Source: Candidatus Bathyarchaeota archaeon (GTDB lineage Archaea > Thermoproteota > Bathyarchaeia > 40CM-2-53-6 > JALHTG01). Taken from it: a stretch of DNA of 64,000 bases. The stretch is from positions 627 to 64,626 of the forward strand of contig JALHTG010000108.1 of assembly GCA_022865705.1 (NCBI GenBank). The letters are read 5' to 3'. The position numbers and the translations under genes were made by a program. Of this stretch, positions 1 to 64,000 are shown piece after piece; positions within the stretch are counted from its first letter, which is position 1, and every line of letters starts with the position of its first letter. The notes under the pieces are model-generated. The model was not told the origin of the DNA, ran no database searches, and saw only the letters and a list, made by a program, of their open reading frames with translations.

Positions 1-1
1 T

Positions 2-856
2 TTGGTAGTCACAGGGAGCGAGGTGGTTGGGCTCATCCCCTTTCAGGCCCTGATTGAGGCCGGGAAATACTATCTGAAGGCACAGGGCAAGTCCCCTCAC
101 GTTCCGGTCCCCGATATCCTTGAATCAGCGGTCTTTTCTATGGGGCTCCACGATGTTCAAGCGTTTGACATAAGAAAGAAGGTGATTGGCCTGCCGCGAG
201 AGTTCGAAAAAGGCCTGACGAAGCTGAGCGTCAAGGATTTCGTCGATGAAGTATCACGCGATACTCCGGTTCCTGGAGGTGGATCGATCGCGGCCCTGGC
301 CGGTTCCTTGGGAGCCGCTCTGGTCTCAATGGTCGCCAATTTGAGCCTGGGAAAGTCAGATTCCGAAAAAAAAGTTGATCTGCTGCTGAATGTCGCGGAA
401 AAAGCGCAAAAGATCAAAGATCAGCTGATCTTGGCGGTAGACGAAGACACCAGTGCCTTCAATGCCTACTTGGAAGCCCGACGGCTCCCGGCGACCACCG
501 CCGAAGAGAGATCCTTCCGCCACCAGAAGATGCAGGAAGGACTGAAGATTGCGGCCAGTGTCCCATATCGATCAGCCTTGGCTAGTTTTGAAGCCATGCA
601 ACTTGCCGAGCAGGTGGCGATCCATGGTAGTCAAAACTCGATCACTGACGCGTCGGTCGGTCTCTCCATTGCTTTTGCTGGCGTGCGCGGAGGCATCTGG
701 AATGTGATAGTCAATCTGAAAGACATCGCTGACAAAGCTTTCGTGCAGGAGATGCAGAAAGAATGTCGCCAGTTGCTTAAGAAGGCCGAAGAGGTGCTGG
801 AGAGAGGGAGTCGCTACACCGACGATAAGCTGACCAACAATCTCAAACAAGAATAG
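2..856 (+). CDS. Formimidoyltransferase-cyclodeaminase-like protein, 5' partial (end of transferase domain plus cyclodeaminase domain)
   Basis: ORF is open to the window edge. Cyclodeaminase-type segment TPVPGGGSIAALAGSLGAAL. Lies directly upstream of hutU and hutH on the same strand. Confidence 0.7.
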   Translation: MVVTGSEVVGLIPFQALIEAGKYYLKAQGKSPHVPVPDILESAVFSMGLHDVQAFDIRKKVIGLPREFEKGLTKLSVKDFVDEVSRDTPVPGGGSIAALAGSLGAALVSMVANLSLGKSDSEKKVDLLLNVAEKAQKIKDQLILAVDEDTSAFNAYLEARRLPATTAEERSFRHQKMQEGLKIAASVPYRSALASFEAMQLAEQVAIHGSQNSITDASVGLSIAFAGVRGGIWNVIVNLKDIADKAFVQEMQKECRQLLKKAEEVLERGSRYTDDKLTNNLKQE

Positions 857-858
857 GT

Positions 859-865
859 CGCGCGC
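859..865. repeat. Alternating CG run, 7 nt
   Basis: CGCGCGC, 3 nt after the FTCD-like stop codon. Confidence 0.9.
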
Positions 866-952
866 TATTACACAAACATTGCGGTCAACCATCATACTTC
901 CGGAAGCAAGAGCCTTATATCATGTGCCTCCCGAGATTTACGCTGAGGAATC

Positions 953-2626
953 TTGCTGGAATCCAAGAAAGTAGCACGCTGCATCACAGGCTCTGAGCTG
1001 CGCTGTAAGAACTGGCAGATCGAGGGTGCCCTCAGGATGCTTCACAATGTCGTTGATCCTGAAGTTGCCAAAGACCCAGAGAACCTGATTGTATATGGGG
1101 GCACGGGCAAAGCCGCTAGGAACTGGAAGTGCTTCGACGCGATCGTGGATGCACTTGTGAACCTTGAGGAAGATGAAACGTTACTCATTCAAAGTGGGAA
1201 ACCAGTTGGAGTATTTGTCACAAATCGTCGAGCTCCAAGGGTGCTAATAGCAAACAGTCTCATCGTTCCGAAATGGGCGACCTGGGATTACTTCTTTGAA
1301 CTTGAACAGAAAGGATTGATAATGTTTGGACAGATGACGGCAGGTTCATGGGCGTACATTGGAACGCAGGGGATCCTTCAGGGCACCTATGAGACGCTCG
1401 CAGCTGTTGCCAAGGAGCACTTCGGAGGGAGCCTCAAGGGTAAGCTTGTCCTCACTGCTGGTCTTGGGGAGATGGGAGGAGCTCAGCCTCTTGCAGTCAC
1501 AATGAATGAGGGAGTGGCTCTGGTTGTGGAGGTTAGCAAGAGAGCGATAGAGCGTCGGATTCGGCACAGATACTTGGAGACTTGGACGGAGAGTATTGAT
1601 GAGGCGCTTGACATGGTGCGCCAAGCTAAGGATGAGGGAGTCCCTAAGAGCATCGGGCTGCTTGCCAATGCGGCCGATGTTCACCCTGAACTCTTAACAA
1701 GAGGTGTGATCCCGGATGTGGTCACGGATCAAACCTCTGCTCATGATCCTCTCAATGGATACTATCCTGCAGGCTTCTCAATGGAAGAAGCTAACAAGCT
1801 GAGGCAGGAGAATCCTCAGCAGTACGTCACAAAGGCAAGGCAGAGCATGCGGACCCAAGTTGAAGCCATGGTCAAGATGATGCAGAAGGGCGCTGTCACG
1901 TTCGAGTACGGGAACAACTTGAGGCAAGAGGCAAAGGAAGGTGGATGTGGAAACGCGTTTGCTTTTCCAGGATTTGTTCAAAGATACATAAGGCCAATGT
2001 TCTGTGAAGGAAGGGGGCCCTTCAGATGGACCTCACTTGTAGGAAATCCTGAAGACATCTACAGGCTAGATGAAATCATTTTGAAAGAGTTCTCGCACAA
2101 CGAGGAACTGTGCCGCTGGATCGAGAAAGCCCATAATCAGATTCAATTCCAGGGTCTGCCTGCCAGAGTCTGTTGGCTTGGATTCGGTGAGAGAGCAAAG
2201 TTCGGCTTGATCATTAACCGAATGGTCAAGAGGAAGGAGCTGACCGGACCCGTGTGGATCGGCCGAGACCATTTGGACGGAGGAAGTGTCGCATCGCCCA
2301 ACCGTGAGACTGAGGGCATGGCAGATGGAAGTGATGCTATTGCGGATTGGCCAATTCTGAATGCGTTGTTGAATACGGCGGCGGGTGCCACATGGGTCTC
2401 AGTTCACCATGGAGGAGGCGTCGGGATGGGATATAGCATACACGCAGGTATGTGCCTTGTCGCAGACGGAACAGAAGAGGCAGACGATCGAATAGGAAAG
2501 GTTCTGACCACTGACCCAGGAACTGCAATAATGAGACATGTCGACGCGGGATATGGAAAAGCGATTGATGTGGCTCGGGAGAAAGGTGTGAAGATACCTG
2601 GGCTGAGTGGGAAAAGATCAACCTGA
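953..2626 (+). CDS. hutU: Urocanate hydratase
   Basis: 557-aa ORF with TTG start at 953. Urocanase-type segments [38 protein letters not shown]. Confidence 0.9.
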
Positions 2627-2807
2627 GCCTCGTTCCTGCCGCCTGTTGCCCGTTTTTCTGTTTCAATGCATTGATGCGTTTTCATTGATGTATTGAAAGG
2701 TGGAGGAGGTGAGGCCCACCCTGTTCTTTCCGTGGTGACGCCTCATCAGATGAAGCCTTTATTTGCATAGTCACTGACCTAGGCCTTACTGCTGTCTTGG
2801 AGGTCAC

Positions 2808-4352
2808 ATGTTGAACAAGGTCTTGCTTGATGGCGCAAGTCTCACGCTCGAACAGACCGTTGAAGTGGCAAGATATGACCTGGAAGCGAAGCTTTCGACG
2901 GAAGCTCAAGCAAGGGTCCGAGCTTCGCGGCGAACAATTGAGGAATTGCTCGCCGAGAGAAGGCCGGTCTATGGGGTCACGACTGGGTTCGGGGCTCTTT
3001 CCGGAACTCGCATCACACCAGAAGACTCTGTGGAGCTACAGCGGAATCTTATCCGTAGCCATTGTGCGGGAGTCGGTTCTTCCTCAGAGACTGAAGTTGT
3101 GAGAGCAACAATGTTGTTGCGGGCCAACACGTTGGCCAAAGGATATTCAGGGATCAAGCTTGAGACTTTGGAGACACTTGTAGAGATGATCAATCGGCAC
3201 GTCCATCCAGTTGTCCCAGAGAAGGGGTCGGTGGGAGCAAGCGGCGACCTCGTGCCTTTGGCGCATGTGGCTTCTGTGTTGATGGGTGAAGGAGCAGCGG
3301 AGTATCAGGGAAGTGTAATGTCTGGTGGAGAAGCCATGAAGAAGGCGGGACTTCGCCCGGTCGAGTTCGCCGCAAAAGAGGGGCTCGCCTTGATCAACGG
3401 GACCGAGTTCTCCAAAGCCATGGCTGTCCTTGCTCTGAGTGATGGTGAAAGGTTGGTGGTGAACGCGGAGATAGCTGGGGCGATGACTCTTGAATCGTTA
3501 CATGGGCATTTGGAAGCCTTCGATGAGAGGCTGCACGCGGTGAGGCCTCATGACGGACAGGTTAGGGCAGCAGGGGACTTTAGAAGACTGCTTTCAGGCA
3601 GCGATCTACTGGCTCAAGGAGCAGGGGAAGAAGGCGGAGTTCACGATCCGTATTCTATCAGGTGTATGCCCCAGGTCATAGGGGCAGTCCGAGACGCGCT
3701 GACATATGTCAGTAAAACGCTTCTAACAGAGGTCAACTCAGCCACAGACAACCCACTTGTATTTGCCAGCGATAGCGTCTGCCTTTCTGGCGGCAACTTT
3801 CATGGGCAGTCCGTCTCCATCGCATCCGATGTTCTGAGCATCGCTCTGGCTTCCGTAGGTAACATTGCTGAGAGGAGAATCGCAAGACTGATGGATCCTA
3901 AGTTGAATCAGGGGCTCCCCGCCTTTCTTGTCTCTAGGACTAGCAAAGAAGGTCTCAATTCGGGACTTATGATGGCCCAAGTGGTTGCGGCTTCGCTGGC
4001 TTCAGAGAACAAGGTGCTGGCTCATCCGGCAAGCGTGGACTCTCTTCCTACATCTGCCAACTTTGAAGACCACGTCAGTATGAGTGCGTCAGCCGCTCGA
4101 AAAGCGAGAGAAATCGTAGCTAATGTGGAGAGGATAGTTGCGATTGAGTTCCTATGTGCAAGTCAAGCTCTCGATCTGCGAGGCCAGAAAGCTTTGGGGA
4201 AAGGAACTCAGGCCGCTTTTGCCAGAATTAGGACGAAGATCCGGCCTTTGACATCAGACCGAGAAATATCTGAGGAAATTAAGACTCTTGCTTCTATGAT
4301 CAGCAGTGGCGAGATTGTAGATGCGGTCGAAGCCAGCATAGGGAAACTCTAG
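2808..4352 (+). CDS. hutH: Histidine ammonia-lyase
   Basis: 514 aa. GSVGASGDLVPLAHV contains the Ala-Ser-Gly triad that forms the MIO cofactor. Confidence 0.9.
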   Translation: MLNKVLLDGASLTLEQTVEVARYDLEAKLSTEAQARVRASRRTIEELLAERRPVYGVTTGFGALSGTRITPEDSVELQRNLIRSHCAGVGSSSETEVVRATMLLRANTLAKGYSGIKLETLETLVEMINRHVHPVVPEKGSVGASGDLVPLAHVASVLMGEGAAEYQGSVMSGGEAMKKAGLRPVEFAAKEGLALINGTEFSKAMAVLALSDGERLVVNAEIAGAMTLESLHGHLEAFDERLHAVRPHDGQVRAAGDFRRLLSGSDLLAQGAGEEGGVHDPYSIRCMPQVIGAVRDALTYVSKTLLTEVNSATDNPLVFASDSVCLSGGNFHGQSVSIASDVLSIALASVGNIAERRIARLMDPKLNQGLPAFLVSRTSKEGLNSGLMMAQVVAASLASENKVLAHPASVDSLPTSANFEDHVSMSASAARKAREIVANVERIVAIEFLCASQALDLRGQKALGKGTQAAFARIRTKIRPLTSDREISEEIKTLASMISSGEIVDAVEASIGKL

Positions 4353-4442
4353 GCCAAAACTCAGACTTCACAGAGGACTGCGGTAGACTCAGCGAATCGC
4401 ACTCAATTGAGAATCAGAGCAAATCGTGCATAGTGTAGCGTG

Positions 4443-5444
4443 CTACTTAGCGTCAAGGTCTATGTTCATCATCTCAAACATTCTTTCAAGCGGAAGTTTC
4501 GCCTTACGGGCGATGTCTCTTGGCACCTCAACCTTGTAACGGTCTTCTTTGAGCGCCAAGTAGATTCTTTGAAGGGTGTTCAGTTTCATGTTCACGCACC
4601 ATGCTCCTTCGTAGGCCGGGATGAACGTTTTCTTAGGGTTCTCTCTCTTGAGGCGATGTAAGATTCCCATTTCTGTAGCTACGATGAACTTGCTTGCCGC
4701 TGAGTTCGTTGCATGTGTGCACATTTGCGTGGTGGATCCCACAAAATCCGCAACCTTTTGCACTTCAGGTGAGCATTCCGGATGTGCGATCACCTCCGCA
4801 CTGGGATTCTCTTCTTTGAGGAGGAGAATATCCTCTTTCAGGAAGAGAACATGTGTCTGGCAGAATCCTCTTTCAGGAATTGGAATCGTTTTCTTTCCGG
4901 TTTTCTGTTGCACGTACCATGCAAGATTTGCGTCCGGCCCGAAGAGTACGGTGTCGGAGTCGAGTGACTCAACAACTTTGACAGCGTTGGCGGATGTGCA
5001 ACATACGTCACACTCAGCCTTCGTTTCTGCGTGCGTGTTGACGTAGAGAACTATCGGTATGCCCGGGTATTTCTCTTTCCAAAGGTGGATCTGAAATGCC
5101 GGTAGCATTGCTGCCATCGGGCATCTTGCACCGGGACTAGGCATGAGCACTTTCTTTTCAGGATTGAGTATCACGGCAGTCTCGGCCATGAAGTCAACGG
5201 AGCAGTGGACGACGACTTCGGCGTCTGGCTCTTCAACTGCTCTTTTGGCCAGGCCGACACTGTCGTCGACGTAGTCCGCAAGGTCCTGGACTTCAGGCCT
5301 CTGATAGTTGTGGGCAAGGATGAGGGCCTTTCTCTCTTTCTTGAGTTTCAAGATGTTGTTGACTAGATCTTGGTCTGTCTTCACTGCCGCGCGCTCCGCA
5401 GACATTGGTTCCCACATTCTTGAATCTCGGCTAGAGTTTAACAT
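4443..5444 (-). CDS. nadA: Quinolinate synthase A
   Basis: 333 aa. NadA-type segments LILAHNYQRPEVQDLADYVDDS and conserved Cys positions. Convergent with hutH. Confidence 0.85.
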   Translation of the reverse strand: MLNSSRDSRMWEPMSAERAAVKTDQDLVNNILKLKKERKALILAHNYQRPEVQDLADYVDDSVGLAKRAVEEPDAEVVVHCSVDFMAETAVILNPEKKVLMPSPGARCPMAAMLPAFQIHLWKEKYPGIPIVLYVNTHAETKAECDVCCTSANAVKVVESLDSDTVLFGPDANLAWYVQQKTGKKTIPIPERGFCQTHVLFLKEDILLLKEENPSAEVIAHPECSPEVQKVADFVGSTTQMCTHATNSAASKFIVATEMGILHRLKRENPKKTFIPAYEGAWCVNMKLNTLQRIYLALKEDRYKVEVPRDIARKAKLPLERMFEMMNIDLDAK

Positions 5445-5616
5445 CTACAAGTTATGCGTTTCGGTAGGCTTTGCCGACGTGAATAGATGTGTTTGGTCCA
5501 AAGTGACATGTTGAGCCTAGTTGCGCGAGGCGCACGTCTGGAATTGAGAAGGAATGGGTGGGGGCTTTCTGAAGTTACGGCTAGGCATCCACCCTAGTCA
5601 GCTTCAGACTGTCTTA

Positions 5617-5624
5617 GCGCGCGC
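5617..5624. repeat. Alternating CG run, 8 nt (TAGCGCGCGCAG)
   Basis: Intergenic, just 3' of the LTD protein gene. Confidence 0.9.
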
Positions 5625-5645
5625 AGTTTTTTCGCAGAAGGCACG

Positions 5646-6953
5646 CTATGGGATGGGTCTCCTGCATTTGGGACAGTACCAGCTTCGGAGGCTGGGCACG
5701 TAGAGCAGAACAGATCTGCATTGAGGACACAGCGCCACTCTTCTAGGTGGCTTCGGTTTCGCCTTGGTTGAGAGTCCTGCTGCAAGCACAACAGCGCTAA
5801 CGCTTACGCTGACCACCAGGGCGATGATCAGCCACATGCCAAACAGGAAGGGTGGAGATTCCACATAGAAGTACGCAAGAGGTGAGGTCGCTGCCATATG
5901 GGTTTCATCTCCATCCCATGAAGCGGTCACGTTCCAGTCTCCCGCTTCTTGCGGTGTGAATTTCGTGTCGTTGAAGAGCCCACCACTTCCAGTCTGGACA
6001 TACTTGATTATAGGTGGGCCCGTTGGTTTTCGATAGGTGAGCATTACGGTTACTCCTACTACGGCAGGCGTGAGATATCCGTAGGTTGCCAAGTCTTGGC
6101 CAAATCCTACTGTTGTGTGCGTTACGGAGCAAGACAGTCCCATCAGAATCTTTGTAACCGTGAGGAAGACCGGCAAGGAGAACATTTCAGGAAACGCACC
6201 GGCCGCCGAAACGTATGCTCTCACGTTGTAAGCACCCATAGTGCCGGGAGTCCACGGATAGTCGTATCTGCCCAGAGCGTCTGTGGTCGCAGTAGTCAGA
6301 TTGCTCCAAGCTGTCTCCTCAAGCCGTCTTGCTTGAATTGTGACTGTGACTACTCGCGGAGGCCCTATTACTACCCTTATTGTGGTGCCGGAGCCAATGC
6401 CCACCTGAGGCGAATCAACGGCGCAAGATATAGTTGGAATAAGGGATGGCGGAGGAGCTACTACGTCGTTTGAGGAGCCCTTGGTAGCAGACTGCAGTTT
6501 CCAGTCTGATATCAAATTACTATCAAAACCGTTGGGAACCCTGGCCCAAGCCATATCGTCCACGCCCGGTTTGCTCAATGAGGGCGTTATGTCAATCCAC
6601 AGGCCGTGGTTGTCGACCAGATAGAGGATATCCCCCACAGGATTCAGAAAAGCAAATCCTAGGTCCAGGACTTGATGTCCCTTGGCTGCGATAGATGCCT
6701 CGGGGGGCATCTGATAGGTGAACCCGAAGGACTCCCCTATTATCCTCCAAAGCCCGATACTTTGCGGAAAGTTCGAAGGGTTGAACAGCTCTACCCATTG
6801 AGGGCCTGTCGATGGGTTGGGGTTGAACTCGTTTATCACAACATCCCATCCAAAGAGAGCCTTGGATGAAGTTGTTCCATTGCCTAGCATTGCAAGCATC
6901 AGGAGAATGAGTAGTTGCGCTATGAGAACCGAGCGCTTCTTCATTACTTGCAC
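5646..6953 (-). CDS. Membrane-anchored surface protein: signal peptide, lamin-tail domain (LTD), Ig-like region, TM helix, C-terminal zinc ribbon
   Basis: Hydrophobic N-terminus LIAQLLILLMLAML. LTD signature VVINEFNPNPSTGPQWVELFNPS. TM helix LIIALVVSVSVSAVVLAAGL followed by CPQCRSV...YCPKCRRP. Confidence 0.7.
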   Translation of the reverse strand: MQVMKKRSVLIAQLLILLMLAMLGNGTTSSKALFGWDVVINEFNPNPSTGPQWVELFNPSNFPQSIGLWRIIGESFGFTYQMPPEASIAAKGHQVLDLGFAFLNPVGDILYLVDNHGLWIDITPSLSKPGVDDMAWARVPNGFDSNLISDWKLQSATKGSSNDVVAPPPSLIPTISCAVDSPQVGIGSGTTIRVVIGPPRVVTVTIQARRLEETAWSNLTTATTDALGRYDYPWTPGTMGAYNVRAYVSAAGAFPEMFSLPVFLTVTKILMGLSCSVTHTTVGFGQDLATYGYLTPAVVGVTVMLTYRKPTGPPIIKYVQTGSGGLFNDTKFTPQEAGDWNVTASWDGDETHMAATSPLAYFYVESPPFLFGMWLIIALVVSVSVSAVVLAAGLSTKAKPKPPRRVALCPQCRSVLLYVPSLRSWYCPKCRRPIP

Positions 6954-7061
6954 CGATACTTAGTTGATGAAGAAGCACTTATAACGGCTATGCTAAGGAT
7001 CTGGCTTATTCCGATCATGGAAAGCTTGAAGATCTTGATGTTGGCGCATCAAGACGCGTTT

Positions 7062-7916
7062 TCACCCCGCCTGTCCGATGATTTCGAGAGCCCGGACCGC
7101 GTCGTCTAGGCCTGGAGATGGGCGTTTACCATTGGCCACGCAGCCAGCAAAGTACCTCAACTCACTTTCAAGAGGGGGAGTCCATGTAACCTGTACTTCC
7201 TTTCCACCGTCACAGCCTCCATCGAACAGCTTCCATCGATCCAACTCGAAATGAGCGAATACCGTCCTGTCATCGTAGGTTGCCACCCATCGGCGTATCT
7301 TTGGACCCAAGCAGTCAGATATTACGAGTGCCTGCGTTTCTTCAAAGGAGAGTTCAAGCTCGCCGAAGTGGAAGCCTCTACTTGAGCGAACGGACACGGA
7401 TCTTGGTTCACCAAGCATCCAACGAAGAAGATCAATGTCATGAATGGCAAGGTCCTTTAGGACTCCCGTTTGTGTTGCCACGAGAGTGGGAGTTCCGGAG
7501 CGTTGACAGAATATCTTCCGCGGATTGCCATCTTTCTCGAAGATGGACTTCAGTTTACCAAACACGGGGTTGAACCGCTCAATGAATCCGACCATGGACA
7601 GGCATTGGGGATTGTTGTGGGCCAGGTTTGCTAGATCTTTCGCTTCGATGACATTCGTAGCAACCGGTTTCTCTAAGAATAAATGCCTTCCTGCATTGAT
7701 TGCGTGGGTTCCCACTGCTGCAAGACTCTCTGCGGGAACAACCACGTCGAGAGCCTCGACGTTCTGTATAAGTTCGTGCAGACTCTTGTAGGATTTTTCC
7801 CCTTTGTATGCTGGATCGTAGACCCCAACAATTTCAGCATTAGAAATATTCTTCCAAGATTCAAAGTGTCTTTTTCCCCAGCTACCGAATCCCACAATAC
7901 CGACCCGGATGGCCAT
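7062..7916 (-). CDS. Gfo/Idh/MocA family NAD(P)-dependent oxidoreductase
   Basis: N-terminal Rossmann motif IRVGIVGFGSWGKRH and EKP motif (LFLEKPVA). Confidence 0.8.
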   Translation of the reverse strand: MAIRVGIVGFGSWGKRHFESWKNISNAEIVGVYDPAYKGEKSYKSLHELIQNVEALDVVVPAESLAAVGTHAINAGRHLFLEKPVATNVIEAKDLANLAHNNPQCLSMVGFIERFNPVFGKLKSIFEKDGNPRKIFCQRSGTPTLVATQTGVLKDLAIHDIDLLRWMLGEPRSVSVRSSRGFHFGELELSFEETQALVISDCLGPKIRRWVATYDDRTVFAHFELDRWKLFDGGCDGGKEVQVTWTPPLESELRYFAGCVANGKRPSPGLDDAVRALEIIGQAG

Positions 7917-8066
7917 TTGGTTCTCCTCCTAGAGTTCGCGTTGCTAGAAATTAAACTGTGTGAACTGTTCATTACGCCAAGAGTTCGTATGGCCCTGTTT
8001 CCGGCAAGTCTTTGTCCAATTAGCTGTCAATGACTATCGCACCTGTCGTTGTGAGTTTGGTCCTAT

Positions 8067-8369
8067 CTATCCGCCATGTGCCACGGGAACCAATGTTACT
8101 GCGTCATTGCTTCTGATCTCTGTTTCTAATCCTCGGAGCACGCTGATATCTCTATCATTTACCAGAATTATGATGTGGGGTCCAACGGTTCCTGAGCTTG
8201 GGTCGATTATTGTCTGCGTGAACTCGGGTCTGGAGACTTTGTCGCAGAGTCGCCGAATTACTTCGGAGAGGGTCAAGGTTCCTTTACGTGTCTCAAGGTG
8301 AACCTCGGAACTTTCAGCTAGCTTTTTCAACGCTCCGATTAGCTTCACCTTGACGACCAATCTGGCCAC
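8067..8369 (-). CDS. MoaD/ThiS-family ubiquitin-like small protein ending in Gly-Gly (SAMP or sulfur-carrier type)
   Basis: About 100 aa, ends ...VTLVPVAHGG followed by the stop codon. Start re-assigned to GTG at 8369, 4 nt after the upstream gene's stop. The track ORF start at 8402 would overlap that gene. Confidence 0.7.
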   Translation of the reverse strand: MARLVVKVKLIGALKKLAESSEVHLETRKGTLTLSEVIRRLCDKVSRPEFTQTIIDPSSGTVGPHIIILVNDRDISVLRGLETEIRSNDAVTLVPVAHGG

Positions 8370-8373
8370 TTCT

Positions 8374-9228
8374 CTATTTGAATAGGAACACTTGCTCCTC
8401 ATATCTTCTGTTCTCGATCATCGCACCGGGCTGAAGCTTCTGCAGCTGCCTGGTCTTGAGGTTCTCTATCAGCTGCCTGTTGACTTGAGGAAGTTTCATG
8501 TGCTGGTTTTGAAGGATTTCAATCGGAACATTGATACCCAGTGGTCTGGCAGGTATTATGTGTCGAGTTGCCTTGTGAGGAAAGAGATCATCTCTCACGC
8601 CGAACTCTCTAACATCCTCTTTTCGGATTGGTGGAGGGGCAAGAATCGTCCTAACACTTCCTTCTTCCAGCTTCAGGAGTGCGTCGGACTCGGTTTCATA
8701 ACTCATGCCGTAGCCGAGGCTCTTTGCCTTTTGCTCGACATCTCTCACAAGACGATAGTTTTGCTTCAGATCATACCTTTTACTCTTTATGATGAGGCAT
8801 TCTTCTTTGGTTGCAATGAAGGCGGATGCCGTTCGATTTTCCAATTTGGTTTTTGCTTCTTCTAAGGCTGTTCTTTCGGTTTGAATGTTTGGCCCTGAAA
8901 GTTCTTTGATGAGTTCTCCTCTGTCTTCTTTGAAGGCGCGCCACCAAGTTTCTACCGTTATCGATGGGTTATCATAGTCCACAAGGCAGACTGGAATCCT
9001 CACGCATCCAATCATGCGCAAGGCAGCGGCTCGATGCATCCCGTCGAGGACCACCAGCGTTTTCTCGTCAACTATGATCGGGTGCCTGAGGACTCGGTCT
9101 TTGAGAAGATCCGTCACGAGCTTCTGAACAACCTCAGGGATCGTTTCCTCATGCATGTGAATGCTCGCAATGTCAATAATCGCTATCTTGAGATCCAGCT
9201 TCTCAGACTCTATTCTAAAACTGTCCAA
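8374..9228 (-). CDS. ParB/sulfiredoxin-fold domain protein (possible ParB-fold small-molecule kinase rather than a partition protein)
   Basis: N-terminal ParB/Srx-like core IHMHEETIP...PIIVDEKTLVVLDGMHRAAAL (DGxHR). No HTH or partition partner is visible. Tightly coupled to the MoaD-like gene. Confidence 0.55.
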   Translation of the reverse strand: MDSFRIESEKLDLKIAIIDIASIHMHEETIPEVVQKLVTDLLKDRVLRHPIIVDEKTLVVLDGMHRAAALRMIGCVRIPVCLVDYDNPSITVETWWRAFKEDRGELIKELSGPNIQTERTALEEAKTKLENRTASAFIATKEECLIIKSKRYDLKQNYRLVRDVEQKAKSLGYGMSYETESDALLKLEEGSVRTILAPPPIRKEDVREFGVRDDLFPHKATRHIIPARPLGINVPIEILQNQHMKLPQVNRQLIENLKTRQLQKLQPGAMIENRRYEEQVFLFK

Positions 9229-9444
9229 GTCATTCCTTCCATGTTAGTTGGAGGCCCCTGGAGGATTTCTGTAATCTTGAGAATGGTGGCGAGTTGTCGA
9301 GGTTCCGCTGCAATCGCTGACCAGATCCACTCTCCAGATCGCCTAGCATGGTACGTTGTGTGGCGATAGAAAAAAGTTTGGAGCGAGTTCGGTAGAGGAC
9401 TTGATTCGTGGTAACAGATGACGTTTTCAGGATGAGAGTTCTTT

Positions 9445-9687
9445 CTAGTTTTCTTCTTCAGTAGGAAGAGGCGTTTCTCCCAGATCGCCTGACAGCTTTT
9501 GTTTCTCAATCACTTGGAGTCTTGTCACATAGCCTGCGACTCTATTTCTAACTCGTTTGCTTTTTGTGTCGGCTAGTTGATCGACACTCTTCTTGTTTGC
9601 TTCATAGTCCGTGGAGAACATGTCGTGACGGGTTCCAACCAGCTCCTTTGCGAGCTTTTTCACCATTTCGATTCTGACTCTTCCCAA
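9445..9687 (-). CDS. rps17e: 30S ribosomal protein eS17
   Basis: The segment (L/M)GRVRIEMVKKLAKELV...KRVRNRVAGYVTR matches the eS17 pattern. Start re-assigned to TTG at 9687, which gives the canonical MGRVR N-terminus. The track ORF starts 48 nt upstream. Confidence 0.8.
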   Translation of the reverse strand: MGRVRIEMVKKLAKELVGTRHDMFSTDYEANKKSVDQLADTKSKRVRNRVAGYVTRLQVIEKQKLSGDLGETPLPTEEEN

Positions 9688-9878
9688 TTCTGTTCCACCG
9701 GACTCGAAGATTCCTTTGACTCTGCCTGCTTGCAATTAAGTATTTGTTTTTTCTAGATTTGTGAGCCAGCTTTCTTAGAACTGCTGTTATTCGGGTGTAA
9801 CCAGTGTTGATCGAAGAGGAGGGGGCGTGATTCTTGCTACTCTGTTGTTTTAGGGGCTATTCCGGCGAGAAAGGACAG

Positions 9879-9886
9879 ATTTATAT
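9879..9886 (+). promoter_or_regulatory. Candidate archaeal TATA box (ATTTATAT) with purine-rich BRE-like upstream segment for the histone gene
   Basis: ATTTATAT lies about 40 nt upstream of the ATG at 9925 and is preceded by GAGAAAGGACAG. Confidence 0.35.
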
Positions 9887-9924
9887 GATGTTTGAGGAGA
9901 AAACGCCAAGCGTGGTTGCTGCTG

Positions 9925-10146
9925 ATGGCTGGTGGAGAGCTGTCGATCGCAGCCGTTCATAGGCTAATTGAGAAGGCAGGGGCGGAAAGGGTTGGCGACG
10001 ACGCAGCAGAGGAGCTGAGAAGAATTCTTGAAGAACTGGCCGAACGTGTTGGAAAGAAAGCAAAAGATCTGGCGTCGCACGCAGGAAGAAGAACAGTCAA
10101 GGCAGAAGACATTCGACTGGCGATCAAGGATGTAGTTCGTGAGTGA
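9925..10146 (+). CDS. Archaeal histone (HMf-type histone fold)
   Basis: MAGGELSIAAVHRLIEKAGAERVGDDAAEEL...SHAGRRTVKAEDIRLAIK follows the archaeal histone pattern. Start taken at the internal ATG 9925. Confidence 0.85.
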   Translation: MAGGELSIAAVHRLIEKAGAERVGDDAAEELRRILEELAERVGKKAKDLASHAGRRTVKAEDIRLAIKDVVRE

Positions 10147-10276
10147 TCCAGTTCCTGTCATGATCTGGTTCTCTGCTGAAGATTCCTTCACGCTTTCAGC
10201 AAGGCAGTAGATGTTTCAGTCTATGGGTGAGGTCATTCGACTATATTCAAGGCTTCTCGCTCAAAAGTTGATCTCG

Positions 10277-10284
10277 GCGCGCGC
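10277..10284. repeat. Alternating CG run, 8 nt (GGCGCGCGCACTAG)
   Basis: Left edge of accessory island 1, between the histone gene and the PIN fragment. Confidence 0.9.
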
Positions 10285-10310
10285 ACTAGTCGTCCGCACT
10301 TTGTTCTGAG

Positions 10311-10616
10311 GTGGCTCCGGAACTGGCTGAGGATGCGCTGAACTACGCCGTGGCTTACGGTGTCGAGTCTTGGGATGGCTACCTGATCGCCTTGACGAGA
10401 AGTCTAGGAGCCAAGACCGTTTACTCCCTTGATGAAGAGCTTTCCAAGGTGAAGGAGGTTTCCGTGAACTGTCCCTTTACCAGAGAAAAGCTGGATGAAT
10501 ACCATCAATACGTTGAAGGTGTTCTCAAGAGGCAGGGTATCTCAAGCCTTATTCACAACGCTCACAAAGGGCAGAGGGCGAAGAAAGAGCATGCGCGCCG
10601 CTATCCACGCAGATGA
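10311..10616 (+). pseudogene. PIN-domain (VapC-like) C-terminal fragment
   Basis: Only the C-terminal PIN segment is present (WDGYLIALTRSLGAKTVYSLDEEL). No N-terminal acidic residues. Begins just after the CG run at 10277. The tail reads through another GCGCGC at 10593. Confidence 0.5.
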
Positions 10617-10621
10617 GATAA

Positions 10622-11257
10622 GTGATGCTTGCCAATGGGAGGGTTCGTCTTCTTCCTAACCGAGTTCGTTGCGCTCGTGCCGATCGGGCGCGCGACGCCA
10701 AGACCATTCTCTTCGTCGGCGCCCTATCCAAATGGCATGGCTACAAAGGCCTGGAGGTTCTCATCAACGCTCTCGCAATAGCTAGCAAACTGCGAAAAGA
10801 CATGGCCCTACTTGTTGTAGGCGACGGAATCCTCAAGCCAGCCTACCAGAAGCAAGCTTCAGAGCTCAACCTTTCAGACAAAGTCATCATCGCAGGAGAC
10901 GTATCAGACCAAGACCTCCCATCCTACTACGCCGCTTTGGACTTACTCGTTCTGCCAAGCAAAGACAGGTCCGAAGGCTTCGGCCTCACGATTCTTGAAG
11001 CAAACGCATGCGGAAAACCCGCAATCTGTTCCAATGTCGGAGGAATCCCCGACGTGATCCACCACGGACGTAATGGCCTCCTCGTCCCGCCGAATGATCC
11101 AAAGGTGCTCTCCAATGCGCTAGTCCTCCTTGTCGAAGACGACTCTCTGAGAACAGAGATGGGAAGGAACGGTCGGAGATTCGCAGAAGAACACGACTGG
11201 TCAAAAGTCGCAGACGCAACTGAGAAGATATATGATGAAGCTCTGCAGCAGCACTAG
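10622..11257 (+). pseudogene. GT-B (family 4-like) glycosyltransferase, C-terminal half only
   Basis: Recognisable homology starts at KTILFVGAL, right after the CG run at 10688-10694. EGFGLTILEANACGKP and GGIPDV motifs are present. The whole N-terminal Rossmann domain is missing. Confidence 0.65.
10688..10694. repeat. Alternating CG run, 7 nt
   Basis: Immediately precedes the first recognisable residue of the glycosyltransferase fragment. Confidence 0.9.
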
Positions 11258-11478
11258 GTCCTATTTCTTGTCTCGATCCTTGTTAGCAAGATCTACATAA
11301 GTTCTCCTCGCTCACGAAGAGCAACCTGGTACCTTCTACGGGCTTAAGCGAGCGAGGCTGTTGAATGGGTATAGCGCACGCTAAGGCCACTGTCTCCAAG
11401 AGGGAGGCAAAGCACAATTCTGTTTCGAAAGCAGACCTGGGGGCAGGTGAAGCAAACTAGGTCTCAGCTAGAACTATA

Positions 11479-11485
11479 GCGCGCG
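11479..11485. repeat. Alternating CG run, 7 nt (TATAGCGCGCGG)
   Basis: Intergenic, between the glycosyltransferase fragment and the HEPN/MNT pair. Confidence 0.9.
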
Positions 11486-11605
11486 GGGCTCGCTGACAGC
11501 GATACGAGCGATGGTTATCGTCTCTGCTCTAGGATCGGGATACAACTGCTTTCATGCTTGACGTTACACACAATGTATTGCTAAATAGGCCCATTCGACA
11601 CTACA

Positions 11606-12028
11606 ATGTCAGGTGGACGCCCCTTGGTTATGAGAACCAGAGACTGGTTCAGGCAGGCTGTGAAGGATCTCCAGCACGCCAAGAGGTCGTCTGATGCTGG
11701 GGATTTTGAGTGGGCATGTTTCGCCGCTCAGCAAGCCGCCGAGAAGGCAGTCAAGGCGCTTTATCAAAGTATGCATATAGACGCTATCGGACATTCGGTT
11801 TCGAGGATGATGCAAGACCTCCCTGATTCTATGAAACCACTCGAGGATCTTGTGGAGCAGGCGAAGGAACTGGACAAACATTACATTCCCAGCCGCTATC
11901 CCAACTCTCATCCGGAGGGAGCTCCCCTAGACTATTACACAGTGTCTGAGGCGCGGAGAGCTGTGGAAGGAGCAGAGACGATAATTGAGTTCTGTAGAAA
12001 TAAGATACCTGAAGATCAACTTCGATGA
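11606..12028 (+). CDS. HEPN domain protein (toxin partner of a HEPN/MNT pair)
   Basis: 140 aa. HEPN-type helices with A(A)EKAVKAL and the Rx4-6H-like segment SRYPNSH. Confidence 0.75.
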   Translation: MSGGRPLVMRTRDWFRQAVKDLQHAKRSSDAGDFEWACFAAQQAAEKAVKALYQSMHIDAIGHSVSRMMQDLPDSMKPLEDLVEQAKELDKHYIPSRYPNSHPEGAPLDYYTVSEARRAVEGAETIIEFCRNKIPEDQLR

Positions 12029-12422
12029 GATCCTCCGACGGCTAAGGGAATACGCCAAGTCCAAAGCCGAAGCACATGGAGCAAGAGCGATCGTTCTTAC
12101 AGGTTCATTGGCCAAGGGAAACTACGCTGGAACCTCAGACGCAGACGTCCTCGTCATCGCGGACAACCTTCCCAGTCAAGCACTCGAAAGATATGCTCTC
12201 TTCTCTGAACCTAGAATGCCGATCGACGTAGAGCCGCGAGTGTACACCCCAGAGGAATTCATTGACAAGATCCGCAAAGGCGACCGCTACGCGCTTGAAT
12301 CCCTCGAAATCGGCATACCCCTTCACGGCGAACAGTTCTTCAAGGGCCTCAAAAGATTCCTCACTAGCTTTCCCGGTAACCCTGGCCAGCGGCGCGCACG
12401 GCCGGCCGAATCACTGAGCTAG
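11985..12422 (+). CDS. Minimal nucleotidyltransferase (MNT) partner of HEPN
   Basis: GSLAKGNYAGTSDADVLVIAD (GSxxxG...DxD). Overlaps the HEPN gene. The last ~12 codons are encoded by GCGCGC plus GGCCGGCC (12392-12407). Confidence 0.75.
   Translation: MSSVEIRYLKINFDEILRRLREYAKSKAEAHGARAIVLTGSLAKGNYAGTSDADVLVIADNLPSQALERYALFSEPRMPIDVEPRVYTPEEFIDKIRKGDRYALESLEIGIPLHGEQFFKGLKRFLTSFPGNPGQRRARPAESLS
12400..12407. repeat. GGCCGGCC palindrome (context cACGGCCGGCCga), 2 nt after a GCGCGC
   Basis: Read directly. Lies in the 3' tail of the MNT ORF. Confidence 0.95.
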
Positions 12423-12491
12423 ACGACAAGCTGAGCACAGTGGTCCAGCATATTGCCCTTCAGCCATCCAGCGTTAAGGCTCTTGAGCCAG

Positions 12492-13004
12492 GAAAAGAAA
12501 AAGAGCAACTTAACGAATCGAAAAGATCTATCTAACTCTAGATTCTAGGCCAGGGCGTACAGCGTCCGCTAACGATCCCGTGTTCAGTGGATGGGAAAAA
12601 GGGGCGTTAGGGGATTCTTCCTCCAATCACTGAAATCAAAGTGTGCGGCGCGAGTGGTGCGCACAGACAATTCTGCCGCCTTCTAGACGAAGAATAAGAT
12701 TCCATCCAATACTAGGTGAGTCGTCCAACCCAGAAAAGCCCCGACCATAATCCATCTGATCTTTTTCAGCGATGTCAACGGCAATGCCAGCATGGCAAGC
12801 AAGATGAACGGGTAGACCCAGTAATGAAGAAGGGTCAACGGAAAGTATTCCGTTCTTAGTTCCCATCTGAACAAATCCCAAAACGTGAAGGGAACAACCT
12901 GGCTTGCTCTGACTTCCATTCGGAAAAGATGGTCTAGGTCTGGGAACTCCATCATAAACAAGACGAAAAGATAGAACAGTCTCTGAGGAGATCGTATTCC
13001 ACAT
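12492..13004. repeat. Copy A of a ~510-bp direct repeat (3' flank and C-terminal two thirds of a DUF457-like gene)
   Basis: Aligns by eye with 14643-15151. The gene-internal part is close to identical, and the 12492-12680 flank is more diverged. Confidence 0.85.
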
Positions 13005-13213
13005 CGTCTGAGAACAAGGAAAAGCGCCAGGCACATGATGGCTCCAAACAGGATGTGAGATAGGCCGGCCGTTATCACTGATGCAACTACTACGGAAGGC
13101 ACTAGAACTGCTCCGATTCCACCAAGGGGTGCAAAAGCCAGATATCCAAGTGGGATCATGGGTAGGAATCGAAGAACCGATCCTGCCAAAGCAAGAGCGC
13201 CGAGGTGAAGCAT
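12683..13213 (-). CDS. Polytopic membrane protein, DUF457/YdjM-like membrane-bound metal-dependent hydrolase family
   Basis: 176 aa, hydrophobic throughout, ends TTHLVLDG. Contains an in-frame GGCCGGCC at 13063-13070. Confidence 0.5.
   Translation of the reverse strand: MLHLGALALAGSVLRFLPMIPLGYLAFAPLGGIGAVLVPSVVVASVITAGLSHILFGAIMCLALFLVLRRCGIRSPQRLFYLFVLFMMEFPDLDHLFRMEVRASQVVPFTFWDLFRWELRTEYFPLTLLHYWVYPFILLAMLALPLTSLKKIRWIMVGAFLGWTTHLVLDGILFFV
13063..13070. repeat. GGCCGGCC palindrome (context taGGCCGGCCGTta)
   Basis: Read directly. The only copy inside an apparently intact ORF (DUF457-like, encodes T-A-G-L). Confidence 0.95.
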
Positions 13214-13399
13214 TCATCTCGTTTGAGACTTTGCTCTAGCGAAGCAAATCCAAGAGAAAACGTTCCCCGAGAGAAACGATGCCAGCCAATCCAAGTAAGG
13301 CGACATCAAAACTACGTACGGCAATTCACAAGCCGACGCAAGCAAGGGCAGTGAAAAGAAAAGGTTCACAGCCGAGAAATAGAAGAAAGCCAACATCAA
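13214..13399 (-). CDS. Small hydrophobic ORF abutting the DUF457-like gene (TGAATG junction)
   Basis: 61 aa with two predicted TM segments. No recognisable family. Confidence 0.25.
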   Translation of the reverse strand: MMLAFFYFSAVNLFFSLPLLASACELPYVVLMSPYLDWLASFLSGNVFSWICFARAKSQTR

Positions 13400-13441
13400 G
13401 ATCTTGCTCGAAGCAGACTTCGAGCTTTCTGGTCAAATGAG

Positions 13442-13453
13442 ACGCGCGCGCGT
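13442..13453. repeat. 12-bp perfect palindrome ACGCGCGCGCGT (10-nt CG run)
   Basis: Intergenic. Has the same ACG...CGT frame as ACGGCCGGCCGT at 14608. Confidence 0.9.
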
Positions 13454-13595
13454 ACCCCGATAACCGCAAGGCTCCCATGGAAGCTTCTGAACTCCGAGGC
13501 AGATTTGGTTCATGCTGGATTTCCTAGCCCGTACAACGCCTTCTCCGCCTCTATAGTTTCCGCGATCAGAAGAACCCCCACCATTCTAACATGGC

Positions 13596-13603
13596 GGCCG
13601 GCC
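13596..13603. repeat. GGCCGGCC palindrome (context gcGGCCGGCCgc)
   Basis: Read directly. Intergenic, upstream of the MazEF-like pair. Confidence 0.95.
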
Positions 13604-13716
13604 GCGAACAACGCATAGCAAACTTAAATTCTCTCCCAAGCCCGATAAGTCCCAGAGATATGAACAAACTGGTTCATGAATGGTCAGAACTCGGAAGCGT
13701 GTGTGGGTGACATAAC

Positions 13717-13905
13717 TTGACGATAGAGGTTGAGATCAAGGAGATCAAAGAGATGTTGGGAGAGTTGAACAAGAAACTGGACGCGCTTGTTCAAGAGCGA
13801 GAAACAGTGGCAATGATGATTATGTCCCAACAATCTCTCAAAGATTTCCTCATGAGTGAGCCAGACCTGTACTCTATAAGGGACGTAAAGGTAGCGTACA
13901 AGTGA
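13717..13905 (+). CDS. Putative antitoxin of the MazF/PemK-like toxin
   Basis: 62 aa with TTG start. Coiled and charged sequence. 4-nt overlap (GTGA) with the downstream toxin gene. Confidence 0.5.
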   Translation: MTIEVEIKEIKEMLGELNKKLDALVQERETVAMMIMSQQSLKDFLMSEPDLYSIRDVKVAYK

Positions 13906-14231
13906 AGGGCAAGATCGTTCTCATACACTTCCCCTTCACGGACCTAACAAGCTCAAAATTGAGGCCCGCACTGGTCTTGATGGAAGGCGAGAAGGACTGT
14001 GTCGTCGCTTTCATATCATCCAGAATACATGCGGAACCTTCATCTATGGAGATACTGATTCCAGAAGATCATAAAGAATTTGTCAGTACGGGACTCAAGA
14101 AAACCTCGGTCGTAAAGCTCGATAAGATTGCAACGATATCAAAGGATCTGATGCTCGGCGAGATTGGAGAGATCGGGGAAACTCTCCGAGTAGAGGTGAA
14201 CAGGAAACTTCGGGACGCATATCAGCTGTAG
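13902..14231 (+). CDS. mazF: PemK/MazF-family toxin (endoribonuclease-like)
   Basis: KGKIVLIHFPFTDLTSSKLRPALVL and KTSVVKLDKIATI follow the MazF/PemK pattern. Confidence 0.7.
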   Translation: MKGKIVLIHFPFTDLTSSKLRPALVLMEGEKDCVVAFISSRIHAEPSSMEILIPEDHKEFVSTGLKKTSVVKLDKIATISKDLMLGEIGEIGETLRVEVNRKLRDAYQL

Positions 14232-14529
14232 CAAGTCCTTGAATATCGAGCATGAGCGATCGTACGCAATTGGATGATGCGGTACCAGTCCGCGTTTCGT
14301 ATACATCTTTGTTTTGAAATCATTCTCCCTGAAAAGATCATCTGATGAGTTCCAACTCGGAGCATTAGAAGAAGTGAATGAAAAGCATGGCATATTGGCG
14401 TATCCACAAACAATCAATGAGGAGGGGTGAAGAGCAATAATACTCCTCATAGGCAGTTGGAGCATATCATAACTGCAAGACCTCTATTCGAACGCCTCCA
14501 AAGGCAGGTTATGGAAGCGGTGGAAAAGA

Positions 14530-14536
14530 CGCGCGC
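14530..14536. repeat. Alternating CG run, 7 nt (AGACGCGCGCC)
   Basis: Intergenic, downstream of the MazEF-like pair. Confidence 0.9.
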
Positions 14537-14607
14537 CAGCTTGGTCCGAAATCTAAGTCTCTGTGTCAAGAATCGACTTTGTACATGTTGACCGCGGGAA
14601 AGTCCAA

Positions 14608-14619
14608 ACGGCCGGCCGT
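14608..14619. repeat. 12-bp perfect palindrome ACGGCCGGCCGT
   Basis: Read directly. Intergenic, downstream of the MazEF-like pair and 18 nt before a CG run. Confidence 0.95.
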
Positions 14620-14636
14620 AATATCACAAGAAACTG

Positions 14637-14643
14637 GCGCGCG
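14637..14643. repeat. Alternating CG run, 7 nt
   Basis: Left boundary of repeat copy B. Confidence 0.9.
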
Positions 14644-15151
14644 AAAAGAGAAAGAGAAGCTTCACTAATCGAAGAGATCCACCTAGATCAGAACCTTACG
14701 TCAGGACATACAGCGCCCAATAACGATCCTGTGTTCAATGGGTTAGGAAAACGGGGTCGAAAAATCCTTCCTCCAATCACAGAAATCAAAGTGCCTGGCG
14801 CAAGTGGTGCGCGCAGACAATTCCCCCCTCTAGATGAAGAGCATAACTCCATCCAATACTAAGTGAGTCGTCCAACCTAGAAAAGCCCCGACCATAATCC
14901 ATCTGATCTTTTTCAGCGATGTCAACGGCAATGCCAGCATGGCAAGCAAGATGAACGGGTAGACCCAGTAATGAAGAAGGGTCAACGGAAAATACTCCGT
15001 TCTCAGCTCCCATCTGAACAAATCCCAGAACGTGAAGGGAACAACCTGGCTTGCTCTGACTTCCATTCGGAAAAGATGGTCTACGTCCGGAAACTCCATC
15101 ATGAACAAGACGAAAAGATAGAACAACCTCGGAGGGGATCTTATTCCACAT
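14643..15151. repeat. Copy B of the ~510-bp direct repeat, bounded on both sides by CG runs
   Basis: Starts at the last base of the CG run 14637-14643. Homology to copy A ends at 15151, one base before GCGCGCGC at 15153-15160. Confidence 0.85.
14830..15126 (-). pseudogene. Truncated second copy of the DUF457-like membrane protein gene (lacks the N-terminal ~75 codons)
   Basis: The 98-aa product is nearly identical to residues ~80-176 of the 12683-13213 product. Confidence 0.8.
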
Positions 15152-15170
15152 AGCGCGCGCTAGTATGTGG
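15146..15170. repeat. Imperfect 25-nt palindrome CCACATA-GCGCGCGC-TAG-TATGTGG
   Basis: Right boundary of repeat copy B and the stop of the membrane-protein fragment. The outer 7-nt arms are exact reverse complements. Confidence 0.9.
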
Positions 15171-15468
15171 CGCAAACAAGAATAGTGCTCAAGGCAAGCG
15201 GGACAAGTCGTAGAAAGACCGAGGGATCTAACCTTGAGATTTCCTTGATTGTGTGAAGAAGAAGGAAGAAGAATGGCCGCTCAGTGGAGAAGGCAATCCG
15301 AAAGCCCATTATGTCCATGCGACCAAGCACATAGGCATAATATCTAGCGTCTTGACCGAGAGGATATCCCCGAGACCACTGATAGCTTGAGACAAAAACC
15401 CCCAAGAGAACAGCGAAGCCAACCAGAATTCTCCAGTCGAGCCAAGTCTTTCTCGTCTTGCCGCTCAT
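15160..15468 (-). pseudogene. N-terminal ~100-aa fragment of a polytopic membrane protein (GT-C/ArnT-like N-terminus)
   Basis: The reading frame stops at a TAG immediately adjacent to GCGCGCGC (15153-15160). The fragment is too short for this type of protein. Confidence 0.45.
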
Positions 15469-15638
15469 CTCATCCGAATGAAGTAGACCACGTTTCGCTC
15501 GATTAGTGGCAAACTTACTGCCAGCCGGCTACGCATAGAAACAGACAGAAAGATGAGAATCGGCCACATATCGCCAAAACATCAGAACCCCTGAGACAGA
15601 AACAGTTTAACTGTGATTCCTGCAAGTAGGGACGATGT

Positions 15639-15749
15639 GCTCCGGTCGTCTAGCCCGGTCAAGGATCGTGGCCTCTCGGGTTGCAGGAGAAAGCCATGGA
15701 CGCGGGTTCAAAATGGTTCCAAGCCATGAAAATCCCGCCCGGAGCACCA
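15639..15749 (+). tRNA. tRNA-Glu (anticodon CUC) with two intron-like insertions and an encoded CCA
   Basis: Acceptor stem GCTCCGG/CCGGAGC, then A73 and CCA. D arm has A14, G18G19, A21. Anticodon stem GTGGC/GCCAT with CTC at 15675-15677. A 13-nt insertion follows position 37 (15679-15691). T stem GCGGG/CCCGC encloses 27 nt instead of 7, which implies a ~20-nt insertion (~15713-15732). Confidence 0.8.
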
Positions 15750-15836
15750 CATCTCTGAGTTGGCAACTCATACATATGGGCATCCTGATACTGCACTAAC
15801 CATCTCTCTGCCCAAACGAGTTCTTCGGTAGTCCCG

Positions 15837-16235
15837 TCACAGCCATTCAGACCGGATTTCATGAATTTTCTTGAAGTGTGAATCGTCTGAAAGCACGCGT
15901 CTTGACTTTGTTTCTATGCTTGTTGCGGCAACAATCGAATCAGCTGTGGGCAAGTCTCTATATTGGCATCTGAGCTTGGCGGACATCAGTGCAATCCTAG
16001 TCGTCAAATCGACTATTCTAAACCGAGAAACTATGATCGAGTTAACGCGAAGCCGGGCGGCATCTTTTCCAACGTTGTCATACATGAATTTGTGGATCTC
16101 GTGGAGCACAATCGTTGGGACTATCGCTGTCTCGCGCTGGAGTTCAGCCATTTTTCGTGAGGTTTTCTGCTTGAGTTGATCTGTGTTTGCAACATAGTGT
16201 GTCAGGAAGAAACGTGTGTCAACGGTGAGTGGCAT
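15837..16235 (-). CDS. vapC: PIN-domain toxin VapC
   Basis: 132 aa. Acidic PIN residues in the contexts VDTRFF, LHE, ADS, SDD. Confidence 0.8.
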   Translation of the reverse strand: MPLTVDTRFFLTHYVANTDQLKQKTSRKMAELQRETAIVPTIVLHEIHKFMYDNVGKDAARLRVNSIIVSRFRIVDLTTRIALMSAKLRCQYRDLPTADSIVAATSIETKSRRVLSDDSHFKKIHEIRSEWL

Positions 16236-16237
16236 AC

Positions 16238-16474
16238 TCAGTACCTGTCTTGAGTCCTCAAGCCGTCCAGCCTCTTCTTCATCTCTTCTAAGCTGATCTT
16301 GCCAGCGTCAACTCCTGCCAGGTCTTCTATGGGGGTGATGGGCTTAATGATGATGCCCTCTTTGCTGTCTCTTATGAGGACTCTCATTCCTTCTTTTATC
16401 CCGTATTTCCTTCTCTTCGTAATGGGTATTGTAACTTGGCCCTTCCTAGTGACCAGCACGATTTGCTCCGACAT
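16238..16474 (-). CDS. vapB: AbrB/SpoVT-type antitoxin VapB
   Basis: MSEQIVLVTRKGQVTIPITKRRKYGIKEGMRV is a swapped-hairpin AbrB-like motif. Start set to the internal ATG at 16474. Lies 2 nt upstream of vapC. Confidence 0.75.
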   Translation of the reverse strand: MSEQIVLVTRKGQVTIPITKRRKYGIKEGMRVLIRDSKEGIIIKPITPIEDLAGVDAGKISLEEMKKRLDGLRTQDRY

Positions 16475-16909
16475 TGCAGTTCGGTAGTACCGTAGCAAAA
16501 GGTTGTACTTAAGATGTTTATCCTGGACACAGTGGATTGTGGGCCGGACGATTTCCGGAAGCCTCCATCGAGGCAGCGGGCCTAGAGGATAGGTCACATT
16601 TCTCTTCGCAGGTTTTGAACCCAAATGAGTATGGATCCCCGCCCGGAGCATCATTGAAAAAGTCTGAGTTGTGGCTCCAGATTTCTATGTTTGGTTGTCT
16701 CTTTCTTCTTGAAGGCTTGAGTCGACTATTCGTTGCAGGGTAATAATCTTTCTTTCCAGTAGCTCTGGTCTCTGGCCGTGATAGGTTTCGTTGCGGTTGA
16801 GGAAGCGGTTGATGCGTGGAAAAGCACGCCTGGTAGGACATCAGTTTGAGTTTGTCTTGATTGTTTATGAGGCCGGCAAGCCAGTTAGAAATGCTGTACC
16901 GCGCGGAAC

Positions 16910-17116
16910 CTAGGCAGCAACTTCTTTCTTTGCCAAGGCTTGAACCATGAGAGGGACGTTCCTGCTTGCATTGAGCACCTCAAGGAACAGCGGTTCACCT
17001 TCTTTGCTCAAATGTATGACTATGTCTCCCATCTCCTCGGCATGCGAAAGGTTGCCGGAGTCAGAAACGACTATCATCAGCACGTCAGATTCCGGATCAT
17101 ACTTGAGCCTATACAT
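16910..17116 (-). CDS. DUF2283-family small protein (antitoxin-like partner of DUF4258)
   Basis: 68 aa. KYDPESDVLMIV matches the YDxExDxL signature of DUF2283. Confidence 0.65.
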   Translation of the reverse strand: MYRLKYDPESDVLMIVVSDSGNLSHAEEMGDIVIHLSKEGEPLFLEVLNASRNVPLMVQALAKKEVAA

Positions 17117-17377
17117 TGAACCTCTCCCTCTTCACTGGGTTGAAGATCAAGACGACTATATTACCATTAGCCATCTTGTAGACTACCCTGATAGCGTATT
17201 CTCGATCCAGCGGCTTGAGTGCCAACAGTTGGTCGTCTCTTCGGTCAACTCGGCTTGGCTTGCGACGGCTTCTCTGACAGAAACTTCGGAAATGTCGAAC
17301 CCGTACCTTCTCAAGAACTCGAATTTGTCGCGAGCATGCTTCGTGAGTCTGATCCTCTTCAATCTTTCAGCGGTCAA
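17109..17377 (-). pseudogene. DUF4258-like toxin gene with an apparent 1-nt frameshift
   Basis: The N-terminal frame (LTKHARDKFEFLRRYGFDISEV) stops at 17183. A second frame continues ...ALKPLDREYAIRVVYKMANGNIVVLIFNPVKRE and ends at 17109, overlapping the ATG of the DUF2283 gene. Confidence 0.55.
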
Positions 17378-17910
17378 TATGGCTCATATCGAGATATGCG
17401 CCGGAAGATGATAAAGCACTTCATCTTTGTTCTGTAATCGAGTAGGTCTAGGTGTGTGAGTCAACGCGAGAAATCTTGGCTGGAGGAAGGGATGTCGTTC
17501 TGCGGAACTTTGGATGAATCTGTTGAGGCGTTGTTTCGCTCTTGTCTCGTTAGTGGATTCATTTTTCTCTGATGTTCTTGGTTGTTTTTTTGAAAGATCA
17601 TGCTGGCAAATCCTTCTGAAGTCTGCTAGAGTCCCGTGACTTTTGTGATCTCAAAGCAGGGTGAGAGCTCTGCGCCCTGCAACTCCTGCGTCTTCCCGTG
17701 AGCCAGATATCGATGGCAGTTCTGTTTTGCGATCGTGATGCCCTTGAATCTACTGGTGAACGGCTAGATTCATGTGTTAGGAGTTGTTGCTTTGATGTTC
17801 ATCATGTCTTTGGGCGTTTTTCGGTATGTCGGGGGCCAACATATGGCTTAAATAGCGTTCGGGGACTATTCAGCTTCCATGCGCGATTTCGATAGCGCAA
17901 AAACTCTAAA

Positions 17911-17926
17911 GGAGAAATGAAAATTG
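17911..17926 (+). promoter_or_regulatory. Shine-Dalgarno-like GGAG plus TTG start of the surface-protein gene, overlapped by a 4-codon mini-ORF (ATG AAA ATT GAA TAA)
   Basis: GGAG at 17911-17914 lies 9 nt upstream of TTG at 17924. The ATG at 17918 is out of frame and stops after 4 codons. Confidence 0.4.
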
Positions 17927-20900
17927 AATAAGAGAATAGGCGCTGCTTTCATAGTAATGCTATTTGCTTTAGGCATTGTTTCTGTTCCAGTATCCGCCCA
18001 CTTCACCTTAGGTGTACTGACACCAACATACGACTTCCATGCAAATGACTATGACCCACACGTGGCCGGTATCGTTGGATATGTCTGGCCAGGTGTAGGC
18101 TATGCTACAACTGCCACTGGCGCTGGTGGCCTTGCGGCACCACAGTACCCAGGCTACCAATCACCGTACCCCGGAGGAAACCCAGGAACAAAGGGCACAG
18201 GTTATGCTGGGCTCTCTGGTCCTTACAGTACAGGTTTCTATCCGCCGGGATGGTACCAGCTAGAGGCGAACAACTACGCGCCCTTCGGAGCGATATTGGC
18301 GAACACGATCAAGCCGAGTACACCCCCAGTCTTCGCCAGCACATGGTGGGGCAACCCGACCGTTGAAGGATTGCCGATCGAACTTGGCCCTGATAGTAAG
18401 CCAAACTCGCGCGGTGATCTAGTATTCGCTTTCAACGCTACCAAGGGCTTCTACGCCAACTACACGGAGCTCTTCTTATGGGTTCCAGCGGAGTTCAAGG
18501 GCATCACCTCCTCCAAGGTTGTGGCGTCATGGACGAACAACTACGACCAAATCCTAGTGAAGAGAGGCGATCTGGACAGGAACATTTACGGCAAAGGAGA
18601 CGGCTCCACCGACTACTGGACCAGCATGTATGCACCTGGTTGGACCTGTGTTAGGGTCCACGCAGACCGAGGCTACTACTTCAACAACACTCAGAAGGAT
18701 CCCGCACTGAAATCGGACATATTCTACTACCCACGCGTCATGAACTTCACCGATAAGGCTGAGTGGTACTATCTGGCCCTTAACGATGTAACCGCCCCAG
18801 TGGTCTCCGGACGATACTTCTTCAAGGTAGGCTTCAGGGCCCCGAACATGACCATCAATGTCGCCACGGGAATCCCGCAGTACTTCATTGATGGTTCCAT
18901 GTACTTCGAGTTCATGGACATTCGGAACTGGCCTGTTCTGACTGTGAAAGGTGAGGTGGATCCTGCCATCCTTACGGGCTTCATTAAGTTTGGTGGTTGG
19001 AACACTACGCTTTACGGCCAGAACGTAACCTTGCCAGGTAGAGTCAGAGCTGTAGGCATAGCTGATAATCCGTACACTGGTGTGTCCCTCAACAAGCCTG
19101 TAGAGGCTCGAGGCTACTTCAACCAGACCGCGAAAGGTCACTATGAGGTTGAAGGAGTAGCACCTGGTACGTACGATATCTATGCTTCATGCGCTGGCTA
19201 TCCTGAGCAGAAGATCGCTAGCGGAGTAAAGATCCAGAAGGGTCAATCCTATCACATTGATGGGTATTTGACTCCTGGAGCCGTGATTCATGGTACGGTG
19301 TTCTCGAAGTGTGGTACAGGCGAGATTCAGTGGGGCGCAGAGCAAGCGATGAAAATAGAGATCTACGCAGCTGCTAAGACGGCCGCTGCAGACGTTGAGA
19401 CTGTCAAACCTAACTCCAGGTTCAGTCCTCCGGCTACGGCCAGCGATGTACTCTACGCGTATGACTCTGGTTATCTCACAAAGTCAGTGAAGATGCCAGT
19501 AACCTGGTCACCAGTGCCAAACCCGACGAAACTCGGCGAGCCCACCTACGTCATCGGCCGACAGTACAGCGCGGCTACTGTAGCAAGTGGTGCACGCGAC
19601 TACTCGTACACATCCCCCAGCTACGCTGCCTCGAACAGCTTCCAATTCCCATGGTACTTCCCGTACTTAGGGAAGGGCTACACTGAGGTAGGCTACGACA
19701 GTGCGAACGCCAAGATAGGCCACGACCCGATGGGTGTTGGACCTCTGCAGAGCTGGCTCACCTCTTCCTCTCTCACCTACTTCACATGGAAGTTCGGTGA
19801 TCAGGGCAAGTACGGTGCGCCAAGCGACTGGTCTGGAATGGTTCCAGAGTACAACGCAACATGGACCAACGGTCTACCAGCTGGCCAATACTACACCAGA
19901 GCCTGGACTCTGCAATACGTGCAGACCCAGCCTGACGGAGTAACCTTTGAACACGCCTCATTCGTGATAGCTCCATCAGAGTTCCCAGGAGACATCAACG
20001 TCCCATTCGACATAAGGAAGGGTAGCATCGTCAAGAAGACGATACACTTCCACGATGTCCCAGGAACACTCACAGAGCTAGGCATTCACGGACTGCCGAA
20101 GAGCCACTTCAGGCCACACGTCGATGCTTACCACTCGACCGTGAAGGATGCTGAGATAAGAATCAGGATCTACGTGCGAGACGCAACTTCTTCAGCCTTC
20201 GCATGGGGATACTCAGACAACATCCACGCCACCGACGGCCCAGTCACGTCTTCCATAAAAGGATACGATGACAAGGGCTACGCTGGAAGAAGCTACGGAA
20301 TACCTGCGGGCGACTACAAGATCGAGGACAGGGTTGAAGGCTTCGTCCAGGAACCGAAGGACTTCTGGGTATCAGTCGGCCTATGCGGAACCATTATCGA
20401 AGTAAGCAACCATGTCTACAGAGGAGTTCGCTTCAACATAACAATATTCGCTAAGGACTGGGAGCATCCGACCGTCGACCAGACTTGGAAGTATAACAAC
20501 GATGTGGTCTACGTCGGAGTCTACAAGGACGGCGTGCTGCAAGGTGTGATGTGGACCTGGACTGTAAAGTCCTACAAGCCCGTCGTACTCAACATCACTG
20601 ACTGGTTCAGCGACAGAATCATAGCAGGCGTCTGGGCCTGGGACACAGGACTCTACGAGTTCAAGGCCTTCGTCTACGGCTATGTTCAGAAGAAGCCTGT
20701 TCAGGTCTACGCCACACGTGGCGCCCTGGCGGACATTCTGATCAAGCTGACCGAAGGAGCTCAAATTCCAGTGACGATGAAGTTCAAGCATGAATCGATC
20801 TTTGAAGACTTCCACTGGAACGCATCGATGAGAGTCCGAGTATTCGACGACGCGAACAACCTTGTCGGCGAATACATGACGTCTGACCCATGGCACGGAT

Positions 20901-21775
20901 ACCTAGACTATGACGCGACCACAGGCATAACCAAGCAATTCACCGACTTCACAGTGAAAACAGGATACTCCAAGCAGAAGAGCCCCTTGGACGACAAGGA
21001 GCTCAACTACGTGCCGAAACCAACTACAACGCTTCAGTTCACGATCTGCGGTACACCTGACACGCGATTCTGGTGGTACGACAGCTCAACGGACCCAGCC
21101 GCATCGGACTACGATCACCCCAGCCCAGCATTTCCGACCTTTGACCTAAGCTGGCATGCATACAGCAAGACTCATCTCGTCGACGCGCCCTACGGCATAG
21201 ATGCCGATCCTAACTACAAGGGTGCGTATCGACTCGAAGTAGATGTTGTCCCATGGTACAACTGGAAGTCATTCTTCCCAATGCCATTGGGAGGACTCTA
21301 CGGTGAGTCACCGAAGTACGTACCGGAGAACCACCTAGGACCCTGGGTACTCAACTTCCCGATAACTGTGCCCGGAATGCACCTAGGCGGAAAATCCTCA
21401 CTGTACTTCGAGCTTGACATGCGAGGAAGCACAGCTGGTCTAGTGACAGGCTACACATGGTGTGACGACTGGCGGCCAACATCGTGGGCCGGAGTCGTGT
21501 TCACCGGAGCCGACGGCAAGGTCGTCGAGCGTGTGCCAACCAAGGACGGACAATACTTCGCATATCTGCCGAGCGGACAACTCAGCATGACCATAACGCA
21601 CGGTGGATACGTAAGCCCGAAGGTCCCAGTCTACGTCACTGACGGAGGCTTCGGCCTAAGAAACGTTCCATTGGAACGCGCGAACGTACCCATCCCAGAG
21701 TTCCCAGTAGCAGCAGTGGTTCTAGCATTCTCGCTAGCAGCGTCTCTATTCATACTACGGCGCAGAAGAAAGTAA
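17924..21775 (+). CDS. Giant secreted cell-surface (S-layer-like) protein with a PEF-CTERM-type archaeosortase sorting signal
   Basis: 1283 aa. Signal peptide AAFIVMLFALGIVSVPVSA. Carboxypeptidase-regulatory-like segment GHYEVEGVAPGTYDIYASCAGY. At least a dozen N-x-S/T sequons. C-terminus PIPEFPVAAVVLAFSLAASLFILRRRRK. Confidence 0.8.
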   Translation: MNKRIGAAFIVMLFALGIVSVPVSAHFTLGVLTPTYDFHANDYDPHVAGIVGYVWPGVGYATTATGAGGLAAPQYPGYQSPYPGGNPGTKGTGYAGLSGPYSTGFYPPGWYQLEANNYAPFGAILANTIKPSTPPVFASTWWGNPTVEGLPIELGPDSKPNSRGDLVFAFNATKGFYANYTELFLWVPAEFKGITSSKVVASWTNNYDQILVKRGDLDRNIYGKGDGSTDYWTSMYAPGWTCVRVHADRGYYFNNTQKDPALKSDIFYYPRVMNFTDKAEWYYLALNDVTAPVVSGRYFFKVGFRAPNMTINVATGIPQYFIDGSMYFEFMDIRNWPVLTVKGEVDPAILTGFIKFGGWNTTLYGQNVTLPGRVRAVGIADNPYTGVSLNKPVEARGYFNQTAKGHYEVEGVAPGTYDIYASCAGYPEQKIASGVKIQKGQSYHIDGYLTPGAVIHGTVFSKCGTGEIQWGAEQAMKIEIYAAAKTAAADVETVKPNSRFSPPATASDVLYAYDSGYLTKSVKMPVTWSPVPNPTKLGEPTYVIGRQYSAATVASGARDYSYTSPSYAASNSFQFPWYFPYLGKGYTEVGYDSANAKIGHDPMGVGPLQSWLTSSSLTYFTWKFGDQGKYGAPSDWSGMVPEYNATWTNGLPAGQYYTRAWTLQYVQTQPDGVTFEHASFVIAPSEFPGDINVPFDIRKGSIVKKTIHFHDVPGTLTELGIHGLPKSHFRPHVDAYHSTVKDAEIRIRIYVRDATSSAFAWGYSDNIHATDGPVTSSIKGYDDKGYAGRSYGIPAGDYKIEDRVEGFVQEPKDFWVSVGLCGTIIEVSNHVYRGVRFNITIFAKDWEHPTVDQTWKYNNDVVYVGVYKDGVLQGVMWTWTVKSYKPVVLNITDWFSDRIIAGVWAWDTGLYEFKAFVYGYVQKKPVQVYATRGALADILIKLTEGAQIPVTMKFKHESIFEDFHWNASMRVRVFDDANNLVGEYMTSDPWHGYLDYDATTGITKQFTDFTVKTGYSKQKSPLDDKELNYVPKPTTTLQFTICGTPDTRFWWYDSSTDPAASDYDHPSPAFPTFDLSWHAYSKTHLVDAPYGIDADPNYKGAYRLEVDVVPWYNWKSFFPMPLGGLYGESPKYVPENHLGPWVLNFPITVPGMHLGGKSSLYFELDMRGSTAGLVTGYTWCDDWRPTSWAGVVFTGADGKVVERVPTKDGQYFAYLPSGQLSMTITHGGYVSPKVPVYVTDGGFGLRNVPLERANVPIPEFPVAAVVLAFSLAASLFILRRRRK

Positions 21776-21776
21776 A

Positions 21777-21813
21777 AGGTCCCCTCTCAAGGGACCTAAA
21801 CTCCCCCTTTTCT
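21777..21813 (+). terminator. Hairpin plus T-rich tract downstream of the surface-protein gene
   Basis: Perfect 7-bp stem AGGTCCC/GGGACCT (21777-21797) with a 7-nt loop, followed by CCCCCTTTTCTT. Confidence 0.55.
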
Positions 21814-21966
21814 TAGGGAAAACATACAAGTTCTAACACTAGTTTTGAATCTGATTCGAAGCAGCTTTCTTAGAGTCTGTCTCCGCTCATCAAGCTGTGG
21901 CCGTCACGCACGCTGAGTAGAAAGTGTTCTCAAATGGCCCGTGACGCGACCTAGATCTCATCGCAC

Positions 21967-22773
21967 CTACAAGATCTTCAGTAGTTCTTCCTCGAACTTT
22001 CTTGCGAAAACCTCAGGATCCCTTTCCGGCACTGTACTGGTTATCTTGTTTCCGTTGAAGATGACCTCTAAACCGCAGAGCAAGGCCTCATCCAGCATCC
22101 TTGGCAATCCATCTTGCGAAGTCATACGGATGAGCCGCCTATGCCTAGCGTAAAGCTCAGGCATTTTTTCCTGAGGCATAAACGGTATCACTTCGACATT
22201 AGGCAAGTCGATCTTGTGATCTGCTGGGCTGGCCGCGTTTCCTATTATGGTTATCTTCTCCTTAGGATGCTCCTTGGCGCGATTCAAGATCCAGTCCAGT
22301 CGATATATCCTAGCGCTATCATCTCCACCTGGGCAATAGTAGAGCGTATCCCTCTCAGGCCGTAAGCTATCCCTCACCTTCTTGAATTGGTCAACGTTTA
22401 TCGGAAAAGGAAGAGCTGCACCCTTCTTCCCAACAAATTCCATCAGATGAGGCGACGTGTAGAAAGCTAGTTCGCATGCGTAAACTACGAACCTCCAAAA
22501 CAGTTTCCGGAAACCCCTCTCATCCGCATACCTATAGGCGTCGCTTCCCACAAAGTGAACAATGGTCTTCTTCCTCAAGGCCTCTGCGGCTGCCAAGTAG
22601 CGACTCGCCGTTTGGAGGTGCGCACCGTAGACCACATCAATCCCTCTCAGTTTCAAAGGGTTGGGAATCTTCACGTCCTCCGTATACTCGACTTGGAGTC
22701 CTCTGCTTCTCAAAGCTTTCACGACAACTTCGTTGTTGCAGCCCCTGGCACCGACCATAAGTATCCTCACCAT
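21967..22773 (-). CDS. Glycosyltransferase-like protein (GT-B-like, weak)
   Basis: 268 aa from the internal ATG at 22773 (MVRILMVGARG), with GGAG about 10 nt upstream. The general two-Rossmann layout is only loosely recognisable. Confidence 0.4.
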   Translation of the reverse strand: MVRILMVGARGCNNEVVVKALRSRGLQVEYTEDVKIPNPLKLRGIDVVYGAHLQTASRYLAAAEALRKKTIVHFVGSDAYRYADERGFRKLFWRFVVYACELAFYTSPHLMEFVGKKGAALPFPINVDQFKKVRDSLRPERDTLYYCPGGDDSARIYRLDWILNRAKEHPKEKITIIGNAASPADHKIDLPNVEVIPFMPQEKMPELYARHRRLIRMTSQDGLPRMLDEALLCGLEVIFNGNKITSTVPERDPEVFARKFEEELLKIL

Positions 22774-22910
22774 GGCTCGTTCTCCACTCTCAAGTCGCTC
22801 ATAGTTCATCATGAGGAAAAGGTTAATCGTTCTTTCAAGAGGCATGCATCTTTACAGATTCAGAAATGGTCTGGATCCCTCTAGAATGAGAACACTTGAT
22901 AACAGATACC

Positions 22911-22922
22911 AGCGCGCGCCAC
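22911..22922. repeat. AGCGCGCGCCAC, left copy of an identical 12-mer direct repeat
   Basis: Intergenic, 132 nt from the vapC stop. Confidence 0.9.
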
Positions 22923-23053
22923 TCCAAGTTGGCATTTACGTGTGGATATGTGTGTGTTCAATTGCTGTGGGCCGATTGCTTGCTTTCAATTGTCAAATGT
23001 GTTGTTGAGGTATGGCTTTCGGTCTTCTTGGACGTATCCAGCTACCATAGTCC

Positions 23054-23494
23054 TTAAGTAGATATTTTCTCAGGTTTGGTTTCTCTTAGGAGTTGGGTCG
23101 CGCAGTATTGTCTTGTCTTGATGAGAAGGTCCCTGTCAGCGGTAATCAGTGTGGCATCATGCTCTTTGGTGAGCGCGACATACATGGCATCATAGAACGT
23201 TACTTTCAACTGCTTTGATATCTCGAAGCTTTTTCCTAGCAGCTTGGTGTCAGCGAAGCTTCTCAACTCGATGCCCAAATTCAGGAGTGATTGGAAAGCG
23301 CTTGCTGAGCTGTCTGATGTAAATGAAGGATGTTTTGTCAAGACGTTTCCAATCTCATAGATGACGATTAGTGGCGACGAAAGGACTATTTTTCCGGCTG
23401 AATGCAAATCTCGGATTTGAATCGCCTTATCGGAATCCTCCTCGGTGATGTACCATTTGGCGACAACCGAGGCATCTATGACCATATTTTTCAT
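23054..23494 (-). CDS. vapC: PIN-domain toxin VapC
   Basis: 146 aa. VIDASVVAKW N-terminal Asp, FYDAMYVALT, ITADRDL. Confidence 0.8.
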   Translation of the reverse strand: MKNMVIDASVVAKWYITEEDSDKAIQIRDLHSAGKIVLSSPLIVIYEIGNVLTKHPSFTSDSSASAFQSLLNLGIELRSFADTKLLGKSFEISKQLKVTFYDAMYVALTKEHDATLITADRDLLIKTRQYCATQLLRETKPEKIST

Positions 23495-23727
23495 CGTGAA
23501 TTCCTCGCGTCCCTGATCACTTTGACGCTGTCGAATTTGACGCCTTTCGTCTTCTCTCTCAATTCGTCCATGATTCTGCAGGCTTGCTTCCTTTTTTCGA
23601 CCTTAACCCTCTCTTCTATTGCTTGCCTCAGGTAGTCTGCCCAGTCCAAGTCTAGCCTGTTCATATCTTCCTTCAGATCTTTGGGGACGCGGATCGAGAC
23701 AACCTCCATGGTGAGCGACCTCACCAC
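23491..23727 (-). CDS. vapB: VapB-type antitoxin (RHH-like)
   Basis: VSIRVPKDLKEDMNRL...ADYLRQAIEERV. 4-nt overlap with vapC. Confidence 0.7.
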   Translation of the reverse strand: MVRSLTMEVVSIRVPKDLKEDMNRLDLDWADYLRQAIEERVKVEKRKQACRIMDELREKTKGVKFDSVKVIRDARNSR

Positions 23728-23787
23728 GATACATATTTGCTTACAAATAACGTTTTCTCAGAGCGTTTACCAAAAAGTATACGGTAA

Positions 23788-23799
23788 AGCGCGCGCCAC
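23788..23799. repeat. AGCGCGCGCCAC, right copy of an identical 12-mer direct repeat
   Basis: Intergenic, 61 nt from the vapB start. Confidence 0.9.
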
Positions 23800-23845
23800 A
23801 GCCCCACATTCGACATAATATCCAATAGACCCGATGCACTAGCTC

Positions 23846-23853
23846 GGCCGGCC
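23846..23853. repeat. GGCCGGCC palindrome (context tcGGCCGGCCGTagca)
   Basis: Read directly. Immediately precedes the start-less IS110 N-terminal reading frame. Confidence 0.95.
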
Positions 23854-23858
23854 GTAGC

Positions 23859-24235
23859 ATAGGTATTGATGTGGGTAAGAGGCGTTGCCAGGCATATGTT
23901 ATAGATGAGCATGATTCGATTGTAGACGAATTCGAGTTCGAGAACAGCTTCGAAGGCCTGTCGTATCTTACTGGAAAAGCGAAACCGGGCCCTGCGAAGC
24001 CTGCAGTTGGATCCGGTGGATAGATGCATTCTCAACACTCATCTACGCCACTTGGAATGTCTGAGACGCGAAACGGGGATGCTTGATTCGAAGATAGCTG
24101 CAAAGGCTAGTGAAAGCCAAGAAGCCAAGCTGTTGATGAGCTTCACAGGAATAGACTATCGCAGCGCGATGCTCACAACATCAGAGATCGGAGACATCTC
24201 AAGATTTCCCTCGTCGAAGCATCTTGTCGCGCGCG
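23859..24235 (+). mobile_element. Decayed IS110-family transposase gene (N-terminal piece, internal deletion or frameshift, part of the C-terminal domain)
   Basis: The frame beginning right after GGCCGGCC (23846) reads IGIDVGKRRCQAYVIDEHDSIVDEFEFEN, an IS110 N-terminal pattern without a start codon. A second frame reads LLMSFTGIDYRSAMLTTSEIGDISRFPSSKHLVA (Transposase_20-like) and loses homology at the CG run 24228-24235. Confidence 0.7.
24228..24235. repeat. Alternating CG run, 8 nt, followed by TCCACTCCA
   Basis: IS110 homology ends here. The flank resembles the flank of the 22911 site (CCACTCCA). Confidence 0.9.
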
Positions 24236-24339
24236 TCCACTCCACAGACATGTGGCATATCTCTTAGGGAAATGAGTCCGGGCTTCCTCCTTTCCATCGC
24301 CGTGAGACATGGCGAGTCTTGTTTTCTCTTGATTTTCCC

Positions 24340-24747
24340 CTATGGAGTGTGACGTTTGAGGTCATTCAGCTTCAGAGTCCTGATATGGGTTCTGGCTTTC
24401 TGTGTCAAAGGTTCATCTTCAGTCACCAGGGTTAGGTTTCTTTCTCGAGCATAGAAAACGTACGATGCATCGTAGAAGGTTAGCTTCAGCCTTTGAGCAG
24501 CGTCCAATATGGCTTCTTCATGGCAACCGACTTCGAGCACCTGCATTATGTTGAGTACTTGCTTCACTAGTCTAACGAGCTTCTTTGATTCGTCATTGGT
24601 GAGCCTCTTGTGTAGTGTGGATTCCTTCCAAAGAACGTTCCCCAGTTCGTATCTCGTCAGTTCCAAGGTGTTGTTTCCTAGCAGGGTTTCCACGGTGTTC
24701 TCTTTGATGGCTTTGAATATTGCCGAGGAGTCGAAAAGGAAGCTCAC
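24340..24747 (-). CDS. vapC: PIN-domain toxin VapC
   Basis: 135 aa. LFDSSAIFKA, FYDASYVFYA, VTEDEPL. Confidence 0.8.
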   Translation of the reverse strand: MSFLFDSSAIFKAIKENTVETLLGNNTLELTRYELGNVLWKESTLHKRLTNDESKKLVRLVKQVLNIMQVLEVGCHEEAILDAAQRLKLTFYDASYVFYARERNLTLVTEDEPLTQKARTHIRTLKLNDLKRHTP

Positions 24748-24983
24748 CTTTGCTCCCTGTCCTCTCTAATCGATCTTACCACAGTTCCAACAGTGATCTT
24801 TGCGAGTGTAGGTTCCAGGCTCTCGATCTCGCTCCTGATTCTCTCAACCTCTTTTCTCTTCACTTCATCTTCGATGGCCTTTCTTAGCAACTTGGAAGGT
24901 TTGATGCCAAGTCTCTGGAGTTCTCCCTTGAGCGCGGCGGGGATCTTCACGGATACGGTCACATACTTACTCATGGTTGCCAC
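24744..24983 (-). CDS. vapB: VapB-type antitoxin
   Basis: 79 aa. VSVKIPAALKGELQRLGIKPSKLLRKAIEDEV. 4-nt overlap with vapC. Confidence 0.7.
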   Translation of the reverse strand: MATMSKYVTVSVKIPAALKGELQRLGIKPSKLLRKAIEDEVKRKEVERIRSEIESLEPTLAKITVGTVVRSIREDREQR

Positions 24984-25216
24984 TAGCAGTAATACCTGTT
25001 CAAAGGAAAATAAGGTTTACCTAAAGGTAAGAAAGCGGAATCGGAATCATGCCTATAACAAGATCACTTCTGACAGCCCGCATTGCTTGACATCTCTAGG
25101 CTTTTTCCGAATTCGATTTAATCATTTCCACCAGAACACCGCGGTTCACGACCAAAAGAGCTATCCCAAACCCGGTTGATAAGCCACGAAAGACTGCAGG
25201 ATACTGTCTGACTAAG

Positions 25217-26194
25217 GTGCTTGTTGTCTTGGTTCGCAAGTATGACCGGGTTCTCGTCACTGGCGGTGCAGGCTTCATAGGCAGCCATATTGTCGATAGG
25301 CTGATGGCGGATGGCTGCGAGGTCCGAGTTCTCGACAATCTCTCCACAGGAAAGCTCAGCAACATCAAGAAACATGTTGGAAGCAGACGGTTCCGATTCA
25401 TAAAAGGCGACATAACCGATCAATCTATGCTACGAAAAGCCTTGAACGGAATCGAGATTGTTTTCCATGAGGCCGCACAGGTCAACATCACCGCCTCGGT
25501 AAGAGATCCGCTTCCAACTAACGACGTGAACACGACAGGAACACTAAGACTTCTCAAGACCAGCACAGACAAAGGAGTACGGAGGTTCATCTACGCATCA
25601 TCCTCATCCATCTACGGAGAAACCGGCGAACAACCGGTCAAGGAGGATGCGGCCCAGCAACCTGTCTCGCCCTACGCTGTGTCAAAACTCGCAGCCGAAA
25701 AATACTGCCTGTGCTTCGATCATCTTGGGAAACTTGACGCAGTAGCTCTGAGATACTTCAACGTATATGGCCCGCGGCAAGGCTACGGTCCATACAGCGG
25801 CGTCATGACAGCATTTCTAGAACGGCTGCGAAGAAACCAGCCACTAATCATCCACGGAGATGGAGAACAAACAAGAGACTTTGTGAATGTCCAAGATGTT
25901 GTGCAAGCGAACATTCTTGCAATGACTACAGAGAAAGCGGCAGGTGAAGCCTTCAACATTGGAACCGGCCAGAGAACAAGCGTAAACAAGTTAGCAGAAA
26001 TGGTCATTGAGGCGAGCGGAAAGAAAGACTTGACTCCGACTCACGCATCTGCCCGGTCTGGGGACGTAAGGCACAGCTGCGCCGACATTGAAAAGGCCCG
26101 GAGAGTTCTCGGCTACTCACCGAACGTCACGTTGAGAAGCTACATCAGTGAAGTAACTCGCGAGAGAAAACCTTCAAAACGACTCACATTTTGA
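25217..26194 (+). CDS. NAD-dependent nucleotide-sugar epimerase/dehydratase (SDR, GalE/WbpP-like)
   Basis: VLVTGGAGFIGSHIV Rossmann motif, YAVSKLAAE catalytic YxxxK. GTG start. Confidence 0.85.
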   Translation: MLVVLVRKYDRVLVTGGAGFIGSHIVDRLMADGCEVRVLDNLSTGKLSNIKKHVGSRRFRFIKGDITDQSMLRKALNGIEIVFHEAAQVNITASVRDPLPTNDVNTTGTLRLLKTSTDKGVRRFIYASSSSIYGETGEQPVKEDAAQQPVSPYAVSKLAAEKYCLCFDHLGKLDAVALRYFNVYGPRQGYGPYSGVMTAFLERLRRNQPLIIHGDGEQTRDFVNVQDVVQANILAMTTEKAAGEAFNIGTGQRTSVNKLAEMVIEASGKKDLTPTHASARSGDVRHSCADIEKARRVLGYSPNVTLRSYISEVTRERKPSKRLTF

Positions 26195-26312
26195 TCCTTG
26201 TCGTCTTTCTCTATTGGAACAGTGATCATGTGGACCGCTATCTCTTCTTTGATGAGGTCTTTCCAATTGGTTGTTGCTCGCATCATTCCGGATTTTGATA
26301 GAAGATATCGTA

Positions 26313-26582
26313 TCATGCACTTTTTCGGCCGGCCGGACGAATCCTGCCTTGCATATGAGGCGGAAGCTTGCCTGCTGCTTGTAGTCGCCTCAGCCTGGAG
26401 AACGTGCTCCAGTCCATGTTCAGCCTCCGCTGCACCTGCTGAGCGTTGCTTGACTCAACGAACGATGCGTACTTAGCCACGATGTCGCCGCACTGCCAGC
26501 GTTTTTTCACTTCAGGGTCGCTGAAGTTTGCTTCATGTCTGAACCACATTCCGCGGCGGCGGTAATTCATACGGCCGGCCAC
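26313..26582 (-). CDS. Orphan 89-aa ORF filling a 254-bp segment bounded by two GGCCGGCC sites
   Basis: No recognisable family. Both ends of the ORF run into the palindromes at 26327 and 26573. Possibly a gene fragment. Confidence 0.2.
   Translation of the reverse strand: MAGRMNYRRRGMWFRHEANFSDPEVKKRWQCGDIVAKYASFVESSNAQQVQRRLNMDWSTFSRLRRLQAAGKLPPHMQGRIRPAGRKSA
26327..26334. repeat. GGCCGGCC palindrome (context tcGGCCGGCCgg)
   Basis: Read directly. Left edge of the 254-bp segment. Confidence 0.95.
26573..26580. repeat. GGCCGGCC palindrome (context tACGGCCGGCCaccgtag)
   Basis: Read directly. Right edge of the 254-bp segment and left edge of the PIN-like/UPF0175 cassette. Confidence 0.95.
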
Positions 26583-26680
26583 CGTAGTACGTCACCTTTG
26601 AGGAAGCTAGGAGAAGGTACGGTAGGGAATAGTGTCCGGGTACAAGGTCTATCTCTCAAGGAGGGCTGATAGCTTCCTCT

Positions 26681-27211
26681 CTAAAGTCTTCTGAGGTAAT
26701 CAAGTAGCCTTTCGTAATCTTCCTCGGTTATTCGCCATCCGGAGCGACGCATCTCGCCTACCTTTCGTAGGATTTCATCCCTTGATACTGCTCTAGCCTT
26801 GTACATTCTTCCAAGTATGTACCCTGTGCCATGAAGCTCGACACTGACAAGTCTTGCGACAGACCTGGCTACGTGATCATCGCTGATGACTACTCCATCG
26901 AGCTCTTTGCTTAGAGCTATGACGTCTGCCTCAGCCTTATGAAGCGGAGTCTTCTCCTTCTCGGCTGCGATCTTCACGATCTTCAAGACATAAGCTACGT
27001 CCTTTGGGTCTTGTAGCTTGATTGCCTTTTCTTCAATCAATCCGCGTAGGATTCTTGCCTCTGGTTTTCCCAGCGCCTCTCCTTTCAACAACTCCTTGTA
27101 GACGCTAGTGGTCGTAAACTTTGGTTGGTCAAGTTGCACCAAGGAGTTTGAGAGGGATACTTTTGCGATGTGTATTAGGGGTGTTGAATCGAAGATGAGG
27201 GGTTTGGCCAA
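26681..27211 (-). CDS. PIN-like nucleic-acid-binding protein (DUF3368/COG2405 type) toxin
   Basis: 176 aa. LIFDSTPLIHIAK, GEALGKPEA, HKAEADVIALS, VISDDHVAR. Confidence 0.6.
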   Translation of the reverse strand: MAKPLIFDSTPLIHIAKVSLSNSLVQLDQPKFTTTSVYKELLKGEALGKPEARILRGLIEEKAIKLQDPKDVAYVLKIVKIAAEKEKTPLHKAEADVIALSKELDGVVISDDHVARSVARLVSVELHGTGYILGRMYKARAVSRDEILRKVGEMRRSGWRITEEDYERLLDYLRRL

Positions 27212-27221
27212 CAGTGAAAGT

Positions 27222-27557
27222 TTACTCCTTCAACGCTGCTTCAAAATCCTCGATGAAATCCTCTGACGTATACTGTAGAGGGACCTTCCTTTTCTCCATC
27301 TCATCCATAAGCTCCCATAGGGAGAGACCCGCGATGTCGGCTGCCTTCCACACGGTAGCTGATCCCTCAAGGTAGGACCTCAACGCTTTCTCCAGCTTCC
27401 AGCGCTTAACGTAAAGATCGGCTGCACGCACAATGACCGTTGACCTGTCAACTCTTTCTTCAGATGCAATCCTGTCAACTTCGTCTGCAATGTCGTGGCG
27501 AAGCCTTGCAGCGATCACTCTCATCCCTTGACCTTCTCGCCTAGCCAACTGGGTCAC
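27222..27557 (-). CDS. UPF0175-family antitoxin-like protein
   Basis: 111 aa. SATVWKAADIAGLSLWELMDEMEKRKVP is the typical UPF0175 C-terminal HTH-like segment. Lies upstream of the PIN-like gene. Confidence 0.6.
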   Translation of the reverse strand: MTQLARREGQGMRVIAARLRHDIADEVDRIASEERVDRSTVIVRAADLYVKRWKLEKALRSYLEGSATVWKAADIAGLSLWELMDEMEKRKVPLQYTSEDFIEDFEAALKE

Positions 27558-27779
27558 CGTTTACACGATTGAATGGCGTATACACATATTTAAGCTGATC
27601 TGGACCATTCTGTGTGAACAAAGTGACTAGCAGTCACCTACAATAGGCTTTGCGAACACCGCTCGTCACCAAATCAAGCGAAACCCAGCTAGCGAAGACA
27701 GTGTTGTTGACCATACTCAAATAGAACGTTAAGTGTTCTCCCTAGTCGAGGTCGTTCAGCAGGCTGATATCTTCGGATA

Positions 27780-28304
27780 TTGGGATACATGCTCTTCAGA
27801 ACTTACGGGCCGGCCGGCCATCTGAAACGGCTCAGCGGACGCGAAGCCCACCATAGAAGAAACGTGAACCATGTCATCAGCAAGAAGCTGGTGGTGAAAG
27901 CGAAAGACACTGGGCGCGCAATCGTCCTGGAAAAGCTGAAAGGCATACGCGGCCAGACAACGGTTAGGAAAGCTCAGCGTCACCGCCACAGCTCTTGGGG
28001 ATTCGGGCAGATGAGAAACTTCATCGAATACAAGGCAAGACTCGCTGGAACTCAAGTCGTGGCCGTGAATCCGAGAGGAACCTCCCACATATGTCCTCGT
28101 TGTGGGCCTGAAGCAAAGCAGAACCGTCCGACAAGAGATCGATTCGAATGTGTAGGATACGGCTTCGCTGGGCCTGCGGACTACATAGCGAGGTTAAACA
28201 TCGCCGCAAGGGGCGCAGTCAGTCGCCCTATCGTTCCGAGGACCTTTTTGGAGCATCAAGCTCACCTCAGGGACAAGCCAACAATTTCAATCGTTGGTAG
28301 CTGA
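27780..28304 (+). mobile_element. TnpB (IS200/IS605 OrfB) C-terminal fragment, degenerate
   Basis: HVISKKLVVKAKDTGRAIVLEKLKGI (RuvC-II Glu), SHICPRCG zinc-ribbon half, ADYIARLNIAARG. The second CxxC is degraded (ECVGYG). Homology begins at the GGCCGGCCGGCC site at 27808. The N-terminal two thirds are absent. Confidence 0.7.
27808..27819. repeat. GGCCGGCCGGCC (two overlapping GGCCGGCC)
   Basis: Read directly. TnpB-fragment homology begins here. Confidence 0.95.
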
Positions 28305-28454
28305 CTCCGCTGCTGATATTGTGTATTCGCGCGTTTCCCTCAAGAATCTGTTTTCAAGAGCCAGTGTGATCTTCTCGTCGCTTAACCTTTTTACATCAGC
28401 GTCCAATGAGTTCCTATTGGCAACCAGCTTCTCAACTTCCTCCTCCATCTTCCT

Positions 28455-28868
28455 TCAACCAAAGAATCGTTGAATGAAGCTGCGACAGTCTTCCAGTGCC
28501 TTCTTGACCCTTGGAAACACATGGCCCACTATCACCTCATACTGTTCAGAAGGGTGCTCGTAGGGATACCGGAATCTTGCTCTGCTTCTCGCCAAGTCAT
28601 CGGCGACATCAGCTATGCTCTTGATCTGTTTCGCGAACCACTGAGGATACTTCTCCCTCATCTCATAGAGGAAGCGTCCCACGGTGTGCGTCTTAGGGTA
28701 ATCCATACCGTAAGCCAACAGCACCGCCTTGACTGCGTATTCCGAGCACTCCTGAAGATATTTCAACGCGCCGGCGTAGTCCTTCTCTTTCAGACTCGCC
28801 ATGGCGCTTCTGAACTCGCGCTCCGCGCTCGCGATCGCCTTCTCAGCACCGGTCTTGTTGACGGCCAT
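28455..28868 (-). CDS. HEPN domain protein
   Basis: 137 aa. EYAVKAVLLAYG helix and RARFRYPYEH (Rx4-6H-like). Confidence 0.7.
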   Translation of the reverse strand: MAVNKTGAEKAIASAEREFRSAMASLKEKDYAGALKYLQECSEYAVKAVLLAYGMDYPKTHTVGRFLYEMREKYPQWFAKQIKSIADVADDLARSRARFRYPYEHPSEQYEVIVGHVFPRVKKALEDCRSFIQRFFG

Positions 28869-28872
28869 CCAT

Positions 28873-29724
28873 CTATCCCAAATCTATCCTGATCTGTTCG
28901 CCGAAGGTGACATGGGGCTTCAGAACCCAGCAATAGGTTCCGTCTGAGTATTCGATTCGAAAGGTTCCTAGGGCACCCAGAGCTTCCTTAAGCCTGATCA
29001 TTAATTTCTGAAAGAACTCCTCCCTGTCGAATAGAACCGCTCTATGACGAAGCATGTCAAGATATGTGGATTGAAAACTCTCCGCATCGCTCTTCCGTAA
29101 GGACGCCGTGGTCACTTCTGGATATCCGCAAAATCCTCGCACTCTAAACCAGTAGTCGCAGGTCCTATACTCCCATGTGGATCGGAAACATCTGAAGACA
29201 CTTCCTTCACGTTGCCAAGCGTTCCTCGCACAGTCTTCCAGCACGTAAAGCAGATCTATGTCGCTTCCATCAAGTTGAAATGTGTCTTTCACAACAGACC
29301 CATAGAGGACGAGCGAAACGAGTTCATTACCGAACTCGTGAACGAAGAGCTCCGTCAGACGCCTGAGCGACGCTCGGATCCATCCATTGCGCATCTTGAC
29401 GAACTCCTCACAGTTCACCCCCCTGCGTTTGACCTTTTCCTCTAGTTCAGCAATTCGGAGCGCAGCCTCGAAGCCTTCACCAGTAATCCTGTATCGGCCT
29501 TCGTTCTTCTGGATTTGACCCTCAGCACACAATTCCCTCAGACGTCTGGTAAGTGTCCTTGTGTTGGTCACCGTCTCATTCAACTGTTTGAACCTAGCCT
29601 CCCCCACAGAAAGTCGACGCAGAACATCTGCGGCCCCTTCCCTCGACAAGAAATCTAGCCTCAAGTTGCTGTACCGTGGTAAAGCACACTTTAAGCGGAC
29701 TAATAAGCATAGAGACGCCGCCAA
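28873..29724 (-). CDS. Winged-helix (HxlR/ArsR-like) domain fused to a nucleotidyltransferase domain, partner of the HEPN protein
   Basis: N-terminal ARFKQLNETVTNTRTLTRRLRELCAEGQIQ. NTase core LVLYGSVVKDTFQLDGSDIDLLYVLED. Confidence 0.6.
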   Translation of the reverse strand: MAASLCLLVRLKCALPRYSNLRLDFLSREGAADVLRRLSVGEARFKQLNETVTNTRTLTRRLRELCAEGQIQKNEGRYRITGEGFEAALRIAELEEKVKRRGVNCEEFVKMRNGWIRASLRRLTELFVHEFGNELVSLVLYGSVVKDTFQLDGSDIDLLYVLEDCARNAWQREGSVFRCFRSTWEYRTCDYWFRVRGFCGYPEVTTASLRKSDAESFQSTYLDMLRHRAVLFDREEFFQKLMIRLKEALGALGTFRIEYSDGTYCWVLKPHVTFGEQIRIDLG

Positions 29725-29755
29725 GCCTCTCTAGAGATTTCTATCGTAGGCCCTT

Positions 29756-29938
29756 GTGTGGGTGAACGCGGGCGCTACGCATCAAGAATTCATCCGCTAC
29801 TGGAACTATCAGCGGCCACATCAAGGCATAAGCTACCTATACCCTGCAGACATATGCTTCCGCGACCTAAAGAATGAGACACATGTTGATGGATGGAGGA
29901 ATGCTCGGATATCTTACAGTAACCTTTGTCATATCTGA
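29756..29938 (+). pseudogene. C-terminal fragment of a DDE (rve-type) integrase/transposase
   Basis: FIRYWNYQRPHQGISYLYPADI matches the conserved YNxxRPHxxL tail of rve-domain transposases. Nothing upstream of it. Confidence 0.55.
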
Positions 29939-30091
29939 CTTCGGAGATTTTGCATAGTTAGCGAGGAAGTTCCATCCTAGCCCAAACCATGCTCTCATAG
30001 AGCCTAAAGGTAGCGCGGTAGGGTTTGAATGGCGGACAATATGTACCTATGTCAAGCGCGAGCTCCCATGTCCGTCGCTGACTCGCAGTAT

Positions 30092-32929
30092 CTAGGATTG
30101 AAGCACGATGATTTGAGTTTGGGCTATTGCTGTCGGTTTCGGTGGGAACAGTCCGACGAAGACTTGGTAGTGCCCGGTGCTGGCTGTTGAAGGAACTTGC
30201 CAGGTGAATTGGAATCTTCCTCTTCCGCTGGCAGTCACAGTGATGTTTTGGGCATCAAAGTACCAGTAGCCTCCCGGTCCGGTCACTTCAAAGTACAGTG
30301 TTGTTGTCAGGGGAGAATCAGTATTGTTGAGCAAGACGTCGAAAGTTGCTGAGCTCCCTCTCGTTGTTGAGTCGGGTCCTGAAACTAGAAGCGTGACTCG
30401 CTTGAAGGTTCCTGTGACGGTCAGAGAAACGGTGGAGCTTGTCGAGCCTTCATAATTTGAGTCTCCGCTCCAACTCGCTTTGATCTGATAGGTGCTCGGA
30501 TAAGGCGGATACCAGGCAACAGAATACGCTCCGCCCCCACCAGTCTTTGTTGTGATGAAGGTGTTCCATGTCGCGCCGTCTAGACTGTAGCTCAGAGTAA
30601 CCGTCGTTCCTGTAGGTATTCCTGGTGAGGGTTGAGTTGGAGTCACTGTGCCAGAGAGAGTCACAGAAGCACCTAGCGCTATCGATCCAGCAGACAGTCC
30701 GAGCGATACGGAGGAAGTACCGCGGAAGAAAGCAGTCAGGCCGTGAGCAGAGTTCATAAGAATGGAGTATGACGGGATGGTTCCCACGTTCACTCCATCC
30801 AGACTCCAGTAGTAGAAGGAGTAACCTGTGTTTGGTGTGGCTATGACTGAAGCTGTGGTGCCGTCGTCTCGCCACCCGGAGCCAACTGAGAGACTTCCGG
30901 CGCCTGTCGGGCTGACCGAAGTAGTAAGCATGTACTGCTTCTTGAAAATAGCAGTGTATGTGGTTGCTGACCAAGGCGTCGTTATAGTATGCGATTGAGC
31001 CCCACTGTCACTCCAAGAGATCCACACAAATTGAACCCCCGTCCCACCGCTCACCGGGGAGTTTGCGGTAAGTGTATGCGTTGATCCCTGAGTCCACGTG
31101 AATACCTGAGGCGTGATGACTGGAAAACCGTCAACCATAACGAAACCCGAGCCAGTAGGGCTGGAGGTTATCGTGATCTGAGGTGTTGATATTGTGAGCT
31201 GATCTGAGACTATCGTACCCTGTCCTTCTGTGTTCCAAGCTACAGTAAGAAACTTGTATGTGGCTCCAGGAAGGTCTGGAGAGACAGTGAAGGTGTATTC
31301 CTCGAACGGAGAGTCGAATGCTCCGTCGATAGCCGTGGTTGATACTTTGTCCCGGATCTTGGTCCCTGAGAGATCTTCGACCCAATACTCAACAAGCCAG
31401 ATCTTGTTGACTGTAATGTCATTTCTTGGAGTATAGTATGGATTGCTATTGGGATAGCATTGTCTTGATGATGCCTGACCTGTGTATGTGGGAGTCGTGT
31501 CACTCGTCGGGTCGGGCGTGTACGCATTCAAAGTGTTTCCTGGCCAAAAGTCAACGATATCAAGTACACCGTTCCCATCAGTGTCTCTCCATCCGATATG
31601 CCCCTTGGTGTATTGACACACGGAACCTGAGGTATACGGGCTTACTTGGCCTCTCATTATGCAGGGAACATTGCTTGATCCACTTCTCCCAGGTCCTTGC
31701 AGATTCTGGTTTTCGACTGCCAAGTACCCGTATCTATCGGTTGGATATCCAGGATCATTGTAACCTGGCACATAATACTCATCCGCAGCATAGAAGAGGT
31801 GTCCCATTTCATGCGCGGTTACCGCGTCCATGTTGGCAATCCCATAGTTGTCATTCTTGTACGTCATAACCATGAACGGCCCGCCGAGGTACGCGTACGC
31901 GAAGTATCCGTCTGAGAAACATCCATCCGCATCATTGCTACTGTCCACGACAAAGATGACTGTTACCCAGTCAGTCTTGTATCGGTTTCTGAGATCATTG
32001 GCGTAGGAGTACACTCTGTTGCCATAGTCGCCGGAAGAGAATCCAATGCTGCTCATGACTTCCGAGATCCACAAATCCTCGTCCGATGATGACCTAGCTA
32101 TCGGTTCATACCGTGTCGACACGGTCAAGACTTCATATTGGAAGCTCAGGTGAGCAAGGGGCCCCCGGTTCTTCCACCAATCCATGGCCGCCGTTATTTC
32201 ACTGATGACGTTGTTCTGTTCTGTTGGAGTCCAGTCTTCTCTATTTGTGTCAATGACGCCGTTGCTTTCTGGCATGATCACTCCTACAGCGATTGTAGGG
32301 TTCACATAGAACGCGTTACCGATCATATACTCACTTATGTCATAGAACCCTGCGCCATACGGAGGCACGAACAAAGGGCTCTCCAATCCTGTTGTGTTCT
32401 GTTGTCGCCTGGGCAATCTAGCGTCATTAGTTATGGGGTCGGGGTCGCGAGATCCTTGCTGAGGTCGAAGACCTTTCTGCTCCGCATGTCCCTTGAAGTT
32501 GTTGTTCCATGCCTCTGCCGCCATTGTGACGACTTTTCCATGTTTCTCCACGGTTGACAGATCTACCGCGTCATATGTGATGTTCAATATTCCTTTCTTG
32601 CCTAGTAGCTCATTTTTCTGTGATTTTGGGACTTTCCCTATGAATGCACGTGTGGAGAAGACGTGACTGATGCTTCCCCCCGCCTTCTGGACAAGCCTCA
32701 TACTTTCTGCCATCGATTCCGATGTCTCTGTTGACAGAAGGACGAATGCATCTTCCATGTTTTCTTTGTGAGTGGTTGTTGTTTGTGATGCATTCGAAGA
32801 GGTGACAAGAACTCTTCCAAGTGGTGTGTCAACATGCGAATTCATGATCAAGAGGACAGCAAGGAATATTACGATCATGGAAGGTGTTCGTGATCTTCGA
32901 TCGATGAACACTATGGTATTACCATTCAT
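30092..32929 (-). CDS. Large secreted zinc metalloprotease-like protein with repeated beta-rich (InlB B-repeat-like and Ig-like) C-terminal domains
   Basis: HExxH in VTAHEMGHLFYAADEY. Signal anchor MIVIFLAVLLIMNS. Repeats such as YMLTTSVSPTGAGSLSV...GYSFYYWSLDG. The true start lies between 32878 and 33046. Confidence 0.65.
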   Translation of the reverse strand: MNGNTIVFIDRRSRTPSMIVIFLAVLLIMNSHVDTPLGRVLVTSSNASQTTTTHKENMEDAFVLLSTETSESMAESMRLVQKAGGSISHVFSTRAFIGKVPKSQKNELLGKKGILNITYDAVDLSTVEKHGKVVTMAAEAWNNNFKGHAEQKGLRPQQGSRDPDPITNDARLPRRQQNTTGLESPLFVPPYGAGFYDISEYMIGNAFYVNPTIAVGVIMPESNGVIDTNREDWTPTEQNNVISEITAAMDWWKNRGPLAHLSFQYEVLTVSTRYEPIARSSSDEDLWISEVMSSIGFSSGDYGNRVYSYANDLRNRYKTDWVTVIFVVDSSNDADGCFSDGYFAYAYLGGPFMVMTYKNDNYGIANMDAVTAHEMGHLFYAADEYYVPGYNDPGYPTDRYGYLAVENQNLQGPGRSGSSNVPCIMRGQVSPYTSGSVCQYTKGHIGWRDTDGNGVLDIVDFWPGNTLNAYTPDPTSDTTPTYTGQASSRQCYPNSNPYYTPRNDITVNKIWLVEYWVEDLSGTKIRDKVSTTAIDGAFDSPFEEYTFTVSPDLPGATYKFLTVAWNTEGQGTIVSDQLTISTPQITITSSPTGSGFVMVDGFPVITPQVFTWTQGSTHTLTANSPVSGGTGVQFVWISWSDSGAQSHTITTPWSATTYTAIFKKQYMLTTSVSPTGAGSLSVGSGWRDDGTTASVIATPNTGYSFYYWSLDGVNVGTIPSYSILMNSAHGLTAFFRGTSSVSLGLSAGSIALGASVTLSGTVTPTQPSPGIPTGTTVTLSYSLDGATWNTFITTKTGGGGAYSVAWYPPYPSTYQIKASWSGDSNYEGSTSSTVSLTVTGTFKRVTLLVSGPDSTTRGSSATFDVLLNNTDSPLTTTLYFEVTGPGGYWYFDAQNITVTASGRGRFQFTWQVPSTASTGHYQVFVGLFPPKPTAIAQTQIIVLQS

Positions 32930-33234
32930 GGCTGGCAGTGACCCCAAGTAGGCGTAAGTCAGAGAGAGTAGTGGGAAAGACTTCGTTTCCCGTGTTTGGT
33001 ATGTCTGGCCTTGACCAAAACATGAACGCCAAGGAAGCCACCGCAAGAGCGGTGGTCAGAAGTCCATTCTCCCTGCTTGGCATGAATGAAATCGTTGACT
33101 AGGTCGCTTGAGATCGAGATATTTGAATCATTGGCGCATGCATGCTAACATTGCCTCGTTTTCGCTCAAATGTTAGCGTGCGTCCGTCAGCGATTCTTGC
33201 CAGAGGTTCTACGGAGGAACTCAAGCCCATTACT

Positions 33235-33241
33235 CGCGCGC
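33235..33241. repeat. Alternating CG run, 7 nt (CTCGCGCGCAC)
   Basis: Intergenic, 8 nt from the stop of the 33249-33689 gene. Confidence 0.9.
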
Positions 33242-33248
33242 ACTCTTC

Positions 33249-33689
33249 TCAGGGAGTGACAATGGACCAATCGGAATCGTAGGCCTCCCAGTACGAGTTC
33301 TCAACGAACCGTATGACAACGCTAATCTTGTCACCAATCTTAAGATACTGATGGACTTTCCAAGTTGATACTGAGCCGATTCCGGAGAAGCGGATATTGA
33401 TCATGTCTCCAGCTTTGAATGTCGCGTTTGCCGAAATGACTTTAAGCGAGATTTCTACTGAGTATGGGTTCTTTGAGATCGACAGAACCTCTCCCGACGT
33501 GAGAATTGGCGATCCTACTTGTCGGGGAGTCAGGGCGCCCGTTGACGTCGGTGCAGTTGTAGTGACGACGGTTGTATGAGTGGTAACTGATACGAATGAG
33601 TTTGGAGACAAAGTTGGAAACCACTGGATAAGAGCACATGCCACCCAGAGCAGAGCTACTGCGCCGAACAGCCACCACAATCGGCCCAA
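33249..33689 (-). CDS. Small secreted or membrane-anchored protein, unknown function
   Basis: 146 aa. N-terminal TM segment LWWLFGAVALLWVACALI followed by a Thr-rich linker. Confidence 0.4.
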   Translation of the reverse strand: MGRLWWLFGAVALLWVACALIQWFPTLSPNSFVSVTTHTTVVTTTAPTSTGALTPRQVGSPILTSGEVLSISKNPYSVEISLKVISANATFKAGDMINIRFSGIGSVSTWKVHQYLKIGDKISVVIRFVENSYWEAYDSDWSIVTP

Positions 33690-33875
33690 GACGGATCAAG
33701 AAGAACGGTTCGGTTCACGTTCTTATGAAGGTTGAGAAGTATTCAGCAATCGGCATTTGTTCCCGGTTTTCTGCATTTACTTTCTTGAGCCGGTCACAAT
33801 TCTGCCCTGGAACTGTATGCTCACAATGGTCTGGCTCGCATGCTTGAGAGCTTACGCATAGTAGCGAAATGTTTC

Positions 33876-35099
33876 CTAGCTTACTTCAATTGCCACGTTG
33901 TAGTTGCTGACTCCTGAGAGTGAGATTAGTGCGGTCCAGGTTTGTGCTGAGCCTGGCGCGGTTATTGTGAATGTGGCTCTGTGTATGATCGAGTAGGTGC
34001 TTGTGCTCCCAGAGACGGTTATTGCTGTGCGGTCGTAGACGACTGCTCCAGACTCACCCAAGGTAGGTGTTCCGCCGGGACCGGCTATGGTTATGCTTCC
34101 TGATGGCGGTGATCCAGATCCACTCCAACTGTACGTCAAAGTCACTACGATTTGGGTTGCACTTGCTTTCACGTTGAAGCTGTAAGATGCAGGCGCTGAA
34201 ACAGTGAGAGTGACCGTTGCCGTATGAGTCCTAGTGCCGTCTGTAGCTGTTACGACTATTGACGAAGTTCCGCCCGGTGTAGTGATAGAGGTTGATACGG
34301 AGAGTGTGGCCGTCTTGGTTTGACTTGCTGCGAGACTTACCGAGTTCGGTGTAATCGTTCCCGTGGCACCGGATGGAAGACCAGAAGTGACGGAAAGACT
34401 CGCAGTGCCGCCACCATAGGTACTGGAAGCAGTCAAAGTGAGCGTGTATGAGGCGGAAGCTCCTGCGCCAACACTCTGCGAGGTTGGTGAGGCACTAATC
34501 GTGAAATCGCTTGGAGGTGGGGGAGGCGGGCCGGTTGAGTAGGTCACTCTCATATTGAACTGGACAACGGAATCCTGATATGAGCTAGAAGTCCAACTGG
34601 AATCGAAGGATCCGTACGACTTTGAGTAGAAGCTCCGGCTACCACTCGCGTAGTACAATTGCTTCATGGTTGAAACTTGAAGCGCAATCCAATACGTGCC
34701 AGAAGATACAGCAGTCTCTGTAACTGTGATATCCTGCCATCCAGTGCTTGAAGTTGCAGCTGTTGTTGCGCTTTCAACTTTGAGCGAGGCGGGCTTGTCG
34801 GTGCCAGCGCTGTAGAGGGCGACTCGAATGTCGCATGGTCCAGTTGCAGCCCAATTCACCCCTATACTCTGAACGTTGCATTCGGGGAGTGCTATTGGAG
34901 ACGCTATGACGTATCCCGGACCGGCATAACTGGTAGAACTAGTCCCGCCAATGGTGACAGCATCAGCCAAAACGATGGGTGATGACGACAGGGCAAGCAA
35001 TGCAACGACAGATAGGACATAGAGGGAGATCCTGATTCTCTGGCCGACGACAGCCATAGAATTCGCTGTCAGCAGTCTATTGTTCCCGCTGCTTAACAT
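33876..35099 (-). CDS. Secreted Ser/Thr-rich surface protein with poly-Pro linker and Ig-like repeats
   Basis: 407 aa. Signal anchor LYVLSVVALLALSS, PPPPPPSDFTISASPTSQSV, repeated TxTLTV-type beta strands. Confidence 0.5.
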   Translation of the reverse strand: MLSSGNNRLLTANSMAVVGQRIRISLYVLSVVALLALSSSPIVLADAVTIGGTSSTSYAGPGYVIASPIALPECNVQSIGVNWAATGPCDIRVALYSAGTDKPASLKVESATTAATSSTGWQDITVTETAVSSGTYWIALQVSTMKQLYYASGSRSFYSKSYGSFDSSWTSSSYQDSVVQFNMRVTYSTGPPPPPPSDFTISASPTSQSVGAGASASYTLTLTASSTYGGGTASLSVTSGLPSGATGTITPNSVSLAASQTKTATLSVSTSITTPGGTSSIVVTATDGTRTHTATVTLTVSAPASYSFNVKASATQIVVTLTYSWSGSGSPPSGSITIAGPGGTPTLGESGAVVYDRTAITVSGSTSTYSIIHRATFTITAPGSAQTWTALISLSGVSNYNVAIEVS

Positions 35100-35335
35100 G
35101 GAAAACAGCCTTTCCTACTCGGTCTAGAGCAGCGGATTTATCGCCTTTTGATTGATTTCAGGCAATATGTTTCCTTCCGGTTCGCTGGCGTGAACATATC
35201 CTGAATCCGCCAGTGTGAGATAGTGGGTGCGATAAGGTAGTATGTGGGTGGCCTGAACTGGAATCATACCTGCTTTAGTTGTAGGGGCAAAGACTTTTCA
35301 GGCCTGTTTCCTATCTCGCTTCAAGGCCTCCGGGG

Positions 35336-36688
35336 ATGGAGTGTCAGATGGGTTTACTGAGAAAGAAACTACTGAACGGAGACAGAAAAATCGGTGTCTG
35401 GGGTACAGGATACATAGGCTTCTCTACAATGGCGAACTACGCAGCTAACGGCGTCAGCTGCCTAGGCACCGATGTTGCTCAATCTACTGTTGACACTATC
35501 AACCAGGGAAGAGTCCCGATCCTGAACCTAGAATACTGGCTCGGCTTCCCTGTAGAGCCTCTTGTAAGATCAGGAATGATGCGAGCAACAACCAGTTGGA
35601 AGGAACTCCTCAGCGAGGAAGTAGTGGTTCACATGATAGCCATCCCAACAGAGAAAGATGACAAGCCCTGGGACGACGCCTTGATCGACGTAACCAAGAA
35701 GATATCGACGATCGCTGATCAGAGCAGGAAGGAGGCGCCCCTGGTCATAATTGAGTCAACACTAACGCCAAACAGAACAAACGAGGTAGTCATACCTCTT
35801 CTCAAAGCGAAGGGACTGAAGATCGGCGAGGACATATGTGTCGGCGTGGCACCTCGAAGAGACTGGTTCATCAGTCCGGAAAAGAACCTCAAGAATCTTC
35901 CGCGCATCGTAGGCGGGACAACTCCAGCAACAACCGAAATGATGATGGACGTCCTCGGAATAGTCTGCGACAGATTGGTCCCAGCACCAGACCATAGACA
36001 TGCAGAGATCGTCAAAAGCATTGAAAACGCATACAGACATGTCGAGATAACACTGGCCAACCAACTCTCACTGGCATTTCCTGACATTGACATGGTTGAA
36101 GTCTTGAAGCTAGTCGGAACGAAATGGAACATTGGCGTTTTCCACCCAAGCTTGGGAACTGGCGGATATTGCATTCCTTTGTCTTCCAAGTATCTTCTGT
36201 CTGGAGCGAAACGCTCAGACGCGTTGACAATTCTGAGGGCCACGATCGAAACGGATGAACAAATGCCCAGGTTGGTTGCTGAACATTTGGCTAGGAGAGG
36301 TGCGAAACGGGTTGGGATACTTGGTCTGGCCTACAAGAGTGACCTGAAGGTTCACACGTTGAGCCCGACGCTCAAAATTGTGCCGCGTCTGAAAGAGAAA
36401 GGTGTCGAGGTGAAAGTCCATGATCCCTACTATTCGGAGCAGGAGATAGAGCAGATCGTTGGCACAGAGACCTTCATATTTCCCGAAGGATTGAGAGAAT
36501 TCGACGCGGTAGTCATAGTGGCTGGTCACCGGGCCTATAGAACCGTTCCGGGTTCGATGATTCTCAAGAACCTCGGCAAGTGCAAACTCATTGTGGACAA
36601 TATTGAGGAGGCTTGGAGACGCGTGGATTTTTCTGCATTAGGAATAGAGTATCACGTGGCTGGAGACAGAGGCTGGCTAGGCAGCTGA
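35336..36688 (+). CDS. Nucleotide-sugar 6-dehydrogenase (UDP-glucose/GDP-mannose dehydrogenase family, WbpA/WecC-like)
   Basis: KIGVWGTGYIGFSTMANYA Rossmann motif, catalytic-Cys region GTGGYCIPLSSKY. Confidence 0.8.
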   Translation: MECQMGLLRKKLLNGDRKIGVWGTGYIGFSTMANYAANGVSCLGTDVAQSTVDTINQGRVPILNLEYWLGFPVEPLVRSGMMRATTSWKELLSEEVVVHMIAIPTEKDDKPWDDALIDVTKKISTIADQSRKEAPLVIIESTLTPNRTNEVVIPLLKAKGLKIGEDICVGVAPRRDWFISPEKNLKNLPRIVGGTTPATTEMMMDVLGIVCDRLVPAPDHRHAEIVKSIENAYRHVEITLANQLSLAFPDIDMVEVLKLVGTKWNIGVFHPSLGTGGYCIPLSSKYLLSGAKRSDALTILRATIETDEQMPRLVAEHLARRGAKRVGILGLAYKSDLKVHTLSPTLKIVPRLKEKGVEVKVHDPYYSEQEIEQIVGTETFIFPEGLREFDAVVIVAGHRAYRTVPGSMILKNLGKCKLIVDNIEEAWRRVDFSALGIEYHVAGDRGWLGS

Positions 36689-36714
36689 GAAGAGATTCAC
36701 GGAGGCTCAGAAGA

Positions 36715-37533
36715 TTGACCGAGCTGGCCGGAAAACTAACTGAGATGGACTGGAAGAAAGTCGAGGACGACATAATCCACTTCATAGCAGTAGCTGTTTC
36801 TGAGGCGAAAGCAGAAGGAGTCGTTCTAGGGTTAAGCGGTGGCATAGACAGCTCGGTTGTGGTGACTCTCTGTGTCAAAGCACTAGGAAAGGAGAATGTG
36901 CTCGGGCTGTATATGCCCGCGACGTTCACTCCAGCCGATGATCAAGATGACGCGAAAGCCATCGCACATGATCTGGGCATAAGAACCCACCTGATACCAA
37001 TAGGCCAAATCGTAGACAAGTTCTTGGAGATCGTACCAATGAAGGAAAGAAACCGAGTCGCTGTTGGCAATCTCTTTGCTAGAATGCGAATGGTCGCCAA
37101 CTATTACGTCGCTAACTCCGTGAACTATCTCGTTTCGGGAACCGGAGATCGGTCTGAGATCCTGATAGGTTACTTCACCAAGTATGGAGACGGCGGGGCC
37201 GACTTTCTGCCAATTGGCCATCTTTACAAGACTCAGGTGCGAGAACTTGCAAAGCATCTCGGCCTGCCGTCAAGAATCGCTGACAAGCCGGCCTCGCCTC
37301 AACTGTGGAAGGGGCAAAAAGCGACTGACGAGATCCCCATAGACTATCCAATCTTGGACCAGGTTCTGCATGGTCTGTTCGACATCAAGATGAGCGCTGG
37401 TGACGTAGCGAAAGCACTCAATATCCCATCGAAAGTGGTAGAAATCGTGCAGCGATTCCACGAGCGCTCTCACCACAAGAGGACCATTCCACCCATGCCT
37501 TCCATTCCCCAAGAACTTCTGCGACCGTCTTAA
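36715..37533 (+). CDS. nadE: NAD+ synthetase-type PP-loop amidoligase
   Basis: GVVLGLSGGIDSSVV PP-loop and YFTKYGDGGADFLPIG. Start re-assigned to TTG at 36715, 9 nt downstream of a GGAGG. Confidence 0.75.
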   Translation: MTELAGKLTEMDWKKVEDDIIHFIAVAVSEAKAEGVVLGLSGGIDSSVVVTLCVKALGKENVLGLYMPATFTPADDQDDAKAIAHDLGIRTHLIPIGQIVDKFLEIVPMKERNRVAVGNLFARMRMVANYYVANSVNYLVSGTGDRSEILIGYFTKYGDGGADFLPIGHLYKTQVRELAKHLGLPSRIADKPASPQLWKGQKATDEIPIDYPILDQVLHGLFDIKMSAGDVAKALNIPSKVVEIVQRFHERSHHKRTIPPMPSIPQELLRPS

Positions 37534-37552
37534 GATCAAACGAGGCCTGAGA

Positions 37553-38656
37553 TTGATCAGAGTTCTGTTCCTAGCAGCCCCATTCAAGAGCCGATTCATA
37601 GAGCACATGACAGAATTCTTCTCAAACGAAATATGCTGGAAAATGGTGATTTCAGATAATCCTCCGAGCAGATATCGCACAAAGAGTTTGAAGGAGAATA
37701 TTGTAGACAGGGTTTTAGGAACGAGGAAGCTGGCCCAAGCAGCAAAGGAATTCAAACCTGACGTAGTCTATACAGACAACCTGTCATATAGCGGTCAAGC
37801 GGGAATAATCTCAGGTCTTGCAAGCATCAGAGCCCCGCACATACTTCATCTTAGAGGCAACTGGTGGGAAGAATATTTGGCATGGCACCATCTTGCCCCA
37901 TGGCACAAGAGGATGCGAGGCACACCATTCTACTTCTACTATTGGTTCGCCATAGCATCTACCGCTCTTGTCACGCCCATATGCCAGTGGCTTGAGAGAC
38001 GAGTGAAGCACTACCTCCCATGGAAACCGACTGAGGTAGTGTACCAAGGTGTAGATCCGAGACTCTTCTATGAAGAAGAAGGATTCGAAGTAGAACACCC
38101 AGCAGCAGCTATCATACAGAACCATACAGTGTACCCGAAAACACTAGGTCTTCTGACGTTTAGAAGAGTCATAGAAAAGGTACCGGATGTTCACTTCTAC
38201 ATAACGACCGGAGAAAGACGGAACCAACCGTACCTCCCGATGGTCGAAGAGAGATTCGAAGGTATGAGAAATGTTCACTTTGTGGAGAATGTGTCTTGGC
38301 CAGATGGGGTTCGGAGACTGCTCTCAGCCTGCGACTTCTACATACTGGCCTCAGGCCTAGACTGTTGTCCGACAACGGTACTTGAAGCCTCGTTAATGGA
38401 AAAGCCCGTACTGGCCAGCAAGGTAGGGGGCGTGCCTGAGATAGTGGCGGAGGGAGAAAGCGGGTGGACCATAAGCAATAAGGATGTGCAAGGTTGGGTC
38501 AGAAAGATTGAGCTTCTGGCCACTGACAAAGGCCTGGCTACGACCATAGGCAAGAAAGGCAAAACATGGGTTTCAGAGAGGTTCACCTGGGAGAAGATAA
38601 GTCGCCAAGTAGAGCAAATCTTAACGCGTGCAGCATCGTCTAGACAGTTGCTGTGA
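37553..38656 (+). CDS. Glycosyltransferase, GT-B fold (family 4-like)
   Basis: 367 aa with TTG start. C-terminal CPTTVLEASLMEKPVLASKVGGVPEIV (E-x7-E-like region). Confidence 0.75.
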   Translation: MIRVLFLAAPFKSRFIEHMTEFFSNEICWKMVISDNPPSRYRTKSLKENIVDRVLGTRKLAQAAKEFKPDVVYTDNLSYSGQAGIISGLASIRAPHILHLRGNWWEEYLAWHHLAPWHKRMRGTPFYFYYWFAIASTALVTPICQWLERRVKHYLPWKPTEVVYQGVDPRLFYEEEGFEVEHPAAAIIQNHTVYPKTLGLLTFRRVIEKVPDVHFYITTGERRNQPYLPMVEERFEGMRNVHFVENVSWPDGVRRLLSACDFYILASGLDCCPTTVLEASLMEKPVLASKVGGVPEIVAEGESGWTISNKDVQGWVRKIELLATDKGLATTIGKKGKTWVSERFTWEKISRQVEQILTRAASSRQLL

Positions 38657-38686
38657 ACAAATCAACGCCTTAGAGAGTCTCTTGAC

Positions 38687-39826
38687 ATGGAACTATTTCC
38701 TAAGAACCTGCTAGAGATACTTGTCTGTCCAATGTGTGGCTCTGAACTCCAACTGGAAATTCTCTCACCTGAGCTTAGAGATGGGGTGTTGTTCTGCAAG
38801 AGCAATCATTGGTATCCCGTCATCAATGGATTGCCAAAAATCTTGATTGGTGAGCTCAGAGGAAACTACTCCGACTTCGTCAAATCATATGATAAATGGT
38901 TCACGTCCAAGGGATTGCAGCCAGCTGAGCATTCCAGTGAGAGAAAGGAGAGCAAGCAAGTTCAGGAGACTTTTCGCGAAAAATGGATGACAAAGGACGT
39001 AATGGGCATAAGCGACTCTTCACCGTACAAGAAATTCATGCGCAACTGGATGCTCAGAAAGTATGGGTGGGAGAGCGAACCAAAGTTCGAGAAAGCACTG
39101 AGCAACAGGAGAATGATCCTGGATGCTGGAACCGGTCTCGGAAGAGAGGTAATCAACCTAGCCAAGGCTGCAAGACAGTCAAGCGTGGTTGGCATAGAGT
39201 TCTCTGACTGTGCCGCGAGCGCTATGAGGAACGTTTCATCACTAAGCAATGCCTACATCATACAGGGAGATCTTTTGAGACCACCGCTAAAAGAGGAATC
39301 ATTCGACTTCATCCTGAGTGAAGGAGTACTACACCATACACACAACACTGAGGAAGCATTCAGAAAATGCTGCAGACTTCTGAAGATTGGTGGTGAGTTT
39401 GCCTTCTATATCTACAGAAAGAGAGGGCCCGTTAGAGAATTCACAAATGACTATTTGAGAAACATCATGCAAAAAGTGTCTTCCAAGGAGGGCTGGGAGA
39501 TCGCAGAAAGAATAACAAGATTCGGTAAGGCCCTGTCAGACATCAAGGCCAAAGTCAGGATTCCTGAGGACATTCCTGAACTTGGAATAACGGCCGGAGA
39601 GACAGACATTCATCGTTTCATCTACTGGAATTTCTTGAAATGCTTCTGGAATGACGGATTGCCGTTTGAAGAGAACGCGATCATAAACTTTGATTGGTTT
39701 GTACCAGAACATGCTCACAGACACTCAGAGCACGAAATCAGAAGCTGGTGCCTAAGAAATGACATTGAAATCGTATGGTTCAACGCTGAGGAGTCAGGAT
39801 ACAGCGTTAGAGGCGTAAAGAAGTAA
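38687..39826 (+). CDS. Trm112-like zinc-ribbon domain fused to a class I SAM-dependent methyltransferase
   Basis: LVCPMCGSEL...FCKSNHWYPVINGLPKIL. SAM motif I ILDAGTGLGREV. Confidence 0.7.
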   Translation: MELFPKNLLEILVCPMCGSELQLEILSPELRDGVLFCKSNHWYPVINGLPKILIGELRGNYSDFVKSYDKWFTSKGLQPAEHSSERKESKQVQETFREKWMTKDVMGISDSSPYKKFMRNWMLRKYGWESEPKFEKALSNRRMILDAGTGLGREVINLAKAARQSSVVGIEFSDCAASAMRNVSSLSNAYIIQGDLLRPPLKEESFDFILSEGVLHHTHNTEEAFRKCCRLLKIGGEFAFYIYRKRGPVREFTNDYLRNIMQKVSSKEGWEIAERITRFGKALSDIKAKVRIPEDIPELGITAGETDIHRFIYWNFLKCFWNDGLPFEENAIINFDWFVPEHAHRHSEHEIRSWCLRNDIEIVWFNAEESGYSVRGVKK

Positions 39827-39837
39827 TGCATTGACCC

Positions 39838-41379
39838 CTACGAAAGCTTCTCGAACAACACGTAGCCATTCTCTTCAATAATAGGCTCGAAGGTGCTTGA
39901 GTCTACAACGCTGACCGGAACGATAGTCGTATCGACCAACACGAAGCTGATGTTGTACTCCTTGATCAGAGTATCCAATGGTACTGACAGAACTGGAAAG
40001 AAGGCTGCGAGCTTCTCATAGTTGCGTGCGCTCATCGTGTAGAATACCTTCTTGCCTGAGAAGTAAGGAATGGCAAATGTGTGGGAGGCTGGCAGACAGA
40101 GCACCCCATCCTTGTCTGAGCTTCTCAAGTGTGCGAATGTCTTCAGCAGAAGAGACTGGTCGTCGCTACGGTTGTGAAGGCGAACTCTAATCCAAGCTCT
40201 AGCATTCTGAACAAGCGATAGCACTACCACCACCAAGATCACAAGGAGTCTCAGAGTTGATGGCGACTCTAGGAAAAACCCACACAGAAACGCACTAGGG
40301 AAGGCGTTATAGTCAAGAAATTGCCTGCTGCCAACATGATGCCCCAAGAAACGGACGTACATTGCCACATAAAAGAATGCAAGAGTCAAGATAGACCAGC
40401 AAAGGACTAATCTCTGCCATGATATCTGAAAAGGAACAAAAAGCAGAATCACAACTGGAACTAATCCAAAAGGATTGAACGGGGAAATCCTCAGAAGCCA
40501 ATGCAGAGGGTTTACCATTCTTGTTCTTTGCCACAAAGATCGAATGGACATCTCATGGAAGTTGTCTGGCCTATCCCTGTTCAGTTTGCCCTTCTCAGAT
40601 TTTGAATGAAACTTCGCCATGTAGTCCAAACCATAGTCCTTATAATGCTTCAACCAAAAGCGCGTAATACCTACATGCCCCAAGAAGACCTTGACGTAGA
40701 AACCTCTTGAAACAACGATCGCACCTATGATAATGGCCAACAAATTCATCAACGGCACATAAGACCAAAACAGAACCGCAAAAGAGACCAATAGAAAAAA
40801 CAGAACCTGTGTTGCGAACTTGTGAGATAAGAGTACGACGATACCGAAAGCAATGACGCATGCAAGATAGACTGATTGGCCAGAATGAAAGTACAACACC
40901 AAACTGGACATCGCAAGATTAAACGCAACTAGGCCGAAAATCCTCGTATTGAAGCTCAGACTCTCCTGAAGAACAGCGGGTGTTAAGGAATAGATCATCG
41001 ATGCAACCAAAGCCATTTGGGTGCTCAATGATAACACGTATGTCAAACAGAACAACACAACCGAGTTCAGGCTATCCAGGATCGGATTAATCACCCAATT
41101 GTATCTTTTCAACCATCCCGACGGAAACATGGACAAGAAATAGAACGACAAAGGAGGATAATCGTGATCGCCTTCGATCAGGAAATACTTGCATACACCG
41201 TTGTATCCATGACCTTTCTTTAACTCATCAATGACAAGCAGATCCGCCCAAGTGTCATGACCAATCAGGGGCCTACCAATTCTCGGAAACGCCCTCAGAA
41301 CAAAGCAAAGAAGAGCTGCGCATACGGCTCCAATAAAGAAGGTCAGATCCAAAGTCGTCTCACAGTGCCATGAGTGCAA
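39838..41379 (-). CDS. Polytopic membrane protein (>=10 TM), candidate glycan polymerase or GT-C-like transferase
   Basis: 513 aa, hydrophobic throughout. No soluble-domain motif recognised. Embedded in the glycan cluster. Confidence 0.4.
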   Translation of the reverse strand: MHSWHCETTLDLTFFIGAVCAALLCFVLRAFPRIGRPLIGHDTWADLLVIDELKKGHGYNGVCKYFLIEGDHDYPPLSFYFLSMFPSGWLKRYNWVINPILDSLNSVVLFCLTYVLSLSTQMALVASMIYSLTPAVLQESLSFNTRIFGLVAFNLAMSSLVLYFHSGQSVYLACVIAFGIVVLLSHKFATQVLFFLLVSFAVLFWSYVPLMNLLAIIIGAIVVSRGFYVKVFLGHVGITRFWLKHYKDYGLDYMAKFHSKSEKGKLNRDRPDNFHEMSIRSLWQRTRMVNPLHWLLRISPFNPFGLVPVVILLFVPFQISWQRLVLCWSILTLAFFYVAMYVRFLGHHVGSRQFLDYNAFPSAFLCGFFLESPSTLRLLVILVVVVLSLVQNARAWIRVRLHNRSDDQSLLLKTFAHLRSSDKDGVLCLPASHTFAIPYFSGKKVFYTMSARNYEKLAAFFPVLSVPLDTLIKEYNISFVLVDTTIVPVSVVDSSTFEPIIEENGYVLFEKLS

Positions 41380-41788
41380 CCATTCGTTTCAGTGAAATTG
41401 AGTGAAGATTCTTTCATGTTTGATTTAAGCTTCTGGTTAGCACGATGTCTGAGAAGTGTCTTTCGCGGGAGACGCTTATAGCATCGTATGAGCATCTGCT
41501 TCTGCAGTCTGGATGTCCACAAGTATTCAACCTATGCAACTATTCTGGGTTCTCGTGGAAGAGCAGCGCGCTGTAAGGAGTACGCTTATTGCCATGGGCC
41601 CGACATAGCAAAAGGTTTGGTGACGGTTCAGACCATGCGAACTGCTAGAGACACCGACTCGCCTAGGTCAAAACTTCAGATCTACATGCAGATGCTTGTA
41701 TCTCATCCAGATACTGGGGATTCTCATATGATTGCAGGCTAGCCCTCACAGAATGTTGCGTTTGTCTTGGACTGGGGGAAATACAATC

Positions 41789-42553
41789 ATGAAAAGACAA
41801 TTCAACTCAGACACGGCGGCATTAGTACAAAGACTGAGAGCCTATGAATCAACAGTTTATGATCTGGAGAAGTGGATAATCAAACAAGTCAAATTACATC
41901 AAGACATGAAGGTCTTAGATCTTGGTTGTGGAACTGGTAAGCAAATGTTTGCTCTGCATAGATTCCTGTCCTCAGAAAGCAAGATTGTGGGAATAGATAT
42001 CTCGTCCGATGCTGTTGCAAGAGTAAATCAACGTGCTGAAAAAGAGGGAATCACGAACGTCAAGGCCATGATATGTCATCTCGACGACGTGACAACTCAC
42101 TTCAAAGAGTCACGTTTTGATCTCATATTGTCGACATACGCAATATATTACTCAAAGGATATGCTGTCACTGCTGTCTTCTCTCCGTCGATTGTTAAACG
42201 ACAAAGGACAAGTATTTGTCTGCGGATATGGAAAAGGAACAAATCAAGAGTTCTATGACCTGGTCAACAAGCTAGTGAACGACGAGTCTAGACAAATAGA
42301 ATCGATAGGCGATTTCATGGGGAGACAAGACATTGCTCATGCCGCTAGTTCTTATTCTTCTTATCGGGTCGTACGATTGGCAAATACAGTAGTTTTCAGG
42401 TCAGCGGAAAGCGTTTTGGCTTGGTGGAAGAATCATAATTCGTACATTCCTGAACTTCACCGGGAGGTCTGTCACACTATTGATCAGTACCTTAAGAAGA
42501 ATGGGTCTTTTGCCATGACCAAGAACGTATTGGGTGTTCTGTATGAATCCTAA
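41789..42553 (+). CDS. Class I SAM-dependent methyltransferase
   Basis: VLDLGCGTGKQMF motif I. Start set to ATG at 41789, preceded by GGGGGA. Confidence 0.75.
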   Translation: MKRQFNSDTAALVQRLRAYESTVYDLEKWIIKQVKLHQDMKVLDLGCGTGKQMFALHRFLSSESKIVGIDISSDAVARVNQRAEKEGITNVKAMICHLDDVTTHFKESRFDLILSTYAIYYSKDMLSLLSSLRRLLNDKGQVFVCGYGKGTNQEFYDLVNKLVNDESRQIESIGDFMGRQDIAHAASSYSSYRVVRLANTVVFRSAESVLAWWKNHNSYIPELHREVCHTIDQYLKKNGSFAMTKNVLGVLYES

Positions 42554-43313
42554 CGATTTCAGTTACACCTCCTATGGCGGCCTCTTGCGAATTCTACAAA
42601 GGTCAAGAGTCGATTTGTGCTTCAGGGATTTCACGGAAGGAAATACTGAAAACAACTTCTTTATCCTTCGTCACGACGTCGACTATTCACCAGAGGCCGC
42701 CTTGATGATGGCTGAATTGGAAACCGATTTAGAGATAAAAGCGACGTATTTTGTCCTGTTTAGTTCTCCATACTACAACTTGCTAAGCGAAGAATATGTA
42801 CTATTTCCCAAGAAACTGATAGAATTGGGACATGAAGTTGGCCTTCATTATGACCTAGGAGCAATGGGAAAGGGAGTACATGATGAGAATCTACTTGATA
42901 GGCTGTCACTGGAGATCGATCTTCTTTCTAGACTTGCTGGGTCGGATGTAAAGTCCATTGCCAGGCACGAATCATCATCCTCGGGGCCTGATCCATTCCA
43001 AGAAACAGAATTCACGAATGCCAGTGATGATAGGTATACTAAACAGATTTCTTACTTTTCCGACAGCTGCGGTGCCTGGAGAGACGATTTTGTAGAACAC
43101 CTTTCAAAGGGTGATTTTCCAATGCAAATGCAGTTACTTATTCACCCGCTGTTCTGGGCACCAACTTCTTTGAGTCGGTGGGAAACACTGGATGCTTTCG
43201 CTCAGAACAGAGTGAACGATTTGCTGACGAGAGTACAGCAAAGAAAGGAAATGTGGCGGAATCATGCTGGAGTCATCCAACATGAGCGTCGAGCAAAGCG
43301 CGCTATGTTCTGA
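42543..43313 (+). CDS. Polysaccharide deacetylase-like (CE4-like) protein
   Basis: FILRHDVDYSPEAAL and GHEVGLHYD segments. Overlaps the upstream methyltransferase gene. Confidence 0.5.
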   Translation: MNPNDFSYTSYGGLLRILQRSRVDLCFRDFTEGNTENNFFILRHDVDYSPEAALMMAELETDLEIKATYFVLFSSPYYNLLSEEYVLFPKKLIELGHEVGLHYDLGAMGKGVHDENLLDRLSLEIDLLSRLAGSDVKSIARHESSSSGPDPFQETEFTNASDDRYTKQISYFSDSCGAWRDDFVEHLSKGDFPMQMQLLIHPLFWAPTSLSRWETLDAFAQNRVNDLLTRVQQRKEMWRNHAGVIQHERRAKRAMF

Positions 43314-43477
43314 TGGTGCAAGCGCACGCTAATTCCTAGCCTAAGGAGCGTTTGGAACTCCATTGGTTGTGATTTGACGTTATGGGCGACTCACTACGTT
43401 CAGAGAGGAATCCGAAGTCTGGATGAGCCCGCAGCCACTGTCGCCTCAAGAGTCGCAGATGAAGTGCAGGATTCTTG

Positions 43478-43607
43478 TCACTTTTGCGTCAGGCATTGAG
43501 CCCATTGGCGTATTTCCTCTTCCAAAGAAACGATCTGGTGCCAGCCGAGCAATCTCTGAGCCTTGCTGACATCAAATGCCGCTCTATGATCCTCTTTGCG
43601 GTGAGAC
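43478..43607 (-). pseudogene. C-terminal ~40-codon remnant of an SDR epimerase/dehydratase gene
   Basis: RKEDHRAAFDVSKAQRLLGWHQIVSLEEEIRQW parallels the C-terminus of the intact epimerase at 25217-26194 (GDVRHSCADIEKARRVLGY). Homology begins at the CG run 43607-43614. The rest of track ORF 43478-43915 looks non-coding. Confidence 0.55.
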
Positions 43608-43614
43608 GCGCGCG
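43607..43614. repeat. Alternating CG run, 8 nt (TGAGACGCGCGCG, same left flank as the 13442 site)
   Basis: Marks the break point of the epimerase remnant inside the glycan cluster. Confidence 0.9.
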
Positions 43615-43740
43615 ATGTACACTTACAAGCCTTTCTAAGAGAGAGATTTAAGTGCGTGGCTTGAAGAGCCTCCTCCAAGATGAAGCGACCCACAGGCATC
43701 GAGAGACATACGAAGATAGCAGTCAGGTGAGCAGCATTCA

Positions 43741-44889
43741 ATGAGTCGAGAGACTTGCCGAAAGATACTACTGTTGATAAGCCCTTCGACCATTGAACAG
43801 ATGCTCGCGAAAGGAAACGTGTGGTACGTGCGGCATTATGAAGCCTATTTCGACAGAGTATATGTCGCCTACATGTTTGGTAGCCCTCATGAACCAGTGA
43901 CCAATGGCAATACAACCTTGGTCTCTCTTGGCTCTGGTAGGGGACAAAAGATGGACCTCATGCTCGCGCCATATCGGGTATATCGATTTGCAGGAAGAAT
44001 CCGACCTAGCAACTACCTCACAGCTGACATCGTGTACTCTTGGTGGATCTGCCTACTTGTAAGAGCCATTATCAGGGCCGAGATCTTCTTGATGCCTGTG
44101 TGTATGCCAGAAGAAATCTACAGGAACACTGGGAAGTCTATGTCAGGCCTGCCCCTGTGGCTGGAACGAATATTCCTGACGCTCAGTTTCGCATTCTCGC
44201 ATCGGGTCCTGACTGGCAAGAACATCAGCACAGTAATCGATTGGCTGTCATCAATAAGATCCATCAGACGCAAGTTAGCGATCATTGACACCCTTGTTGA
44301 GGAACTACCGTCGGTTGAGTTCTACAAACGTCTCGTGGATGGTGTGATCTTCCCGCGTTCAACCGACGAATTCAATATCCTTTATGTTGGCAGGCTACAC
44401 AAAGAAAAAGCGATCGAAGACCTGATAGAGATGCTGCGGCTGATCCAAGAGAGCGGCGTACGAGCGCGCCTCGAAATAGTCGGCGAGGGGCCTGAAAGAC
44501 GGAATCTGGAAGAGCTCGCAACCAACATTGGGGTAAGAGAAAAGGTCGATTTCGTCGGACCTAGACCTAGCGAAGATCTCGTTGACTACTACCGGCATGC
44601 GGACGTCTTCGTCTCCCCTCTAACTGGTACGTCTCTTCGTGAAGCTGCATTGTGTGGAACAGCGGTCGTTGCGTATGATATGGATTGGGTTAGGGGCCTC
44701 CTAATACACGAGGAAAATGCCCTTTTGGCTGAGCCTAGGAACGTCAAGGAGTTGGCTCGGCAAGTAGCTCGCGTTTTGACTGACAAACGACTGAGAGAAA
44801 CGATAGCGCACAATCTGCAGCAACTGGCCTTGGAATACTGGAAGCCCGAGAAAGTGCGCGTCGCTATGAGACAAGCATTCGAGTCGTAG
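43741..44889 (+). CDS. Glycosyltransferase, GT-B fold (family 4-like)
   Basis: ILYVGRLHKEKAIEDL, EIVGEGPER, SLREAALCGTAVVAYD. Confidence 0.75.
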   Translation: MSRETCRKILLLISPSTIEQMLAKGNVWYVRHYEAYFDRVYVAYMFGSPHEPVTNGNTTLVSLGSGRGQKMDLMLAPYRVYRFAGRIRPSNYLTADIVYSWWICLLVRAIIRAEIFLMPVCMPEEIYRNTGKSMSGLPLWLERIFLTLSFAFSHRVLTGKNISTVIDWLSSIRSIRRKLAIIDTLVEELPSVEFYKRLVDGVIFPRSTDEFNILYVGRLHKEKAIEDLIEMLRLIQESGVRARLEIVGEGPERRNLEELATNIGVREKVDFVGPRPSEDLVDYYRHADVFVSPLTGTSLREAALCGTAVVAYDMDWVRGLLIHEENALLAEPRNVKELARQVARVLTDKRLRETIAHNLQQLALEYWKPEKVRVAMRQAFES

Positions 44890-45002
44890 TGAGAATCCCA
44901 ATGGCGTTGAAGCGGATTCGTCATTCCACAAGCCTGCTGTTTATACTCACGAGATTCGTCTGTTGCCAGGACAGTCTTCCATGGTTTGGACGGTGACCAG
45001 AG

Positions 45003-46175
45003 ATGAATACTTGTCCACTTTGTCATCAAGATAATGCCACAAGTTTCATACGAATTGACGACTTCCCGTTGCTTCTGTTTCCAGTGTCAGAGTACCTGAA
45101 GAACAAGATTGAGAAGAAACGATTGGAAACGTACATATGCGCAGACTGTAACCACATTTTCCGGAGCCCTATCACAGAGGAAGATGCACAACTAATATAC
45201 AACAACTACTACGCCTTCTATCCTTTCGAAAATCTAGAATCGATGAATGAGCCCTACAGAATCCCATTCAGACGAGTCTTTCACGATGTTTACCCGACAA
45301 TCCAGCGACCGGCCACTCTTCTTGAGGTTGGATGCGGGTCAAGTGAACAACTAGGTTTCTTCAGAACCTACGGTATCAAAGCATTCGGGATAGATCGATC
45401 CGTATTCGTCGACAAATCGAGTTCAGACATCATCTCTGGCGTGTATGAGGAATACGATTTCCCACACAGGTTCGACACAATTGTTTCCCGATTTAGCCTA
45501 GAACACCTCAATGATGTTCACGGATTCTTTCGCAAAGTCGAGCAGGATTTGAATGCAGACGGCGTGCTGTTCATACAGGTCCCCAATGTGTATGCTTTCG
45601 CCGGTAGCCTGATTCCGCTCTTCTTGGCCCATGAGCATATACACTATTTCAACCCATATTCACTGCATGTTGCTGCGGTGGAGAACGGCTTTCAAGTGGT
45701 CGCGGCCCATTACGATGGTTCTCAGAGCATAATATTTGCGCTCAGAAGGGAAGATGCGCCGATAAGACAGAGGCCGATGATCATTCCAAAGGTTCCAGAT
45801 GGGTTCTACAGAGATTACCTAGAACGAAGAAGGGTTCTCGCACAGGATTTGACATCAGTCCTCTCTAGGACGAATCATTGTTACTTCTACGGTGCAGGTC
45901 TGTCACTGTGTTGGATATTGTATGAGCTTAAGGCTATGGAAAAGCTGGTCAACGTAGCCGTCATCGACGATAACTGCCTTGCACAGGGAAAATTCCTTCC
46001 TCACACATCATACAGGATAGCTAACTTGGAAGATGCAAAATTCCGTAAACATTCTACCATGATTCTCAGCATGAACCCTGTTTATCACAAGAACGTAATC
46101 TCCAAGATTCGCGCATCCGATTTTCAAGGCGAAGTATATAATATCAGCAACGTTGGCTTGTCAAAGTTGATCTAG
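45003..46175 (+). CDS. Zinc-ribbon plus SAM methyltransferase plus C-terminal C-methyltransferase-like domain (NDP-hexose C-methyltransferase-like)
   Basis: CPLCH...CADCNH zinc-binding N-terminus. LLEVGCGSSEQLGFF motif I. Extra ~130-aa C-terminal domain. Confidence 0.55.
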   Translation: MNTCPLCHQDNATSFIRIDDFPLLLFPVSEYLKNKIEKKRLETYICADCNHIFRSPITEEDAQLIYNNYYAFYPFENLESMNEPYRIPFRRVFHDVYPTIQRPATLLEVGCGSSEQLGFFRTYGIKAFGIDRSVFVDKSSSDIISGVYEEYDFPHRFDTIVSRFSLEHLNDVHGFFRKVEQDLNADGVLFIQVPNVYAFAGSLIPLFLAHEHIHYFNPYSLHVAAVENGFQVVAAHYDGSQSIIFALRREDAPIRQRPMIIPKVPDGFYRDYLERRRVLAQDLTSVLSRTNHCYFYGAGLSLCWILYELKAMEKLVNVAVIDDNCLAQGKFLPHTSYRIANLEDAKFRKHSTMILSMNPVYHKNVISKIRASDFQGEVYNISNVGLSKLI

Positions 46176-46389
46176 TGGCTATGCCAGAGTTCTACGCAAC
46201 GTAAGTCGTATGGGCCAAGGAGACAGACCGATCGTCTTGGGAACAGCAAATCAAACTGAACAGTTGTCCTGGGTGGCAAGACACGCTTGTCTGGAAGACT
46301 GAAGAGACTTCGGAATGGTTCGGGACTGGTTAATTTGGCGCATGGTAGTACAGGTAGGGTTCGAAAGGAAGCGTTAAGAATAAGCGAAT

Positions 46390-47127
46390 GTGCGAGGCGT
46401 TCCTCCTGAGGTAGCACCAGTGCTCATCGGATTTCTCTCAGATGCTCACGGCAACCCATTCGGCCTCGTTTCCTGTTACAGCCGACTGCGTTCTGAAGGA
46501 GCGGAGCGAATATGCTTTCTTGGTGATGCTGTCGGCTATTGGCCTCATAGCACGGCAGTACTGAAGGAATTGATGAGTCTGGAAGTGCCATGCATCATGG
46601 GAAATCATGACGCCATGCTTCTTGGGTTGCTGCCCATTCCTGAGGAGAAGGAGAAGACTTACCGTTTGAAACCTGCAGCGCTCTCCGTTTCGGCAACAAC
46701 AAAAAGAATGATGACCGATGAATGGCCTCTCAAACGCGAGCTAATATTCGATGGAAAACGAATACTGCTTGTACACGGACGCCCGACTAACCCTCTGGAG
46801 GGATACCTATACGAAAAAGACTTGGCTTTGCCTGGGGAACCTGACGCTTTCGATGTCATAGCCATGGGACATACTCATCATGCCTTCGTCAAACATGAAA
46901 GGAAGGTGTTATGGTTGAATGCCGGATCTTGTGGGTTGCCCAGAGATATAGGATACATGGCTAGTTGCATGCTCTACGATAGTGTTCTGCATTCTGCAAG
47001 AATACTGCGCGTGGAGATGGATACGGAGAGTCTGCTCGCCTCCTGTACCCTAGGGTCAGTAGCGCCAGAAGTAATTGAATGCCTGGACAGGAATGCGAAG
47101 CACAAACTCAAACATTCACCTCCATAG
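46390..47127 (+). CDS. Calcineurin-like metallophosphoesterase (YfcE-like)
   Basis: SDAHGN, FLGDAVGYWP, GNHD, GHTHH motifs in order. The true start may be GTG at 46420. Confidence 0.8.
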   Translation: MRGVPPEVAPVLIGFLSDAHGNPFGLVSCYSRLRSEGAERICFLGDAVGYWPHSTAVLKELMSLEVPCIMGNHDAMLLGLLPIPEEKEKTYRLKPAALSVSATTKRMMTDEWPLKRELIFDGKRILLVHGRPTNPLEGYLYEKDLALPGEPDAFDVIAMGHTHHAFVKHERKVLWLNAGSCGLPRDIGYMASCMLYDSVLHSARILRVEMDTESLLASCTLGSVAPEVIECLDRNAKHKLKHSPP

Positions 47128-47247
47128 AAGTAATGGACAGTCTGTCGACTGGAGTTTCTGACCTCCGGCGTCTCGTCTCACTTAGGCCACAGTTGGAAAC
47201 TAATCTTATTAGGAACAGTCGCGCCACTCACGGCGCTTGGATGATCA

Positions 47248-48357
47248 ATGCAGCAAAGCAAGAGTGCAGGTCCCAAGATACCAGTAATGGTGACGGGAAT
47301 AGGTGGTGGAGGACATGGAGAACAAATCCTCAAAGCGCTACGTATGGCAAATACGCCTTACGAGATCGTTGGTTGCGACCTATCTCCCTATAGCAAGGGA
47401 CTGAAGGAAGTTGATCATCCGTACCTGGTTCCACCCGCAAGAGATCCTCAGTACATTGATACCATTCTCCGACTTTGCACTAAACACAAAGTAAGAGCAC
47501 TGTTTCACGGTTCGGAACCAGAGCTCCTAGCGATGAGCCGTAATCGAGAGGTGTTCATTCGAGAAGGCATATTCCTTCCTATCAACCCAGAACACGTTAT
47601 TGAGACGTGCATGAGTAAATCCAAGACTTTTCAGTTCTTGGAAAAGAATGGATTTCTATACCCCAAAACGCGGGTTGTGAAAGATCCTGGTGACCTGAAC
47701 GAATGGTCATACATACCCGCAATCTTGAAACCCTCAGTAGGTAGTGGCGGAAGTGCTCACACTTTCATTGCTCAAAGTAGAGAAGAGTTGAAGATCCTTG
47801 CGACCTATATGCTGAATTCGAAGGTTTGTCCAGAGATGATTGTTCAAGAATACAAGGGTACTCCAGAGACGGAATTCACGGTTGGTGTCTTGTTTGACAT
47901 GGACGGAACCTTTCTGAACTCTATTGCGGTCAGACGAGACCTGCGATCCTCTTTGAGCTGCAGGACGCGCGTCATGAATCGAACCGGTCTTTCAGAATAT
48001 GGTCAATACCTATCGGTGAGTACTGGGATATCCCAGGGAGAGATTGGGCCTTTTCCGGAAGTGACTGGCCCCTGTGAGAAAATAGCCAAGGCTCTCGGTG
48101 CTTGTGGTGCCATCAATATTCAATGCCGCATTCACTTAAGTGATGTATATGTTTTTGAGATAAACCCGCGTTTCTCCGGAACCACCTCAATAAGGGCCGT
48201 CGTAGGATACAACGAGCCGGATATTCTGATAAGAAAGCACGTTCTTGGTGAAAGTATTGCGGCTCGATTTCCATACAAAACTGGCATGGTAGTGCGAGGA
48301 CTCGTAGAAACACTCTTTGAGAAAGACGACGTCGACAGATGGGTTAGAGCTCTTTGA
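47248..48357 (+). CDS. ATP-grasp enzyme (carbamoyl-phosphate-synthase-L-like ligase)
   Basis: 369 aa. IPVMVTGIGGGG pre-ATP-grasp Rossmann-like start, ILKPSVGSGGS, FEINPRFSGT. Confidence 0.7.
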   Translation: MQQSKSAGPKIPVMVTGIGGGGHGEQILKALRMANTPYEIVGCDLSPYSKGLKEVDHPYLVPPARDPQYIDTILRLCTKHKVRALFHGSEPELLAMSRNREVFIREGIFLPINPEHVIETCMSKSKTFQFLEKNGFLYPKTRVVKDPGDLNEWSYIPAILKPSVGSGGSAHTFIAQSREELKILATYMLNSKVCPEMIVQEYKGTPETEFTVGVLFDMDGTFLNSIAVRRDLRSSLSCRTRVMNRTGLSEYGQYLSVSTGISQGEIGPFPEVTGPCEKIAKALGACGAINIQCRIHLSDVYVFEINPRFSGTTSIRAVVGYNEPDILIRKHVLGESIAARFPYKTGMVVRGLVETLFEKDDVDRWVRAL

Positions 48358-48458
48358 GCGGAGTCCCTCTCATCCTCATCCAATGCCATCACAAGTGGAT
48401 TGATGAGCCAGCTCGGAATCCGGGCGTCGTCCGCCATTCTATCCTTTCTGCCAATACA

Positions 48459-48947
48459 TCATTGAATCGGCCTTCTTCTTGGGGTTCCAACCATCCCGCC
48501 TCCTAGCAGGATCCTCAGCTTCTTCTGAATGTCCCTTATCTCAGATTCCTCTTCAACGGTCAGAAGTTTTCTGTCTTTCGAAATCCTCGCTAGCAAGTCT
48601 ATGACTTTCAGATAGAGAGGCATGACGACTTCCGTCTGATATCCTGGGGTCAGCTTGTAGGCATAAGGATTGGCTTCGACGCTTATGTCTAGCTCACTTG
48701 AATAAGCTCTACTTCCTTTCATGTGCAACCAACCAACGATCACGGCCAATGGAAAACCTAGAAGCACAGCCGGTATGACAAAGACAGAGAAATACGGAAA
48801 TATGACCGAGAGATCGGGGATGTTCCTGATAAGGAGGTAGTATATGACCGTCAACGTATTCACTGCCCCCAAGAGAAAACTCAGATACGTCGAGTAACCC
48901 ATTCTAAAATAGTACCAGAAGCGCATCATATACCTGTGCCACTTCAT
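48459..48947 (-). CDS. Small membrane protein (3 TM plus soluble tail), unknown
   Basis: 162 aa. Immediately downstream of the radical SAM gene on the same strand. Confidence 0.4.
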   Translation of the reverse strand: MKWHRYMMRFWYYFRMGYSTYLSFLLGAVNTLTVIYYLLIRNIPDLSVIFPYFSVFVIPAVLLGFPLAVIVGWLHMKGSRAYSSELDISVEANPYAYKLTPGYQTEVVMPLYLKVIDLLARISKDRKLLTVEEESEIRDIQKKLRILLGGGMVGTPRRRPIQ

Positions 48948-48994
48948 TTCCTAACACCTATCGTTTCACTTGGATTGAGACAAAGGATGGGATC

Positions 48995-50083
48995 TTATAA
49001 CATTCCACAATCCCTACATTCTGTCGGAATGTCATCAGACAACAATGCCTCCCTAAAAGATTGGAATTCGTCATTATTCCATATTGCGCTGTAATCTTCT
49101 CTTGTCAGGTCTCCGAATTCTTTGTGGTGAATGGCACAACAGGGACGCACCTTTCCGTTCTCTTTGACTACTAGGTATATCCAGAGTTGCTCGCAGTATT
49201 CTCTGGCTTTGGGTTGCTCTAGTCTAGGGAGGCTTATTGGCATCTTCAGTTTCTCTGAGAGTGTCTTAGCCCTTCCGAACAGTCCTCGCATCTCCTTCTT
49301 TTCTCCTTCATCTGCCAGTCGCAGAGACTCGTATCTTTTTGATATGCCGACATCAAAGGAGTACTGTATATCGCAGAAGATCACTTGATCTGCACCCACC
49401 TCTGATGCTAACCTCACCATGTCCTCTATCTCACGATAGTTCCTTCTCATCAGTATGGAATTGATGTTCACCCGAAGTTTCGATTGCATCTTGTTTCTTT
49501 GGTCAACGAGGTTCTTGGCACGTGCTTTTACGTCCTCGAGTTCTGCTCCAACCCTAATCGATCTATAAGTTTCAGGATTGCCGCTGTCGATAGAAATATG
49601 AACAACATCTAGACCTGACTCAAGAATCTTCCCGATGTTTGCCTTGTTCAACAGCGTCCCGTTAGTTGTTATGAGAGCGCTCATCTTCCTGTCTTTCAGG
49701 TGTCTTATCATTCTGAAGAGGTCCTTGTGAAGCATTGGTTCTCCTAGGCCTGCGAGCTGTGCGCCTTTGAGAAAAGGGAGTTGGTCGATGATTCGGGCAA
49801 ACAGGTCGTACGGCATTTCTGACTCCTGGAAACGCGGGTCGTTACGAGGGCACATCGTACATTTCAGGTTGCATTTGGCTTCAATGTCCATTGTGCAGTA
49901 AAATGGTCTGTAAGGGACATGTGTGAGCAGCGTAGTGCCATTAACCATCCTGCATTTTCTATACAAGAACCGGTTGTAGTTCTGATGCATGGTGTAGTTC
50001 TTCACGGATTGCAGCAGAGAGAGCAGAGAACGTGTCATATCACAACGGGCTCCTTCCGATATGCGAAGATCGTCTTCGGACAC
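48995..50083 (-). CDS. Radical SAM enzyme with SPASM-type C-terminal Cys cluster
   Basis: CNLKCTMC (Cx3Cx2C). C-terminal CEQ...RPCCAIHH...CRDCG. Confidence 0.8.
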   Translation of the reverse strand: MSEDDLRISEGARCDMTRSLLSLLQSVKNYTMHQNYNRFLYRKCRMVNGTTLLTHVPYRPFYCTMDIEAKCNLKCTMCPRNDPRFQESEMPYDLFARIIDQLPFLKGAQLAGLGEPMLHKDLFRMIRHLKDRKMSALITTNGTLLNKANIGKILESGLDVVHISIDSGNPETYRSIRVGAELEDVKARAKNLVDQRNKMQSKLRVNINSILMRRNYREIEDMVRLASEVGADQVIFCDIQYSFDVGISKRYESLRLADEGEKKEMRGLFGRAKTLSEKLKMPISLPRLEQPKAREYCEQLWIYLVVKENGKVRPCCAIHHKEFGDLTREDYSAIWNNDEFQSFREALLSDDIPTECRDCGML

Positions 50084-50242
50084 CTTGTGAAGCCAACTTA
50101 AATCCCTATTCGTTCAGAAATTCGCGCCCTCTCTTGGACACGCGCTGCGCAGAGGCAAGGCCGCAGATAGGCAGAGCACGCTAAAGCTATAAGAGATCGG
50201 GACCCTAATCGCAACAAATCTGGACAAGAGGTACTCCAGCAC

Positions 50243-50800
50243 ATGTCAGAGCTACAAGAAGATCTGATTGCACTGCAGCAAAAGCTCAGAGAGGAATACA
50301 AGTCAAAATGGAACAGATCTCTTCCATTAGCAGAGGAGGCATTCGGAGACAAAGCTCGTTGGGACAGAGCAAAATTCTTGGGCTTTGGTGAAGGCGCGAG
50401 CATATACCACAACAGCTACGTATACGGCGACGTAAGAGTCGGCAAGAATACGTGGGTAGGGCCTTTCACAATACTGGACGGGAGCGGAGGGTTGAAGATT
50501 GGGGACTTCTGCAGTATCTCAACCGGCGCCCAGATATACACTCACGAAACAGTGGAGTGGGCTCTTACAGGTGGAAAAGCGAAATACAAGTACGCGCCCG
50601 TGAATGTCGGAGATTGTTGCTTCGTGGGCAGCCTGTCCATTATCAGAATGGGAGTGAAGGTAGGAGATCGCGTTATTGTAGGGGCTCACAGCTTCGTCAA
50701 CAGCAACATTCCCAGCAATTCGATAGCCATCGGATGTCCAGCTCGTGTCGTCGGCAAGGTTGAGGTTCAAGGAGATAAAGTGAGGTTCGATTACAAGTGA
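50243..50800 (+). CDS. Left-handed beta-helix (hexapeptide-repeat) acetyltransferase, WbpD/WbbJ-like
   Basis: Repeating [LIV]G-x4 hexapeptides: VRVGKNTWVGPFT, IGDFCSISTGAQI, VGDCCFVGSLSII, VGDRVIVGAHSFV. Confidence 0.8.
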   Translation: MSELQEDLIALQQKLREEYKSKWNRSLPLAEEAFGDKARWDRAKFLGFGEGASIYHNSYVYGDVRVGKNTWVGPFTILDGSGGLKIGDFCSISTGAQIYTHETVEWALTGGKAKYKYAPVNVGDCCFVGSLSIIRMGVKVGDRVIVGAHSFVNSNIPSNSIAIGCPARVVGKVEVQGDKVRFDYK

Positions 50801-50842
50801 CCAGGCGTCAAGCTCCGAGCTGTTAGGAGTTCCAGCGGTGCG

Positions 50843-52033
50843 TTATCCGATTTCGTTGTACAGAATCTCATGTTCTTGACACATGCGACCCAACGAAAAA
50901 CGTTCTTTCAATAGCTTCTTTGCGTTTTGGCCGATCTCTTCCCTAAGCCTAGCATCAGAGAACAGCTTGATCATCGCCTGAGAGATGTCCTCCAAATTAC
51001 CTGGCCGAACCAGCACAATATTCTTCCAATTCTCCAGTCTAATATCAATGAAGTTGTCCTCTTTTGCCGACGAGAGAACTGGTTTCCCGGCGGCCAAAGC
51101 CTCCAAGCCTGCCAAACCAATACCCAATCCGGAATCAAGATCATGCCCTTCGACCTCGCAGGCCCCTAGGTATGAAGGGACCATGTTGTAGTCTACTTTT
51201 CCGCAGAATACGATCGAGTCTTTTAACCCCAATCGTTCGACTAAACGCACCACCTCCCTGTTGTAGAGTGCCCCTGCAAAAAGAATCTTCAAGTTTGGAA
51301 ATTCCTTCATTACATTAGGTATTGCTTTTACTAGACTCAGCGGATTTCGCAGATTCGAAATGGTTCCCAAAGAAAGAAATACTGGCTCTTTGTCGCCTAT
51401 ACCGTACTTCATCCTGACAGGCCGACCATCGCACTTCTCAAAACGTTGTACATCTACTCCCACAGGAATGAACTTGACAAGCCGTCTGTCCACACCATAT
51501 CTCTTAATCATGTAGTCTCTCATCAGCTTGTCCAAGGCAATCAATCTGTCAACCCTACGAGCTACAAGGTACCTCACGAGAGTCCTGTCGAAAAGCTCGA
51601 ACAGTGAGTTATACAGGAATTGAGGGTGCTCCATCCTTGTGCCTATGGTTAGCACGGTGGGTATCTTCAGCATTTTGCATGCGGCAATGGTCATGAGGGT
51701 TAGGTCAAAGAATTGACCAAACACATGAACAACATCTATCTTGTGTTTCCTGAGAATGCTCGCTATTGCGCCAAAGTTCCCTGGGACTAGATTGCAGTAG
51801 AGTTCCGCGCGATGCAGTATGTTCAGCCTAGGATACCTCACAGACCTCAAGCGGTAGATGGTCAGGCCGTTGAGTCTCTCCACCTGAGGCGTATCATCAA
51901 GCTTTGAGGTAACCACTATGACGGTATGTTCCTTCTTTGATAACTCGTTTGAAAGCAGAAAGGCCGCTCTTGCAGTTCCACTTATGTGAGGAAAGAAGAG
52001 TGTATTCACGACACATATGTTCATGTCTGGCAC
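50843..52033 (-). CDS. Glycosyltransferase, GT-B fold (family 4-like)
   Basis: ICVVNTLFFPHISGTARAA N-terminus. GIGLAGLEALAAGKPVLSS C-terminal motif. Confidence 0.8.
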   Translation of the reverse strand: MPDMNICVVNTLFFPHISGTARAAFLLSNELSKKEHTVIVVTSKLDDTPQVERLNGLTIYRLRSVRYPRLNILHRAELYCNLVPGNFGAIASILRKHKIDVVHVFGQFFDLTLMTIAACKMLKIPTVLTIGTRMEHPQFLYNSLFELFDRTLVRYLVARRVDRLIALDKLMRDYMIKRYGVDRRLVKFIPVGVDVQRFEKCDGRPVRMKYGIGDKEPVFLSLGTISNLRNPLSLVKAIPNVMKEFPNLKILFAGALYNREVVRLVERLGLKDSIVFCGKVDYNMVPSYLGACEVEGHDLDSGLGIGLAGLEALAAGKPVLSSAKEDNFIDIRLENWKNIVLVRPGNLEDISQAMIKLFSDARLREEIGQNAKKLLKERFSLGRMCQEHEILYNEIG

Positions 52034-52100
52034 CGGGATCGCGCACTTCGGTTACCGAGTCGACTAGCCCTCGGACTTCGTGGGAAGCCACTATATAAGC

Positions 52101-53855
52101 TCAAGCGCGAACATATTCGATAGACACAGAAGGCAGCCTAAGCACCGAAACCTGGTCGTTCCGGTATACTTGTTCACATCCTTTGGAGGCCAGGAACTTG
52201 TTCACCAGTAGCTGTTCCATCATCGTTTTCTTGGGAGGAGGCGGTTCGTTTCCCGTAGCCGATTCTGAGCTTACTTTTCTTACGCCGCTGATGAAGTAGA
52301 TGTCTGCGCCTTGACCATCAGAACCTATTCTACCTTGACGTTGGTCAGAAACCAGCTCAGGATACATTATTGTGACATTCGCAAGGACGAATCTTCCATC
52401 ATCCACCAGATCTCTTATGCTGACCATTGTTCTTCGACTCACAGTCGCATGATGTGTCAGTATCCCCTCTTCGACTCCCACCGTTAAGACTATGGAATTC
52501 TTCGGAGCATTATCTCGAACATATGCTAAGCCATAATACTCCTCATCAGTCAAGAACTTGACGTAGTAGTGACTCTCAAGAAATCCTATCCCTTTTCCAC
52601 TCCAAGCCTTGTAGTAGTTTATGCCACTCATGTTTGCGATACATACGAGAATAGTAATAACCACCGGTATCGCTTTCGAGAAGCGCCTGCTTCGCACCAC
52701 TTCGAAGGATTGCGTCAGGAACCTCTGCAGAACCTTTGGTGCCCTTGCGAGGGCTCCGCTGGCGAAAGCTGCAACCGGCATCGTTACGTAGCTGAATACG
52801 TAAAGTCTAGTGATCCCTGTGCCAGCCATACCAGTAACATTGTAAGTCATCTCAAGTGTGAATGCCAAAAGACCCAATGCAACCAAATATGCTACCAGGA
52901 ATCTGATCTCCCTCTTCATTTCCTTCACAGGTCTTCCGAAAACAACGAGGCCGGCGAGTCCCAAGAACGCAAGAATCACCATTGTGTATCCGAGTGTTGA
53001 GAGGGAGACTGCCCCGAGCTTTCCAATGGAGTATCCTAAAGCATAGACAAGACCGGACAATGATACTCCACGCTGAGCCTGATATCCAGGGAACGTGGCG
53101 GTGAAATAGGTCTGGACGATTGGTCCCAGGACCCAGAAGTACCATAAGACTCCGCTGAGCAATACGGCCGGTGCTACCACGACTCCAAGAACCTGCAGGT
53201 CCCTCTTTCTCTCCCCAAATCTGCCCAAGATCGGAAGCAGTACAATGAACACAGCTAAGATCACCAGTGTGAAGTGGTAGAACAGGATCGTGACTGTCAT
53301 GAGTATTGCTGCGTATGCTCTGTAGGTCCATCTGTCAGTCTTGAGGCTCCTCAAAAGGTAGTACAAAGTAAAGGCGAGCAGAGTATGCGAGAGACCTTCC
53401 GGTGTTCCTATGGAACCTCTCATGAAATGCCATCGCGAGGTGACTGTGAGAAGCGCTGTCGTTACAGCCACTCCACGAGACTCGAATATCTCATTCATCA
53501 GCAAGTAGATCGGGATGACAGACAGCGACGATACTATAGGCAGATATCGAATCACGTCATAGGCATCTATGCCCAGTGACGCTACGCTCGCTATCATATA
53601 CAGGAAGGTTGGAGGATAACCGGTCTTAGCGAAAAAAAGGTCAAGCTGACCTGCAGCTAGATACTGACGGGTCTGAACCACCCACCCCCACGGATCCAGA
53701 GCACCTATCACAGGAGACAATACAGGATCGTAGGCCTTCAGGAGAAGTGCAAAAGCCGCCACCAATAGCAGCTGATAGTTTCTGGACACGAGCATCTCAT
53801 CAGACCTCGGTCGTAACAGGTGCACTATTAAGATTTGCTCTGACTTGACCGACAC
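52101..53855 (-). CDS. Polytopic membrane protein with C-terminal soluble domain, candidate GT-C-fold glycosyltransferase
   Basis: 584 aa with >=10 TM segments, then a ~180-aa soluble tail. No WWDYG-type OST motif seen. Confidence 0.4.
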   Translation of the reverse strand: MSVKSEQILIVHLLRPRSDEMLVSRNYQLLLVAAFALLLKAYDPVLSPVIGALDPWGWVVQTRQYLAAGQLDLFFAKTGYPPTFLYMIASVASLGIDAYDVIRYLPIVSSLSVIPIYLLMNEIFESRGVAVTTALLTVTSRWHFMRGSIGTPEGLSHTLLAFTLYYLLRSLKTDRWTYRAYAAILMTVTILFYHFTLVILAVFIVLLPILGRFGERKRDLQVLGVVVAPAVLLSGVLWYFWVLGPIVQTYFTATFPGYQAQRGVSLSGLVYALGYSIGKLGAVSLSTLGYTMVILAFLGLAGLVVFGRPVKEMKREIRFLVAYLVALGLLAFTLEMTYNVTGMAGTGITRLYVFSYVTMPVAAFASGALARAPKVLQRFLTQSFEVVRSRRFSKAIPVVITILVCIANMSGINYYKAWSGKGIGFLESHYYVKFLTDEEYYGLAYVRDNAPKNSIVLTVGVEEGILTHHATVSRRTMVSIRDLVDDGRFVLANVTIMYPELVSDQRQGRIGSDGQGADIYFISGVRKVSSESATGNEPPPPKKTMMEQLLVNKFLASKGCEQVYRNDQVSVLRLPSVSIEYVRA

Positions 53856-53955
53856 ATCAGTAAGGAACTCTCAGGATTTTGCAGAGAACAATGTCCAAGA
53901 GGTAGGACACAAGTGCGCTCGCTGCTGGCAATCGAGTGTCTTTGGTCTGTGTTGT

Positions 53956-55071
53956 TTATGCTTTCGCTTCAATCTCTTTGAACAGTTCAGTCATAATCTT
54001 CTCTGGAACTATGTTTTCGCTTTCTGCTCTTCGCAGAGCTTCCTCTCTTGTTACCATGTCTTCCCTCGTCATGTTACTCAAAATATCATCTTTTTCCGTG
54101 AACCCAACACTCTTCTTCAGAAGATAGTTCTTCAGATAGCCAAGTCGGCAGTCCGTGCGCCAAGTAGAGGTGCTGCCCCCTGGCTCAACCCAGTCCAGTT
54201 CTTTCTTTACCGTCGACAATATTTCTTCTTCACACCATTCGACATATTGAAAGAGCTGCAATACTGTCTGATGTGGATAGAACAGTTTTCGAATCGTTTC
54301 GAGGTTGAAGAAGTAGAAGAATTCCTCCATGTATACGATGCCATTGATAGGCTTCAGAAAGTAGAGCGGATTCCTTCCTATCTCATACAGCAGGCCTAGT
54401 GCAAGGGAAATGGTCTTGCTTCTTTCTTCACTCCATAGTTTTCCAAATCGATTCCTAGTAAGAAACGTTTCCTTGAAGCGATTAGCCTCTATTGAAGTCC
54501 CGGCACCCAGAACGACAAGAGGAACCCTGTTCTTCTCGGCGCATCTCAGTAGTCCACGGAACATTCCAAGCCTGCAACCACAACATATCATAGGAATCAT
54601 GGCAGGGGACGGCCTGCGCAACCATGAATGGAAGTTGTGCCGTATACAATCCTGCAGGAGCCTATGTCTCTCAACAATAAGATCCACATTCAGCTTGGCT
54701 GTAATCCTTTTCATATTGAGTTTTGACTCTTCGGGAACAAACCCGTTATCTGCAGTGTAGGCGAGTACCCTCAGGTTGCACTTCTTCACAAGATAATACA
54801 GTGCATAGGAACTATCTCTTCCTCCACTTATGCCGAGCACACAATCATATCTACGTCCCTTTCCTCGGAAAGACTCTAGGAGTCTCTCCAACTCCTTCTC
54901 TCCTCTGTATCTCGCCCTCTTGTAGGTGAGGCAATAGCTACAGACTCCTTCGTCATTGAACTCTATCCCCGGGTAAGTTTCCGGCAGAATGCATGTTGCG
55001 CACTTCTTCATCCTGTTATCAGCTGCCCATGTGTCTCCCACGATGCCTCTGCTATTGCAGAACCCGTACAC
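53956..55071 (-). CDS. N-acetyl-sugar amidotransferase (PP-loop, WbuX-like)
   Basis: CATCILPETYPGIEFNDEGVCSYC zinc ribbon, then the LGISGGRDSS PP-loop. The start is probably ATG at 55011. Confidence 0.7.
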   Translation of the reverse strand: MYGFCNSRGIVGDTWAADNRMKKCATCILPETYPGIEFNDEGVCSYCLTYKRARYRGEKELERLLESFRGKGRRYDCVLGISGGRDSSYALYYLVKKCNLRVLAYTADNGFVPEESKLNMKRITAKLNVDLIVERHRLLQDCIRHNFHSWLRRPSPAMIPMICCGCRLGMFRGLLRCAEKNRVPLVVLGAGTSIEANRFKETFLTRNRFGKLWSEERSKTISLALGLLYEIGRNPLYFLKPINGIVYMEEFFYFFNLETIRKLFYPHQTVLQLFQYVEWCEEEILSTVKKELDWVEPGGSTSTWRTDCRLGYLKNYLLKKSVGFTEKDDILSNMTREDMVTREEALRRAESENIVPEKIMTELFKEIEAKA

Positions 55072-55206
55072 AGCACGGCGTCTTCAACTCCAGATACTTA
55101 ACTCTGTGTGAACATGCTGACTGAAAGTACGTAGATGTCCGGAGTGTACGCTTCCTCTATCACTCAGGACTCATGAAGACGAATCAGACATGTCATTCAC
55201 TAATGC

Positions 55207-55226
55207 CAAGTCGCGCGCGCAAGTCG
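55207..55226. repeat. CAAGTCG-CGCGCG-CAAGTCG (CG run flanked by a 7-nt direct repeat)
   Basis: Read directly, in the divergent intergenic region between the amidotransferase and aminotransferase genes. Confidence 0.9.
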
Positions 55227-55256
55227 GAGAATTCTTAAATAGCCAAGAACTGTCCA

Positions 55257-56420
55257 TTGCGTGAAACTTGCACTTGCGTAAACAGATTGAAGGTGTTGTT
55301 GTTGGAGGGTAAGAGGATACGGCTGATAGAGCCTGTGGTTGGTGCAGAAGAAGAGAAACTGATTGGTGAAGTGTTGAGATCAGGGTGGCTTACTGAAGGG
55401 CCGATGGCTAGGAGGTTCGAGGATCTTTTCAAGGCGTTCGTGGGAGCGAAGCACGCCATAACTGCAAGCTCATGCACAACCGCAATGGAGATGGGGTTGA
55501 GAGCCATGGGGATAGGTCCTGGCGACGAAGTCTTAGTGCCTGACTTTACTCACCCGGCTACGGCTGACGCTGTGATCGCTTTTGGAGCGCATCCTGTTCT
55601 TGTTGACGTTAGTCTCTCATCATACAATCTCGACTTCAATGAGGCTGAGAAGGCTGTAACTGACAAGACACGAGCCGCCATCCCGGTCTCTTGGGGAGGC
55701 TACCCTCTGAATGACAAAGAGCTGAAGGACTTGAAAGACGAACATGACGTTCTCATGCTGGAGGATGCCGCCTGTAGCCCTGGCGCAGAATACAATGGAG
55801 CTAAGACCGGCGTCATGGCGGACATCACAGCCTTCAGCTTTCACCCCCGGAAGTCAATAACAACCGGGGAAGGCGGAATGATAACAACGGAGAGCGATGA
55901 CTACGCTGAGAAGATCAGAAGCCTCAAGAACTTCGGCGTAGGAAAAGTCGGAACAGAATCACACTTCATCAGATACGGAAGCAACTACAAACTAAGCGAC
56001 ATCTTGGCTGCCATGGGAGTTGCTCAAATGGGCAAACTTGCTAGAATCGTCGAAAGACGAATCGAGCTCGCAGAGAACTACAACAAGCTCCTTTCAGAGG
56101 TGAAAGGGATTAAGCCTCCAGAAAAGGAGAAGGGCATCAAACACATCTACCAAACGTACGCTGCATACATCGAGGTTGAGGGCGCTAGGAACAAGCTCAT
56201 AGCGGATCTCAAGAAGATAGGCATAGAAACACAAATAGGAACATACGCTCTGCACCTAGAACCATATTTCGCAAACCTGAAGAAACAGGGAGACCTGCAT
56301 AGATCAAAACTGCTCTACGAGAACCTGCTCGCATTACCCATGTGCCACACTATGACGAAATCCGATCAGGAGCACGTCGTGTCCCAGATCGAGAAGCATC
56401 TCAAGAATTATCAAGGGTGA
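55257..56420 (+). CDS. DegT/DnrJ/EryC1/StrS-family PLP-dependent sugar aminotransferase
   Basis: GWLTEGPMARRFE, FSFHPRKSITTGEGG (PLP Lys region). The start codon is uncertain and may be a few codons downstream. Confidence 0.85.
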   Translation: MRETCTCVNRLKVLLLEGKRIRLIEPVVGAEEEKLIGEVLRSGWLTEGPMARRFEDLFKAFVGAKHAITASSCTTAMEMGLRAMGIGPGDEVLVPDFTHPATADAVIAFGAHPVLVDVSLSSYNLDFNEAEKAVTDKTRAAIPVSWGGYPLNDKELKDLKDEHDVLMLEDAACSPGAEYNGAKTGVMADITAFSFHPRKSITTGEGGMITTESDDYAEKIRSLKNFGVGKVGTESHFIRYGSNYKLSDILAAMGVAQMGKLARIVERRIELAENYNKLLSEVKGIKPPEKEKGIKHIYQTYAAYIEVEGARNKLIADLKKIGIETQIGTYALHLEPYFANLKKQGDLHRSKLLYENLLALPMCHTMTKSDQEHVVSQIEKHLKNYQG

Positions 56421-57328
56421 AGCTCCTGACGATCGTTGTCTTTGGAGCTGCAGGGTTCGTAGGAAGGAACGTAGTGGAGAAGCTCGTCAAGGAAGGAGAA
56501 AGAGTAGTCGCTTCGGACATAGCTGAAGACCCATTCAAAGGCAAAATCACTTATCAGAAAGCGGACGTGTTGGATAGAGAGAGAATATTCGATGTTGTGA
56601 AAGGCGGCGATGTTGTCGTAGATCTTGCTGCCTCCCCACTCGTCTCGTCTCTGGAGGACGCTGTGGGGAACATGAAGGTGAACATCGAGGGGACCCTGAA
56701 CATACTCGACGCCGCTAGAAAGTGGAAAGTGAACAAGGTCATCTACTCCTCAGCTTCCTCGGTCGTGGGAAATGTGAAATACAATCCGGTTGATGAGGAG
56801 CATCCCTGTTACCCTAAGACGGCATACGCCGTGGCGAAGAAGGCTTGTGAGGATTACATCAGGGTTTACAACGAAACCTTCGGTCTGAATTATCTGATCT
56901 TCAGATTCTTCAACATATATGGCCCTTGGCAGAGCACCAAGAGTGGAGCATTGATTCCGAACTTCTATCAAAGACTTAGGCAGAATCAGGAGTTCCAAGT
57001 GTTTGGAGACGGATCCAACACACGAGATTTCACATATGTAGGAGACGTGGCAGACTTCTACTACTCAGCCATCAAACAAGATGTGAAGAACCTAGTCGTC
57101 AACATGGGAACTGGGCAAGGGGCCTCGATAATCGAACTGATAAAGTTGGCATCCAAGACACTTGGGGTGGAGCCTAGAATCGCATACAAGCCAAGCAGAC
57201 CCGGAGAGATAGGCAACTTCGAAGCTGATACGAGAAGACTTGTGAAACTGTTCGGCAAGAAGCCATCTACGTCTCTTGAAGACGGTTTGAAGAGAACCTT
57301 CTCATGGTTAGAAGCTAACGCTTCATAG
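56417..57328 (+). CDS. NAD-dependent nucleotide-sugar epimerase/dehydratase (SDR)
   Basis: VVFGAAGFVGRNVV, YAVAKKACE (YxxxK). GTG start overlaps the aminotransferase stop (GTGA). Confidence 0.85.
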   Translation: MKLLTIVVFGAAGFVGRNVVEKLVKEGERVVASDIAEDPFKGKITYQKADVLDRERIFDVVKGGDVVVDLAASPLVSSLEDAVGNMKVNIEGTLNILDAARKWKVNKVIYSSASSVVGNVKYNPVDEEHPCYPKTAYAVAKKACEDYIRVYNETFGLNYLIFRFFNIYGPWQSTKSGALIPNFYQRLRQNQEFQVFGDGSNTRDFTYVGDVADFYYSAIKQDVKNLVVNMGTGQGASIIELIKLASKTLGVEPRIAYKPSRPGEIGNFEADTRRLVKLFGKKPSTSLEDGLKRTFSWLEANAS

Positions 57329-57333
57329 ACGCC

Positions 57334-59244
57334 TCAAAGCGAGTTTACATTGAGTTTCGGTTCAGGCGATTGATCTAGCATGTACATTCTGTACCATAGT
57401 TCAAAGGCCAACAGATCCCAAACAACTATGTAGTGCTTGATCAGGTCCATTGATGTCTTATGTCTTAGCACGTTCTCTATGTACTCCTTCTTGACGAACC
57501 CTTCTCTCACCACGTGTCCTTCTGGTAGGATCTGCTTGGCGTATTCGCCTATCTCTTGAGAAAACTGTATTCCTACTGTGCCTCCAAACCCTCGCTTCTC
57601 TTTTTTCAGCACCTTGTCGGGTAGAATGCCTTTCATGGCTTTCTTGAATATGTATTTTCCATCTCTTTCTCTGTACTTGAAACTGCTTGGTATTGAAAAG
57701 GCGAGATCTACCATCTCGTTATCCAACATGGGGACCCTGGCCTCTATTGAGTTGGCCATTGACATGGTGTCTTCCACGTGGAGAAAATCGTCAGGCATTT
57801 TGACGCTGAAATCTGCCAGCATTATCTGATCCATAAAGGCATAGTCATTTTGGAAATACTTGGAGAATATTTCGCTTACTTCCGGTAGCTTTCTGCTCAG
57901 CAGCTTTCTAGAGTATATTTTCTTCAAGCATTCTTTGTGGAATATTTCGTCTAGGCTCATGACTAGCAAATATAGATTGAGATTGTCGTTGAAGTGAGCG
58001 ACCCTCTTGAGCTGGTGTACGTGTTCAATGTCAAAAATGGATCCGTGACGACATGTGTACCGTATCAGATCATTGACTCTTTTGCTCAGAGTCTTCGTGA
58101 GGCTGTTTGGAATGGCCTTTCTTTCTCTCTCCACATCCTCGGCAAATTGATATTTCCATTCATATCCTCCGAAGAGTTCGTCTCCTCCTAGACCACCCAG
58201 TATTACCTTGACGTGTTTGCTGGCTTCTGTCATTATGTAGTACGGGTATAGGTTTCTCTTCGGCATGTCGGCGTACCAGATCATTTTGGGGTATTCTTTC
58301 AGAATGTTTGCCTTCGAGATGAGTGTCGTGTGATCTGCCCCAAATGCTTCGGCTACGTAGCGAGCGTCGCTGATCTCGTCGGAGCCTTCTCCGAAGCCCA
58401 TTGTGAATGCTTTGACGGGTTGCTCAGAAACTTTTGATGCGAAAGCCAGTATCGCGCTACTATCTATTCCACCTGACAGCAGGATTCCCAAAGGTACGTC
58501 GCTTATCAGGTTCCTTTTCACAGCTCTAGTGAAAGTCTGCCTTATCTTCGCAACGAAGTAGTCCTCTGAATACTTCTTGAAAGTTGGGGTCAGATTCCAG
58601 TATCTGCGGATGAGGCTCTTCGCTCCATCGATCTTCATTAAGCATCCAGGGAGTAGACGATACACCTTCTTGAACAGTGTCCTCTCACGGGGCACAAACC
58701 TCAGGTTGAGATAGTAGTGGAAAGCCTCAAGGTCTACAGCTCTTTGAACACTTTCACATTGCAGAATGCTCTTGATCTCTGACGCAAAGAGGAAACGACC
58801 CTTTCCCGGCTGCGTGTAGTACAGCGGTTTGATTCCGCATCTGTCCCTTGCCAAAAGGAGCGTCTTCTCGTTGAGATCCCAGAGAGCAAAGGCGAACATC
58901 CCATTGAAATTCAGACAACAGTCATCACCCCACTCCTCATATGAGTGAACTATGACCTCAGTGTCAGAATTTGTGTAAAACCTATGACCCAACTTCTCCA
59001 GTGCACGCCTCAGCTCCAGGAAATTGTAGATTTCTCCGTTTTGCACAACGACCATAGACTTGTCTTCATTGTATATCGGCTGTCGTCCACCCTTGAGATC
59101 GATAATGCTTAATCGCGCACATCCAAGAGCTATGTGATCGTCTTCGAAGTATCCTTCTTCATCAGGGCCTCTATGCCTTAGCGCATTACACATCTTTCTG
59201 GCAAGGCGATGATCATCAAAGTTGAACCCGAATATTCCACACAT
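57334..59244 (-). CDS. Asparagine synthase (glutamine-hydrolysing)-family amidotransferase
   Basis: MCGIFGF Ntn-Cys start at 59244. LLSGGIDSS PP-loop. Confidence 0.85.
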   Translation of the reverse strand: MCGIFGFNFDDHRLARKMCNALRHRGPDEEGYFEDDHIALGCARLSIIDLKGGRQPIYNEDKSMVVVQNGEIYNFLELRRALEKLGHRFYTNSDTEVIVHSYEEWGDDCCLNFNGMFAFALWDLNEKTLLLARDRCGIKPLYYTQPGKGRFLFASEIKSILQCESVQRAVDLEAFHYYLNLRFVPRERTLFKKVYRLLPGCLMKIDGAKSLIRRYWNLTPTFKKYSEDYFVAKIRQTFTRAVKRNLISDVPLGILLSGGIDSSAILAFASKVSEQPVKAFTMGFGEGSDEISDARYVAEAFGADHTTLISKANILKEYPKMIWYADMPKRNLYPYYIMTEASKHVKVILGGLGGDELFGGYEWKYQFAEDVERERKAIPNSLTKTLSKRVNDLIRYTCRHGSIFDIEHVHQLKRVAHFNDNLNLYLLVMSLDEIFHKECLKKIYSRKLLSRKLPEVSEIFSKYFQNDYAFMDQIMLADFSVKMPDDFLHVEDTMSMANSIEARVPMLDNEMVDLAFSIPSSFKYRERDGKYIFKKAMKGILPDKVLKKEKRGFGGTVGIQFSQEIGEYAKQILPEGHVVREGFVKKEYIENVLRHKTSMDLIKHYIVVWDLLAFELWYRMYMLDQSPEPKLNVNSL

Positions 59245-59482
59245 CCGGCGAACCCCGCGACACACAGTGATTGCCAAGAGGAAATATAAGCTTGGAAGCC
59301 AGTCCATTCCACGAAGACAGTCGAGAACGTCAAGAAACTCCCACCAATATCAATCTACTCTTCGTGGGTTCTGTTAACACGTCGGCTCATCGAGTAGGCT
59401 GCTAACTGACGGCGCATAGCGAGGGCCGGTGAGAGCCTCTGACATAGTAGGCCTTAAAGTAGCTCATGTCTCTTGTGTTCAT

Positions 59483-59821
59483 ATGATTTCTAGGCCTTCC
59501 CCTGCGGTGCACCTATCCGAGAAACTTGAAGATTTCTTAAAGGAAATCAATCCTAATCATAAGTTCAACAAATGGATTGCAGATATGAAGTCTGTCTTAG
59601 AGGAAAATATGTTTGCAGGGAATTGCATAAGAAAGAAGCAGATCCCGAAGCACTACATTAGACGCTACGGAGTAAATAACCTATATCGTTATGATCATCC
59701 AGAGGGTTTTCGATCTTGCTATACACTTGTAGAGTACGGCGGGCTAGGTGTATGCCCGTTGATATTGGATCTCAAAACTCATGATGTGTACGACAGAATC
59801 TTCGGATATAGAACTACTTGA
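59483..59821 (+). CDS. Small protein, possibly a RelE/ParE-superfamily toxin-like fold
   Basis: C-terminal NLYRYDHPEGFRSCYTLVE...ILDLKTHDVYDRIFGY resembles the RelE/ParE pattern only loosely. Confidence 0.3.
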   Translation: MISRPSPAVHLSEKLEDFLKEINPNHKFNKWIADMKSVLEENMFAGNCIRKKQIPKHYIRRYGVNNLYRYDHPEGFRSCYTLVEYGGLGVCPLILDLKTHDVYDRIFGYRTT

Positions 59822-60132
59822 GGAATCATACAAACTTATATAATAGTTATTCCTGTATGAGTGGCTGGTCTAGGATGACAGTGATCCATGAACCTCGGCT
59901 GGATACGATTCTGATGGTAGAGCAGACTATCTTGAAATCAGAAGACTATCCAACGAGAACATCGCTTTGGAAAAGTCTTCCTCGAAAGATTCAGTATCAA
60001 ACCTTCAAGCACATACTTGACTACCTAGAGGCTTCAGGAAAGATCGTGTTCAATGATACGAAGATCGTTTATACTGGAGTAAACAATCCCAAACTGCAAG
60101 CGTTAATCAAATCTAGCGTTCGCGTCAGATGA
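59818..60132 (+). CDS. Small conserved-looking hypothetical protein (possible winged helix)
   Basis: Overlaps the upstream ORF by 4 nt. The likely true start is the internal MTVIHEP. No motif recognised. Confidence 0.3.
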   Translation: MRNHTNLYNSYSCMSGWSRMTVIHEPRLDTILMVEQTILKSEDYPTRTSLWKSLPRKIQYQTFKHILDYLEASGKIVFNDTKIVYTGVNNPKLQALIKSSVRVR

Positions 60133-60289
60133 TCCAGTCCCTCATCCAAGACTTGCGTTCTGTATTAGTGTTATCCATTCGTTATGCGCCATTGGCTAAC
60201 ATTCTCGACTATGCGCCGTTAAGTTAACAGAGCCTCTTCGTGTGACAACAGTTCTCGAGTGCTCAGCTGAGACATAAAGAGAAGCATTA

Positions 60290-60297
60290 TCGCGCGC
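60290..60297. repeat. Alternating CG run, 8 nt
   Basis: Intergenic, between the 59818-60132 ORF and the DedA-like gene. Confidence 0.9.
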
Positions 60298-60436
60298 GAC
60301 TAAGGCGCTCCCATGATTGCACAACTAGGCTGCAACCGGGAGAACGCTTCCAACGCAGAGCTTAACAACCAGAACATAGCTTCTTCTAGGCTCAGGTACA
60401 AAGCAACGCAAATGAAACTGGCGCCTACTGGGGGTC

Positions 60437-61039
60437 ATGTCTGACTTGATGGGTATCTTCAGTTTGGGGATCTTCGGCATCTTCGTATCCTCCTTTCTGC
60501 TGTACCTTGTTCCGTTCGTAGGGCCCTCAACCATGATCTATTCAGGCGCCATCGCAGCCATTTGCCCAGATTATTCGCCTCTATTGATTGGGGTACTTGT
60601 CTCTGCAGGAGCGTCTGTCGGGAAAGGAGTTCACTACTACGTAACCTACTTCGCACGGAGAGCTCTAGGTGAAAACAACAGACACCGATTGGAAGATTAC
60701 TGCAAGAAATGGGGACGTTGGAAATCCGTTGCGATATTCATCGCCTCTGCAACACCCGTACCTGACGAGCCAGTGTTGATATCGATCGCACTCGTAAACT
60801 ACAGCCCTCTGAGGTTTCTTCTAGTATTCTTCATTGGAAAACTGGTTGTGACTATTCCTGGAGCATATGTTGGAAGATCCGCCAGTCACGTTCTGCTCCA
60901 TGTAGTGGGTGAAGTACCAGTGGCCATTGCATCAATCATTTTCACAATCATCGTCACAGTTTTTCTGATAAAGGTCGATCCTCACAAGCTGTGGAAGAGG
61001 TTGACGAGAAAGGAAGGAAATGCAGCAGACTCCAAGTGA
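60437..61039 (+). CDS. DedA/VTT-like integral membrane protein
   Basis: 200 aa with 4-5 TM segments. VPFVGPSTMIYSGAIAA re-entrant-loop-like segment. Confidence 0.45.
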   Translation: MSDLMGIFSLGIFGIFVSSFLLYLVPFVGPSTMIYSGAIAAICPDYSPLLIGVLVSAGASVGKGVHYYVTYFARRALGENNRHRLEDYCKKWGRWKSVAIFIASATPVPDEPVLISIALVNYSPLRFLLVFFIGKLVVTIPGAYVGRSASHVLLHVVGEVPVAIASIIFTIIVTVFLIKVDPHKLWKRLTRKEGNAADSK

Positions 61040-61190
61040 GTCTTATCAATGCTCGAACTGTGCTCTGTGGAACTCTCGACTTGGATGATTGAAATCTGAA
61101 GGAGCTTGTCCGAACCTGACCTAAGAAAAGATACCCAGTCAATGTTTCATTCTCAGCCGCGCACAAGTAATCCCTAAATCGCCAAGTAGT

Positions 61191-62642
61191 TCACATGAAC
61201 TCTTCGCGTCTAATTGGTACTCTCGGACGCTCTTGCGTCAGAACTGCTGCCAGTGCGGCGGCGACCGCTGCCTCTTCCTCTTCGGTCCTTTTTCTTCCTT
61301 CTTTCTTGGTTTTCAGAAACTTGAGTGCTGTTTGAGGGAACATTGTGTAAGTCAACACATCTTCTTCAGAAGTTGCGAGATCTCCCACTTCTTTGGTCAT
61401 CTTCTCGAATTCCGGTTTCAATAGGTCGGCGGGCCTACATGTGATCGGTTCCTCGTCTCCTATGATCTTTGACTTGATGTCTTTCCTTATGGGTGAGGGA
61501 TGTGTGCCGTACAGGCCCTTCACGTAATCCTTTGTCTCCTTCGAGACAATCTTGTATCTTTGCCCCGAAATCACGTTCATCACTGCTTGGGTTCCAACGA
61601 TCTGACTCATTGGGGTGACCATCGGAGGATAGCCGAGGTCTTCTCGCACCCGAGGAACTTCTTGCAAAACTTCCTCCAATCTCTGCAGCGAATTCATCCC
61701 CTTCAATTGTTCGATCAAGTTCGAGACCATTCCTCCCGGAATCTGGTGAAGCAGAACATGAACATCGACTCTCTCTGACCGGGGATCTATGAGATTCAGA
61801 GGGTCAAAGTACTTCTCTCGAAGTTCAGCAAAATACTCTGAAATCTCGACGATGAGGCCGAGGTCGAGCCCTGTATCAAACCTCGTGCCTGCCAAAGCGC
61901 TGACGAGGCTCTCCACAGCTGGCTGTGATGCACCACCGGCAAAAGGTGAAAAAGCCGTGTCCAATATGTCGACACCTGCTTCACAGATCCAGACATAGGT
62001 AATCGCAGCCATTCCGCTGCTGCAATGAGAATGGACTTCGACAGGCAACCCTATTTCACTCTTGAGTGCCTTGACCAAATCGTAGCCCACCTTCGGCGAC
62101 AAGATTCCTGACATGTCTTTGATGCAGATAGAGTCACAATCCATGGCCGCCAGTTGCTTGGCTAACTCCAGATACTTCTCCAATGTATGCACTGGGCTGA
62201 CTGTATAGCAGATTGTACCTTGAGCATGTGCTCTAATGTGCTTGACAGACCTCACCGCGGTCTCCAAGTTACGCGCGTCGTTGAGGGCATCAAATATTCT
62301 GAAGACATCGATTCCTGCAAAAGCAGCTTTCTCAACGAATTTTTCCACAATATCATCGGGATAGTTTCTGTATCCGACGAGATTCTGTCCTCTTAGGAGC
62401 ATTTGCAGCGGGGTTCTCTTGAATTCCCGCTTCAACTTCCTTATTCGGTCCCAAGGATCCTCGTTGAGATATCTAATGGCTACGTCGAAGGTGGCTCCCC
62501 CCCACACTTCGACTGAGTGAAATCCGACGAGATCGATTTTCGCTGCTATCGGCAGCATAGAATCTGTCCTCATCCTTGTCGCCATCAAGGATTGATGTGC
62601 ATCTCTGAGGGTTGTGTCAGTGATTGCTATTCCTCTAACCAA
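61191..62642 (-). CDS. Oxaloacetate decarboxylase alpha / pyruvate carboxylase B-type carboxyltransferase subunit, without a biotinyl domain
   Basis: ITDTTLRDAHQSL, HSHCSSGMA (metal site). 483 aa, ends without an AMKM motif. Confidence 0.85.
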   Translation of the reverse strand: MVRGIAITDTTLRDAHQSLMATRMRTDSMLPIAAKIDLVGFHSVEVWGGATFDVAIRYLNEDPWDRIRKLKREFKRTPLQMLLRGQNLVGYRNYPDDIVEKFVEKAAFAGIDVFRIFDALNDARNLETAVRSVKHIRAHAQGTICYTVSPVHTLEKYLELAKQLAAMDCDSICIKDMSGILSPKVGYDLVKALKSEIGLPVEVHSHCSSGMAAITYVWICEAGVDILDTAFSPFAGGASQPAVESLVSALAGTRFDTGLDLGLIVEISEYFAELREKYFDPLNLIDPRSERVDVHVLLHQIPGGMVSNLIEQLKGMNSLQRLEEVLQEVPRVREDLGYPPMVTPMSQIVGTQAVMNVISGQRYKIVSKETKDYVKGLYGTHPSPIRKDIKSKIIGDEEPITCRPADLLKPEFEKMTKEVGDLATSEEDVLTYTMFPQTALKFLKTKKEGRKRTEEEEAAVAAALAAVLTQERPRVPIRREEFM

Positions 62643-62675
62643 TACTACTCCTCCGATAACACAGTGATTGGATTC

Positions 62676-63779
62676 TCATCGAAGTGAAAGAAGCATTGGA
62701 ACGAACGTTAGGATGGCTCCTCCCGCGATCACTGATACGACTTGTCCTATGCTATTCGCAGCTATGGCATGGACTAGCAGCCAGTTGTCAGGGTCTTCTT
62801 CCCGTGCTATTCGATGAGCAGTTCTCGCGCCCATGGGGAAGGCTGATGATCCACAGGCTCCTATCAAGGGGTTGACCTTTCCTTTTGTCAAGATATATGC
62901 CAGCTTACCAAACATGATTCCACTGGCAAGCCCTGATACGAAAGCAACCAGTCCCAGACCGAACACGAGTAGAGTCTGAAAGTTGAGAAAGCGTTCTGCT
63001 TCCATTGTTCCTCCGATCGCGACTCCCAGCAAAAGAGTCGATATGTTGGTGATTTCATTCTGAGCCGTTTTGGAGAGTCGCTCCACAACCTTGCTCTCTC
63101 TCAGGAAGTTGCCTAGCATAAGCGCTCCTATCAGAGGTATCCCTTGAGGCGCCATCAGGCCAATGACAACTGCTGCTGCAATCGGAAAGATCAATCGAAC
63201 ATTTTGAGAATATGCCTTAGGTGAATATGGCATTCTTGTGAGTCTTTCTCTTTTGCTGGTGAGAATCTTGGAAACCGTTGTCTGCAAGATTGGAACTGTT
63301 GCGATGTAGGTATAGGCAGCAACAGTGATCGCCCCCAGCAAATTGGGCGCATACTTGGAGGATACGTAGATCGCTGTTGGGCCGTCCATGGCTCCTATTA
63401 TTCCGATCGATGTTGCCTCCAAAGGCTGGAATCCCAACAAAAGGGAGAGGAGAACGGGAACGAAGATTCCCACGAACGTCGCTGGAATAGAAAAAACAAT
63501 AACCCATGGGCGTTCCAGAAAGGCTCCAAAATCACACATGGCTCCGATTCCCATGAACACAAGAATGGGGAAGAGATCTGTTCCGACCCCGAAATCGTAG
63601 ATTATCCGAAGCAATCCTCCCGGATTCATCAATTCGCTTCCTGGAAGATTGACCAGAAGTGCTCCAAAGCCTATCGGGATCAGAAGCAGTGGCTCATACT
63701 GCTTCTTTACTGCTAGATAGATCAGTGCAAATGCCACAGCTATCATGACAATATTCCCAAGAAGGAAAGGTAGAGCCAT
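62676..63779 (-). CDS. Na+-translocating decarboxylase beta subunit (OadB/GcdB/MmdB family)
   Basis: 367-aa polytopic protein. GAMDGPTAIYVS and GACGSSAFPMGAR segments are typical of the family. Confidence 0.8.
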   Translation of the reverse strand: MALPFLLGNIVMIAVAFALIYLAVKKQYEPLLLIPIGFGALLVNLPGSELMNPGGLLRIIYDFGVGTDLFPILVFMGIGAMCDFGAFLERPWVIVFSIPATFVGIFVPVLLSLLLGFQPLEATSIGIIGAMDGPTAIYVSSKYAPNLLGAITVAAYTYIATVPILQTTVSKILTSKRERLTRMPYSPKAYSQNVRLIFPIAAAVVIGLMAPQGIPLIGALMLGNFLRESKVVERLSKTAQNEITNISTLLLGVAIGGTMEAERFLNFQTLLVFGLGLVAFVSGLASGIMFGKLAYILTKGKVNPLIGACGSSAFPMGARTAHRIAREEDPDNWLLVHAIAANSIGQVVSVIAGGAILTFVPMLLSLR

Positions 63780-63781
63780 AT

Positions 63782-64000
63782 CTAATCACTCAGCTCAACG
63801 AGAACCTGTCCATACTCCACTGTCTGTCCTTCTCTTACCATTATTCGCTTAACGAGCCCTGACACTGAAGCTGTAATCTCGTTCTCCATCTTCATCGCTT
63901 CCAGCGTCAACAAGACACTGCCGATAGAAACCTGGTCACCAAGCTGACGCTTCATGGAGAGTACCACGCCCGGAAGAGGCGCCTTGACTACGCGAATATC
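63782..64000 (-). CDS. Biotin carboxyl-carrier (biotinyl/lipoyl domain) protein, 5' partial at window edge
   Basis: APLPGVV...LEAMKMENEI contains the biotinylation motif. The ORF is open to the window end. Confidence 0.8.
   Translation of the reverse strand, partial: DIRVVKAPLPGVVLSMKRQLGDQVSIGSVLLTLEAMKMENEITASVSGLVKRIMVREGQTVEYGQVLVELSD

Follow-up and report, generated by a model that had tools for sequence, protein, structure and literature searches.

Are the short GC-only palindromes in the accessory DNA of this locus exchange sites of a recombination system, or marks left behind by other events? The window, a 64-kb stretch of DNA from a sediment archaeon (Bathyarchaeia), was compared with DNA of its close strains. 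The features discussed are collected in Table 1.

Abundance and placement of the runs

In an unbiased k-mer scan of the window, GGCCGGCC and (GC)4 are the most over-represented 8-mers and CGCGCG/GCGCGC the most over-represented 6-mers, with the (CG)3-5 class enriched. GGCCGGCC is found at eight loci (12400, 13063, 13596, 14610, 23846, 26327, 26573 and 27808, the last reading GGCCGGCCGGCC). Its nine overlapping matches, against an expectation of 0.53, were reached by none of the shuffles of the window, while CGCGCGCG has six overlapping matches against 0.4 expected. Alternating C/G runs number 17 at a length of at least 7 nt and ten at a length of at least 8 nt, and ACGGCCGGCC is read on one strand at five loci; these counts of loci and runs agree with those of an earlier, sequence-only reading of the window. 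All four GC-only palindromic tetranucleotides are present among the runs, and positions within 12 nt of a run make up 1.9% of the window. Such runs are a lineage-specific feature: their density per 10 kb is 3.9 in the window, 4.7 in the close strains (170 kb) and 0.23 in other Bathyarchaeia (177 kb), a difference of about 20-fold.

The sequence-only reading had confined GGCCGGCC to 12.4–27.8 kb, where all eight loci indeed lie, with none elsewhere in the window. Placement in accessory DNA only stands for this class and fails for the CG class, four of whose ten long runs (5617, 43607, 55212 and 60291) are found outside 10–30 kb, in core intergenic DNA. Outside the island, non-coding DNA makes up 14.5% of the sequence and holds six of the seven runs of at least 7 nt (p = 6e-5). 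The GGCCGGCC copy at 13063 is itself coding (..VITAGLSH..). The run at 5617 is missing from L026, which reads TTAGC-AGG where the window reads TTAGC-GCGCGC-AG.

The gene breaks previously proposed beside the runs are real. The PIN fragment comprises residues 89–176 of a 190-aa PIN protein that is intact in L025, the glycosyltransferase ORF matches a full-length paralogue from residue 22 (nucleotide 10685), the truncated membrane-protein copy is a duplicated fragment, the IS110 N- and C-terminal pieces are both present, and TnpB homology begins directly after its run. The claim that the window holds no recombinase is correct for intact genes only: IS110, TnpB and an rve-type transposase are present as fragments.

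Table 1. Runs, junctions and associated features of the window.
Position	Strand	Feature	Basis
859..865		CGCGCGC run, core intergenic	kept in L024 and L025
5617..5624		GCGCGCGC, 22 nt 3′ of LTD-domain gene	strain comparison
10277..10284		scar GCGCGC(ACT) in place of 1565 nt kept by L024 and L025	strain comparison
10311..10616	+	PIN gene C-terminal fragment, remnant of 1565-nt deletion	
10593..10601		GCGCGCCGC, near joint of PIN 3′ end and glycosyltransferase fragment	
10685..10694		CGGGCGCGCG, where full-length glycosyltransferase homology begins	
10751..11250		500 nt absent from L028 and L031, GCGCGC in place	strain comparison
11479..11485		GCGCGCG, CTATA just before, upstream of HEPN-MNT pair	
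12389..12408		composite GCGGCGCGC-A-CGGCCGGCCG, MNT ORF 3′ tail	
13063..13070		GGCCGGCC within intact membrane-protein gene 12683-13213 (minus)	
13443..13452		(CG)5; (CG)4 in L024, a length polymorphism	
13593..13606		GGCGGCCGGCCGCG, non-coding DNA	
14530..14552	+	left inverted-repeat remnant of IS5/IS1182-like IS	21/23 nt match
14609..14618		CGGCCGGCCG, cuts off IS left-end remnant	
14636..14643		GGCGCGCG, start of duplicated fragment; ~60 nt absent relative to copy 1	
14643..15151	-	duplicated 3′ part of gene 12683-13213 and downstream DNA	87% identity to 12492-13004
15153..15160		GCGCGCGC, IS right-tip remnant	
15639..15751	+	tRNA-Glu(CUC)-like gene, two apparent introns; conserved right border of first variable block	
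17161..17605		445 nt absent from L015, GCGCGCGCGC in place	strain comparison
22912..22919		GCGCGCGC(CAC), left of PIN/antitoxin pair	
23789..23796		GCGCGCGC(CAC), right of the same PIN/antitoxin pair	
23845..23854		CGGCCGGCCG, divergence point of three strain haplotypes; IS110 N-terminal piece follows in window	
24228..24235		CGCGCGCG, end of IS110 C-terminal piece	
26326..26336		CGGCCGGCCGG, 25 nt from 35-residue UDP-glucose dehydrogenase paralogue fragment	
26572..26580		CGGCCGGCC, TA just before	
27806..27819		CGGGCCGGCCGGCC, TnpB gene truncation point	
29767..29775		CGCGGGCGC, end of L015 homology, start of rve-type transposase C-terminal fragment	
33235..33241		CGCGCGC run, core intergenic	
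43607..43614		CGCGCGCG run, core intergenic	
53968..55126	-	whole 371-aa gene, absent from L022 but for last three codons, ACGCGCGCG in place	
55212..55220		13-nt insertion relative to L022: (CG)n and 5-7 nt direct duplication (CAAGTCG)	
60291..60298		CGCGCGCG, 3 nt from edge of 978-nt segment 59324-60301 absent from L022	

Runs at strain-specific junctions

Among independently assembled close strains, the run sits on the shorter allele in at least six deletions of 0.4–1.6 kb, including a loss of 1.2 kb in L013. In the five deletions for which both edges of the intact allele were read, the run is found at neither edge, and the clearest cases are J2, J6 and the 1565-nt and 500-nt deletions. The 445-nt deletion in L015 cuts a DUF4258-like gene and leaves (GC)5 in place; its left edge is a native TA, and the edges of the intact allele are run-free. 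The same is true of both intact-allele edges at the L022 deletion of the 371-aa gene. The segment of 1565 nt that L024 and L025 retain encodes, besides the N-terminal 88 residues of the PIN protein, an antitoxin and a HEPN/MNT pair on the minus strand, and the joint of the PIN 3′ end with the glycosyltransferase fragment is common to these two strains and the window. The right edge of the 500-nt deletion is also a native TA (CAC/TAGGTCC), and the L022 joint at the 978-nt deletion reads GGGGCCGGCCTCTACGCGCGCGCG.

In all five deletions whose edges were read, there is G/C microhomology of 2–3 nt between the far edge and the run, and two deletion edges lie inside native GGCC. Runs also accompany small replacements, such as TTGG to CGCGCGCG(C) in L024. 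Most run polymorphisms are indels rather than substitutions, and a GGCCGGCC at 15508 has been gained and lost via point substitutions among near-identical strains. By our own tally, a run is present at about 11 of 16 large junctions, where about one would be expected. Because the intact alleles of the clear deletions are run-free at both edges, the runs are created by the rearrangement event and are not pre-existing recombination sites.

An IS with GC-only tips

One junction that bears a scar in the window is occupied in other strains by an IS5/IS1182-like IS of ~1.13 kb, with inverted-repeat tips GCGCGCC...GGCGCGC and a TA target duplication. In L024 (16160-17294), the IS has a 19-nt perfect inverted repeat and lies exactly between window positions 14552 and 15155. 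Weaker similarity to the IS extends beyond 14552 to about 14607, and the right flank at 15153, TAGTATGTGG, is the same as that of the intact IS in L024. This junction and the end remnants in the window support, for the CG class, the suggestion in the sequence-only reading that the palindromes are footprints of an unknown mobile-element family. The suggestion fares less well for the GGCCGGCC class, for which no explanatory element, and none with CGGCC tips, was found. The 64-kb window holds no intact IS, and only one occupied site is present in ~170 kb of close-strain DNA. Nine more copies, at seven more sites in other genomes and samples, all have GCGCGC(C) tips; one of the nine, L042, is from the same sample series, Ga0315279. 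Over the eight distinct IS sites, TA abuts the tip at nine of 16 ends, and L040 and L042 alone have it on both sides. One side of the IS is therefore commonly rearranged, which is the pattern seen in the scars. Of the 81 run ends that start with G, 18 have TA just before them, compared with a background of 5%. In the 445-nt and 500-nt deletions, the one side that bears TA is native to the intact allele, and the scar of the 500-nt deletion is exactly one tip copy, GCGCGC.

The reading that we favour, with a probability of roughly 45%, is that DNA breakage and rejoining left the GC-only palindromes as scars, which do not function as recombination sites, the CG class most likely stemming from the tips of a TA-targeting IS5/IS1182-like IS and from adjacent deletions. 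The CGCG-type runs at least look like leftover mobile-element tips rather than cassette-exchange sites. An IS would insert at TA, and DNA beside one of its ends would often be lost, the far end falling at 2–3 nt of G/C microhomology with the tip. Later loss of the IS would leave one or two tip copies, (GC)3-5, sometimes still beside TA, and slippage would then change the run length. As the tip GCGCGC reads the same on both strands, the two tips are also direct repeats. Scars would persist only where harmless, namely intergenic DNA, pseudogenes and the gaps between toxin-antitoxin modules, and for this reason the runs would seem to cut accessory DNA into units and to abut gene fragments. We infer that most solo runs share this IS origin and that the IS was lost in this manner; for the GGCCGGCC class, the source may be another element, as yet unseen, or the same repair step.

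Several observations count against an IS origin. About four scars per 10 kb is a very high scar-to-element ratio. A 2-bp TA duplication does not fit 55212, which has its longer duplication and no TA, or the TTGG replacement, and the L013 and L022 scars are without a clean TA. The tips predict GC phase, whereas one third of the 8-mers are in CG phase, and runs of 8–10 nt are longer than a single 6-nt tip. Solo runs keep the GC-only tip and no more of the inverted repeat, the sole exception being 14530. Neither GGCCGGCC, which point substitution can also alter, nor the mixed strings GGGGCCGGCCTCTACGCGCGCGCG, CGCGGGCGC and GGCGGCCGGCCGCG can derive from the IS5/IS1182-like IS.

Other possible origins

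The breadth of junction types could instead be explained by a lineage-specific end-joining process, which we regard as possible though doubtful. Broken ends would be extended with short tracts of self-complementary G/C sequence, either (CG)n or (GGCC)n, which would anneal to each other or to G/C microhomology before ligation and so stamp every repaired break, transposases and TnpB being merely frequent sources of breaks. This one process would cover large deletions, the 13-nt insertion with its 5–7 nt duplication, the 4-to-9 nt replacement and, at 15153, an inverted 7-nt duplication. Both motif classes would be covered too, together with mixtures of the two and imperfect strings of G and C alone. 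It is also consistent with the microhomology in five of five deletions, with the cutting of fragments from four unrelated mobile elements (IS5-like, IS110, TnpB and rve-type) at GC-only strings, and with the IS copy in L036, which adjoins an extra GC-only palindrome, GGCCGCGGCC, outside its tip. However, we know of no enzyme or precedent for strictly alternating or 4-nt-periodic filler, and the DNA examined shows no gene for a candidate polymerase or ligase. End-joining also leaves unexplained the TA enrichment beside runs and the GCGCGC tips of the sole junction IS, a GC-only palindromic 4-nt tip having a chance of ~1.6%. An origin in assembly chimeras or in linker or adapter contamination is scarcely credible: the motifs do match the rare-cutter cloning sites of FseI, BssHII and AscI, but the same sites, marked by independent SNPs and differences in length, recur in at least ten separate samples (five JGI contig series, ENA and Logan), and alleles that have a given run are otherwise collinear with those that lack it. 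Assembly artefact was rejected on this recurrence.

Sites linked to restriction-modification or methylation are an unlikely source. Enzymes recognising GCGCGC, CGCG, GGCC or GGCCGGCC would make the sites hot spots of cleavage and rejoining, or biased mismatch repair near a cytosine methyltransferase would produce them, as proposed for the iterated palindromes of cyanobacteria. The representation of all four tetranucleotides, the substitutions at 15508 and the deletion edges in native GGCC would fit, and the parting of three haplotypes at one common GGCCGGCC (23846) suggests repeated events at an existing site. Cutting and ligation, however, require sites at both intact-allele edges, which are absent in the clear deletions; indels predominate over substitutions, and neither a methyltransferase gene nor a nuclease gene was found in the DNA examined. 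The integron-like system proposed in the sequence-only reading, whose recombinase, encoded elsewhere, would swap units lying between 8–10 nt GC palindromes, is more improbable still. Runs do cut the 10–15.6 kb block into units of 0.3–1 kb with one or two genes each, and direct GCGCGCGCCAC repeats flank the PIN/antitoxin pair. Yet the deletions are not site-to-site, runs arise where the intact allele is run-free, single runs are also found in core intergenic DNA, and the run flanks share no sequence beyond chance. Alignment with L024, L025 and L031 reveals deletions, one IS insertion and one duplication, with all units in window order and none at a second location. The runs differ from HIP1 of cyanobacteria in being excluded from coding DNA, and from an integron cassette array in that unit order is never shuffled between strains.

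Abundance and placement of the runs

The over-representation of short GC-only palindromes, here called runs and divided into an alternating CG class, (CG)n or (GC)n, and a GGCCGGCC class, is confirmed and extended. The counts of the sequence-only reading hold: GGCCGGCC is present at eight loci, none of them outside 12.4–27.8 kb, and alternating C/G runs of at least 7 nt number 17, of which ten are at least 8 nt long. For GGCCGGCC, 0.53 loci were expected. An unbiased k-mer scan places GGCCGGCC and (GC)4 at the top of all 8-mers and CGCGCG/GCGCGC at the top of the 6-mers. Confinement to the variable island holds for the GGCCGGCC class and fails for the CG runs, four of the ten long ones being located in core intergenic DNA. 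Six of the seven runs of at least 7 nt outside the island are non-coding, where non-coding DNA makes up 14.5% of the sequence (p = 6e-5), and positions within 12 nt of a run account for just 1.9% of the window. The GGCCGGCC at 13063 sits within an intact gene. Per 10 kb, the window carries 3.9 runs and close strains (170 kb) carry 4.7, against 0.23 for other Bathyarchaeia (177 kb, with zero occurrences of GGCCGGCC); the feature is therefore lineage-specific. Polymorphisms among strains are mostly indels, with one substitution case seen; near 15508–15538, GGCCGGCC is gained or lost by point changes among near-identical strains. A (CG)5 run is also found within an intact GT4 glycosyltransferase gene of a close strain (L022, 6715–6735), where it encodes HPRARLY in place of HPQF-LY in the window orthologue; it may be an in-frame scar tolerated in coding sequence.

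Features of the window and compared contigs (window coordinates unless a contig is named)
Feature	Position	Strand	Remarks
Full-length TnpB element	L026 3941-5179		IS1341-type; inserted between window 7961 and 8050 in one strain
Histone gene	9925-10146		island starts after it
Island: toxin-antitoxin pairs	10-30 kb		PIN, HEPN/MNT, MazF, UPF0175 (Pfam/NCBIfam scans)
Island: glycan-synthesis genes	10-30 kb
Island: transposase fragments	10-30 kb		IS110, TnpB, rve-type
Histone-tRNA gap	10147-15598; L002 4349-5092; L003 1908-3125; L013 1330-1822		hot spot
Variable GGCCGGCC site	15508-15538		TGCCAGCCGGC in window; TGCCGGCCGGC in L024 (17642), L034, L035; GGCCGGCCGGC in L025 (17138)
tRNA-Glu(CUC)-like gene	15639-15751	+	two apparent introns: after anticodon, in T-loop
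ATCCCGCCCGGAGCA direct repeats	15731-15747; 16634-16650		15 nt of the tRNA 3' end
PIN/MazE toxin-antitoxin pair	15837-16474	-	flanked by the ATCCCGCCCGGAGCA repeats
DUF2283 gene	16910-17116
DUF4258-like gene	17117-17377	-	upstream of DUF2283 gene
Surface protein gene	17924-21775	+	1283 aa
Glycosyltransferase-like gene	21967-22845
Toxin-antitoxin stretch	22795-23860
UDP-glucose dehydrogenase paralogue fragment	26198-26302	-	35 residues
Truncated TnpB	27815-28305
Transposase fragment	29756-29938	+	C-terminal end, rve-type (IS3/IS481-like)

NadA and its neighbours, which share 84% amino-acid identity with MAG contigs, assign the window to Bathyarchaeia. The content of the gap between the histone and tRNA genes varies in every species or strain compared, and consists of a RelE-like pair, an AbrB and PIN pair, or 0.5 kb of other DNA. 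The tRNA-Glu-like gene is 83–97% conserved across four compared contigs (L002, L003, L013 and L020), and its acceptor stem and T-arm fold once the introns are removed by hand; it was missed by both ARAGORN and Rfam, neither of which returned a match in the window. The ATCCCGCCCGGAGCA repeat pair resembles the attachment sites that a small integrated element would have. The surface protein gene is a strain mosaic, in which blocks of 70–90% identity alternate with many in-frame indels. The toxin-antitoxin stretch is 99–100% identical among five strains, whereas the adjoining glycosyltransferase-like gene is just 90–94% identical, a contrast in sequence identity that suggests a possible recent transfer or sweep. 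The DUF4258-like gene seems frameshifted and is probably a pseudogene. The 3′ half of the full-length TnpB shares 86% identity with the truncated copy in the window. An ORF called at 12636–13217 was in the wrong frame, the real gene being 12683–13213, and the ORF at 26313–26582, between two GGCCGGCC sites, matched no family.

Joints of structural differences between strains

Strain contigs 85–99% identical to parts of the window were drawn from several independent assemblies, by a metagenome scan with the surface protein and by look-ups of an asparagine-synthase homologue and of the histone. Exact-protein look-ups with three window proteins gave no match; the histone and homologues of other proteins reached the strain contigs. 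Intergenic alignments against the species-level relatives L001–L003 were too divergent for runs to be called insertions. Identical run sites recur in independent contigs, each with its own SNPs, so the runs are not artefacts.

The joints of structural differences between strains usually bear a run; by our own count, one allele has a run at about 11 of the 16 large junctions. Contig L015 lacks 445 nt (window 17161–17605) inside the DUF4258-like gene and has GCGCGCGCGC instead, a deletion joint through which the gene in the window reads. L013 lacks 16523–17729 and carries GTCGCGCGCG, while L022 lacks 53968–55126, a whole 371-aa gene of which the last three codons are kept, and carries ACGCGCGCG. 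The window itself lacks 1565 nt present in L024 and L025 and has GCGCGC(ACT) at 10277, a loss that reduces the PIN protein to residues 89–176. Two contigs (L028 and L031) have GCGCGC in place of 10751–11250 (500 nt). With both edges read, the intact allele has no run at either edge of the L015, L022, 10277 and L028/L031 deletions; the L013 deletion is not among these. In the five deletions with edges read, the far edge shares 2–3 nt of G/C microhomology with the run.

Smaller differences are of several kinds. At 55212 the window has 13 nt more than L022, comprising a (CG) run and a 5–7 nt direct duplication. L024 has CGCGCGCG(C) in place of TTGG in the window, the run at 5617 is absent from L026, and the (CG)5 of the window at 13443 corresponds to (CG)4 in L024. 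Three haplotypes diverge at one shared CGGCCGGCCG at 23846, and both alleles have runs at 60291. Neither target-site duplications nor inverted repeats derived from a flank are a general feature: one 7-nt direct repeat (55212) and one 7-nt inverted repeat (15153) were found, and the remainder matched random controls.

The runs are rejoining scars. Being made by rearrangement events, they are not pre-existing recombination sites, which counts against the proposed integron-like cassette array in the island. The deletions do not extend from site to site; L024, L025 and L031 keep the window order, and no unit was found shuffled or at a second location among the compared strains. Similarity among the flanks of 218 run ends is no greater than in random DNA. 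That the window holds no intact recombinase was borne out by Pfam and NCBIfam scans of the ORFs at 8–33 kb, which recovered transposase fragments only and no site-specific recombinase. Without pre-existing sites, shuffling, flank similarity or an intact recombinase, an integron-like system is not supported.

Several other candidates were discarded. Local alignments of 12400, 13063 and 14610 as copies of one gene segment, and an all-against-all test of GGCCGGCC flanks as inverted-repeat families, gave chance-level similarity. A protelomerase-like tel site (TACGCGCGTA) was dropped because its flanks are not palindromic. A REP/BIME, MITE or other repeated palindromic element was rejected for want of multi-copy sequences, shared flanks or an Rfam family, and a HIP1-like iterated palindrome on account of the non-coding placement of runs outside the island and the dominance of indels.

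An insertion sequence with GCGCGC tips and possible origins of the runs

A 1135-bp insertion sequence (IS) is found in L024, L034 and L035, exactly between window positions 14552 and 15155. It encodes a DDE transposase of 332–339 aa, for which IS1182 and IS5 are the best family matches, both under the curated cut-offs, and its inverted repeats begin GCGCGCCAGCTTGGTACAA. This is the one site with occupied and scarred alleles. Of 23 nt of the IS left repeat, 21 remain in the window at 14530, with weaker similarity on to 14607; at 15153 the window retains GCGCGCGC and, after it, the right flank TAGTATGTGG that also adjoins the IS. Nine further copies at seven further sites, one from the strains' own sample series, also have GCGCGC(C) tips; altogether, each of the ten copies read, from eight different insertion sites, has tips of the form GCGCGCC...GGCGCGC. 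A TA adjoins the tip at nine of the 16 ends of these eight sites, with L040 and L042 alone having it on both sides, which implies that the IS duplicates TA and that one side is often rearranged later. In a contig of another lineage (L036, 1376–1392), the left tip of an IS of the same family adjoins an extra GC-only palindrome, GGCCGCGGCC, and a solo GCGCGCGC is located 400 nt from the IS.

The CG class is best explained as tip scars of this TA-targeting IS5/IS1182-like element together with adjacent deletions, a reading in which we place a confidence of about 0.45. GCGCGC is its own reverse complement, so the two IS tips are also direct repeats, and a run is what would remain if the interior were lost. 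The scar of the 500-nt deletion is exactly one copy of the IS tip. TA precedes 18 of 81 G-starting run ends (22%, against a 5% background), although most ends, like the insertion at 55212, have none. In the deletions of 445 nt and 500 nt, the side with the TA is present in the intact allele as native sequence. Scars number about 4 per 10 kb, against one occupied IS site in about 170 kb, which is a poor fit to tip scars. Other misfits are the duplication at 55212, which is longer than TA and has no TA, the runs of more than 6 nt, which require two tips or slippage, the one third of 8-mers that are in CG phase, the solo runs, which almost never retain the repeat beyond the GC-only tip, and the point substitutions that alter GGCCGGCC at 15508. 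The suggestion of mobile-element footprints is thus supported for the CG class, by matching IS tips and an occupied and scarred site, and not for the GGCCGGCC class. The IS cannot account for GGCCGGCC or for mixtures such as GGGGCCGGCCTCTACGCGCGCGCG, and no element with CGGCC/GGCC termini, sought as an opposed TACGGCC ... GGCCGTA pair at IS-like spacing, was found in the window or the 43 loci.

The main rival is filler from end joining by the host, in which self-complementary G/C nucleotides would be added at the joint. Such filler would cover all the cases that misfit tip scars, including GGCCGGCC and its mixtures, and the inserted nucleotides are indeed absent from both parental flanks at J2 and J6 (two of the clearest deletion junctions) and at the 10277 and L031 joints. 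Yet it leaves the IS tips and the TA excess unexplained, and we know of no enzyme that produces it; we rate it as less probable than tip scars. A lineage-wide form, in which break repair seals breaks with G/C-only (CG)n/(GGCC)n tracts and so stamps every illegitimate joint, would make the IS tips a coincidence or an adaptation, and appears unlikely. Literature searches on GGCCGGCC in archaea, GC-rich filler at deletion joints and archaeal IS footprints returned no matching report.

On any of these readings, runs are a readable marker of structural change, present on most gene-sized deletions and replacements between strains of this population, and the rule of a gene fragment next to a GC-only palindrome finds pseudogenes and rearrangement joints in these genomes. 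If tip scars are correct, a single IS family would have passed through about once per few hundred bases of non-coding DNA and would be the chief force behind the loss of genes and the decay of toxin-antitoxin islands in an uncultured archaeon, with footprints usable to count past transposition. Repair filler would point to an unknown archaeal end-joining chemistry, considerably more novel, and a break-repair stamp would be a naturally occurring mutational signature of a novel end-joining enzyme in archaea.

Comparison with known systems

HIP1 (GCGATCGC) has been reported at deletion borders. It resembles the runs as a palindromic octamer strongly over-represented in one lineage. In cyanobacteria it is known as the highly iterated palindrome (PMC5861425, PMC4390886), conserved within and between ORFs and apparently kept by selection (PMC5861425). 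Unlike HIP1, the runs avoid intact genes, come about through indels at junctions and are about 100-fold less frequent. In integron attC cassette arrays, too, short imperfect palindromes separate small units, promoterless or of toxin-antitoxin type, within a variable block; here there is no integrase, attI or cassette shuffling, and the sites are 6–12 nt long, lack conserved flanks and are created by deletions.

The mobile GC clusters of yeast mitochondria and the PstI palindromes of Neurospora mitochondria are elements 18–50 nt long whose sequence is conserved and which make a target duplication of their own. They too are GC-rich palindromes in AT-richer non-coding DNA at deletion or recombination junctions, whereas the runs share only 6–12 nt. 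The joints of V(D)J recombination and NHEJ contain non-templated (N) and palindromic (P) nucleotides; the runs recall them in their G/C-biased filler, in the deletions and small duplications that go with it, and in one inverted repeat derived from a flank, but the filler here is strictly periodic, self-complementary and identical at unrelated joints.

Tc1/mariner and IS630-type elements leave palindromic footprints flanked by TA, and the 'nearly precise excision' of Tn10/Tn5 occurs between short repeats within the inverted ends; to our knowledge, such excision footprints are rarely reported in prokaryotes. Read as tip scars, the runs resemble them in being a short palindromic remnant of two element tips, with TA next to some of the run ends, in having one site with both an occupied and a scarred allele, and in the truncation of the adjacent gene. 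They differ in that the scars far outnumber the elements, are GC-only and of variable length, in many cases are without TA on one side or on both, and are accompanied by kilobase deletions. Transposon footprints are known; the scale and sequence of the runs are unusual.

Follow-up and report, generated by a model that had tools for sequence, protein, structure and literature searches.

Mosaic defence and toxin-antitoxin islands, which arise by illegitimate recombination and the activity of insertion sequences (IS), are among the described systems closest to the locus analysed here. They share with it dense toxin-antitoxin pairs, gene fragments, IS and MITE remnants, presence/absence variants in near-identical strains and one microhomology deletion; the locus differs in that a fixed GC-only palindrome of 8 nt, missing from the intact parental genes, sits at most of its seams. 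The IS5 family and its MITEs provide a second point of comparison, as the elements in this population likewise encode DDE_Tnp_1 and DUF772, have inverted ends of 17-22 nt, measure ∼1.1 kb, occur in multiple copies and have MITE derivatives. In contrast to typical IS5 elements, however, their outermost (GC)3 run varies in length between identical copies, and they sit, with no visible ordinary target duplication, where sibling strains have solo tracts, a position that may point to tract-targeted insertion, with the duplication hidden in the tract.

Three kinds of recurring palindrome are also relevant. The cyanobacterial HIP1 octamer (GCGATCGC) is, like the tracts here, an 8-nt palindrome that is many-fold over-represented (12-fold in this genome) in some lineages only. 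HIP1 is spread through coding DNA, whereas the tracts avoid long ORFs (26% of sites against 81% cover) and sit at seams. Integron cassettes, including those of archaea, resemble the present arrangement in that single accessory genes, toxin-antitoxin genes among them, lie between recurring palindromic sites (for example at C3:16014-21280). The site here is 8-12 nt, however, compared with 60-140 nt for attC, genes occur on both strands and gene fragments are joined. The paired R and L boxes of attC were not found, conservation beside the 8-mer does not exceed 2 nt, ORFs lie 6-25 nt from the tract, and there is no integrase or IntI-type tyrosine recombinase among the ORFs scanned at 11600-16650. 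REP/BIME sequences, imperfect hairpin palindromes of 20-40 nt, are not matched by the 8-nt core. Finally, end-joining filler DNA and Tc1/mariner excision footprints also leave a few extra bases at a junction, but the tract sequence is fixed and independent of its flanks, the parents lack GCGC at the break points and there is no coupled target duplication.

Organization of the repeat locus

The DNA analysed (the window, 64,000 nt) is from the MAG of an uncultured Bathyarchaeia archaeon, which comprises 117 contigs with 6% contamination. The original prediction described a direct repeat of about 510 bp, with a near-identical coding part, a more diverged flank and CG runs at both ends of the second copy, and pairwise alignment bears out this description. 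Copy A (12492-13004) and copy B (14643-15151), spaced 2.15 kb apart, align in direct orientation with 86.8% identity over 516 columns (BLAST within the genome, E = 3e-174). The gap-free coding part, 12676-12975 versus 14823-15122, is 94% identical, and the 3' flank has a p-distance of 0.19 with 10 gap columns. Copy B opens on the last G of GGCGCGCG (14636-14643); its match to copy A stops at 15151 and is followed by an A at 15152 and then by GCGCGCGC at 15153-15160, while copy A continues cgtctgagaac at this end point. The outer flanks of copy B differ (agaaactg and tagtatgt), with no target-site duplication, and the left homology end of copy A (12492) has no tract. Both motif sites predicted between the copies are GGCCGGCC, at 13596 and 14610; the same octamer is also found at 12400 and 13063. 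The features of the locus are as follows.

12391..12408, no strand: double tract GGCGCGC-A-CGGCCGGCCG, inside the 3' end of a nucleotidyltransferase ORF, with copy A starting 84 nt to the right
12492..13004, minus strand: copy A, consisting of the 3' flank (12492-12682) and the last 107 codons of the YdjM-like frame (local alignment, repeat finder)
12683..13061, minus strand: YdjM/DUF457-like C-terminal 125 codons, the 3' part of a chimeric ORF (tblastn, 66% identity to residues 15-139 of a 139-aa relative in L005)
13063..13070, no strand: GGCCGGCC tract at which the two halves of the chimeric ORF meet; (GGCC)3 in L071 and L080
13067..13429, minus strand: fragment 1, which covers residues 6-124 of a 662-aa membrane-protein gene (tblastn) and is fused in frame to the YdjM-like part
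13443..13452, no strand: (CG)5 tract bordering fragment 1 upstream; (CG)4 in L013; in L015 the right end of an IS adjoins the same flank (13453)
13538..13611, minus strand: short stretch that supplies a hybrid HEPN ORF of L014 and L045 with its 5' end; right end point of an 11-nt microhomology deletion
13596..13603, no strand: GGCCGGCC tract (GGCGGCCGGCCGCG), left of the MazEF pair
13717..14231, plus strand: MazEF-type toxin-antitoxin pair, a 62-aa upstream ORF (candidate antitoxin) and a 109-aa PemK/MazF-type toxin
14531..14609, plus strand: what remains of the left end of an IS5-type IS or MITE (GCGCGCCAGCTTGGTCCGAAATC...), which breaks off at the GGCCGGCC tract at 14610
14610..14617, no strand: GGCCGGCC tract
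14636..14643, no strand: GGCGCGCG tract, downstream (left) end of copy B
14643..15151, minus strand: copy B, with the gene part and flank of copy A and a (GC)n tract truncating it at either end
14830..15126: open 98-aa frame in copy B
15153..15160, no strand: GCGCGCGC tract joining copy B and fragment 2; (GC)5 in L016 and L045; in L013 the outer end of a complete IS forms its right half
15163..15528, minus strand: fragment 2 of the 662-aa gene, residues 207-329 (tblastn, 61% identity), fused to copy B at GCGCGCGC 15153
15519..15526, no strand: decayed GGCCGGCC bordering fragment 2 upstream; it reads TGCCAGCC in the window and TGCCGGCC in L012

Independent assemblies confirm the order A, MazEF, B. 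A single JGI contig (L071) covers 12682-16249 without a break at 99.4%, and the same layout is present in five ENA and Logan contigs (L011, L012, L015, L016 and L017). No RNA genes were found in the window with ARAGORN or Rfam, and exact-protein look-ups for the 176-aa ORF and one core neighbour gave no match.

The repeat had been assigned to a DUF457-like gene. This ORF (12683-13213) is instead a chimera, in which only the codons from 13061 downwards are YdjM/DUF457-like. DNA homology to the YdjM-like gene of L005 stops at 13061 and, in the direction of the gene, starts directly behind GGCCGGCC 13063. The family label is itself weak: Pfam YdjM matches the L005 relative only (E = 0.02; 14.8 bits, below the curated PF04307 cut-off of 29 bits), with no match for the window ORFs, the chimeric one included. 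The repeated gene, a small membrane-protein gene with weak similarity to YdjM, is present in both A and B as a 5'-truncated piece.

The DNA fused to each copy derives from a second gene. An intact 662-aa ORF is present in a same-genus genome (G003, L004 408-2396), and the genome of the window holds this gene only as residues 6-124 (13429-13067) and residues 207-329 (15528-15163). All four ends of the two fragments adjoin a tract, and intact relatives have no GC tract at the corresponding join places. Fragment 2 contains a 102-aa ORF (15160-15468) with a TAG that shares the frame of copy B; read-through of this codon, which would fuse the ORF to copy B, was rejected, as the genome lacks PylS (20.7 bits against a cut-off of 178). 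The chimeric ORF varies among strains: at 13214-13216 the window has TGA where other strains have TGG, and (GGCC)3 at 13063 shifts the frame in L071 and L080, so that the ORF is broken by one or the other change in three of eight assemblies. Broken in different ways across strains, it is probably dispensable, and most likely it is not needed.

We consider it probable that A and B are long-diverged homologues, each the 5'-truncated 3' part and flank of a small YdjM-like gene, that were joined through GC palindromes to different pieces of the 662-aa gene and now form a decaying patchwork within a variable island rich in toxin-antitoxin systems. The join of copy A is GGCCGGCC and that of copy B GCGCGCGC, each an 8-nt GC-only palindrome, and the MazEF pair, the IS/MITE end remnant and other scraps are found between the two copies. 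The strong purifying selection recorded between A and B would speak against a decaying patchwork if it reflects continued expression and usefulness of one fragment or both, as it could. The repeat on its own is ordinary variable-island debris; the value of the locus is that near-identical siblings allow each seam to be dated and compared, and that its GC-only octamers mark true joins of unrelated gene pieces, (GGCC)n behaving as a second tract type in the same manner.

GC palindromes at the seams of rearranged DNA

Comparison of strains shows that the tracts slip in length and decay by point mutation. One-unit length variants were observed for (GC)4/(GC)5, (CG)5/(CG)4 and (GGCC)2/(GGCC)3. The tract at 15519-15526 is intact GGCCGGCC in L011, L015, L016, L045 and L051, giving a decay series of GGCCGGCC to TGCCGGCC to TGCCAGCC, and the tract at 22911 has a G-to-T change in L057. 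The population also contains one clean example of a deletion accompanied by a new tract: in L088, 504 bp of a glycosyltransferase gene are replaced by GCGCGCGC, a (GC)4. A second, less clean case lies at 10279-10287; the window has GCGCGCACT where L011, L012 and L014 have 1565 bp.

Genome-wide, GCGCGCGC occurs 346 times against ∼29 expected (12-fold over) and GGCCGGCC 88 times against the same expectation of ∼29 (3-fold over); (GC)4 is found 172 times compared with 28 for (CG)4. Only 26-30% of tract sites fall within ORFs of at least 150 aa, which make up 81% of the genome, whereas 86% of GGATCC control sites do so. Tracts are linked to breakpoints throughout the genome, as 15.4% of the ends of intragenomic repeats lie within 6 nt of a GC tract, compared with 0.75% of random positions. 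Conservation around the 8-mer core extends to at most 2-3 flanking bases, and no extended palindrome or attC-like structure was found around the tracts. Abundance is patchy among 151 genomes. Tract-bearing intergenic DNA is too diverged from same-genus genomes to align for a clean insertion, and comparison of internal paralogues with and without a tract yielded just two unclear cases. The (GC)n and (GGCC)n tracts appear to be the usual seams of rearranged pieces in this Bathyarchaeia population, where they may have arisen as neutral scars of illegitimate end joining or be sites at which such joining preferentially occurs. Existing tracts, together with the 510-bp repeats, would favour further rearrangement.

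Origin of the tracts

The doubled 4-nt palindromes (GCGC·GCGC and GGCC·GGCC) are what would be expected if filled-in 4-nt overhangs were joined blunt. It is conceivable, although we propose it only tentatively, that several Bathyarchaeia lineages possess a so far undescribed end-joining route that leaves a doubled 4-nt palindrome, (GCGC)2 in many of them and also (GGCC)2-3 in this genome, that a group of IS5-family elements has specialized in inserting into these seams, and that the 510-bp repeat is one visible product of the process, a pair of gene fragments caught at seams of this kind. If a dedicated joining activity of this kind exists, a major group of sediment archaea would have a new way to shuffle genes. 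Slippage and decay as in neutral DNA, together with the resident IS5-type elements, narrow the explanations for the seam mark. Data from this locus or from related genomes contradict each of three explanations: IS as the only origin, excision footprints of the simple type, and cuts at GCGC sites already present. Cutting at pre-existing GCGC or GGCC followed by fill-in was rejected since the parents of the copy B break points lack these 4-mers (L018 and copy A read cacatcgtctg), as does the parent of the L088 deletion. Literature searches for both octamers in archaea, and on IS excision footprints, returned nothing relevant.

IS5-family elements are lodged in tracts. In L013 a complete DDE_Tnp_1/DUF772 IS with 17-nt inverted ends (GCGCGCCAGCTTGGTAC) lies between 14531 and 15160. 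The transposase of this element, as found in L013, C107 and G035, matches DDE_Tnp_1 (E = 1.3e-27) and, at its N-terminus, DUF772 (E = 1.5e-6), and the terminal inverted repeats of these elements are 17-22 nt, features that place them in the IS5 family. About 22 such IS or MITE ends are present in the genome, and the remnant at 14531-14609 is 84% identical to a 128-nt MITE with matching inverted ends (C67:110738-110865). The ends of copy B consist of 6-8 nt of (GC)n only; the full IS occupies the same outer positions in L013, and half a MITE lies at 14531-14609. No target-site duplication is visible at 14 IS copies of G035, where it may be hidden in the tract.

These observations raise the possibility that the tracts are leftovers of IS5-family elements with GCGCGC ends, which moved or truncated copy B by composite transposition, IS-IS recombination or adjacent deletion and were then lost, leaving 4+4 terminal bases. 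The IS and MITE ends do read GCGCGC(C/T)AGC..., sibling strains have IS ends exactly at the tract positions 13453 and 15160, the transposase has close relatives (at least 53% identity) only in the tract-rich genomes G000, G024, G030, G035 and G038, and the C107 copy is flanked on both sides, outside GCGCGC, by GTTTGTA. We nevertheless regard this origin as unlikely. As the sole source of tracts IS were rejected, for the transposase is absent from 11 of 16 tract-rich genomes, and the single-contig genome G107 has 94 AGCGCGCGCT sites without a transposase match at E = 1e-5. Simple excision footprints were similarly rejected: solo tracts show no genome-wide excess of flanking direct repeats of at least 3 nt, such as a target duplication would leave, and TA to the left and TA to the right of them are independent (both at 13 sites compared with 14.9 expected). 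Near-identical IS copies end in tracts of different length, which would be expected of a tract that is part of the target. In addition, the parent of the L088 deletion has no IS, and a search for a multi-copy element with GGCC ends, a potential source of GGCCGGCC, found none. IS5-type elements more probably insert into tracts than create them.

Divergence of and exchange between the copies

The coding parts of A and B differ with a dS of 0.265 and a dN of 0.027 (dN/dS 0.10), and the synonymous divergence (0.27) resembles that of the flank, while sibling strains differ by only ∼1%. The split between the copies is thus far older than the diversity of the population. A dS of this size combined with so low a dN/dS indicates that truncation came long after both copies had been evolving as functional genes; two diverged homologues that came to lie next to each other are a better reading than a fresh copy. 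The earlier claim that CG motifs mark both ends of a moved or copied block holds in that both ends of B carry tracts, as part of the genome-wide rule, but B is not a fresh copy of A. A recent duplication on the spot, made by some mechanism of cutting at CG runs and leaving a deletable MazEF module between the copies, is accordingly highly improbable. The direct orientation, the short spacing, the tracts at both B ends and the recombination between copies described below would suit it; the divergence pattern largely refutes it, each copy is fused to its own piece of the broken 662-aa gene, with neither the fusion codon nor the tract type in common, the left end of copy A lacks a tract, and the deletion product was not seen.

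The two copies exchange sequence. In the window they are identical over 113 nt (12732..12844), and at eight sites copy A has B-type bases, in contrast to the A-specific haplotype of five other assemblies. A B-to-A conversion patch covers columns 77-118 of alignment A3 as a minimum and comes from this assembly alone; a second patch is present in the A copy of L011 (L011A), and contig L018 is a clean B-to-A hybrid, which could be an assembly chimera. The MazEF interval had been predicted to be deletable by homologous recombination between the copies. The exchange at the eight sites and in L018 supports the recombination, but no MazEF deletion product is present among ∼25 variant contigs. The sister contigs with a single copy, L014 and L045, do not provide one, having lost copy A by an unrelated deletion through the 11-nt microhomology GCCTTCTCCGC, in which no GC tract is involved.

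The conversion patches also raise the question of whether copy B is a functional partial-gene cassette, a silent donor that varies an expressed membrane protein by conversion of copy A. The low dN/dS and the upstream TAG in frame with B could be accommodated by such a role. We consider it very improbable, however, given that the recipient ORF is broken in the three assemblies noted above, A and B differ at only six residues, mostly conservatively, there is one donor only, PylS is lacking for reading TAG, and copy A is simply deleted in two strains. That the second copy or the tracts result from strain mixing or mis-joins in a contaminated, 117-contig MAG, in which hybrid paths such as L018 do exist, is scarcely credible when the same layout and tracts recur in at least seven contigs from three pipelines and different samples (ENA MEGAHIT, Logan and JGI).

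The putative toxin-antitoxin pair between the copies

The toxin encoded between A and B has a full-length match to PemK_toxin (PF02452, E = 1.8e-13) and thus belongs to the PemK/MazF fold. The 62-aa ORF upstream, a candidate antitoxin gene, has no family match and overlaps the toxin start by 4 nt. The pair shares ∼75% DNA identity with loci in two genomes of another family.

The repeat around the MazEF-like pair

The region comes from an uncultured Bathyarchaeia, represented by a MAG (2.17 Mb, 117 contigs), and forms a toxin-antitoxin island, within which lie:

HEPN/nucleotidyltransferase pair
PemK/MazF toxin with a small upstream ORF
PIN/AbrB pair

Local alignment places the two copies of the repeat, in direct orientation, at 12492-13004 (copy A) and 14643-15151 (copy B), with 86.8% identity over 516 columns (BLAST, E = 3e-174). 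The coding part is gap-free and 94% identical, while the 3' flank is more diverged (p-distance 0.19, with indels in addition). Copy B opens with the final G of GGCGCGCG (14636-14643), and a single base separates its other end from GCGCGCGC (15153-15160); at this point copy A continues cgtctgag. These exact boundaries confirm the two copies and the CG runs at both ends of B in the original prediction, and bear out its view that such tracts, short GC-only palindromes of the (GC)n/(CG)n or (GGCC)n type, limit a moved or copied block. The second copy is very unlikely to be a misassembly, an outcome the prediction had allowed for. A single JGI contig (L071) spans 12682-16249 at 99.4%, and the same layout is found in the ENA and Logan contigs L011, L012, L015, L016 and L017, showing that the A-MazEF-B arrangement is not an assembly quirk.

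At the DNA level the MazEF pair itself (13717-14231) is 74-75% identical to loci at G035:C3 and G030:C17, both genomes being of another family, and has no match in any same-genus genome compared, a distribution that suggests lateral transfer. A tRNA-like sequence at the island border (15639-15749) has CCA-proximal acceptor pairing and apparent insertions, and is absent from the output of ARAGORN and of Rfam at the gathering threshold. The 1283-aa surface-protein gene at 17924-21775 has a second copy, 84% identical, on contig C93 of the same genome, which is either a paralogue or the contribution of another strain to the bin, whose contamination is 6%.

Copies A and B are old homologues truncated at tracts

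The coding parts of A and B differ by a dS of 0.265 and a dN of 0.027 (dN/dS = 0.10), and the flank distance is 0.19. Synonymous and flank divergence thus agree, indicating that A and B mostly evolved apart as parts of working genes. As sibling strains have diverged by only ~1%, the repeat represents two old homologues that were brought adjacent and then truncated; the view of B as a fresh copy is therefore wrong.

The gene on the far sides of the tracts is also broken. A 662-aa membrane-protein gene is intact, as a single ORF, in the same-genus genome G003 (L004 408-2396), but is present in the window's genome only as two pieces:

13429-13067, residues 6-124 of the 662-aa gene
15528-15163, residues 207-329 of the 662-aa gene

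The repeat derives from another gene, whose nearest relative is a 139-aa ORF in contigs L005 and L010; residues 15-139 of this ORF match A and residues 35-139 match B. The assignment to the YdjM/DUF457 family is weak, scoring below the cut-off with E = 0.02. The ‘176-aa gene' is therefore a chimera, which opens with the N-terminal part of the 662-aa gene and passes in frame, at GGCCGGCC (13063), into the last 125 codons of the YdjM-like gene. Copy B retains less of the YdjM-like gene and meets the other 662-aa piece at GCGCGCGC (15153). No GC tract occurs at the corresponding places in the intact relatives. A tract also adjoins 15528, the fourth end among the 662-aa fragments; the window has TGCCAGCC there, L012 has TGCCGGCC, and L011, L015, L016, L045 and L051 have GGCCGGCC. 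The chimeric ORF is undergoing loss: it is open, at 237-238 aa, in L011 and L012, but the window, L071 and L017 have a TGA in it at 13214, and (GGCC)3 shifts its frame by +4 in L071 and L080.

Recombination and tract variation among sibling contigs

The two copies recombine, at least by conversion. The window's copy A carries B-type bases at eight sites where L011, L012, L071, L080 and L088 have in common a haplotype specific to A, and a further, distinct patch of B-type bases lies in copy A of L011. In contig L018, B-type sequence on the left gives way to A-type sequence on the right, which extends past 15151 into the continuation of A. A 2.15-kb circle or a tandem repeat would give such a junction, although L018 may be an assembly chimera. 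The patches and the hybrid contig support the proposal that the repeats are recombinogenic; the predicted deletion of MazEF between them, by contrast, has no product among ~25 contigs.

Between siblings, tract length changes by slippage of a single unit, (GC)4 to (GC)5 at 15153, (CG)5 to (CG)4 at 13443 and (GGCC)2 to (GGCC)3 at 13063, and point mutation erodes tracts. A new tract can also arise together with a deletion. In L088 (JGI Ga0315289_10053539) GCGCGCGC stands in for 504 bp of a GT4 glycosyltransferase gene (window 10751-11254), whose TAG stop is retained directly after the tract; in the parent, the break points carry no IS and no GCGC. Where the window has GCGCGCACT (10279-10287), L011 (824-2388), L012 and L014 carry 1565 bp, a HEPN/nucleotidyltransferase segment; ACT and the next AGT form ACTAGT at this window site. 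A tract-free deletion also occurs, in that 10279-13537, including copy A, is missing in L014 and L045 via an 11-nt microhomology, GCCTTCTCCGC.

In L057 (reverse complement, ~1220-1400) the DNA right of the vapBC pair (right of window 23788) differs from the window's and has GCGTGCACC three times in ~150 nt; this could be the end of a MITE or one more short palindromic seam. In L045 (148-2456), 54 bp of the window (17118-17171) give way to a 2.3-kb insert in which rve/HTH fragments and a toxin-antitoxin pair of ParE type are found; its left end lacks a tract and TACGGCCGGCCGTA lies 5 nt off its right end.

Tracts mark seams throughout the genome

The repeat by itself is ordinary debris. The unusual part is the seam tracts, whose origin the locus constrains while supplying no mechanism. 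GCGCGCGC occurs 346 times in the genome, compared with ~29 expected, and GGCCGGCC 88 times; the extended consensus sequences are TA-GCGCGCGC-TA and AC-GGCCGGCC-GT, and (GC)4 (n = 172) outnumbers (CG)4 (n = 28). Only 26-30% of tract sites lie inside ORFs of at least 150 aa, which make up 81% of the genome and contain 86% of GGATCC comparison sites. Ends of internal repeats fall within 6 nt of a tract in 15.4% of cases, against 0.75% at random. The tracts are thus a genome-wide seam mark. In islands such as C3:14900-24700, a segment without known families among its genes, nearly every intergenic gap holds a tract. Among Bathyarchaeia genomes enrichment of AGCGCGCGCT is patchy and spans several families, while that of CGGCCGGCCG is essentially limited to the window's genome.

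IS5-family elements and the origin of the tracts

Sibling strains have IS5-family elements sitting within tracts: L013 carries, between 14531 and 15160 and replacing copy B, a complete 1.1-kb element (DDE_Tnp_1 and DUF772) whose ends read GCGCGCCAGCTTGGTAC, and in L015 an IS end adjoins 13453. In the window, a MITE of the same family is represented by its left part at 14531-14609. On balance, IS5-family elements probably insert into tracts, the duplication being concealed within the tract. That they create the tracts is the less probable reading, and an unlikely one, although close transposase relatives are confined to tract-rich genomes and one IS copy has GTTTGTA repeats on both sides, outside GCGCGC. 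The element is missing from 11 of the 16 tract-rich genomes, including G107 (a single contig with 94 sites); solo tracts lack a target duplication and their left and right TA flanks are independent; tract length at the ends differs among near-identical IS copies in G035; and no element with GGCC ends was found in the window's genome. Cutting at pre-existing sites was rejected because the break points in the parents lack the 4-mers. The form of the tract, a 4-nt palindrome doubled in tandem, would be the expected product of filled-in 4-nt overhangs joined blunt.

C67:110738-110865 and C16:75211-75339 contain a MITE of ~125 nt that is related to the IS5-type element and has the inverted ends GCGCGCTAG(C/G)(T/A)TGGTC. 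Contigs C8, C10, C12, C19, C69, C90, C97 and C108 end in one common 127-nt IS left end (GCGCGCCAGCTTCTTGCAAAAC...), and the assembly therefore understates the IS copy number.

Follow-up and report, generated by a model that had tools for sequence, protein, structure and literature searches.

The window, that is, the whole stretch of DNA that was analysed, comprises 64,000 nt of the MAG of a Candidatus Bathyarchaeota archaeon (Bathyarchaeia) with a genome of 2.17 Mb, which is designated G000 below. The locus of interest contains two vapBC gene pairs, insertion sequence (IS) remnants and a set of short palindromic sequences. As stated in the original prediction, the 12-mer AGCGCGCGCCAC is present exactly at both of the positions given below, in each case on the plus strand, the two copies enclose only the genes vapB and vapC, and the third, related site downstream of them proved to be real. 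The features of the locus are as follows:

22867-22910, plus strand: left-end stump of an IS3-type element, 44 nt, ending exactly at the left 12-mer
22911-22922, no strand assigned: left 12-mer AGCGCGCGCCAC, with a copy of the genome-wide (GC)4 palindrome as its core at 22912-22919
23054-23494, minus strand: vapC-1, PIN-domain toxin gene (PF01850, E=1.5e-11)
23491-23709, minus strand: vapB-1, gene of a 72-aa antitoxin according to the ORF listing, overlapping vapC-1 by 4 nt
23788-23799, no strand assigned: right 12-mer AGCGCGCGCCAC, a (GC)4 copy and strain-level breakpoint
23846-23853, no strand assigned: palindrome GGCCGGCC, member of a second iterated family and strain-level breakpoint
23858-24227, plus strand: remnant of an IS110-family transposase gene (PF02371), truncated at both ends
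24228-24235, no strand assigned: third GC run CGCGCGCG, the exact end of the IS110 homology, followed by TCCACTCCA
24340-24747, minus strand: vapC-2, PIN-domain toxin gene (PF01850, E=7e-7)
24744-24974, minus strand: vapB-2, gene of a 76-aa antitoxin, according to gene calls in the loci L146-L151, with a weak CcdA-like Pfam match

Both gene pairs have the predicted type II architecture of VapBC systems, in which a PIN toxin gene lies behind a small antitoxin gene with an overlap of 4 nt. An identical VapC-1 protein is encoded on four contigs from other samples, and vapB-1, for which no Pfam match was obtained, appears among the gene calls of the loci L103 and L105 as a gene of 72 aa that precedes vapC. 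VapC-1 and VapC-2 are distant paralogues with 31% identity (BLASTP). That the two vapBC modules arose as paralogues together with the flank carrying the motif was rejected, since their 3' flanks cannot be aligned except for CCACTCCA and the VapC proteins share only this low identity. Exact-protein lookups with the GT protein, VapB-2 and three IS-adjacent ORFs yielded no match, nor did a search for the GT protein among genome contigs, and an Rfam search of the locus gave no match at E<=1.

The IS3-type stump is 93% identical to positions 5559-5602 of contig C85 in genome G001, the coding DNA of which is only about 72% identical to that of the window genome, and the counterpart in G001 runs on into an OrfA-like HTH frame (MPHRHWIAEEKIRIVLESL...). 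The IS110 remnant has lost about 337 nt internally, at 23992-24013, and is homologous to C20:1690-2250 and C71:139-276; the homology to C71 stops at window position 24228, and this junction is common to L146-L151. At the position of the remnant the loci L149 and L150 carry a DEDD_Tnp_IS110 gene of 288-291 aa. To judge from their sequences, the IS110 and IS3 elements beside vapBC-1 are dead stumps. The heptamer CCACTCC is found directly 3' of a GC run at only two places in the genome, namely at the left 12-mer and at the site at 24228.

A comparison with closely related strains located the breakpoints at this locus. L103 corresponds to window positions 22560-23796 at 96% identity and continues, after a degenerate CGCGTGC, with 338 unrelated bp; it retains vapBC-1 and the same left junction, at which the left copy of the 12-mer is kept with one substitution (AGCGCTCGCCAC). 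The match of L149 and L150 to the window extends as far as position 23845 and is lost at GGCCGGCC. In these two loci the sequence before the IS110 stump reads TTTT-CGCGCGCGC-CGAC-CGGCCGGCCG-TAG, and both the spacer and the left neighbour differ from those of the window. A single junction of L149 thereby contains both kinds of palindrome one after the other. Same-genus genomes reach an identity of no more than about 72% in their coding DNA, and their orthologous spacers were too divergent for such a comparison.

The 12-mer has no copies in the window other than these two, five in the 2.17-Mb genome, and none in any of 100 dinucleotide-preserving shuffles. Its core GCGCGCGC, referred to as (GC)4, is the most frequent 8-mer of the genome, with 346 sites or 12 times the number expected from composition. 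It is 53-fold enriched in spacers, and 70% of its sites are intergenic, compared with roughly 16% of the genome. The sequence logo reads (T)A-GCGCGCGC-T(A), with conservation ending at +/-2 nt, and the length of the GC run varies from 6 to 13 nt around a dominant length of 8 nt. Tandem, convergent and divergent spacers contain the motif at the same density, and its distance to gene starts and ends shows no peak, by which a promoter or terminator element was ruled out. The sites are over-dispersed and clustered in accessory stretches. Their left and right flanks are independent of each other, without target duplication and without extension of the palindrome; flank repeats of at least 6 nt occur at only 3 of 744 runs, and neither direct nor inverted flank repeats are in excess. 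GC runs carry substitutions between strains of 96-99% identity. In a survey of 105 genomes of the order, 13 were classified as motif-rich and 92 as motif-poor; most genera of family f2 have the motif as a lineage trait, with counts ranging within one genus from 0-10 up to 83.

Several candidate identities of the free motif were rejected. It is not the terminal part of a MITE or of another longer repeat, as nothing is conserved beyond +/-2 nt, and not an excision footprint retaining a target duplication, as flank repeats are scarce. A remnant of the inverted-repeat tip of an IS was dismissed as well, because CA follows the run at 20 of 321 sites, which equals the random expectation. Likewise, a link to a C5-methyltransferase of the kind associated with HIP1 was discarded, since PF00145 is absent from G000 and present in only one of the 13 motif-rich genomes.

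The abundance of the motif changes the reading of the repeat around vapBC-1. That two identical 12-mers at a distance of 0.9 kb are unlikely to arise by chance holds against random sequence, but not among copies of a motif with biased flanks. For two motif sites, the probability of a same-strand identity over 12 nt or more is 0.033 per pair, and for the 158 neighbouring pairs within 3 kb this amounts to about five expected cases, of which four were observed, the vapBC pair included. Because GCGCGCGC is the commonest 8-mer of the genome and has biased flanks, 12-nt pairs of this kind are to be expected in about this number. Accordingly, the two 12-mers are ordinary copies of (T)A-GCGCGCGC-T(A), the four additional identical bases are coincidental, and the pair is explained by the abundant motif. 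Short exact repeats that flank genes in such genomes should be checked for their genome-wide word frequency before they are read as att sites.

What is less ordinary is the position of the motif with respect to homology breakpoints. Endpoints of intragenomic homology lie within 8 nt of a motif in 18.5% of cases, compared with 1% for random positions and 2% for shifted controls. When the ends of the main IS5-type subfamily were left out, 134 of 1127 endpoints (11.9%) still met this distance, compared with 2.3% for the control, which shows a 5-fold enrichment of the motif at homology breakpoints. Individual cases include a 516-bp duplicate that is capped by GC runs missing from the source copy, and the site C103:20513/20523, where a run belonging to neither of them joins two unrelated homologous segments. 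The motif marks the junctions of DNA modules that assort independently between strains, and vapBC-1 is one such module, with the truncated IS3-type end to its left and a strain-variable segment to its right. With respect to the proposed cassette, it is correct that GC-only palindromes edge independently assorting blocks, but the 12-mers are not private ends of a cassette. According to the original prediction, it would be refuted if the 12-mer belonged to a longer high-copy repeat scattered at random; this applies by half, since the repeat is high-copy indeed, but the motif is shorter than the 12-mer and its placement relative to gene and fragment boundaries is non-random. If the link between motif and junctions holds, the positions of the motif can be used to predict where these MAGs vary between strains at junctions and where their assemblies break.

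An IS5-group element of about 1.13 kb was found in association with the motif. At least 20 copies are present in the window genome, and the element encodes a single transposase with DUF772 and DDE_Tnp_1 domains. The copy on C107 is frameshifted, its two halves matching PF01609 (E=5.4e-25) and PF05598 (E=1.4e-5), and intact transposase frames of 335-360 aa are present in the genomes G024, G030, G097 and G100. The core inverted repeat is CAGCTTCTTGC(A/T)AAACT, with variants; the outer edges of the core repeats lie 1105-1128 bp apart (17 loci, two of which are duplicate fetches), and the total length including the GC caps is 1118-1143 bp. The ends of the element all adjoin GC runs in G000, G024, G030 and G100.

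A comparison of a filled with an empty site was provided by a single pair. The empty site in L152 reads ...CAGCA-GCGCGGGC-GGATT... and the filled site in G000 reads ...CAGCA-GCGCGCGC-[IS]-GCGC-GGATT..., so that a GC run of 8 nt stands against 8+4 nt. The L152 allele, the run of which carries a substitution (GCGCGGGC), may represent a scar left by excision instead of a virgin target. Moreover, the GC arms of the IS copies range from 4 to 9 nt in length, with a sum of 12.4+/-0.8 nt and a negative correlation between the two arms (Spearman -0.60, p=0.022; re-pairing p=0.016). Together, the filled and empty pair and the constant arm sum of about 12 nt support a specific insertion of the IS5-group family into the motif, with a probable duplication of about 4 bp (GCGC). 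Empty sites of the G100 insertions were sought in G024, where no match spans a junction. An IS copy inside an IS110 copy (C20/C71) has to be mentioned in this context, as the uninterrupted copy in the window has no GC run at that point; this insertion fits GC-run termini of the element better, unless the fragments were already capped by the motif. The IS was detected in 5 of the 13 motif-rich genomes and in 4 of the 92 others (odds ratio 13.8, p=0.0013). Since no IS copy was seen in the remaining 8 motif-rich genomes, and two IS-bearing genomes have few motifs, the IS is not the sole cause of the motif and its junctions.

The second palindrome belongs to a family of the form (T)AC-GGCCGGCC-GT(A) with 88 sites, 62% of which are intergenic, and it acts like (GC)4 at junctions. 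A search for a mobile element carrying or targeting GGCCGGCC found none. Its interpretation as an IS terminus was abandoned, because the repeats that start there are paralogous genes of cellular type, coding for a TBP paralogue and an L7Ae-type protein. The sequence CGGCCGGCCG is enriched only in the window genome, with 47 copies against at most 9 elsewhere, and its numbers do not follow those of (GC)4. A common cause of both palindromes was rejected on this ground, and (GC)4 and GGCCGGCC do not co-vary across the 105 genomes.

These data lead us to favour, with moderate confidence, an explanation in which the two 12-mers are ordinary motif copies at module junctions, the IS5-group family targets the motif, and the traffic of its copies shuffles the modules. 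IS copies would repeatedly enter and leave motif sites, thereby shuffling and truncating the modules between them. Recombination between IS copies residing at different motifs could join unrelated flanks, while excision would leave a break with GCGC on both ends, the precise resealing of which would restore one motif. Alternatively, resection or the capture of a foreign fragment before resealing may place an arbitrarily cut fragment beside the motif. A motif-specific IS alone does not explain such fragments, and the step of repair and filler capture would have to be postulated in addition. If this link holds, it offers a testable mechanism by which the flexible genome of Bathyarchaeia, an abundant and uncultured sediment lineage, would be built from small modules, with an octamer palindrome that sits at strain differences in gene content and beside cut-off, dead mobile elements serving as the landing site of an IS5-group element.

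A serious though clearly less probable alternative is a dedicated DNA-joining or cassette-recombination process that makes or uses the palindromes, the IS5-type elements merely exploiting the resulting sites. DNA ends would be cut at, or would acquire, self-complementary GC tracts, so that any two of them could anneal. Such a process would accommodate the arbitrarily cut fragments capped by GC runs that their source copies lack, the joining of unrelated segments through a run of neither at C103, the variable run length of 6 to 13 nt, the independent flanks without target duplication and the tandem of different palindromes at one L149 junction, as well as the 8 motif-rich genomes without the IS and the same behaviour of GGCCGGCC, which has no associated IS. 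However, no candidate enzyme was identified, the missing co-variation of (GC)4 and GGCCGGCC argues against one shared host mechanism, and both the (T)A...T(A) preference and the dominant 8-nt length resemble a recognised site and not untemplated addition; IS-linked repair can furthermore cover most of the junction types. In a more speculative form, some Bathyarchaeia would possess an undescribed end-joining or cassette-exchange system in which ends are given, or cut at, lineage-specific tracts, here (GC)n and GGCCGGCC. Iterated palindromes would then be the scars of joins in which any two ends can anneal in either orientation; these scars would delimit modules that can be exchanged, for example TA pairs, and an IS5-group element would have become specialised in landing on them.

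It is unlikely that the motif is a functional or structural element of the host, for instance the binding site of a dimeric protein or a tract prone to form Z-DNA or cruciforms, and that its link to junctions arises because accessory spacers tolerate both motifs and rearrangements or because the tract is fragile. The palindrome with its symmetric TA flanks, its strongly intergenic location and its status as a lineage trait shared by most f2 genera are in line with such a function, and alternating GC is the classical Z-DNA-forming sequence and provokes deletions. On the other hand, the motif shows no preference with regard to gene starts or ends and no difference between spacer types, it is over-dispersed and concentrated in accessory stretches, its runs carry substitutions between strains of 96-99% identity and its counts vary from 0-10 to 83 inside one genus; the breakpoints lie exactly at the run, with a 5-fold lower value for the local shifted control, and the link to a C5-methyltransferase is absent.

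An interpretation of the GC runs as the termini of the IS5-type elements, with the free motifs as their scars, appears quite improbable. The self-complementary GCGCGC would make the two ends direct repeats; by slippage from one to the other the IS would be lost, with a single run remaining. This interpretation would supply a generator for new motif copies, and it is favoured by the association of the IS with motif-rich genomes, by the retention of GCGCGC at both ends of subfamilies with transposases of only 41-46% identity, by the insertion into the IS110 copy described above, and by 7-nt direct repeats flanking the complete C107 copy and the solo run at window position 55207. It is at odds with the 13 of 14 complete copies that show no duplication outside the runs, as target duplication is an invariable feature of this family of DDE transposases. 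Further points against it are the anti-correlated arms with their constant sum (8+4, 7+5, 9+5), the free motifs without flanking duplication (repeats of at least 6 nt at only 3 of the 744 runs), the 8 motif-rich genomes without the IS and the run that is already present in the empty site of the one filled and empty pair.

Finally, the original suggestion of a mobile vapBC cassette inserted between the 12-mers as att-like ends or as a target-site duplication is hardly tenable: although an exact 12-nt direct repeat surrounds vapBC alone, the right 12-mer is a true strain-level breakpoint and cassette arrays typically carry TA pairs, an identity of 12 nt between motif copies is within the expectation of chance, the left 12-mer bears a substitution in the 96%-identical strain with the same left junction and adjoins the IS3 stump instead of a duplicated target, ORFs and Pfam matches between the 12-mers include only vapB and vapC and no recombinase or transposase, an empty site with a single 12-mer was found neither among same-genus genomes nor in public assemblies, and in other genomes no GC run lies within 1.5 kb of the most similar vapBC homologues (59-65% identity); the motif does not belong to the vapBC pair as such.

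The motif, its IS and the modules can be compared with known systems. Integrons contain attC sites of 55-140 nt with paired R and L boxes at the 3' ends of their cassettes, together with an IntI integrase and attI; TA pairs are frequent among their cassettes, and they have been reported in archaeal MAGs. The variable region described here resembles them in that small modules, often TA pairs, are separated by a recurring palindrome. In contrast to integrons, the recurring element measures only 8-12 nt and lacks the structure of attC, the orientation of the modules is mixed, many of them are gene fragments, and the motif does not travel with vapBC in other genomes.

The IS5 element of E. coli duplicates 4 bp of the palindromic target CTAG/YTAR. 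The element found here agrees with the IS5 group in its size of about 1.13 kb, its DUF772 and DDE_Tnp_1 domains, its terminal inverted repeats and the putative duplication of a short palindromic tetranucleotide, but its probable target would be GCGC within the 8-nt (GC)4. With such a target inside (GC)4 every copy looks GC-capped, and a precise loss would restore the motif.

REP/BIME sequences and the IS that target them (IS1397 and ISKpn1; IS110 elements of the IS621/IS1111 type) share with the Bathyarchaeia motif that both are high-copy palindromes of spacers, into which a specific IS family inserts and which are associated with rearrangement junctions. REP/BIME palindromes are 20-40 nt long, imperfect, able to form a stable hairpin, often clustered and accompanied by a cognate RAYT transposase. 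The Bathyarchaeia motif, in contrast, is a perfect palindrome of 8-12 nt without the orientation and cluster structure of BIMEs, its specialised IS is a member of the IS5 group and not of IS3 or IS110, and the host is an archaeon.

The HIP1 sequence of cyanobacteria occurs both inside and outside coding DNA and is linked with a C5-methyltransferase for CGATCG, whereas 70% of the GCGCGCGC sites are intergenic in a genome without a PF00145 methyltransferase and the motif sits at homology breakpoints. HIP1 (GCGATCGC) is a GC-rich 8-nt palindrome that represents the top octamer of its hosts, is lineage-specific and has an unknown generator (PMC6604393, PMC6105098). The octamer GCGCGCGC of the Bathyarchaeia is likewise a perfect 8-nt palindrome, the top 8-mer of its genome and specific to a lineage.

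The identical 12-mer AGCGCGCGCCAC was confirmed at 22911-22922 and 23788-23799, both on the forward strand and with no further copy in the window, and it did not occur in 100 dinucleotide-preserving shuffles of the window. As stated in the original prediction, the two copies enclose only a vapB and a vapC gene (vapBC-1):

23054-23494, minus strand, vapC (vapC-1), PIN domain
23491-23709, minus strand, vapB (vapB-1)

The third site, CGCGCGCG-TCCACTCCA, was likewise confirmed at 24228. The 12-mers are two copies of a genome-wide motif, the (GC)4 palindrome GCGCGCGC, and are not a property of the vapBC pair. When all pairs of GC runs with a length of 8 nt or more are compared, same-strand identity over 12 or more bases occurs in 3.3%, and since 158 neighbouring motif pairs lie within 3 kb of each other genome-wide, about five 12-nt brackets are expected; four were observed, including that of vapBC-1. 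The argument that such a pair is very unlikely by chance therefore falls once the motif is known.

The window represents positions 627-64626 of contig C94 in a fragmented MAG (G000) with 6% contamination, whose assembly comprises 2.17 Mb in 117 contigs with 49% G+C. The motif is the most frequent 8-mer of this genome, with 346 sites versus approximately 29 expected from base composition. Its logo, (T)A-GCGCGCGC-T(A), shows no conservation further out, and the motif is thus not the tip of a longer repeat. According to a gene map approximated by longest ORFs, 70% of the sites are intergenic, with spacers making up about 16% of the genome, which corresponds to a 53-fold spacer enrichment. The density is equal in convergent, divergent and tandem spacers, and the sites do not cluster at any particular distance from the starts or ends of genes, which argues against a role as promoter or terminator. 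The sites are over-dispersed (variance 3.4 versus a mean of 1.3 per 10 kb), and 23 of the 33 sites of the window fall within the accessory stretch at 8-28 kb. This stretch also contains another dead mobile-element piece, a 174-aa open frame (27780-28304, plus strand) beside a GGCCGGCCGGCC site at 27808; the annotation of the identical contig L146 lists this frame as the C-terminal fragment of a Cas12f1-like/TnpB protein (PF07282). A urocanase gene of the window assigns it to Bathyarchaeia. The 3' ends of tRNA genes (…GGGATTTGAACCC…CCA) were found 0-10 nt from several motif or insertion sequence (IS) sites, namely at C82:8493 and C49:10461 of G000 and in two other genomes (L002, G024:C343 ~180-215; L133, G100:C3 ~1083310), and tRNA-proximal spacers seem to be favoured places for these palindromes.

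The original reading of vapBC-1 as a cassette with att-like ends was borne out only in a broader sense: the 12-mer does not belong to the vapBC pair, but its right copy is a strain breakpoint and all motifs of the locus are junctions. No recombinase is encoded between the two copies, no Rfam family matched the vapBC-1 region, and no GC run was found within 1.5 kb of the closest vapC homologues (59-65% identity) in other genomes of the order. Directly left of the left 12-mer, positions 22867-22910 match, at 93% identity, a sequence in another genome of the genus that shares only about 72% identity with G000 in coding DNA. The matched sequence forms the left end of an IS3-type element, which continues there into an OrfA-like frame; the homology to the window ends exactly at 22910. 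A 96% identical contig from another sample, L103, retains the glycosyltransferase gene, the sequence left of the motif and vapBC-1, with the left 12-mer copy reading AGCGCTCGCCAC. At the right 12-mer it changes to 338 bp unrelated to anything in G000 (positions 1-338 on the reverse strand of the contig, lying to the right in window orientation). This replacement of the IS110 region contains three occurrences of the word GCGTGCACC in a stretch of about 150 nt; the related words GCGTGCGC and GTGCGCGC are also spacer-enriched in G000.

A second palindrome, GGCCGGCC, is located at 23846-23853, 46 nt past the right 12-mer, and is followed by GTAG and a 5'-truncated remnant of an IS110-family transposase gene. 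Two further contigs, L149 and L150, contain a fuller IS110 gene copy beside the same second vapBC pair (24340-24974, minus strand); their match to the window extends down to 23845, where it breaks off. They carry the junction sequence TTTT-CGCGCGCGC-CGAC-CGGCCGGCCG-TAG and wholly different DNA to the left. The 3' homology of the remnant stops exactly at the third GC run at 24228. Relative to L149 and L150, the remnant has lost about 337 nt at 23992-24013. The two matching IS110 blocks have a 22-nt overlap, suggesting that the deletion arose by recombination between short direct repeats; no GC palindrome was involved. The sequence CCACTCCA follows the left 12-mer directly (22923-22930) and recurs after the third site (24237-24244), these being the only two such flanks among all GC runs of the genome. 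The two vapC 3' flanks are otherwise unalignable and the VapC proteins 31% identical, and the common flank may either have arisen by coincidence (at about the 1-5% level) or derive from a junction that both sites once shared. Since every motif at the locus is a junction, vapBC-1 is, as judged from the sequence comparisons, one module of a mosaic with GC-only palindromes as seams, the modules being 96-99.9% identical between strains internally yet having different neighbours.

The association of motifs with junctions is genome-wide. A palindrome (GCGCGC, CGCGCG or GGCCGGCC) is located no more than 8 nt from 18.5% of the 1356 intragenomic BLAST homology endpoints, compared with 1% of random positions and 2% of endpoints shifted by 60-300 nt. 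When the ends belonging to the main IS5-type subfamily were excluded, a palindrome was still present at 134 (11.9%) of 1127 merged endpoints, versus 2.3% in the shifted control. A 516-bp duplicate at 14643-15151 is capped by GC runs on both sides, which its source copy at 12492-13004 lacks, and at C103:20513/20523 two unrelated homologous segments are joined via AGCGCGCGC, which is part of neither. As a separate observation, a surface protein gene (17924-21775; 1283 aa, PEF-CTERM-like hydrophobic tail) has a second copy of its 3' 1.3 kb and about 50 nt downstream at C93:8446-9728, with 83% identity.

A multi-copy element, collapsed at numerous contig ends, interrupts the IS110 copies of contigs C20 and C71. 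All 22 of its ends adjoin a GC run, outside of which the adjacent base (A, then C) follows the free-motif logo. A complete, frameshifted copy at C107:46508-47650 encodes a DUF772 and DDE_Tnp_1 transposase, which assigns the element to the IS5 group by domain content and size. The same GC-capped ends characterize a second subfamily (transposase 46% identical), a 126-bp MITE (C103:20692-20817, C55:18785-18910 and C2:1487-1612) with the inverted repeats of that second subfamily (GCGCGC-GAGGCTGTTGCAGTAAT...), and homologues with 65-85% identity in G024, G030 and G100; G097 encodes an 85% identical transposase.

The GC runs might be part of the IS itself, as the copy inserted in an IS110 gene sits where the uninterrupted copy of the window has no GC run. 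The favoured interpretation is that they are the target, with the motif serving as landing site, because of an empty allele, a constant arm sum and the lack of duplications outside the runs. In the ~99% identical strain sequence L152, the end of C108 is joined to the start of C39 without the IS (...GAGCCAGCA-GCGCGGGC-GGATTATTTTCG...), with one substitution in the run that speaks for the alternative, and the filled allele of G000 reads ...CAGCA-GCGCGCGC-[IS]-GCGC-GGATT.... This single filled/empty pair thus has a run without the IS and 8+4 nt in the filled site, which agrees with duplication of 4 bp within an 8-nt target. The arms of 14 complete or paired copies measure 4-9 nt, sum to 12.4+/-0.8 and are anti-correlated (Spearman -0.60, p=0.022); re-paired arms gave an equally small variance of the sum in just 1.6% of trials. 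None of the copies in G100 is flanked by a duplication outside the runs. To our knowledge, DDE transposases of the IS5-type family always duplicate their target, and duplication of a palindromic tetranucleotide is the normal habit of the IS5 group, IS5 itself duplicating CTAG/YTAR. The element in G000 probably duplicates its target as well.

At least 16 copies of AGCGCGCGCT were detected in 13 of the 105 genomes of the order, which cover most genera of one family, two genera of another and G000 alone in its own genus (83 copies versus 0-10 in other members). The IS family is present in five of these 13 genomes versus four of the 92 others (odds ratio 13.8, p=0.0013); its occurrence follows that of the motif, for which it is neither necessary nor sufficient. 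No C5 DNA methyltransferase tracked the motif. The second palindrome family, (T)AC-GGCCGGCC-GT(A), comprises 88 sites, including 23846-23853, is 62% intergenic and 12-fold spacer-enriched, and is likewise found at breakpoints of homology and between strains. The family is practically confined to G000, as CGGCCGGCCG is enriched only there (47 copies versus at most nine in 104 relatives), and the two palindromes therefore have separate histories. Repeats starting with GGCCGGCC are not IS elements; they are paralogous cellular-type genes. Extra copies of a TATA-binding-protein paralogue and an L7Ae-type gene occur on short repeat-rich contigs (C41:~570-1160, C51 and C58:~38430-39270), their homology beginning right after GGCCGGCC.

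Starting from the observed motif, its placement and its coincidence with breakpoints, a mechanism can be proposed. IS copies residing in different motifs would provide portable homology, and unrelated flanks would become linked at a motif when such copies recombine. Excision of an IS would leave a break with GCGC on both ends, whose direct closure would regenerate a single motif. If the break were closed only after resection, or with a captured fragment, the motif would come to lie beside a piece of a gene or IS that ends at an arbitrary base, and a fragment capped by runs on both sides could also result; such outcomes are seen in the IS3 stump, the IS110 stump and the 516-bp duplicate. Two rare, clean insertion-type events do not fit neatly into this scheme: the solo run CAAGTCG[CGCGCG]CAAGTCG at 55207-55226 in a divergent spacer of a glycan gene cluster, one of only three of 744 GC runs with a flanking direct repeat of at least 6 nt, and an occupied IS site in C107 surrounded by the repeat GTTTGTA, which has the same length of 7 nt. 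The several hundred motif copies may stem from an undescribed joining process that creates GC tracts, a reading that retains a substantial probability.

The motif system is not an integron array, and a full-text literature search did not turn up any account of iterated (GC)4 palindromes from archaea. In appearance, the motif comes closest to the cyanobacterial HIP1 octamer, but HIP1 differs by its spread through coding regions and its cognate methyltransferase. The bacterial REP/BIME palindromes with their REP-specific insertion sequences are closest in working, although they differ from the motif in length and structure and have RAYT as a feature of their own.
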